From an uncultured Deinococcales bacterium (GTDB lineage: Bacteria > Deinococcota > Deinococci > Deinococcales > JAAFIG01): a stretch of 17,423 nt of DNA. Below the pieces are notes generated by a model that was not told the DNA's origin, searched no databases, and saw only the letters and a program-made list of their open reading frames with translations. Location of the stretch: positions 1 through 17,423 of the forward strand of contig CAXTKV010000108.1 in assembly GCA_964244895.1 (NCBI GenBank), given 5' to 3'. Position numbers and translations under genes: made by a program. This document shows, in pieces, positions 1-17,423 of this stretch (the first letter of the stretch is position 1; each line of letters opens with the position of its first letter).

Positions 1-495
1 ACGCCGCCGCCAGCTCCGGTCGTCACCACCACGCCGCCCGCCCCGACCCCGCCGGTCGATCTGACCCCGCCGCCCCCGCCGCCAGCACCCCGCGTGCCGA
101 ACTTCACCATCGGTCTGGGCGTGTCCACGCCCGTCGTGCCGAACTTCAACCTGAACAACCTGCAAGTCGCCGGTTACGTCGGATTGCGCCGCCTCGTCGG
201 GCCGATCGGTCTGCGCGCCAACTTCGATTACAACCTGACCAGCGGAACGCTCTCGCTCGGGCCTGACCTGATCTTCGAGATCGCCCCGACGAGCTTCCTC
301 GATCCGTACCTGGGTCTGGGTGCTGGCGGCGTCTTCGGCGTCCAGGACAGCCTGTTCGTGCGCGGTGTCGCCGGAATCAACCTGAACTTCAGCCCCGCCA
401 TCGGCCTGTGGCTCGAGGCCGACCCGAGGTACTTCATCCTCAACTCGACCGGCTTCACTTTCAGCGTCCGCGCTGGCCTGAAGCTTTCGCTCTGA
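1..495 (+). CDS. 3' part of an outer-membrane/S-layer-associated protein: Pro/Thr-rich linker followed by a small beta-barrel domain (5' truncated)
   Basis: Frame 1 is open from base 1 (TPPPAPVVTTTPPAPTPPVDLTPPPPPPAPRVPNFTIGLG...). Alternating hydrophobic beta-strands follow (PYLGLGAG, LWLEADPRY), ending in RAGLKLSL-stop. Confidence 0.7.
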   Translation, partial: TPPPAPVVTTTPPAPTPPVDLTPPPPPPAPRVPNFTIGLGVSTPVVPNFNLNNLQVAGYVGLRRLVGPIGLRANFDYNLTSGTLSLGPDLIFEIAPTSFLDPYLGLGAGGVFGVQDSLFVRGVAGINLNFSPAIGLWLEADPRYFILNSTGFTFSVRAGLKLSL

Positions 496-515
496 CCGAG
501 CGATAGTACGATTTA

Positions 516-556
516 CGTCCCAGACGGTGTATTTTTTGAATACACCGTCTGGGACG
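516..556. repeat. Palindromic intergenic repeat copy 1 (perfect 18-bp inverted doublet), probably also a terminator
   Basis: CGTCCCAGACGGTGTATT (516-533), loop TTTTG, AATACACCGTCTGGGACG (539-556); 20 nt after the stop codon at 495. Confidence 0.85.
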
Positions 557-636
557 CACTTTTATGGCAGAATGCAGCATTGCGCATCCTGCCATTTTCG
601 GGTTTTACATGGCGCGGATCGGGTAGGCTCGAACCC

Positions 637-1386
637 ATGAACAACCTGATCACCGTCGCCTTCGACGGTTCGCGACACGCGATCCACGCAGCGCTGCTGG
701 CCAGCGAAATCGCGTCGCGCACCGGCGCGAGGCTCGAGGCGGTCTTCGTCGAGGAACCCCACGGCCTGTTGGACGCGGTACGGCGCGCCGCGCCAGCCGC
801 GTCGCTCGCAGCCGCCCGCGCGACCTTACGAGAAATTCAGCCTGAGCTCGAGTTGCAGGTGCTGCGCGGCAAGCTCGAAGCCGAACTGATCCGCCTGTCG
901 CGCGATGTCGGTTTGCTGGCGCTCGGTTCGGCTGGACTGCGTCAGGAACGCGCCGGAGACGAGGATCAGATCGACGTGCGGGTCGCCAAAATCGTCTCGA
1001 ATGCCCACGCCCCGATCCTGATTGCCCCCGCAAAACCGCCGAGAATTCAGCGGATTCGACTGGCCTACAGCGCCCCTTCGGGCAAGGCCATCGCGGCTGC
1101 GGCGGATTTCGCGCGCGCCACCGGCTGGCCGCTCATCGTCAGCCTGTTGCCCGACGATGACGCTTCGACTGACGAGGGTGAACGCTCCGTGCACGCCCTG
1201 GAGGTGCTCGAGGATCACGGCATCACGGACGCGCTGGTGGCCTACGCGCGCGGTCGGAGTTTGCTGGAAGGACTTCGAGCCTGTGCGACCCCCGGCGACA
1301 TTCTGGTGCTGTCCGGCGAGGATTTCGGATCGCTCATACACGCGATTGGGGCGCTCGGCTTGCCGGTCATCGCCGTCGGAGAATAA
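637..1386 (+). CDS. Universal stress protein (tandem USP-like domains)
   Basis: N-terminal ITVAFDGSRHAIHA...A..IA...GARL..VFV, LLALGSAG and APILI are typical USP motifs. ATG 637 is preceded by the -10 box TAGGCT (624-629). Confidence 0.8.
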   Translation: MNNLITVAFDGSRHAIHAALLASEIASRTGARLEAVFVEEPHGLLDAVRRAAPAASLAAARATLREIQPELELQVLRGKLEAELIRLSRDVGLLALGSAGLRQERAGDEDQIDVRVAKIVSNAHAPILIAPAKPPRIQRIRLAYSAPSGKAIAAAADFARATGWPLIVSLLPDDDASTDEGERSVHALEVLEDHGITDALVAYARGRSLLEGLRACATPGDILVLSGEDFGSLIHAIGALGLPVIAVGE

Positions 1387-1520
1387 CTGGCGCGGCTCGA
1401 GGATCGTCTCGGCTTGATGGCGCGGCCTCGGTGCTCTCGGCGGTTCAGAACGAGCCGTATTCGAAAAATCACTCGAGTGCACCCGAAGCGCTCGATTCGC
1501 ACCGTGGCCTGCGCACGCCC

Positions 1521-2885
1521 TCAGGTGCGCAAACTGGAGGGCGTCTCGAGGCTGCGCCTTCCGGCGAACAACTGCACGAGCGCCTCTGAGAGCGCGTCGG
1601 GTTCGTGTTGACCGCCGCCGGAGTCCGTCAGGTGCGCGCCTCGAAGTTGAATTCCGGCAGCCCGGAACGCGGCAGCGTCCACGATGGCGGGTTCGGCCTC
1701 TTCGGCGCGGTAGCGTTCCAAGGTCGCGTTTGAAATCGGCGCGGTGTTGACCAGCACCACATCCGGCCTGCGGCCCAGGTGGGACTCGAGCGCCCTGACG
1801 TGATCCAGAGCGCTCATGCCGTCCGTCTCTCCGGCTTCCGTCATGATGTTGACCACGTAGACGAGCTTCGCGGACGACCCGCAGATGGCCGCCCCGACCT
1901 CCGGCACGAGCAACGGCGGAATCACGCTCGAGTACAGGCTGCCGGGGCCGACCACGATCAACTCCGCGTCCCGAATCGCGCCCAGCGCTTGCGGCATGGC
2001 GGGCAGGGCGGGCGGGTCGAGCTTTAAGCGCTGAATGCGGCTGCGGCTGGCGCGGTCGCGCAGGTTGCTCTCGCCGACGACGCGGGTTCCATCCTCGAGT
2101 TCCGCGACCAGCACGGCGGCGGCGCTGGTCGCGGGAATCACCTGCCCGCGCACCTGAAGGATCGTGTTGACCGCCAACGTCGCCTCGGCGAAATCGCCGC
2201 GCTCTTCACTGAGCGTCGCCAGCAGCAGGTTGCCGAAGGTATGCCCCTCGAGCCCCTCGCCGCGCGCGAAACGGTGCGTCAGCAAACTGGCCAGCAAGGG
2301 CGATTCGGAGAGCGCCGCGTAACAATCCGTCAGATCGCCCGGCGCGGGCATGCCGAGCGCCTCGCGCAAGCGCCCGCTCGAGCCGCCGTCGTCGGTCACG
2401 GCCACGATGGCCGTTAGGTTGGAAGAAAAGCGCTTCAGGCCAAAGAGCAGGTTTGAAAGCCCCGTTCCACCGCCGATGGCGACGATGCGCGCCCCACGGC
2501 TGAGGTTGCGCCTGGAATAAATCGTGTCGAGCGTCTCGAGCGGTTGGGCTCCGATGGCCCGCAGGATCGAACGGTTCAGACCGACGATGCCCGTCCAGAC
2601 CACGCCGACGCCCGCGACCAACAGTAGCGCGCCCGTGATCCAGCTCGGCCAGCGACCCGGAATCAGGCTGCCGACGCTCTCGGTGACTTCCGCAAAAAAC
2701 GCCCGCCACGGCCCGACGCGACCGAAGTGAAAGAAGCCGATCATCAACGAGGCCAACCCGACCGCGATCAAGGCGGCGTACCGTTTGACGCCCATCCCCG
2801 GCACCAGCCAGCGCCAACGCTCGAGCACCCGACCGAGCTTGGTGCTGCGGTCGAGGACCGGCAAGACCAGCGCGCGGCGGGCCAT
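1521..2885 (-). CDS. yvcK: YvcK/GlmR family UDP-GlcNAc-binding gluconeogenesis factor, long form with N-terminal transmembrane segments
   Basis: Motifs IVAIGGGTGLS, VTDDGGSSGRLR, PGD, GHTFGNL, GPGSLYSS, NIMTEAGET. ATG at 2885 overlaps the rapZ stop (TGATG). Confidence 0.92.
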   Translation of the reverse strand: MARRALVLPVLDRSTKLGRVLERWRWLVPGMGVKRYAALIAVGLASLMIGFFHFGRVGPWRAFFAEVTESVGSLIPGRWPSWITGALLLVAGVGVVWTGIVGLNRSILRAIGAQPLETLDTIYSRRNLSRGARIVAIGGGTGLSNLLFGLKRFSSNLTAIVAVTDDGGSSGRLREALGMPAPGDLTDCYAALSESPLLASLLTHRFARGEGLEGHTFGNLLLATLSEERGDFAEATLAVNTILQVRGQVIPATSAAAVLVAELEDGTRVVGESNLRDRASRSRIQRLKLDPPALPAMPQALGAIRDAELIVVGPGSLYSSVIPPLLVPEVGAAICGSSAKLVYVVNIMTEAGETDGMSALDHVRALESHLGRRPDVVLVNTAPISNATLERYRAEEAEPAIVDAAAFRAAGIQLRGAHLTDSGGGQHEPDALSEALVQLFAGRRSLETPSSLRT

Positions 2886-3724
2886 CAGGGGCCACCCTCG
2901 CCCTTCTCGATATCGCGGTGATCCGTCAGCACTGTACCGAAACGTGAGAGGTCGAGCGCCAGGGCCTCGACGACCGCGACGCTGCGGTGTCGCCCACCGG
3001 TGCACCCGATCGCGACCGTGTAGCTCGAGCGACCCGCGTGAACCGCGAGCGCCAGCGTGGCCATCACGAACGATTTCAGGTCGTGATAGTACGCGTTGCC
3101 CTCGCTCGAGAAGACGTGATCGCGCACGTCGGATTCCAGACCGGACTTGGCGCGCAAGGATTCCACCCAGTACGGGTTGGGCAGCCCGCGCACGTCCAGC
3201 ACCATGTCCGCATCGCGCGGCGCGCCGTGCTTGAAGCCGAAGGAAAACAAGCGCACCGTGAACGCCGCGCTGCTGGAAAAAAGCTTCCTGAGTTCATCCA
3301 CCAGGTCTTTCGGGGCGTAATGCGACGTGTCCAAAACCACGCTCGAGATCGCGCGGAAGGGCTCCAGCACGGTGCGTTCCTCGCGAATATCGACCAGCAG
3401 GGAACTCGCGTGGATCGGGTGCGAACGCCGCGTCAGGCCGTAACGCCGGATCAGGATGTCGTCGTCCGCGTCCAGGTACACGACTTCCGGGCGCACTTCC
3501 AATGCCCGCACGAACTCCGGGATGTCCTCCAGAAATTCCCTGGTGCGCGCGTCCGTCACGACCGCCAGCTTCATCACGCCGCGCGACTGGCACAACGCCA
3601 GCGTTTCCCGCCAGAGTTGCGGCGGCAGGTTGTCCACGGTGAAGAACCCGAATTCTTCCAGGGCGTGCAGCGCGGTCATCTTGCCCGCACCGGAGAGTCC
3701 CGTCACGATCACGAAGCGTTCCAT
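2885..3724 (-). CDS. rapZ: RNase adapter RapZ (YvcJ) P-loop protein
   Basis: Motifs VTGLSGAGK, VDNLPP, TRRSHP, SFGFKHG, DVRGLPNPYW, AIGCTGGRHRSV. Confidence 0.95.
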   Translation of the reverse strand: MERFVIVTGLSGAGKMTALHALEEFGFFTVDNLPPQLWRETLALCQSRGVMKLAVVTDARTREFLEDIPEFVRALEVRPEVVYLDADDDILIRRYGLTRRSHPIHASSLLVDIREERTVLEPFRAISSVVLDTSHYAPKDLVDELRKLFSSSAAFTVRLFSFGFKHGAPRDADMVLDVRGLPNPYWVESLRAKSGLESDVRDHVFSSEGNAYYHDLKSFVMATLALAVHAGRSSYTVAIGCTGGRHRSVAVVEALALDLSRFGTVLTDHRDIEKGEGGP

Positions 3725-3833
3725 CAGTCACGAGTCTATCGAAATACGCCTCGGAGCGCCGTGCGATCCGTGCGCGGCCCGTGGTGCCCTCGCGTTCGAA
3801 GCGACTTGAGTCGGTTGGCTGCGGTTGGCGTGC

Positions 3834-3863
3834 AAAAAAACCGTCCCAGACGCAAAGGGACGG
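3834..3863 (-). terminator. Intrinsic terminator on the minus strand, built from a repeat-family unit
   Basis: Minus strand reads CCGTCCC-TTTGCGTCT-GGGACGG followed by T7. Confidence 0.65.
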
Positions 3864-4019
3864 GGCTCCCATCAATTGATCTCATCTGGGACGATCTTTG
3901 CCTCGCGTCACAATGATCGACTGCGAGGCGTCTCGAGCACGGCAGCTTGCAAACCTGCCCCCACGAGATTCCGTGCCCTGGGGGGCGACGGCTCGAGCAA
4001 CTCAAGATTCAACACCATG

Positions 4020-4069
4020 GGAACACCGTCCAGCACACACATTCTTATTCGCGCGCAGGACGGTGTTCC
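4020..4069. repeat. Palindromic intergenic repeat (inverted doublet)
   Basis: GGAACACCGTCC (4020-4031) ... GGACGGTGTTCC (4058-4069), abutting the stop codon at 4072. Confidence 0.85.
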
Positions 4070-4071
4070 GG

Positions 4072-5130
4072 TCAACCCAATTCCAGGCTGGAGGCGTCAG
4101 AGAGGATCAAACGGTGCACCTTCGGGATGCGTTCGTGACCCTTGACGGTGGCGCGGCGACCGATCAGGCATTCTTGAAGGCGCACCGGAATTTCTTCCAG
4201 CACCGCCTCCTCTTCGATCACGCTGAACTCGAGTTCTACCTTCTTCAAGCGGGCGTTCGCGCCGATGCTGGTGAACGGCCCGACGTACACTCCTTCCAGC
4301 ACCGCTCCGGGGCCGATCAGGGCTGGCCCGATGATCGTCGAATCGCGCACGATCGCGCCCTCGTCGATGCGCACCCGCCCGACCAGCCTCGAGTTGATGG
4401 ATTCGCCCTTAACGACGGGTTCGATGCCTTCCAAAATCAGGCGGTTCGCGTCCAGCAGATCAGCCGGGCGCCCGGTGTCCTTCCACCAGCCTTCGACCTC
4501 GACACCGCGCACGACGCCGTCCTGCATCAGTCCGGTGATCGCGTCGGTGATCTCGTACTCGCCGCGAGCGGACGGTTTCAGGTCCGCGATCACGTCCAGA
4601 ATTCGATTCTTGAAGCAGTAAATGCCCGCCACGGCCAGGTCGGACGGCGGCTCTTTGGGCTTCTCCACCAGTTTCACGATCCGACCAGAGTCGTCCAGCA
4701 CGGCCACACCGAACTCGCGCGGGTTGGCCACGCGCACCAGCCCGATGACCGCATCGCAGGGGTTCTGCGAGAAATCCTCGACGTAACGCCGCACGCCCGT
4801 CTCGAATAAATTGTCCGCCAGGTAAACGCAAAAATCCTGGCCATCCAGCCATTCTCTGGCCTGCCCGACGGCGTGCGCGATGCCGAGCTGGTCTTTTTGG
4901 AGGATCAGTTTGAGGCTCACACCCGGAATCTCGAGCCCTTCGGATTCGAGCGCGGCCCGCACGGGTTCGGAGACGATCAATCCGATATCGGTGATGCCCG
5001 CATCGCGCAGGTTCTCGATGGCGTAGGCGATGATCGGCTTGTTGGCCACGTTCAAGAGCGGTTTTGGGCGGGTGTACGTCAGTGGTCGCAGGCGCGTCCC
5101 CAGGCCCGCCGCCGGAATCAATCCCTTCAT
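4072..5130 (-). CDS. Glucose-1-phosphate thymidylyltransferase, long form with left-handed beta-helix C-terminus
   Basis: MKGLIPAAGLGTRLRPLTYTRPKPL, LVEKPKEPPSDLA, PSARGEYEITDAI, WWKDTG, plus hexapeptide repeats. SD GAGGTG precedes ATG 5130. Confidence 0.9.
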   Translation of the reverse strand: MKGLIPAAGLGTRLRPLTYTRPKPLLNVANKPIIAYAIENLRDAGITDIGLIVSEPVRAALESEGLEIPGVSLKLILQKDQLGIAHAVGQAREWLDGQDFCVYLADNLFETGVRRYVEDFSQNPCDAVIGLVRVANPREFGVAVLDDSGRIVKLVEKPKEPPSDLAVAGIYCFKNRILDVIADLKPSARGEYEITDAITGLMQDGVVRGVEVEGWWKDTGRPADLLDANRLILEGIEPVVKGESINSRLVGRVRIDEGAIVRDSTIIGPALIGPGAVLEGVYVGPFTSIGANARLKKVELEFSVIEEEAVLEEIPVRLQECLIGRRATVKGHERIPKVHRLILSDASSLELG

Positions 5131-5139
5131 GCTCACCTC

Positions 5140-5169
5140 GTGTTCGTTCTGAACTGTGTTCGTTCTGAA
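5140..5169. repeat. 14-bp direct repeat in the leader of the thymidylyltransferase gene
   Basis: GTGTTCGTTCTGAA at 5140-5153 and 5156-5169. Confidence 0.8.
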
Positions 5170-5386
5170 ATCCCGACGTAGCTCCGCGCACAGTCGGTTG
5201 TCGACTCGCTTTTGATTCCTCGAAAACGAACCGTCTCGGGCTCGAGATCGGCGTTTCGGCTTCAGAATCGCACGTTCAGATGAAGCTAGCACGCGATATC
5301 AAAGCCACCCGCCGGAAATCCTCACGTGAAGCCGTCAGCCGCAAGCCGCGAGCGAGATCGCCGCAAGCGGGGCGCTCGAGGCGAAA

Positions 5387-5980
5387 TTACAACTTCTTCG
5401 GGCTGCGCAACACCTGAAGGCCGCGCAACAGCATGGCTGCAGCCATCAGCAAAAGCGGCCAGACGACGGCACCGTAACGCCACCAGGAGAGCGCGATACC
5501 GATCGGCAAAACGGTGCCGCCCGCGAAGGGTTGAGCGTTCAGTCGAACGAAGCGTTTGAGCTTGAACAGCCTGTGCAATCCCATCAACGCGAAACCGAGC
5601 GCGACGCACGGCAGGATCACGACGGGCGAGATCGCCAGCATCGCGCCGAACATCGGTACCAGCCCCTGACCGCCGTTGAACCCGAAAAACACCGGCCAGC
5701 AGTGACCGAGAACCACCATCGACGGCACGAACCAGACCAACTCAGGCGCGAGCATCCGCACCACCCAGACGGCCAGCGCACCTTTGCCCAGATCCAACGC
5801 GATGATCAGCGCGCCCACGCCCCAACCGAATTGCCGGATCATGCCGGACGCGCCCGGCGCGTCGCTGCCGCGCACATCGCGGCCCAGGAATCTGGAGATC
5901 AGCACCCCAAAGGACACCGACCCGATCAGGTACGCCAGCACCAGCGAGACGACGCCGAGGAATACCGGATTCTGGATCAC
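5387..5980 (-). CDS. PlsY-like glycerol-3-phosphate acyltransferase family membrane protein (divergent)
   Basis: AYLIGSVSFG, DLGKG and GHCWPVFFGFNGGQG motifs with multiple TM helices. GTG 5980 lies 6 nt after the -10 box TACAAT. Confidence 0.8.
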   Translation of the reverse strand: MIQNPVFLGVVSLVLAYLIGSVSFGVLISRFLGRDVRGSDAPGASGMIRQFGWGVGALIIALDLGKGALAVWVVRMLAPELVWFVPSMVVLGHCWPVFFGFNGGQGLVPMFGAMLAISPVVILPCVALGFALMGLHRLFKLKRFVRLNAQPFAGGTVLPIGIALSWWRYGAVVWPLLLMAAAMLLRGLQVLRSPKKL

Positions 5981-6188
5981 ACCCCGATTGTACAGAGCGT
6001 CCCGAAGCTGAGCCTCGTGCCGCCTTCGGTGCGCTCGATTTGCGCTCGCAACCTGAGCCGAATGAAGCCGCGCCATCATCCGGGACACACCGCGCGATGT
6101 CAGGCTCGAGAAAAGTTGGGCTCGAGCGCAGCGTCGCGAGCAAAGCCTCGAGCCGTGCGGCTCGCCTCGGGCTGAAGGGAGAATCGAG

Positions 6189-6563
6189 TTGAAGCCAAAG
6201 CACTTCTTGATCGGTGCGTTTGCGGCGGGCGGATTGTTCTTCTTGCTGAACGCCTGCAACGCGCCCATTCCGACCGTCGCGGCCTGCACGGCCACGATTC
6301 AGGCGCAATCTCAGGATAACGCTAAGGGCCTGAAAAACGCGTACCTGCCCGCCGCTTGCACCCTGAAGTTGAACGGCAGCCCGAAAACCGTCACGATCCA
6401 GGGTTCGTTTCAGCATCCGTTCAGCACCTCGAGCGGTTCCTGGCCGACCTTGAGCGCCAGCAGCACGAGCGATCAAGTCGTGACCTTCACCAAGCCCGGC
6501 AGTTACGGTTTCATCTGCGGCAACCACACCGAGATGGTCGGCGTGATCAATGTCGAAAACTAG
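6189..6563 (+). CDS. Cupredoxin (blue copper) lipoprotein A
   Basis: Lipobox LNAC. Type-1 Cu ligands H (QHPF) and C-x2-H-x2-M (FTKPGSYGFICGNHTEMVGVINV). TTG start after AAGGGAG. Confidence 0.8.
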   Translation: MKPKHFLIGAFAAGGLFFLLNACNAPIPTVAACTATIQAQSQDNAKGLKNAYLPAACTLKLNGSPKTVTIQGSFQHPFSTSSGSWPTLSASSTSDQVVTFTKPGSYGFICGNHTEMVGVINVEN

Positions 6564-6613
6564 GGATCACCGCGGGGCGCGACGATGGTTTACTCGAGGT
6601 GAAGGGGGTCATC

Positions 6614-6988
6614 ATGAATATCAAGCAGATTGGAGTGGGCACCGCGACGGTCGCGGGATTGTTTTTCTTGTTGAACGCGTGCGGTAGTGCGCCCGTCACA
6701 CCACCCGCAGCCACCGCCTGCGGGACAAAGATTGCGGCTGGTACCGCCGCCGCGAACGTGTACGTCCCGGCGGACTGCCAGATCACGCTGGGCGGATCGT
6801 CGAAAACGCTCACGATCGAGGGATCTGCCGTGCACCCGTTGGATTCGGTCTCGAGCAACTGGCCGAGCGCGATTGCCGCAGCGCAAACGGATCAGGCCGT
6901 CACTTTCACGGCAGCCGGGGTCTACACCTTCAAGTGCCACGTTCACGGTGGATTCGGCATGACGGGCAAAATCACCGTGGTGAACTAG
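6614..6988 (+). CDS. Cupredoxin (blue copper) lipoprotein B, paralog of A
   Basis: Lipobox LNAC. Ligands H (VHPL) and C-x2-H-x4-M (FTAAGVYTFKCHVHGGFGMTGKITV). ATG 6614 after AAGGGGG. Confidence 0.85.
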   Translation: MNIKQIGVGTATVAGLFFLLNACGSAPVTPPAATACGTKIAAGTAAANVYVPADCQITLGGSSKTLTIEGSAVHPLDSVSSNWPSAIAAAQTDQAVTFTAAGVYTFKCHVHGGFGMTGKITVVN

Positions 6989-7047
6989 AACACCGTCCGG
7001 GACGCGTATTTTAAATCTCGAGAAACACCGTCCTGGACGGTGTTTCT
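6988..7047. repeat. Palindromic intergenic repeats: a half unit plus a perfect 27-nt palindrome
   Basis: GAACACCGTCCGGGACGCG (6988-7006); AGAAACACCGTCC-T-GGACGGTGTTTCT (7021-7047). Confidence 0.9.
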
Positions 7048-7095
7048 TATTTTTGAACGACCTTGCCATCCTCGCCAGAAGGGTAGTATGACCGG

Positions 7096-8688
7096 ATGCG
7101 CGCGCTCAAGCCAGACCGGACCATCGTTCAGTCCAACATCATCACGCTCGATCCGGGCGCAGCTCGAGCCGAGGCCGCGCTGTGCGAGAGCGGTACGATT
7201 CTGGCGGTCGGAGGCTTTCAGGAAATCCGGGCGCTCGAGCCCGCTGCAACCATTCTGGACAGGCGCGGGCGCAGCCTGACACCCGGATTGACGGACGCGC
7301 ACATTCATCTGGTCGGGTACGGGTTCTCGCTCTCGAACGTGAATCTGGAAGGCACGCAAAGCGTGGCGGAGGCCGTAGGGCGCATCCAGGAGCGCGCGGC
7401 GAGAACACCGCCCGGCGCGTGGTTGCTCGGCTCTGGCTTTGACCGCAGCCGATGGGGGCTCGAGGGTTATCCAACGGCGTCCTGGCTCGACGCGATCGCA
7501 CCCGACCGACCCGTCGCGATCCGATCCCGCGACGGTCACAGCCTGTGGGTCAACACGAACGTCATGCGGATCGCCGGGATCGACGCCAGCACACCCGACC
7601 CAGACGGTGGTCTGATCGTCCGCGACGAGCGTGGCGACCCAACTGGCACGCTCCTGGAAAACGCCATGAACCTGGTCAAGCGCGTCATCCCCGATCCGCC
7701 CTTCGAAACCGTCCTGGAGGCCGCCCGCGCGGGGGCGAACGACATGGCCTCGCGCGGCTTCACGGCGGTTCACACGATGGCGCTCGAACCACCGGAGTAC
7801 CTGCGGGCCGTAATGGAACTCGAGGCTCGCGGTCAGCTGCCGTTGCGCGTCTGGGCCTGCGTGCCGCACGCGCAACTCGAGAACATCGCCGCAGCGGGGT
7901 TGCGCGGCGGGGCGCGCACGGGCTCGAGGCGCGATTTCGCGCGGGTCGAGATCGCGGGCATCAAGTTCTTCACCGATGGCGCGCTCGGCTCGCGCACCGC
8001 CTGGATGCTCGATCCCTACGATGGCTACCCATCGCAGACGGGCGTGATGGTGGATTCACCGCAGACGATCCTGGAGCGCGGGCGCTGGGCGCTCGAGCTG
8101 GGCTTCTCGCCGGTGGTTCACGCCATCGGGGATCGCGCCAACCGCGAGGTGCTGAACGTGTTCCAGGAACTCAAACCCCTGGCGGACGCGCGCGGCATCC
8201 GCTTGCGTTTGGAGCACGCGCAGCACCTGCACCCGGACGACATCTCGCGCTTCGGCGAGTTGGGCATCGTCGCCAGCGTGCAACCGATCCACGTGCCCGG
8301 CGATGTGCTGAACATCGAGCGGTTGCTCGGCCCGGAGCGCGCCGCCAGCACCTACGCCTTCCGCAGCCTGATCCAGTCTGGCGCGACGCTGGCGCTCGGA
8401 TCGGACGCCGCGGTCGCCACGCCCGACCCGATTCAGGGCTTCCGGGCCGCCGTCGAGCGCCTGGATCTGAACGGTGACCCGTGGCGGGCTGAACAGGCCC
8501 TGACCCGCGCCGAGACGCTGGCCGGGTACACGACCGGCGCGGCGATGGCGGCGGGTTGGGAGGGCTGGTACGGGCAGGTCTCGCCCGGTTACGCGGCAGA
8601 TTTCACCGTCTGGGACGCCGACCCGACGCTCGAGCCCGCGAAGCCCATCGAGGCTTTGCGCATCACGCCGTCGGGTCATTCCGTATAG
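7096..8688 (+). CDS. YtcJ-like metal-dependent amidohydrolase (Amidohydro_3)
   Basis: Motifs PGLTDAHIH, DGHSLWVN, IKFFTDGALGSRTA, HAIGDRA, RLEHAQ, GSDA, ADFTV. -10 box TAGTAT 6 nt before the ATG. Confidence 0.9.
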   Translation: MRALKPDRTIVQSNIITLDPGAARAEAALCESGTILAVGGFQEIRALEPAATILDRRGRSLTPGLTDAHIHLVGYGFSLSNVNLEGTQSVAEAVGRIQERAARTPPGAWLLGSGFDRSRWGLEGYPTASWLDAIAPDRPVAIRSRDGHSLWVNTNVMRIAGIDASTPDPDGGLIVRDERGDPTGTLLENAMNLVKRVIPDPPFETVLEAARAGANDMASRGFTAVHTMALEPPEYLRAVMELEARGQLPLRVWACVPHAQLENIAAAGLRGGARTGSRRDFARVEIAGIKFFTDGALGSRTAWMLDPYDGYPSQTGVMVDSPQTILERGRWALELGFSPVVHAIGDRANREVLNVFQELKPLADARGIRLRLEHAQHLHPDDISRFGELGIVASVQPIHVPGDVLNIERLLGPERAASTYAFRSLIQSGATLALGSDAAVATPDPIQGFRAAVERLDLNGDPWRAEQALTRAETLAGYTTGAAMAAGWEGWYGQVSPGYAADFTVWDADPTLEPAKPIEALRITPSGHSV

Positions 8689-8695
8689 CCTTCAG

Positions 8696-8749
8696 AGAAC
8701 ATCGTCCTGAACGGTGTTCTGTGATCCCATCGAGGCTCGTCCCGGACGG
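8696..8749. repeat. Palindromic intergenic repeat (degenerate full unit plus a core unit)
   Basis: AGAACATCGTCC-T-GAACGGTGTTCT (8696-8720); CGTCCCGGACGG (8738-8749). Confidence 0.75.
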
Positions 8750-8794
8750 CTTTTCAGGCGTGCATTCCGGCTGGCGGGTCGTATACTCTGGCTC

Positions 8795-9247
8795 GTGGCC
8801 GAATTTACCGTGCGCGTCGGTGCGCCCTCAGACGCGAAATTGATCGCTCCCATCCTGGCGGAATTGTTGGGTCGTCCCAGACTGGACGATGGCATCATCG
8901 AATCCTTGAACACGAACATGCTGCGCCTGCTGCAATCTCCTGGCGCGACGCTGCTGGTGGCGCAGGGCGACGACGGGCGCGTGCTGGGATTCGCGTCGTT
9001 GTGGACGCGTTGGGGCTTGCTGGACGACAAGCCTTCGGGGTTGGTGGATCGCGTCGTGGTGCGTCCCAGCCATCGAGACACCGCCGTCTCGAGCGCGCTG
9101 CTGGAGCAAGCCCTGGGCGCGTGTCAGGCGATGGGTTGCGGTTCGGTGGAACTGGTGCTGACCCCGGAATCGACCGTCGATAGGGGCGCGTTGGATGGTT
9201 TCGGGTTTCACGAGGTCGGCAAGAGGTTCTTCGCCGAAGTGATGTGA
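8795..9247 (+). CDS. GNAT family N-acetyltransferase
   Basis: TLLVAQ..GRVLGFA, VDRVVVRPSHR...VSSALL, GCGSVEL, FGF. GTG 8795 lies 7 nt after the -10 box TATACT. Confidence 0.75.
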   Translation: MAEFTVRVGAPSDAKLIAPILAELLGRPRLDDGIIESLNTNMLRLLQSPGATLLVAQGDDGRVLGFASLWTRWGLLDDKPSGLVDRVVVRPSHRDTAVSSALLEQALGACQAMGCGSVELVLTPESTVDRGALDGFGFHEVGKRFFAEVM

Positions 9248-9383
9248 GGGCGCGGTCGACGGTCAGGGATCAGGGGTCAATTCGACATCCCGATCTTTGC
9301 CAATCGCGCCTCCAGCGAACGCGGGTCGCAGCGGTTCGGTTCTGGCGGGCTCGAGACGCTGGCTCCAGCTCGAGCCCTGAACC

Positions 9384-9719
9384 GTGACACGGCGTTTCAC
9401 GGTTCAGGGCACGAACGAGCCCTTCACCTGCGCGCACTGCGGCGTGCTCGTCCCGCCCCTGCTGAACGGGTCGGTGCGGAACCACTGCCCCGCGTGCCTG
9501 TGGAGCCTTCACGTGGACGAATTTCCCGGCGACCGCGCCAGCGATTGCGGCGGCTCGCTCGAGCCGGTCGGCGTGGAGCATTCGGGCAAGAAGGGTTGGG
9601 TGATCGTTCACCGTTGCCAGTCTTGCGGTGCGACGCGCAAGAACAAGGCGGCGCTGGACGATCCGGTCATGCCGGACAATTTTGATCTGATCGTGCAGCT
9701 CTCCAGTTTCAAAAAGTAA
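9384..9719 (+). CDS. RNHCP domain-containing protein (putative zinc-binding)
   Basis: FTCAHCG, RNHCPACLWSLHVD..PGDRASDCGG, HRCQSCG. Confidence 0.9.
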   Translation: MTRRFTVQGTNEPFTCAHCGVLVPPLLNGSVRNHCPACLWSLHVDEFPGDRASDCGGSLEPVGVEHSGKKGWVIVHRCQSCGATRKNKAALDDPVMPDNFDLIVQLSSFKK

Positions 9720-9773
9720 TTCTCGAGAACACCGTGTGGGACGGTGTTCTCGAGAATGCGTCCAGGACGGTGC
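9719..9773. repeat. Palindromic intergenic repeats filling the gap between convergent genes; likely bidirectional terminator
   Basis: ATTCTCGAGAACACCGT-GTGGG-ACGGTGTTCTCGAGAAT (9719-9757, 17-bp arms), then GCGTCCAGGACGGTGC (9758-9773). Confidence 0.9.
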
Positions 9774-10181
9774 TCAGGCCTTCGGCGGTTCCACGACGTA
9801 GACGGTATCGCCGTACAGGTCGCGGAAGGTCATGTCGCGGCCCCAGGGCATCTGGTTGATCTCCCGGATAATCACTGAGCCGTGTTCCTCGAGGCGTTTG
9901 TGCAGGTCATCCAGGTCGTCGGTCGAGAGGATCAGTTGGGCTTGCTTGCCGATCTGAGAAAGCGCGAATTCGCGGGCTTCTGGGGTTTCCATCCAGGCGG
10001 TGGGGTTGTACAGCACGAGCTCGAAGTTCTTCTGGTTCGGCAGGCAGATGGTCAGCCAGCGCCTTCCTGGCCCCATCGAGTTGTCGGTGTGAAGCTCGAA
10101 GCCCAGCACGTCGCGGTAGTACGCGAGGGCTTCGTCTTCGTTGCGGACGTAACGGGTGACGTGCGTGACGGCGGTGATCAT
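9774..10181 (-). CDS. VOC/glyoxalase/bleomycin-resistance family protein
   Basis: MITAVTHVTRYVRNEDEALAYYRDVLGF, RWLT, MPWGRDMTFRDLYG. SD AGGAGG. Confidence 0.88.
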   Translation of the reverse strand: MITAVTHVTRYVRNEDEALAYYRDVLGFELHTDNSMGPGRRWLTICLPNQKNFELVLYNPTAWMETPEAREFALSQIGKQAQLILSTDDLDDLHKRLEEHGSVIIREINQMPWGRDMTFRDLYGDTVYVVEPPKA

Positions 10182-10233
10182 GGTCGTTCCTCCTGGTGGA
10201 TTGTGATGCTCAATTCTATCCGAAGTTCCAGGT

Positions 10234-10262
10234 TTGACGCAATAAGCAGGTTTAATTATGCT
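10234..10262 (+). promoter_or_regulatory. Sigma70-type promoter TTGACG-17-TATGCT
   Basis: TTGACG 10234-10239, 17-nt spacer, TATGCT 10257-10262. Back-to-back with a minus-strand -10 TAGAAT (10213-10218) for the VOC gene. Confidence 0.55.
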
Positions 10263-10382
10263 CCCGACAGATCAGTTTCAGGTCAGCATTTCCAGCATCA
10301 CCCAGCAATCTCGGACTGCTGACCGGAGCGATTTCCCGGCGCGAACGAGCCTTCCCAGCCGCACCCTGTTAGAATCCATCTC

Positions 10383-10892
10383 ATGCAGACGCTCGCAAAC
10401 GGAAGCCTCGCGCCAGAATTCACGGCGACGGACCTCGACGGCAACACGCTGGATCTCAAGACCGCGCTGGCGGCAGCGCCCACCATCGTGACCTTCGCGC
10501 ACCCGTTGGTCAACGCCTCCAGGCTGGTCGTGGGGTACTTGCGGCGCATGAAAGACATCGCGCCCAGCGTGCCCGTCTGGGTGATCTCGGAGGGCACGGA
10601 GGCCGAAACCCGCAAGTACGTCGGCGAGGGCGACGCGAAATACCTCGAGATGCCCGTCGTGCAGGACAACTGCGCGGTCGCCAGCCTGTACGCCACCACT
10701 TACCTGCCGACCACATACCTGATCGGGCAGGACGGCAAGATCATCCGGGGCTACACCGGTTTCAACCGGGATTTCCTGAACCTGATCGCCGACCAGGCCG
10801 CCACCTTGACGGGCGGCAAACCCAAAGAATTGATCGCGGACGGCGACAACAAGGGCTTCTACGAACTGGCCGAACGCGGCCCGTGCAAGTGA
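10383..10892 (+). CDS. AhpC/TSA-TlpA-like thioredoxin-fold protein lacking the CxxC motif
   Basis: GSLAPEFTATDLDG, VASLY...LPTTYLIGQDGKI. -10 box TAGAAT 7 nt before the ATG. Confidence 0.8.
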   Translation: MQTLANGSLAPEFTATDLDGNTLDLKTALAAAPTIVTFAHPLVNASRLVVGYLRRMKDIAPSVPVWVISEGTEAETRKYVGEGDAKYLEMPVVQDNCAVASLYATTYLPTTYLIGQDGKIIRGYTGFNRDFLNLIADQAATLTGGKPKELIADGDNKGFYELAERGPCK

Positions 10893-11066
10893 ATGCTCGG
10901 CGGTATTCTGGGTGGCTTACTGATCGTTTCCGGCATCGCGGTGCTGGCCTTGCTGCGTTTCGTCAGGATTGAATCTCAACGGCGCGTGCTGATGATCGCC
11001 GCCGGATTTGACCTTCTGGTGGGTGTTCTGGCGGTCGGCCTGGGAATGACTGGGGTTCTGCGATAA
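10893..11066 (+). CDS. Small 57-aa two-helix membrane protein (absent from the ORF track)
   Basis: MLGGILGGLLIVSGIAVLALLRFVRIESQRRVLMIAAGFDLLVGVLAVGLGMTGVLR*. The ATG directly abuts the upstream TGA, and the ORF fills the gap up to the next repeat. Confidence 0.7.
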   Translation: MLGGILGGLLIVSGIAVLALLRFVRIESQRRVLMIAAGFDLLVGVLAVGLGMTGVLR

Positions 11067-11082
11067 AAGCTTGAACCGTGGG

Positions 11083-11140
11083 AACACCGTCCCAGACGGT
11101 GTTTTCTTGCTTCAAAGAAAGCCGTGCCGAACGGTGTTCT
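11083..11140. repeat. Palindromic intergenic repeats (two units)
   Basis: AACACCGTC-CCA-GACGGTGTT (11083-11103); AGAAAGCCGTGCCGAACGGTGTTCT (11116-11140). Confidence 0.85.
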
Positions 11141-11172
11141 CTCGAGTCGAGACCCGAGCGCTAGACTCGAGC

Positions 11173-11775
11173 ATGGTCGTGTCGTGGCTGCTCACTGCGT
11201 TCGTGGTCTTCCAGCTCGGCATTCGCGCGTGGTTGCGCATCCGACCGCAAGCCATCCCTTACGGCTGGACGTGGTTGCTCGAGAACCCGTGGCGCAGGCG
11301 CTACCGCGACCCGGAACGAACCGTTTCCACCTATGGCATCGCGCCTTCGGACGCGGTGCTCGAGATCGGCGCGGGTTCGGGATTGTTCTCAAAGGCGCTC
11401 GCCGCGTCGTGCGCGCGCTTGATCGTCTCGGACATCGAAGCGCGCTACCTCGAGGACGCGAAGGCCAAAACCGAGGGCTCACGGAACGTCGAGTTCATCG
11501 TCGCGGATGCGTGCGCGCTGCCGTTGCCGGACGCGAGCGTCAATCTGGTCGTGATGATCAGCGTCCTGCCGGAGATTCCCACACCGACGCTCGCCCTGCG
11601 CGAGGCCGCGCGCGTCCTGAAGTCCGGCGGTCGGATCATCGTCAGCCAGGAACTGTTCGAGCCGGAGTACGTCCTGCCCGCCACCACGGATGCCTGGGCC
11701 GCCCGAGCGGGTCTCAGGGTGATCAGCAAAACCGGCGATTGGTGGATCTACACGCACCAGTACGCAGCGCGCTGA
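11173..11775 (+). CDS. Class I SAM-dependent methyltransferase with N-terminal hydrophobic anchor
   Basis: VLEIGAGSGLF, ADACALPLPDASVNLV, ALREAARVLKSGGRI. ATG 11173 lies 5 nt after TAGACT. Confidence 0.85.
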   Translation: MVVSWLLTAFVVFQLGIRAWLRIRPQAIPYGWTWLLENPWRRRYRDPERTVSTYGIAPSDAVLEIGAGSGLFSKALAASCARLIVSDIEARYLEDAKAKTEGSRNVEFIVADACALPLPDASVNLVVMISVLPEIPTPTLALREAARVLKSGGRIIVSQELFEPEYVLPATTDAWAARAGLRVISKTGDWWIYTHQYAAR

Positions 11776-11782
11776 TGCGCCG

Positions 11783-11832
11783 AAAACACCGTCCGGGACG
11801 CGCGATTTAATTCGCGTGCTGAACGGTCTTCT
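11783..11832. repeat. Palindromic intergenic repeat (inverted doublet, degenerate right arm)
   Basis: AAAACACCGTCCGGGACGCG ... CGCGTGCTGAACGGTCTTCT, 7 nt after the stop codon. Confidence 0.75.
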
Positions 11833-12012
11833 CGAGCAAGCGCCATGAATCGGGCTCGAGATTCACAGGCTGCACGGTTCTCTCTGGCGCAACGAGACGG
11901 TCTGCGGCGCGAAATCCGCGTCCGAGCGCGCGAGCCTGAGCGCGCCGGACGGCTTTCGTGTACACTCTGCCCTCGAATAGCGGCCCTGAAATCGGTCGCG
12001 GGAGTTGTTTTC

Positions 12013-13626
12013 ATGCAAAAGGTCGCCATCGTCGGACGCCCCAACGTGGGCAAATCGAGCCTCTTCAACCGCCTGATCGGCAAACGCGCCGCCGTCGTGG
12101 CGGACGAACCGGGCGTCACGCGCGATGTCAAAGAATCCGTGATGCTCTACGAAAACCACCGGATGCTGTTGATGGACACGGGCGGTTTGTGGTCCGGCGA
12201 CGAGTGGGAAACCAAGATTCTGGAAAAGGCAGAAATGGCGATCGAGGATTGCGAGGTCGTGATCTTCACCGTGGATGCGCGCACGGAACTGAGCAGCGCC
12301 GACCAGGAGATCGCGGCCTGGTTGCGGCGGCTCGGCAAACCGGTCGTGCTGGCGGCCACCAAGATCGATACCACCAAGCAAGAGGCGCTCTTGCCGGAAC
12401 TCTACGCGCTGGGTTTCGGCGATCCGATGCCGACCAGCGCCGAGCACGGTCGCGGCCTGGACGAACTGATGGATCGCGTGCTGGAACTGCTGCCCGAGGA
12501 CACCGAGGACATCACGACCATCCAGCCGATCCGGGTCGCGCTGATCGGTCGCCCGAACGTCGGCAAATCCAGCCTGCTGAACGCCATCACGGGCTCTGAG
12601 CGCGTGATCGTGTCCGAAATCGCGGGCACCACCCGAGACGCCATCGACATCGAGTTCGCTTTCGCGGGCAGGCGTGTCGGGCTGGTGGACACGGCGTGCA
12701 TCCGGCGGAAACCGAAAGACCACATCGAGTTCTTCAGCCAGCAGCGCTCGGAGCGCGCGATTCACGAATCGGACGTGATCTTGCTGGTGATCGACCCGTT
12801 TGAACTGGGCGATCACGAGATCAAACTGGCCAACATGGCCTACGAGGCGGGCAAACCCGTGATCATCGTGGTCAACAAGTGGGATCTGGTGACGGATGAC
12901 GAACTGAAGGCCAAAACCCGCGAGATCGACGAGAAACTGCACCACCTCGAGTTCGCGCCGCGCACGTACACCAGCGCCATCAACGATTACGGCATCCACG
13001 ATCTGCTGGCCGAAGCCACCAAGCTCTACACGCTCTGGCAGACGCGCGTGCCGACCGGCGATCTGAACCGTTGGCTCGAGGTCTGGCAGATGCGTCAGGC
13101 CGTGCCGAACTTCAAGGGCCGACCGTTGAAGATGTACTACATGACGCAGGCGGAGATTGCGCCGCCGACCTTCGTGATTTTCTGCAACCGCAAGGATTTC
13201 ATCACGCGCGCTTACGAAGGTTTCCTGAAGAACCGCATCCGCGAGGACTTGGGGTTGCAGGGCATCCCGGTGCGGTTGGTCTACCGCGAGAAAGGGCCGT
13301 ACAAGACCCGTTCCGACCGCGACCGCGAGGCGCACGAAGCGATGGATCAGGATGACGCGCCGCGATCCGAACGCGCCACCGCTCGAGCCGAGAAAACCGG
13401 GGCGCTCAAGGCCGGGCCTGAAAAAGCCAGCGCGGTGAAGACGGGTTCCGAAAAAGTCAGTGCGGTGAAGGCCGGGACAGTGAAGACTGGAACTGCGAAG
13501 GCCGGAGCTGCGAAAGCTCGAGCCACCACTGGAGCCGCGAAAACAGCGACCAGAAAGCCCGCGAGCTCGAAATCTGGTTCCTCGAGAAGCAAACGCACCG
13601 CCAGCCCGACCCGCACACGGCGCTGA
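12013..13626 (+). CDS. der: Ribosome biogenesis GTPase Der (EngA) with a basic low-complexity C-terminal extension
   Basis: Two G domains (GRPNVGKS twice, GVTRD/GTTRD, DTGG, NKWD) and a KH-like domain (PPTFVIF, LKNRIRE). SD GGGAG. Confidence 0.95.
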   Translation: MQKVAIVGRPNVGKSSLFNRLIGKRAAVVADEPGVTRDVKESVMLYENHRMLLMDTGGLWSGDEWETKILEKAEMAIEDCEVVIFTVDARTELSSADQEIAAWLRRLGKPVVLAATKIDTTKQEALLPELYALGFGDPMPTSAEHGRGLDELMDRVLELLPEDTEDITTIQPIRVALIGRPNVGKSSLLNAITGSERVIVSEIAGTTRDAIDIEFAFAGRRVGLVDTACIRRKPKDHIEFFSQQRSERAIHESDVILLVIDPFELGDHEIKLANMAYEAGKPVIIVVNKWDLVTDDELKAKTREIDEKLHHLEFAPRTYTSAINDYGIHDLLAEATKLYTLWQTRVPTGDLNRWLEVWQMRQAVPNFKGRPLKMYYMTQAEIAPPTFVIFCNRKDFITRAYEGFLKNRIREDLGLQGIPVRLVYREKGPYKTRSDRDREAHEAMDQDDAPRSERATARAEKTGALKAGPEKASAVKTGSEKVSAVKAGTVKTGTAKAGAAKARATTGAAKTATRKPASSKSGSSRSKRTASPTRTRR

Positions 13627-13650
13627 TCTGAACCGAGTTGATATCAGGGG

Positions 13651-13694
13651 ACACCGTCCAGCACGCATGTTCAATCTCGCGTGCTGGACGGTGT
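13651..13694. repeat. Palindromic intergenic repeat (perfect 16-bp inverted doublet) followed by a T-tract; probable der terminator
   Basis: ACACCGTCCAGCACGC (13651-13666), 12-nt loop, GCGTGCTGGACGGTGT (13679-13694), then TTTT. Confidence 0.85.
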
Positions 13695-13728
13695 TTTTAA
13701 ATTCCAGTCCGATCATTCTCAACTCATA

Positions 13729-13749
13729 CTTGAGTCCGATCCGCTCACA
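13729..13749. promoter_or_regulatory. Possible HAIR (HspR operator)
   Basis: CTTGAGT-CCGATCC-GCTCACA versus consensus CTTGAGT-N7-ACTCAAG: left half perfect, right half 4/7. Confidence 0.45.
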
Positions 13750-13765
13750 TCTCCTTCCAAGCCCC

Positions 13766-13795
13766 TTGACTGAATCCTGAAAGTGTCCATATACT
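13766..13795 (+). promoter_or_regulatory. groESL sigma70-type promoter
   Basis: TTGACT (13766-13771), 18-nt spacer, TATACT (13790-13795). Confidence 0.7.
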
Positions 13796-13805
13796 CTTCG
13801 ACGGA

Positions 13806-13832
13806 TTGGCACTCGCAACGTTCGAGTGCTAA
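13806..13832. promoter_or_regulatory. CIRCE element (HrcA operator)
   Basis: TTGGCACTC-GCAACGTTC-GAGTGCTAA; one mismatch to TTAGCACTC-N9-GAGTGCTAA. Confidence 0.92.
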
Positions 13833-13863
13833 TGAGCCACTCAGAAGTTCAAAGGAGGATCGC

Positions 13864-14169
13864 ATGGCCGCAACCGCAGTCAAGGTCAAGCCCCTGGGCG
13901 ACCGCATCGTGATCGAAGTCATCGAGGAATCAGAGCAGAAGACCGCCAGCGGCCTGTACGTGCCCGACACCGCCAAGGAGAAATCCCAGCGCGGCAAGGT
14001 CATCGCCATCGGCAGCGGCAAGACGCTCGACAACGGCACCAAGCTCGCACTCGAGGTCAAGGTCGGCGACACCGTCTACTTCGCCAAGTACGGCGGCACG
14101 GAAGTCAGCCTGGAGGGCAAGGATTACACGATCCTCTCCGAGCGCGACATCCTCGCGGTGATCGGTTAA
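13864..14169 (+). CDS. groES: Co-chaperonin GroES
   Basis: [59 protein letters not shown] before ATG 13864. Confidence 0.97.
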
Positions 14170-15937
<1,768 letters not shown>

Positions 15938-15995
15938 ACCCCGGCGCAAGCGGGTTCATCCCGCTTCCGGAGTGAGGGCTCGAGCACTCGAGTCG

Positions 15996-16028
15996 AACGA
16001 GGTTGGGATTTTCCCAACCTCGTTTTTT
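15996..16028 (+). terminator. Rho-independent terminator of groESL
   Basis: AACGAGGTTGGGA-TTT-TCCCAACCTCGTT followed by TTTT. Confidence 0.9.
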
Positions 16029-16099
16029 GATGTCTCCAATTCGAGCCGCATCCGCACCCGACGCACCCTGAGACAGTCTCGCAATGCGATTGCACCGTC

Positions 16100-16156
16100 A
16101 CATCGTCCCAGACGCATCGTCAGATGCTCAAATTAGGCGTCCTGGACGGTGTTCTC
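16100..16156. repeat. Palindromic intergenic repeat (inverted doublet)
   Basis: ACATCGTCCCAGACGC (16100-16115) ... GCGTCCTGGACGGTGTTCTC (16137-16156). Confidence 0.8.
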
Positions 16157-16251
16157 GGGACGCGAAAGCCAGAACACTCGAAGCCCACCAAACCATTCGT
16201 TTGTGTCGCGCCTGACCCACACCGCGCCCGGAAACGGTATCCTGCCCGCAC

Positions 16252-17049
16252 ATGAACCCGCGCTTCGCGCCCGCCACGCGCCTCGTCTGGACACCCGGCG
16301 TGCTGGGCTCGCTCGAGACCATCGCCCGTCACGGTTTTCATTCCAGCGAAGTCTGGGCGCAGCACCTCTGGGAAAGCGAAATCAGCCCGGAACGGGTCGC
16401 GCAACGCGCCCGAGAACTCGGGTTGACCCTCAGTTTGCACGCGCCCAGCTACGACCTCAATCCGCTCTCCAGCAACCCGGAAGTGCGCGCCGTCTCGCGG
16501 CGTCAGGTGCTCGAATCCCTCGAGACCGCCGCGACTATTCTCGCAAAAATGGTGGTGGTTCATCCCGGCGCGCTGTCATCGACCACCGACAACCCCGAAG
16601 AATACTGGGCCAGGCTCGAGGAATACGCCGTCCTCCTGAACCAACGCGCGACCGAGTTGGGTTTGCGCGTCGGCATCGAAGCGATGGAAAAAAAGCGCCT
16701 TCAGTTCGTGACCGACCTGGACGCGCTGGATCGGCTGGCGGGCATCCTCGAGAACAACCACCTCGAGCGCACCGGCATCGCGCTGGACGTAGCCCACGCC
16801 GCGACCATCGGCGATCCGCTGGAATTCATCCAACGCGCACCGCGCATCGTTCACGCGCACCTCTCGGATTCCAGTCCGTCCAAGACGCACGCGCTGATGG
16901 GCGAGGGCAACCTGAACCTGACCGCGATCATCCCCGCGTTGCTGGAACGCTTGCAGCACGCGCCCGGATTGATCGCCATCGAAGGACGGCACGCGCCCGA
17001 CGAGGAACACGCGCTCGAGCAGGCGCGGATTGTTCTCGAGAAGTATTAA
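16252..17049 (+). CDS. Sugar phosphate isomerase/epimerase (xylose isomerase-like/AP endonuclease 2 TIM barrel)
   Basis: SLHAP..DLNPLS, VVVHPG, IEAM, LDVAHA, HAHLSD, H...GEGNL, IE metal ligands. Confidence 0.85.
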   Translation: MNPRFAPATRLVWTPGVLGSLETIARHGFHSSEVWAQHLWESEISPERVAQRARELGLTLSLHAPSYDLNPLSSNPEVRAVSRRQVLESLETAATILAKMVVVHPGALSSTTDNPEEYWARLEEYAVLLNQRATELGLRVGIEAMEKKRLQFVTDLDALDRLAGILENNHLERTGIALDVAHAATIGDPLEFIQRAPRIVHAHLSDSSPSKTHALMGEGNLNLTAIIPALLERLQHAPGLIAIEGRHAPDEEHALEQARIVLEKY

Positions 17050-17122
17050 GCACCTCAGATAGCTCAGATATCTTCGGCAGGAGCATCGTTCTACACGGTG
17101 TATTGGTTGTCTCGACAGTGGG

Positions 17123-17389
17123 ATGTACAATCTGACGGTCGAGACAGCGCACACGTTCTTCGTGGGTGAGGGACGGTGGTTGGTACACAACGCTTCCTGC
17201 GTGATAAAATTCCAACCTCTTGGAGGAGTTGTTGACGATGCTGCTACCAAAGGCTTCCACATAAACAGCAACATCGGCGAACTCACTGTTACGTCTATTC
17301 GGAATGAAGATGGATCTTTCAGATTTCTAGTTACCCCTGCAGGTACTTTCGATGAATCAGCATCTTTGGGTAGCAAGATCACTGGTTAG
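17123..17389 (+). pseudogene. Orphan polymorphic-toxin tip: C-terminal block of a pre-toxin Hint domain plus a putative toxin fragment
   Basis: MYNLTVETAHTFFVGEGRWLVHN matches the intein/Hint F-G blocks. There is an in-frame stop at 17060-17062 and no Hint N-terminal half upstream. GC falls to about 45% after the HN motif. Confidence 0.75.
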
Positions 17390-17423
17390 GTTACCAATGC
17401 AATTTGTGCATCTTACGCTAAAG

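Follow-up and report, generated by a model that had tools for sequence, protein, structure and literature searches.

The window, meaning the whole stretch of 17,423 nucleotides analysed here, carries among its genes plsY, der and groEL, genes for a cupredoxin, an amidohydrolase, a GNAT protein, an RNHCP protein and a SAM methyltransferase, and at its end an orphan toxin-type C-terminal cassette. The hexamer CTCGAG occurs in it exactly 74 times between positions 412 and 17040, in agreement with the count and coordinates of an earlier sequence-only reading, whose zero-order expectation of about 6 is also correct. In 200 dinucleotide-preserving shuffles of the window the mean was 8.95 copies and the maximum 17, and none of the 200 reached 74. 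The sites and associated features are as follows.

412..17040, no strand: bare hexamer CTCGAG, 74 copies (38 in the Leu-Glu frame, 5 in frame 1, 12 in frame 2, 19 non-coding)
6105..6152, no strand: three sites (6105/6121/6147) in the spacer between plsY and the cupredoxin gene
7163..7168, plus strand: frame-1 site GCT CGA GCC in the amidohydrolase gene
9350..9374, no strand: two sites (9350/9369) in the GNAT–RNHCP intergenic spacer
9722..9754, no strand: short hairpin of a REP-like repeat, core AACACCGT...ACGGTGTT, with CTCGAG closing each side
13382..13387, plus strand: frame-1 site GCT CGA GCC in der (GTPase)
13517..13522, plus strand: frame-1 site GCT CGA GCC in der (GTPase)
14330..15583, plus strand: four in-frame Leu-Glu sites within groEL (14330, 15206, 15338, 15578)
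15979..15992, no strand: two sites (15979/15987), 8 bases apart, just 3' of the groEL stop
17041..17423, no strand: site-free tail of 46.7% GC with the orphan toxin-type C-terminal cassette

By the gene boundaries drawn for this analysis, the 19 non-coding sites lie in ~3.0 kb, a density of 6.2/kb vs 3.8/kb in coding DNA. All three GCT CGA GCC sites are as previously described. Of the intergenic clusters that had been proposed, 6105/6121/6147, 9350/9369, 15979/15987 and the single site 11831 do lie between genes, whereas 11855 falls within the first codons of der, and 11141/11166 lie within the long open reading frame of the SAM methyltransferase, where they may precede the true start. Downstream of groEL, the 15979/15987 pair is followed by a hairpin and T run that resemble a terminator. 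The tail is likely acquired DNA; its lack of sites is weak evidence alone, since only 1.6 sites are expected in its 383 bases at the genome mean.

Abundance and distribution of CTCGAG in the genome

CTCGAG is the commonest hexamer of the genome, with 21,883 sites, one per 234 bases, both in and between genes. Its observed/expected ratio (O/E) is 12.8, 9.1 and 9.8 under zero-, first- and second-order models, respectively, and only 1.25 under the maximal-order Markov model, because the pentamers themselves are dominated by this hexamer. It alone is strongly enriched among the 64 palindromic hexamers, its flanks are near background with no longer motif around the bare hexamer, and its one-mismatch neighbours, TTCGAG and CTTGAG included, are not depleted.

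Codon usage and TCGA frequency had been named in the earlier reading as the controls to apply, and the enrichment persists under both. In coding sequences 10,529/1,134/3,266 sites were observed in frames 0/1/2, vs 2,923/87/475 in synonymous-codon shuffles, an excess of 3.6x, 13x and 6.9x, and CTCGAG makes up 40% of TCGA-centred hexamers (NTCGAN; 43,766/108,084, the next word reaching 7,461). The gene calls were home-made (77% coverage, over-long starts), and therefore the “non-genic” DNA includes some missed genes. No dipeptide of the proteome is over-used as much as Leu-Glu, which has an O/E of 2.14 as compared to 0.99 for the reverse Glu-Leu. CTC-GAG is found 10,529 times among Leu-Glu codon pairs vs 2,614 expected and encodes 59% of the genome's Leu-Glu pairs, while the mirror word GAGCTC, which encodes Glu-Leu with the same codons, has 568 copies in the genome. 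The word pressure is strong enough to make CTCGAG the top hexamer and to double one proteome dipeptide, and such a pressure at the DNA level can affect protein sequences, the statistics of codon pairs and binning by composition.

Short intergenic spacers contain 8.9 CTCGAG/kb at 58% GC, vs 3.8/kb for genes; convergent spacers reach 10.0, tandem spacers 8.5 and divergent spacers 5.7 sites per kb. Along the genome the sites follow a nearly Poisson distribution, with spacing slightly more even than in a two-rate Poisson model. The word is rarer in acquired, mobile and defence DNA, a depletion that the sequence-only reading had suggested looking for in horizontally acquired islands.

Conservation of the sites and occurrence among relatives

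Each of the 18 other family genomes contains about 12,000–35,400 copies, and 20/20 orthologous loci in relatives carry 4.0–8.7 CTCGAG/kb at 48–62% GC. The density in this genome is the lowest of the family (4.3/kb vs 4.6–6.8), and its 568 copies of GAGCTC compare with 0–25 in most family relatives. Family f5 of the same order shows a milder excess (375/27/28 vs 118/2.3/9.9), and a Thermus-sized control genome of that order shows none (125/1/9 vs 132/0.9/2.6; LE 1.05), even though its codon use is similar (CTC for 29% of Leu, GAG for 78% of Glu). The trait grades across one order, from none through mild and moderate to extreme.

Site turnover among relatives, a further check proposed earlier, was followed mainly in six species of genus g4; this genome has no close kin in the set of genomes compared. 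The pairwise retention of CTCGAG there is 0.78/0.71/0.77/0.75 for frames 0, 1, 2 and non-coding DNA, vs 0.38/0.38/0.38/0.43 for other hexamers (71–78% vs 38–43%), and the word is retained as well in non-coding DNA as in genes. Synonymous losses in this genus are 2–5 times rarer in CTCGAG than in comparable codons: GAG>GAA changes number 39/871 within CTCGAG vs 83/575 elsewhere (p 6e-11), CTC>CTG changes 7/895 vs 17/385, and C>T amounts to 5.5% vs 9.5–10.2%. For the window genes, the hexamer is kept in 61/153 site-by-genome comparisons of CTCGAG vs 1,289/11,622 (11%) of other in-frame hexamers, and in five of these genes 14/24 sites recur in relatives that are only 55–75% identical in protein.

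Losses exceed gains in genus g4, 154 vs 87 by site occupancy and 256 vs 19 by a column-majority ancestor, which is biased against gains. One-step gains (9/478 opportunities vs an average of 1.2%) and GAA>GAG changes after CTC (4/36 vs 141/1451) are not clearly raised. The excess of losses, together with these gain rates, indicates that the force may conserve the word more than create it, or that it may be waning.

Possible forces that maintain the word

The earlier reading had likened CTCGAG to the highly iterated palindromes (HIPs) of cyanobacteria, and the likeness extends here to the genome and the family, with an action on DNA and not via codon use. CTCGAG is best described as a genome- and family-wide HIP, and it probably owes its maintenance to a weak fixation bias at each site, directed at the DNA word as such, rather than to codon usage or base composition. 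The bias would be either selection or biased gene conversion. Ordinary point mutations would create new sites, some of which would replace amino acids with Leu-Glu, and an existing site would be favoured by ~2–3 in Ne*s units, a value calculated by hand as the logarithm of the odds ratios for CTC before GAG and GAG after CTC, which are 8- to 20-fold. The site density would be set by the balance between the bias and the constraint that proteins and promoters impose, in agreement with the ranking convergent spacers > tandem > divergent > genes. The source of the bias may be a putative protein that recognises CTCGAG in double-stranded DNA. A bolder version can be put forward only tentatively, namely that this is a second, independent kind of HIP outside cyanobacteria, family-wide and kept by a methylase-independent CTCGAG reader (as a self, repair or uptake mark), with ~9,000 dipeptides per proteome rewritten. 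If it were true, the milder form, apparently present in culturable relatives, would open the 25-year-old HIP puzzle to experiment.

Profile and homology searches of the contigs of this genome revealed no reader or writer of CTCGAG. The XhoI family (PF04555) has no match in this genome or in five others, with control genomes also lacking a match. TaqI-like matches (PF07669) are limited to the BREX-1 protein PglX (675 bits to NF033452) and the type I HsdM, and no free-standing gamma-class adenine methylase was found. The C5 cytosine methylase (PF00145) and Vsr endonuclease (PF03852) profiles gave no match in this genome, while their controls were positive. The XhoI/PaeR7I-type system and the origin by methylation-directed repair that had been proposed from the sequence thus find no support in this genome. 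Very-short-patch repair of the Dcm/Vsr type was rejected for this genome, with neither profile matched and TTCGAG and CTTGAG not depleted. The methylases present, PglX, HsdM, one beta-class and one D12-class enzyme, all appear from their gene neighbourhoods to belong to restriction or BREX contexts. The two small ones, of which one adjoins a NotI-family nuclease and the other an ORF on a low-GC island, are not conserved in the family and look like parts of restriction systems. A D12 methylase orthogroup of three other genera is absent from this genome.

In the most credible rival explanation, which is possible although rather doubtful, the sites are modified by an orphan methylase specific for CTCGAG. 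Its marks would either serve a function (in replication, choice of strand in repair, or regulation) or guide mismatch repair so that it both creates and keeps the word, as proposed for cyanobacterial HIPs. Table S3 of Blow et al. 2016 (PMC4752239) lists type II m6A methylases for cTcgAg in three cultured Deinococcales and gives no cognate nuclease for them; the share of sites detected is 99.5% in Meiothermus ruber, 94.1% in M. chliarophilus and 94.6% in Marinithermus hydrothermalis. An orphan CTCGAG methylase is also linked to site clusters near dnaA in Nocardia, according to the same source, and a frequent alternate HIP goes with a methylase for it in the cyanobacterial cases presented in PMC4390886. 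Genomes of family f5 show a weaker excess of this kind, and one of them (G042) encodes a 553-aa TaqI-like methylase with no adjoining nuclease gene. However, this methylase has no match in the present genome, in the single-contig family genome G006, or in 11/18 family genomes, and its only full-length homologue in the family, in G002, shows 32% identity; the enrichment is strongest where the known methylase is absent. The lack of a free-standing TaqI-like methylase, C5 methylase or Vsr in this genome, and the restriction-like character of its small methylases, also argue against this explanation.

It is less probable that CTCGAG biases uptake or recombination and that fragments containing it spread by transformation, in the manner of the DNA uptake sequences DUS and USS. 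Thermus and Deinococcus are naturally competent, and the excess in genes and spacers with its maximum in convergent spacers, the conservation at homologous positions, the scarcity in mobile and defence DNA and the slightly even spacing would all fit such a drive. Known uptake signals, however, are non-palindromic and 9–12 bases long, a 6-mer discriminates self poorly, and gains are not clearly accelerated. The methylation-linked model and the uptake or recombination drive are each one possible agent of a fixation bias.

A relic, that is, a word amplified in the family ancestor with the force now gone from this genome and the sites decaying, is improbable. The density lowest in the family, the number of GAGCTC copies, the missing D12 orthogroup and the excess of losses in genus g4 are consistent with it, but CTC-GAG still encodes most Leu-Glu pairs here, the window genes share sites with distant relatives, and the sites in g4 are protected rather than freely decaying. 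Slightly more improbable still is a neutral mutational or repair bias that regenerates CTCGAG at random places with no advantage for existing sites. It agrees with the highest density in the least constrained DNA and with the near-Poisson distribution, but it does not account for existing sites being kept 2–5 times better than matched synonymous controls, equally in non-coding DNA; one-step gains are not clearly raised, neighbour words are not depleted, and no Vsr-type repair gene was found in this genome. An artefactual origin in codon usage, in a proteome rich in Leu-Glu, in GC content or in TCGA frequency, which the common codons CTC and GAG, the in-frame Leu-Glu position of half of the sites and the low maximal-order O/E might suggest, is refuted by the shuffles of frames 1 and 2, the spacers denser than genes, the few copies of GAGCTC, the persistence of the trait at 48–62% GC and the excess-free control relative of similar codon use.

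Comparison with known iterated words

To our knowledge, highly iterated palindromes were until now a peculiarity of cyanobacteria, and we know of no agreed function for them. A full-text literature search found no paper on CTCGAG hyper-abundance in Deinococcales.

Like CTCGAG, DUS of Neisseria and USS of Pasteurellaceae are words in genome-wide excess. They occur within genes and around terminators, are conserved from one species to another, are less frequent in foreign DNA and show slightly even spacing. Unlike CTCGAG, they are non-palindromic, 9–12 bases long and present at ~1 per kb, and their bias of uptake is proven. As for REP/BIME elements, a REP-like hairpin repeat of this genome often has CTCGAG at its outer ends, and 3% of close non-coding CTCGAG pairs extend into a hairpin. 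The idea that CTCGAG is itself a REP or REPIN unit was rejected, as only 923/21,883 sites (4%) adjoin the repeat core, flanks are near background and most sites are bare hexamers within genes.

The orphan methylases tabulated in PMC4752239 act on the same word, adenine-methylated in Meiothermus and Marinithermus with the nuclease unlisted, but what that source describes for Nocardia is local clusters near dnaA, not genome-wide hyper-abundance. That this methylation is documented for three cultured members of the Deinococcales suggests that laboratory work is feasible, and the order-wide gradient together with cultured relatives opens a way, by comparison and by experiment, to what creates and keeps such words.

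In the alternate cyanobacterial HIPs, as presented by Elhai (2015, PMC4390886), a lineage-specific palindrome takes the HIP role, and the word-specific methylase of three cultured Deinococcales is a further likeness. The differences are that no orthologue of the G042 methylase was found here or in 17/18 family relatives, the remaining relative having a distant full-length homologue, and that the 1-nt deviation pattern of CTCGAG shows no depleted neighbour.

HIP1 (GCGATCGC) of cyanobacteria is also a short GC-rich palindrome in many-fold excess in all frames and between genes, and its conservation between genomes is read in PMC5861425 as selection and not neutral replenishment. A periodicity of 10–90 kb is reported for HIP1, a period longer than most of the 328 contigs of the present assembly. 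CTCGAG is a different 6-mer in another phylum, is denser per kb than the “about one per gene” of HIP1 and visibly reshapes the proteome, with Leu-Glu at 2.14x; a methylase specific for the word or its core seems to be absent from the gene content of the same genome (91% complete assembly). With its many-fold excess, its presence in all frames and non-coding DNA beyond codon usage, and its conservation between relatives, CTCGAG represents the same kind of phenomenon as HIP in another phylum and with another word.

The hexamer in the window and its genome

The 74 copies of CTCGAG counted by the sequence-only reading, running from 412 to 17040 in the window, are exact, against a mean of 8.95 and a maximum of 17 in 200 dinucleotide-preserving shuffles. 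With gene boundaries placed by open reading frames and Pfam matches, 38 sites are in-frame CTC-GAG (frame 0, Leu-Glu), 5 lie in frame 1, 12 in frame 2 and 19 in about 3.0 kb of non-coding DNA; the three GCT CGA GCC sites named by that reading were verified, all among the frame-1 sites. The genes here belong to the ordinary core set: yvcK/cofD-like, rapZ, a nucleotidyl transferase, plsY, two cupredoxins, an amidohydrolase, der, groES and groEL. The low-GC tail said to be free of sites does lack them over the window's last 383 bases (46.7% GC), although this weighs little alone, since only 1.6 would be expected. One frame is found there:

17063-17389, + strand: stop-bounded frame (46.7% GC), a Hint-like end (MYNLTVETAHTFFVGEGRWLVHN), then about 75 residues with no Pfam match

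It resembles the orphaned C-terminal cassette of a polymorphic toxin, truncated at the contig end.

The 5.12 Mb assembly of the window's genome (328 contigs, 62.7% GC, 91% completeness) contains 21,883 copies, one per 234 bases, and CTCGAG ranks first among all hexamers, followed by its own overlaps GCTCGA/TCGAGC and then by CGCGCC. Its observed/expected ratio is 12.8, 9.1 and 9.8 under zero-, first- and second-order Markov models; the value of 1.25 at maximal order is no refutation, because the hexamer dominates its own pentamers. No other palindromic hexamer is strongly enriched, the runner-up being GAATTC at 3.4, and many show strong avoidance, GAGCTC with 568 copies among them. The flanks hardly differ from background, which makes the bare hexamer the repeated unit and rules out a longer hidden motif.

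The enrichment had been expected to vanish if it reflected codon usage or TCGA frequency, and it survives both controls. The gene set (3,804 genes from a home-made codon-bias finder) covers 77% of the genome, with over-long starts and some genes missed; in 3,777 coding sequences the word occurs 10,529, 1,134 and 3,266 times in frames 0, 1 and 2, against 2,923, 87 and 475 in 20 within-gene synonymous-codon shuffles. On both strands, CTCGAG accounts for 43,766 of the 108,084 TCGA-centred hexamers, the next NTCGAN word reaching 7,461. No dipeptide of the proteome is more over-represented than Leu-Glu (17,732 occurrences, observed/expected 2.14, about 9,400 in excess); Glu-Leu stands at 0.99. Among Leu-Glu codon pairs, the 10,529 CTC-GAG compare with 2,614 expected from codon shares. 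By hand calculation from the codon-pair table, CTC is favoured over CTG with odds about 20-fold greater when GAG follows than in other places, and GAG over GAA with odds about 8-fold greater when CTC precedes; under a mutation-selection-drift model each site would then have a scaled advantage of about 2-3.

Short inter-gene gaps (20-300 bases, 58% GC) carry 7.4-8.9 sites per kb versus 3.8 in genes, with 10.0 per kb in convergent, 8.5 in tandem and 5.7 in divergent gaps. A REP-like hairpin repeat of this genome (consensus about CTCGAGAACACCGTCCAGCACGC, about 1,000 arms) often has CTCGAG at its end, at the outer end in about 420-470 copies. Its copies in the window are:

512-560: REP-like repeat
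9722-9754: REP-like repeat
13655-13700: REP-like repeat

A REP or hairpin origin of the word is ruled out, as only 923 of the 21,883 sites (4%) lie beside the repeat core and, among close non-coding pairs, only 50 out of 1,765 continue for at least 4 bases into a hairpin.

Reach of the trait among relatives

Each of the family's 18 other genomes, from four other genera, contains between 12,028 and 35,442 copies of CTCGAG. The mirror word GAGCTC (the SacI site; Glu-Leu, from the same two codons) occurs 0-25 times in 16 of these 18 genomes, of 2.3-5.2 Mb, one of them (G009) having none, and 568 times in the window's genome. Twenty fetched orthologous loci of the family carry 4.0-8.7 CTCGAG per kb and no GAGCTC at 48-62% GC, and the trait therefore does not track base composition. 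A search of named records with RapZ returned only one close relative, a Deinococcales MAG.

In a phylum sample of 120 high-quality genomes, none from the window's family, three genera of another family have 1.4-3.4 sites per kb, one more genus about 0.9 and genus g7 0.01-0.3. In g7, which belongs to the same order, the word is strongly depleted (26-1,010 copies in 1.9-6.1 Mb), giving a several hundred-fold range of density within one order. Sampled stretches of two genomes from the family with 1.4-3.4 sites per kb, in the same order, show this signature more mildly: 375, 27 and 28 sites in the three frames against 118, 2.3 and 9.9 expected in G042 (Leu-Glu 1.45), and 346, 22 and 46 against 132, 1.7 and 7.9 in G103 (Leu-Glu 1.49). 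A faint signature is present in G019, and sampled stretches of the same-order control G038 have no excess (125, 1 and 9 against 132, 0.9 and 2.6; Leu-Glu 1.05). The graded densities and the mild forms indicate a trait graded across the order and not limited to the uncultured family. A codon, dipeptide or composition artefact is ruled out by the codon shuffles, the spacer density, the GC range of the relatives and the control genome without excess.

At least three IMG/VR phage contigs (L227, L228 and L235; 66-69% GC; terminase, portal, tail and lysis genes) also have a large surplus of CTCGAG over GAGCTC, both in spacers and in every frame. Among the viral contigs listed, those inspected that show this bias have actinobacterial phages, not Deinococcales ones, as their nearest named relatives, so the viral scan has no bearing on the window's family; a similar word bias may occur in another phylum.

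Conservation and spacing of the sites

Five window genes were aligned with 2-9 family genomes at 55-75% protein identity. At least one relative shares 14 of the 24 window sites, and the hexamer is kept in 61 of 153 site-by-genome comparisons versus 1,289 of 11,622 for other in-frame hexamers. At unshared sites the relatives have Ser-Glu, Leu-Ser, Leu-Arg, Leu-Ala or Val-Glu, so some sites arose by amino-acid change.

Because the window's genome lacks close kin in the genome set, about 45 kb of six species of genus g4, related in a star-like manner and 82.5-85.1% identical, were aligned instead. Pairwise retention of CTCGAG is 78, 71, 77 and 75% in frames 0, 1, 2 and non-coding DNA, against 38, 38, 38 and 43% for other hexamers. 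At synonymous positions within the word, GAG>GAA is seen at 39 of 871 lineage-sites versus 83 of 575 elsewhere, and CTC>CTG at 7 of 895 versus 17 of 385. Third-position C>T is likewise lowered (5.5% versus 9.5-10.2% in CpG-matched controls), so the inner C shows none of the hypermutability that would point to cytosine methylation. Ancestral Leu-GAG pairs comprise 895 lineage-sites of CTC-GAG versus 9 for all remaining Leu codons. There are more losses than gains, 154 versus 87 when scored by site occupancy and 256 versus 19 with a column-majority ancestor, a method that disfavours gains, and no clear rise in one-step gain rates was found in the alignment; both are a point against an active creator of the word.

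The spacing in the window's genome is approximately exponential (mean 230.6, CV 0.96, longest gap 2,509), being slightly but clearly more even than in 200 simulations of a two-rate Poisson process (genic and non-genic): the CV is 0.962 versus 1.017 +/- 0.007, with 238 gaps above 1 kb versus 310 +/- 17 and 2,023 spacings below 30 bases versus 2,626 +/- 57. No contig falls below 1.6 sites per kb. Of the stretches inspected, the poorest are a contig with TniB and Mu-type transposition genes, one with type I-C CRISPR-Cas, operons for sugar uptake and the low-GC methylase island of contig C114. Contigs C139, C161 and C198 carry the modules BREX-1 (pglX truncated at the contig end), type I-C CRISPR-Cas and TniB/Mu-type transposition, the last two on the contigs with the fewest CTCGAG. 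CTCGAG-N-CTCGAG pairs (spacing 7) number 115, versus 10 at spacing 6, which would create GAGCTC, and 26 at spacing 8.

Candidate agents and likeness to HIP1

It is reasonably probable that CTCGAG is maintained by a per-site fixation bias, which would act on the DNA word itself with a putative reader. Methylation of the word is a tentative and rather unlikely candidate for the agent. According to Table S3 of PMC4752239, three cultured Deinococcales have type II m6A methylases for cTcgAg, for which no cognate nuclease is named, the modification being detected at 99.5% of sites in Meiothermus ruber, 94.1% in M. chliarophilus and 94.6% in Marinithermus hydrothermalis. A methyltransferase of the kind that the sequence-only reading proposed to seek is listed for these species, but the four DNA methylases of the window's genome all lie in restriction or BREX settings. 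That of C139 is a BREX-1 PglX and that of C122 is HsdM-like; the D12-class enzyme of C6 adjoins a NotI-family nuclease, and the beta-class enzyme of C114 lies beside an uncharacterised 390-aa ORF in a site-free low-GC island. Neither of the last two is conserved in the family: among 60 genomes of the order, close homologues of each occur in just two others. The C6 locus is:

C6 30755-32664: NotI-family nuclease gene (PF12183, 202 bits) and adjoining D12-class methylase gene

This pair would fit the near absence of CGGCCG, one of the GC-rich palindromes strongly avoided in this genome (CGGCCG 30 copies, CCCGGG 60); ACTAGT is also avoided, with 10.

G042 encodes a 553-aa TaqI-like methylase with no adjoining nuclease gene and with orthologues in G030 and G031. 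Its only full-length family homologue is in G002 (32% identity); the window's genome, the family genome G006 (a single contig) and 11 of the 18 family genomes have no match to it. A 538-aa TaqI-like match in G006 is HsdM-like and was rejected. Three genera of the family share a D12 methylase orthogroup (about 285 aa, 55-70% identity) whose neighbours differ from genome to genome, and no member was found in the window's genome. The loci of the orthogroup are:

L202-L206: D12 orthogroup members of G013, G006, G003, G002 and G015
L201: D12 orthogroup member of G016

Elhai's rule (PMC4390886), that a frequent HIP is accompanied by its own methylase, would hold for the three cultured species. As far as sequence can tell, it fails in the window's genome and most of the family, where enrichment is strongest, and for this reason a fixation bias with a putative reader is preferred. 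An uptake signal, the second candidate for the agent, is quite improbable. Methylation-directed repair, also suggested by the sequence-only reading, is rejected in its VSP-type form: no C5 methylase or Vsr was detected in the window's genome by searches whose controls responded, and none of the nine pairs of single-mismatch neighbours is depleted there. The search of this genome for an XhoI-family nuclease gave no match, its positive controls being equally silent. In the full-text literature, subscription journals and REBASE lying outside its scope, no paper dealing with how abundant CTCGAG is in Deinococcales or Meiothermus was found.

The HIP-like system first proposed agrees with the behaviour of the word. 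Like HIP1 of cyanobacteria, CTCGAG is a hyper-abundant palindrome that occurs in every frame as well as in spacers and is conserved both inside ORFs and between them, a pattern that for HIP1 is read in PMC5861425 as selection and not as neutral replenishment.
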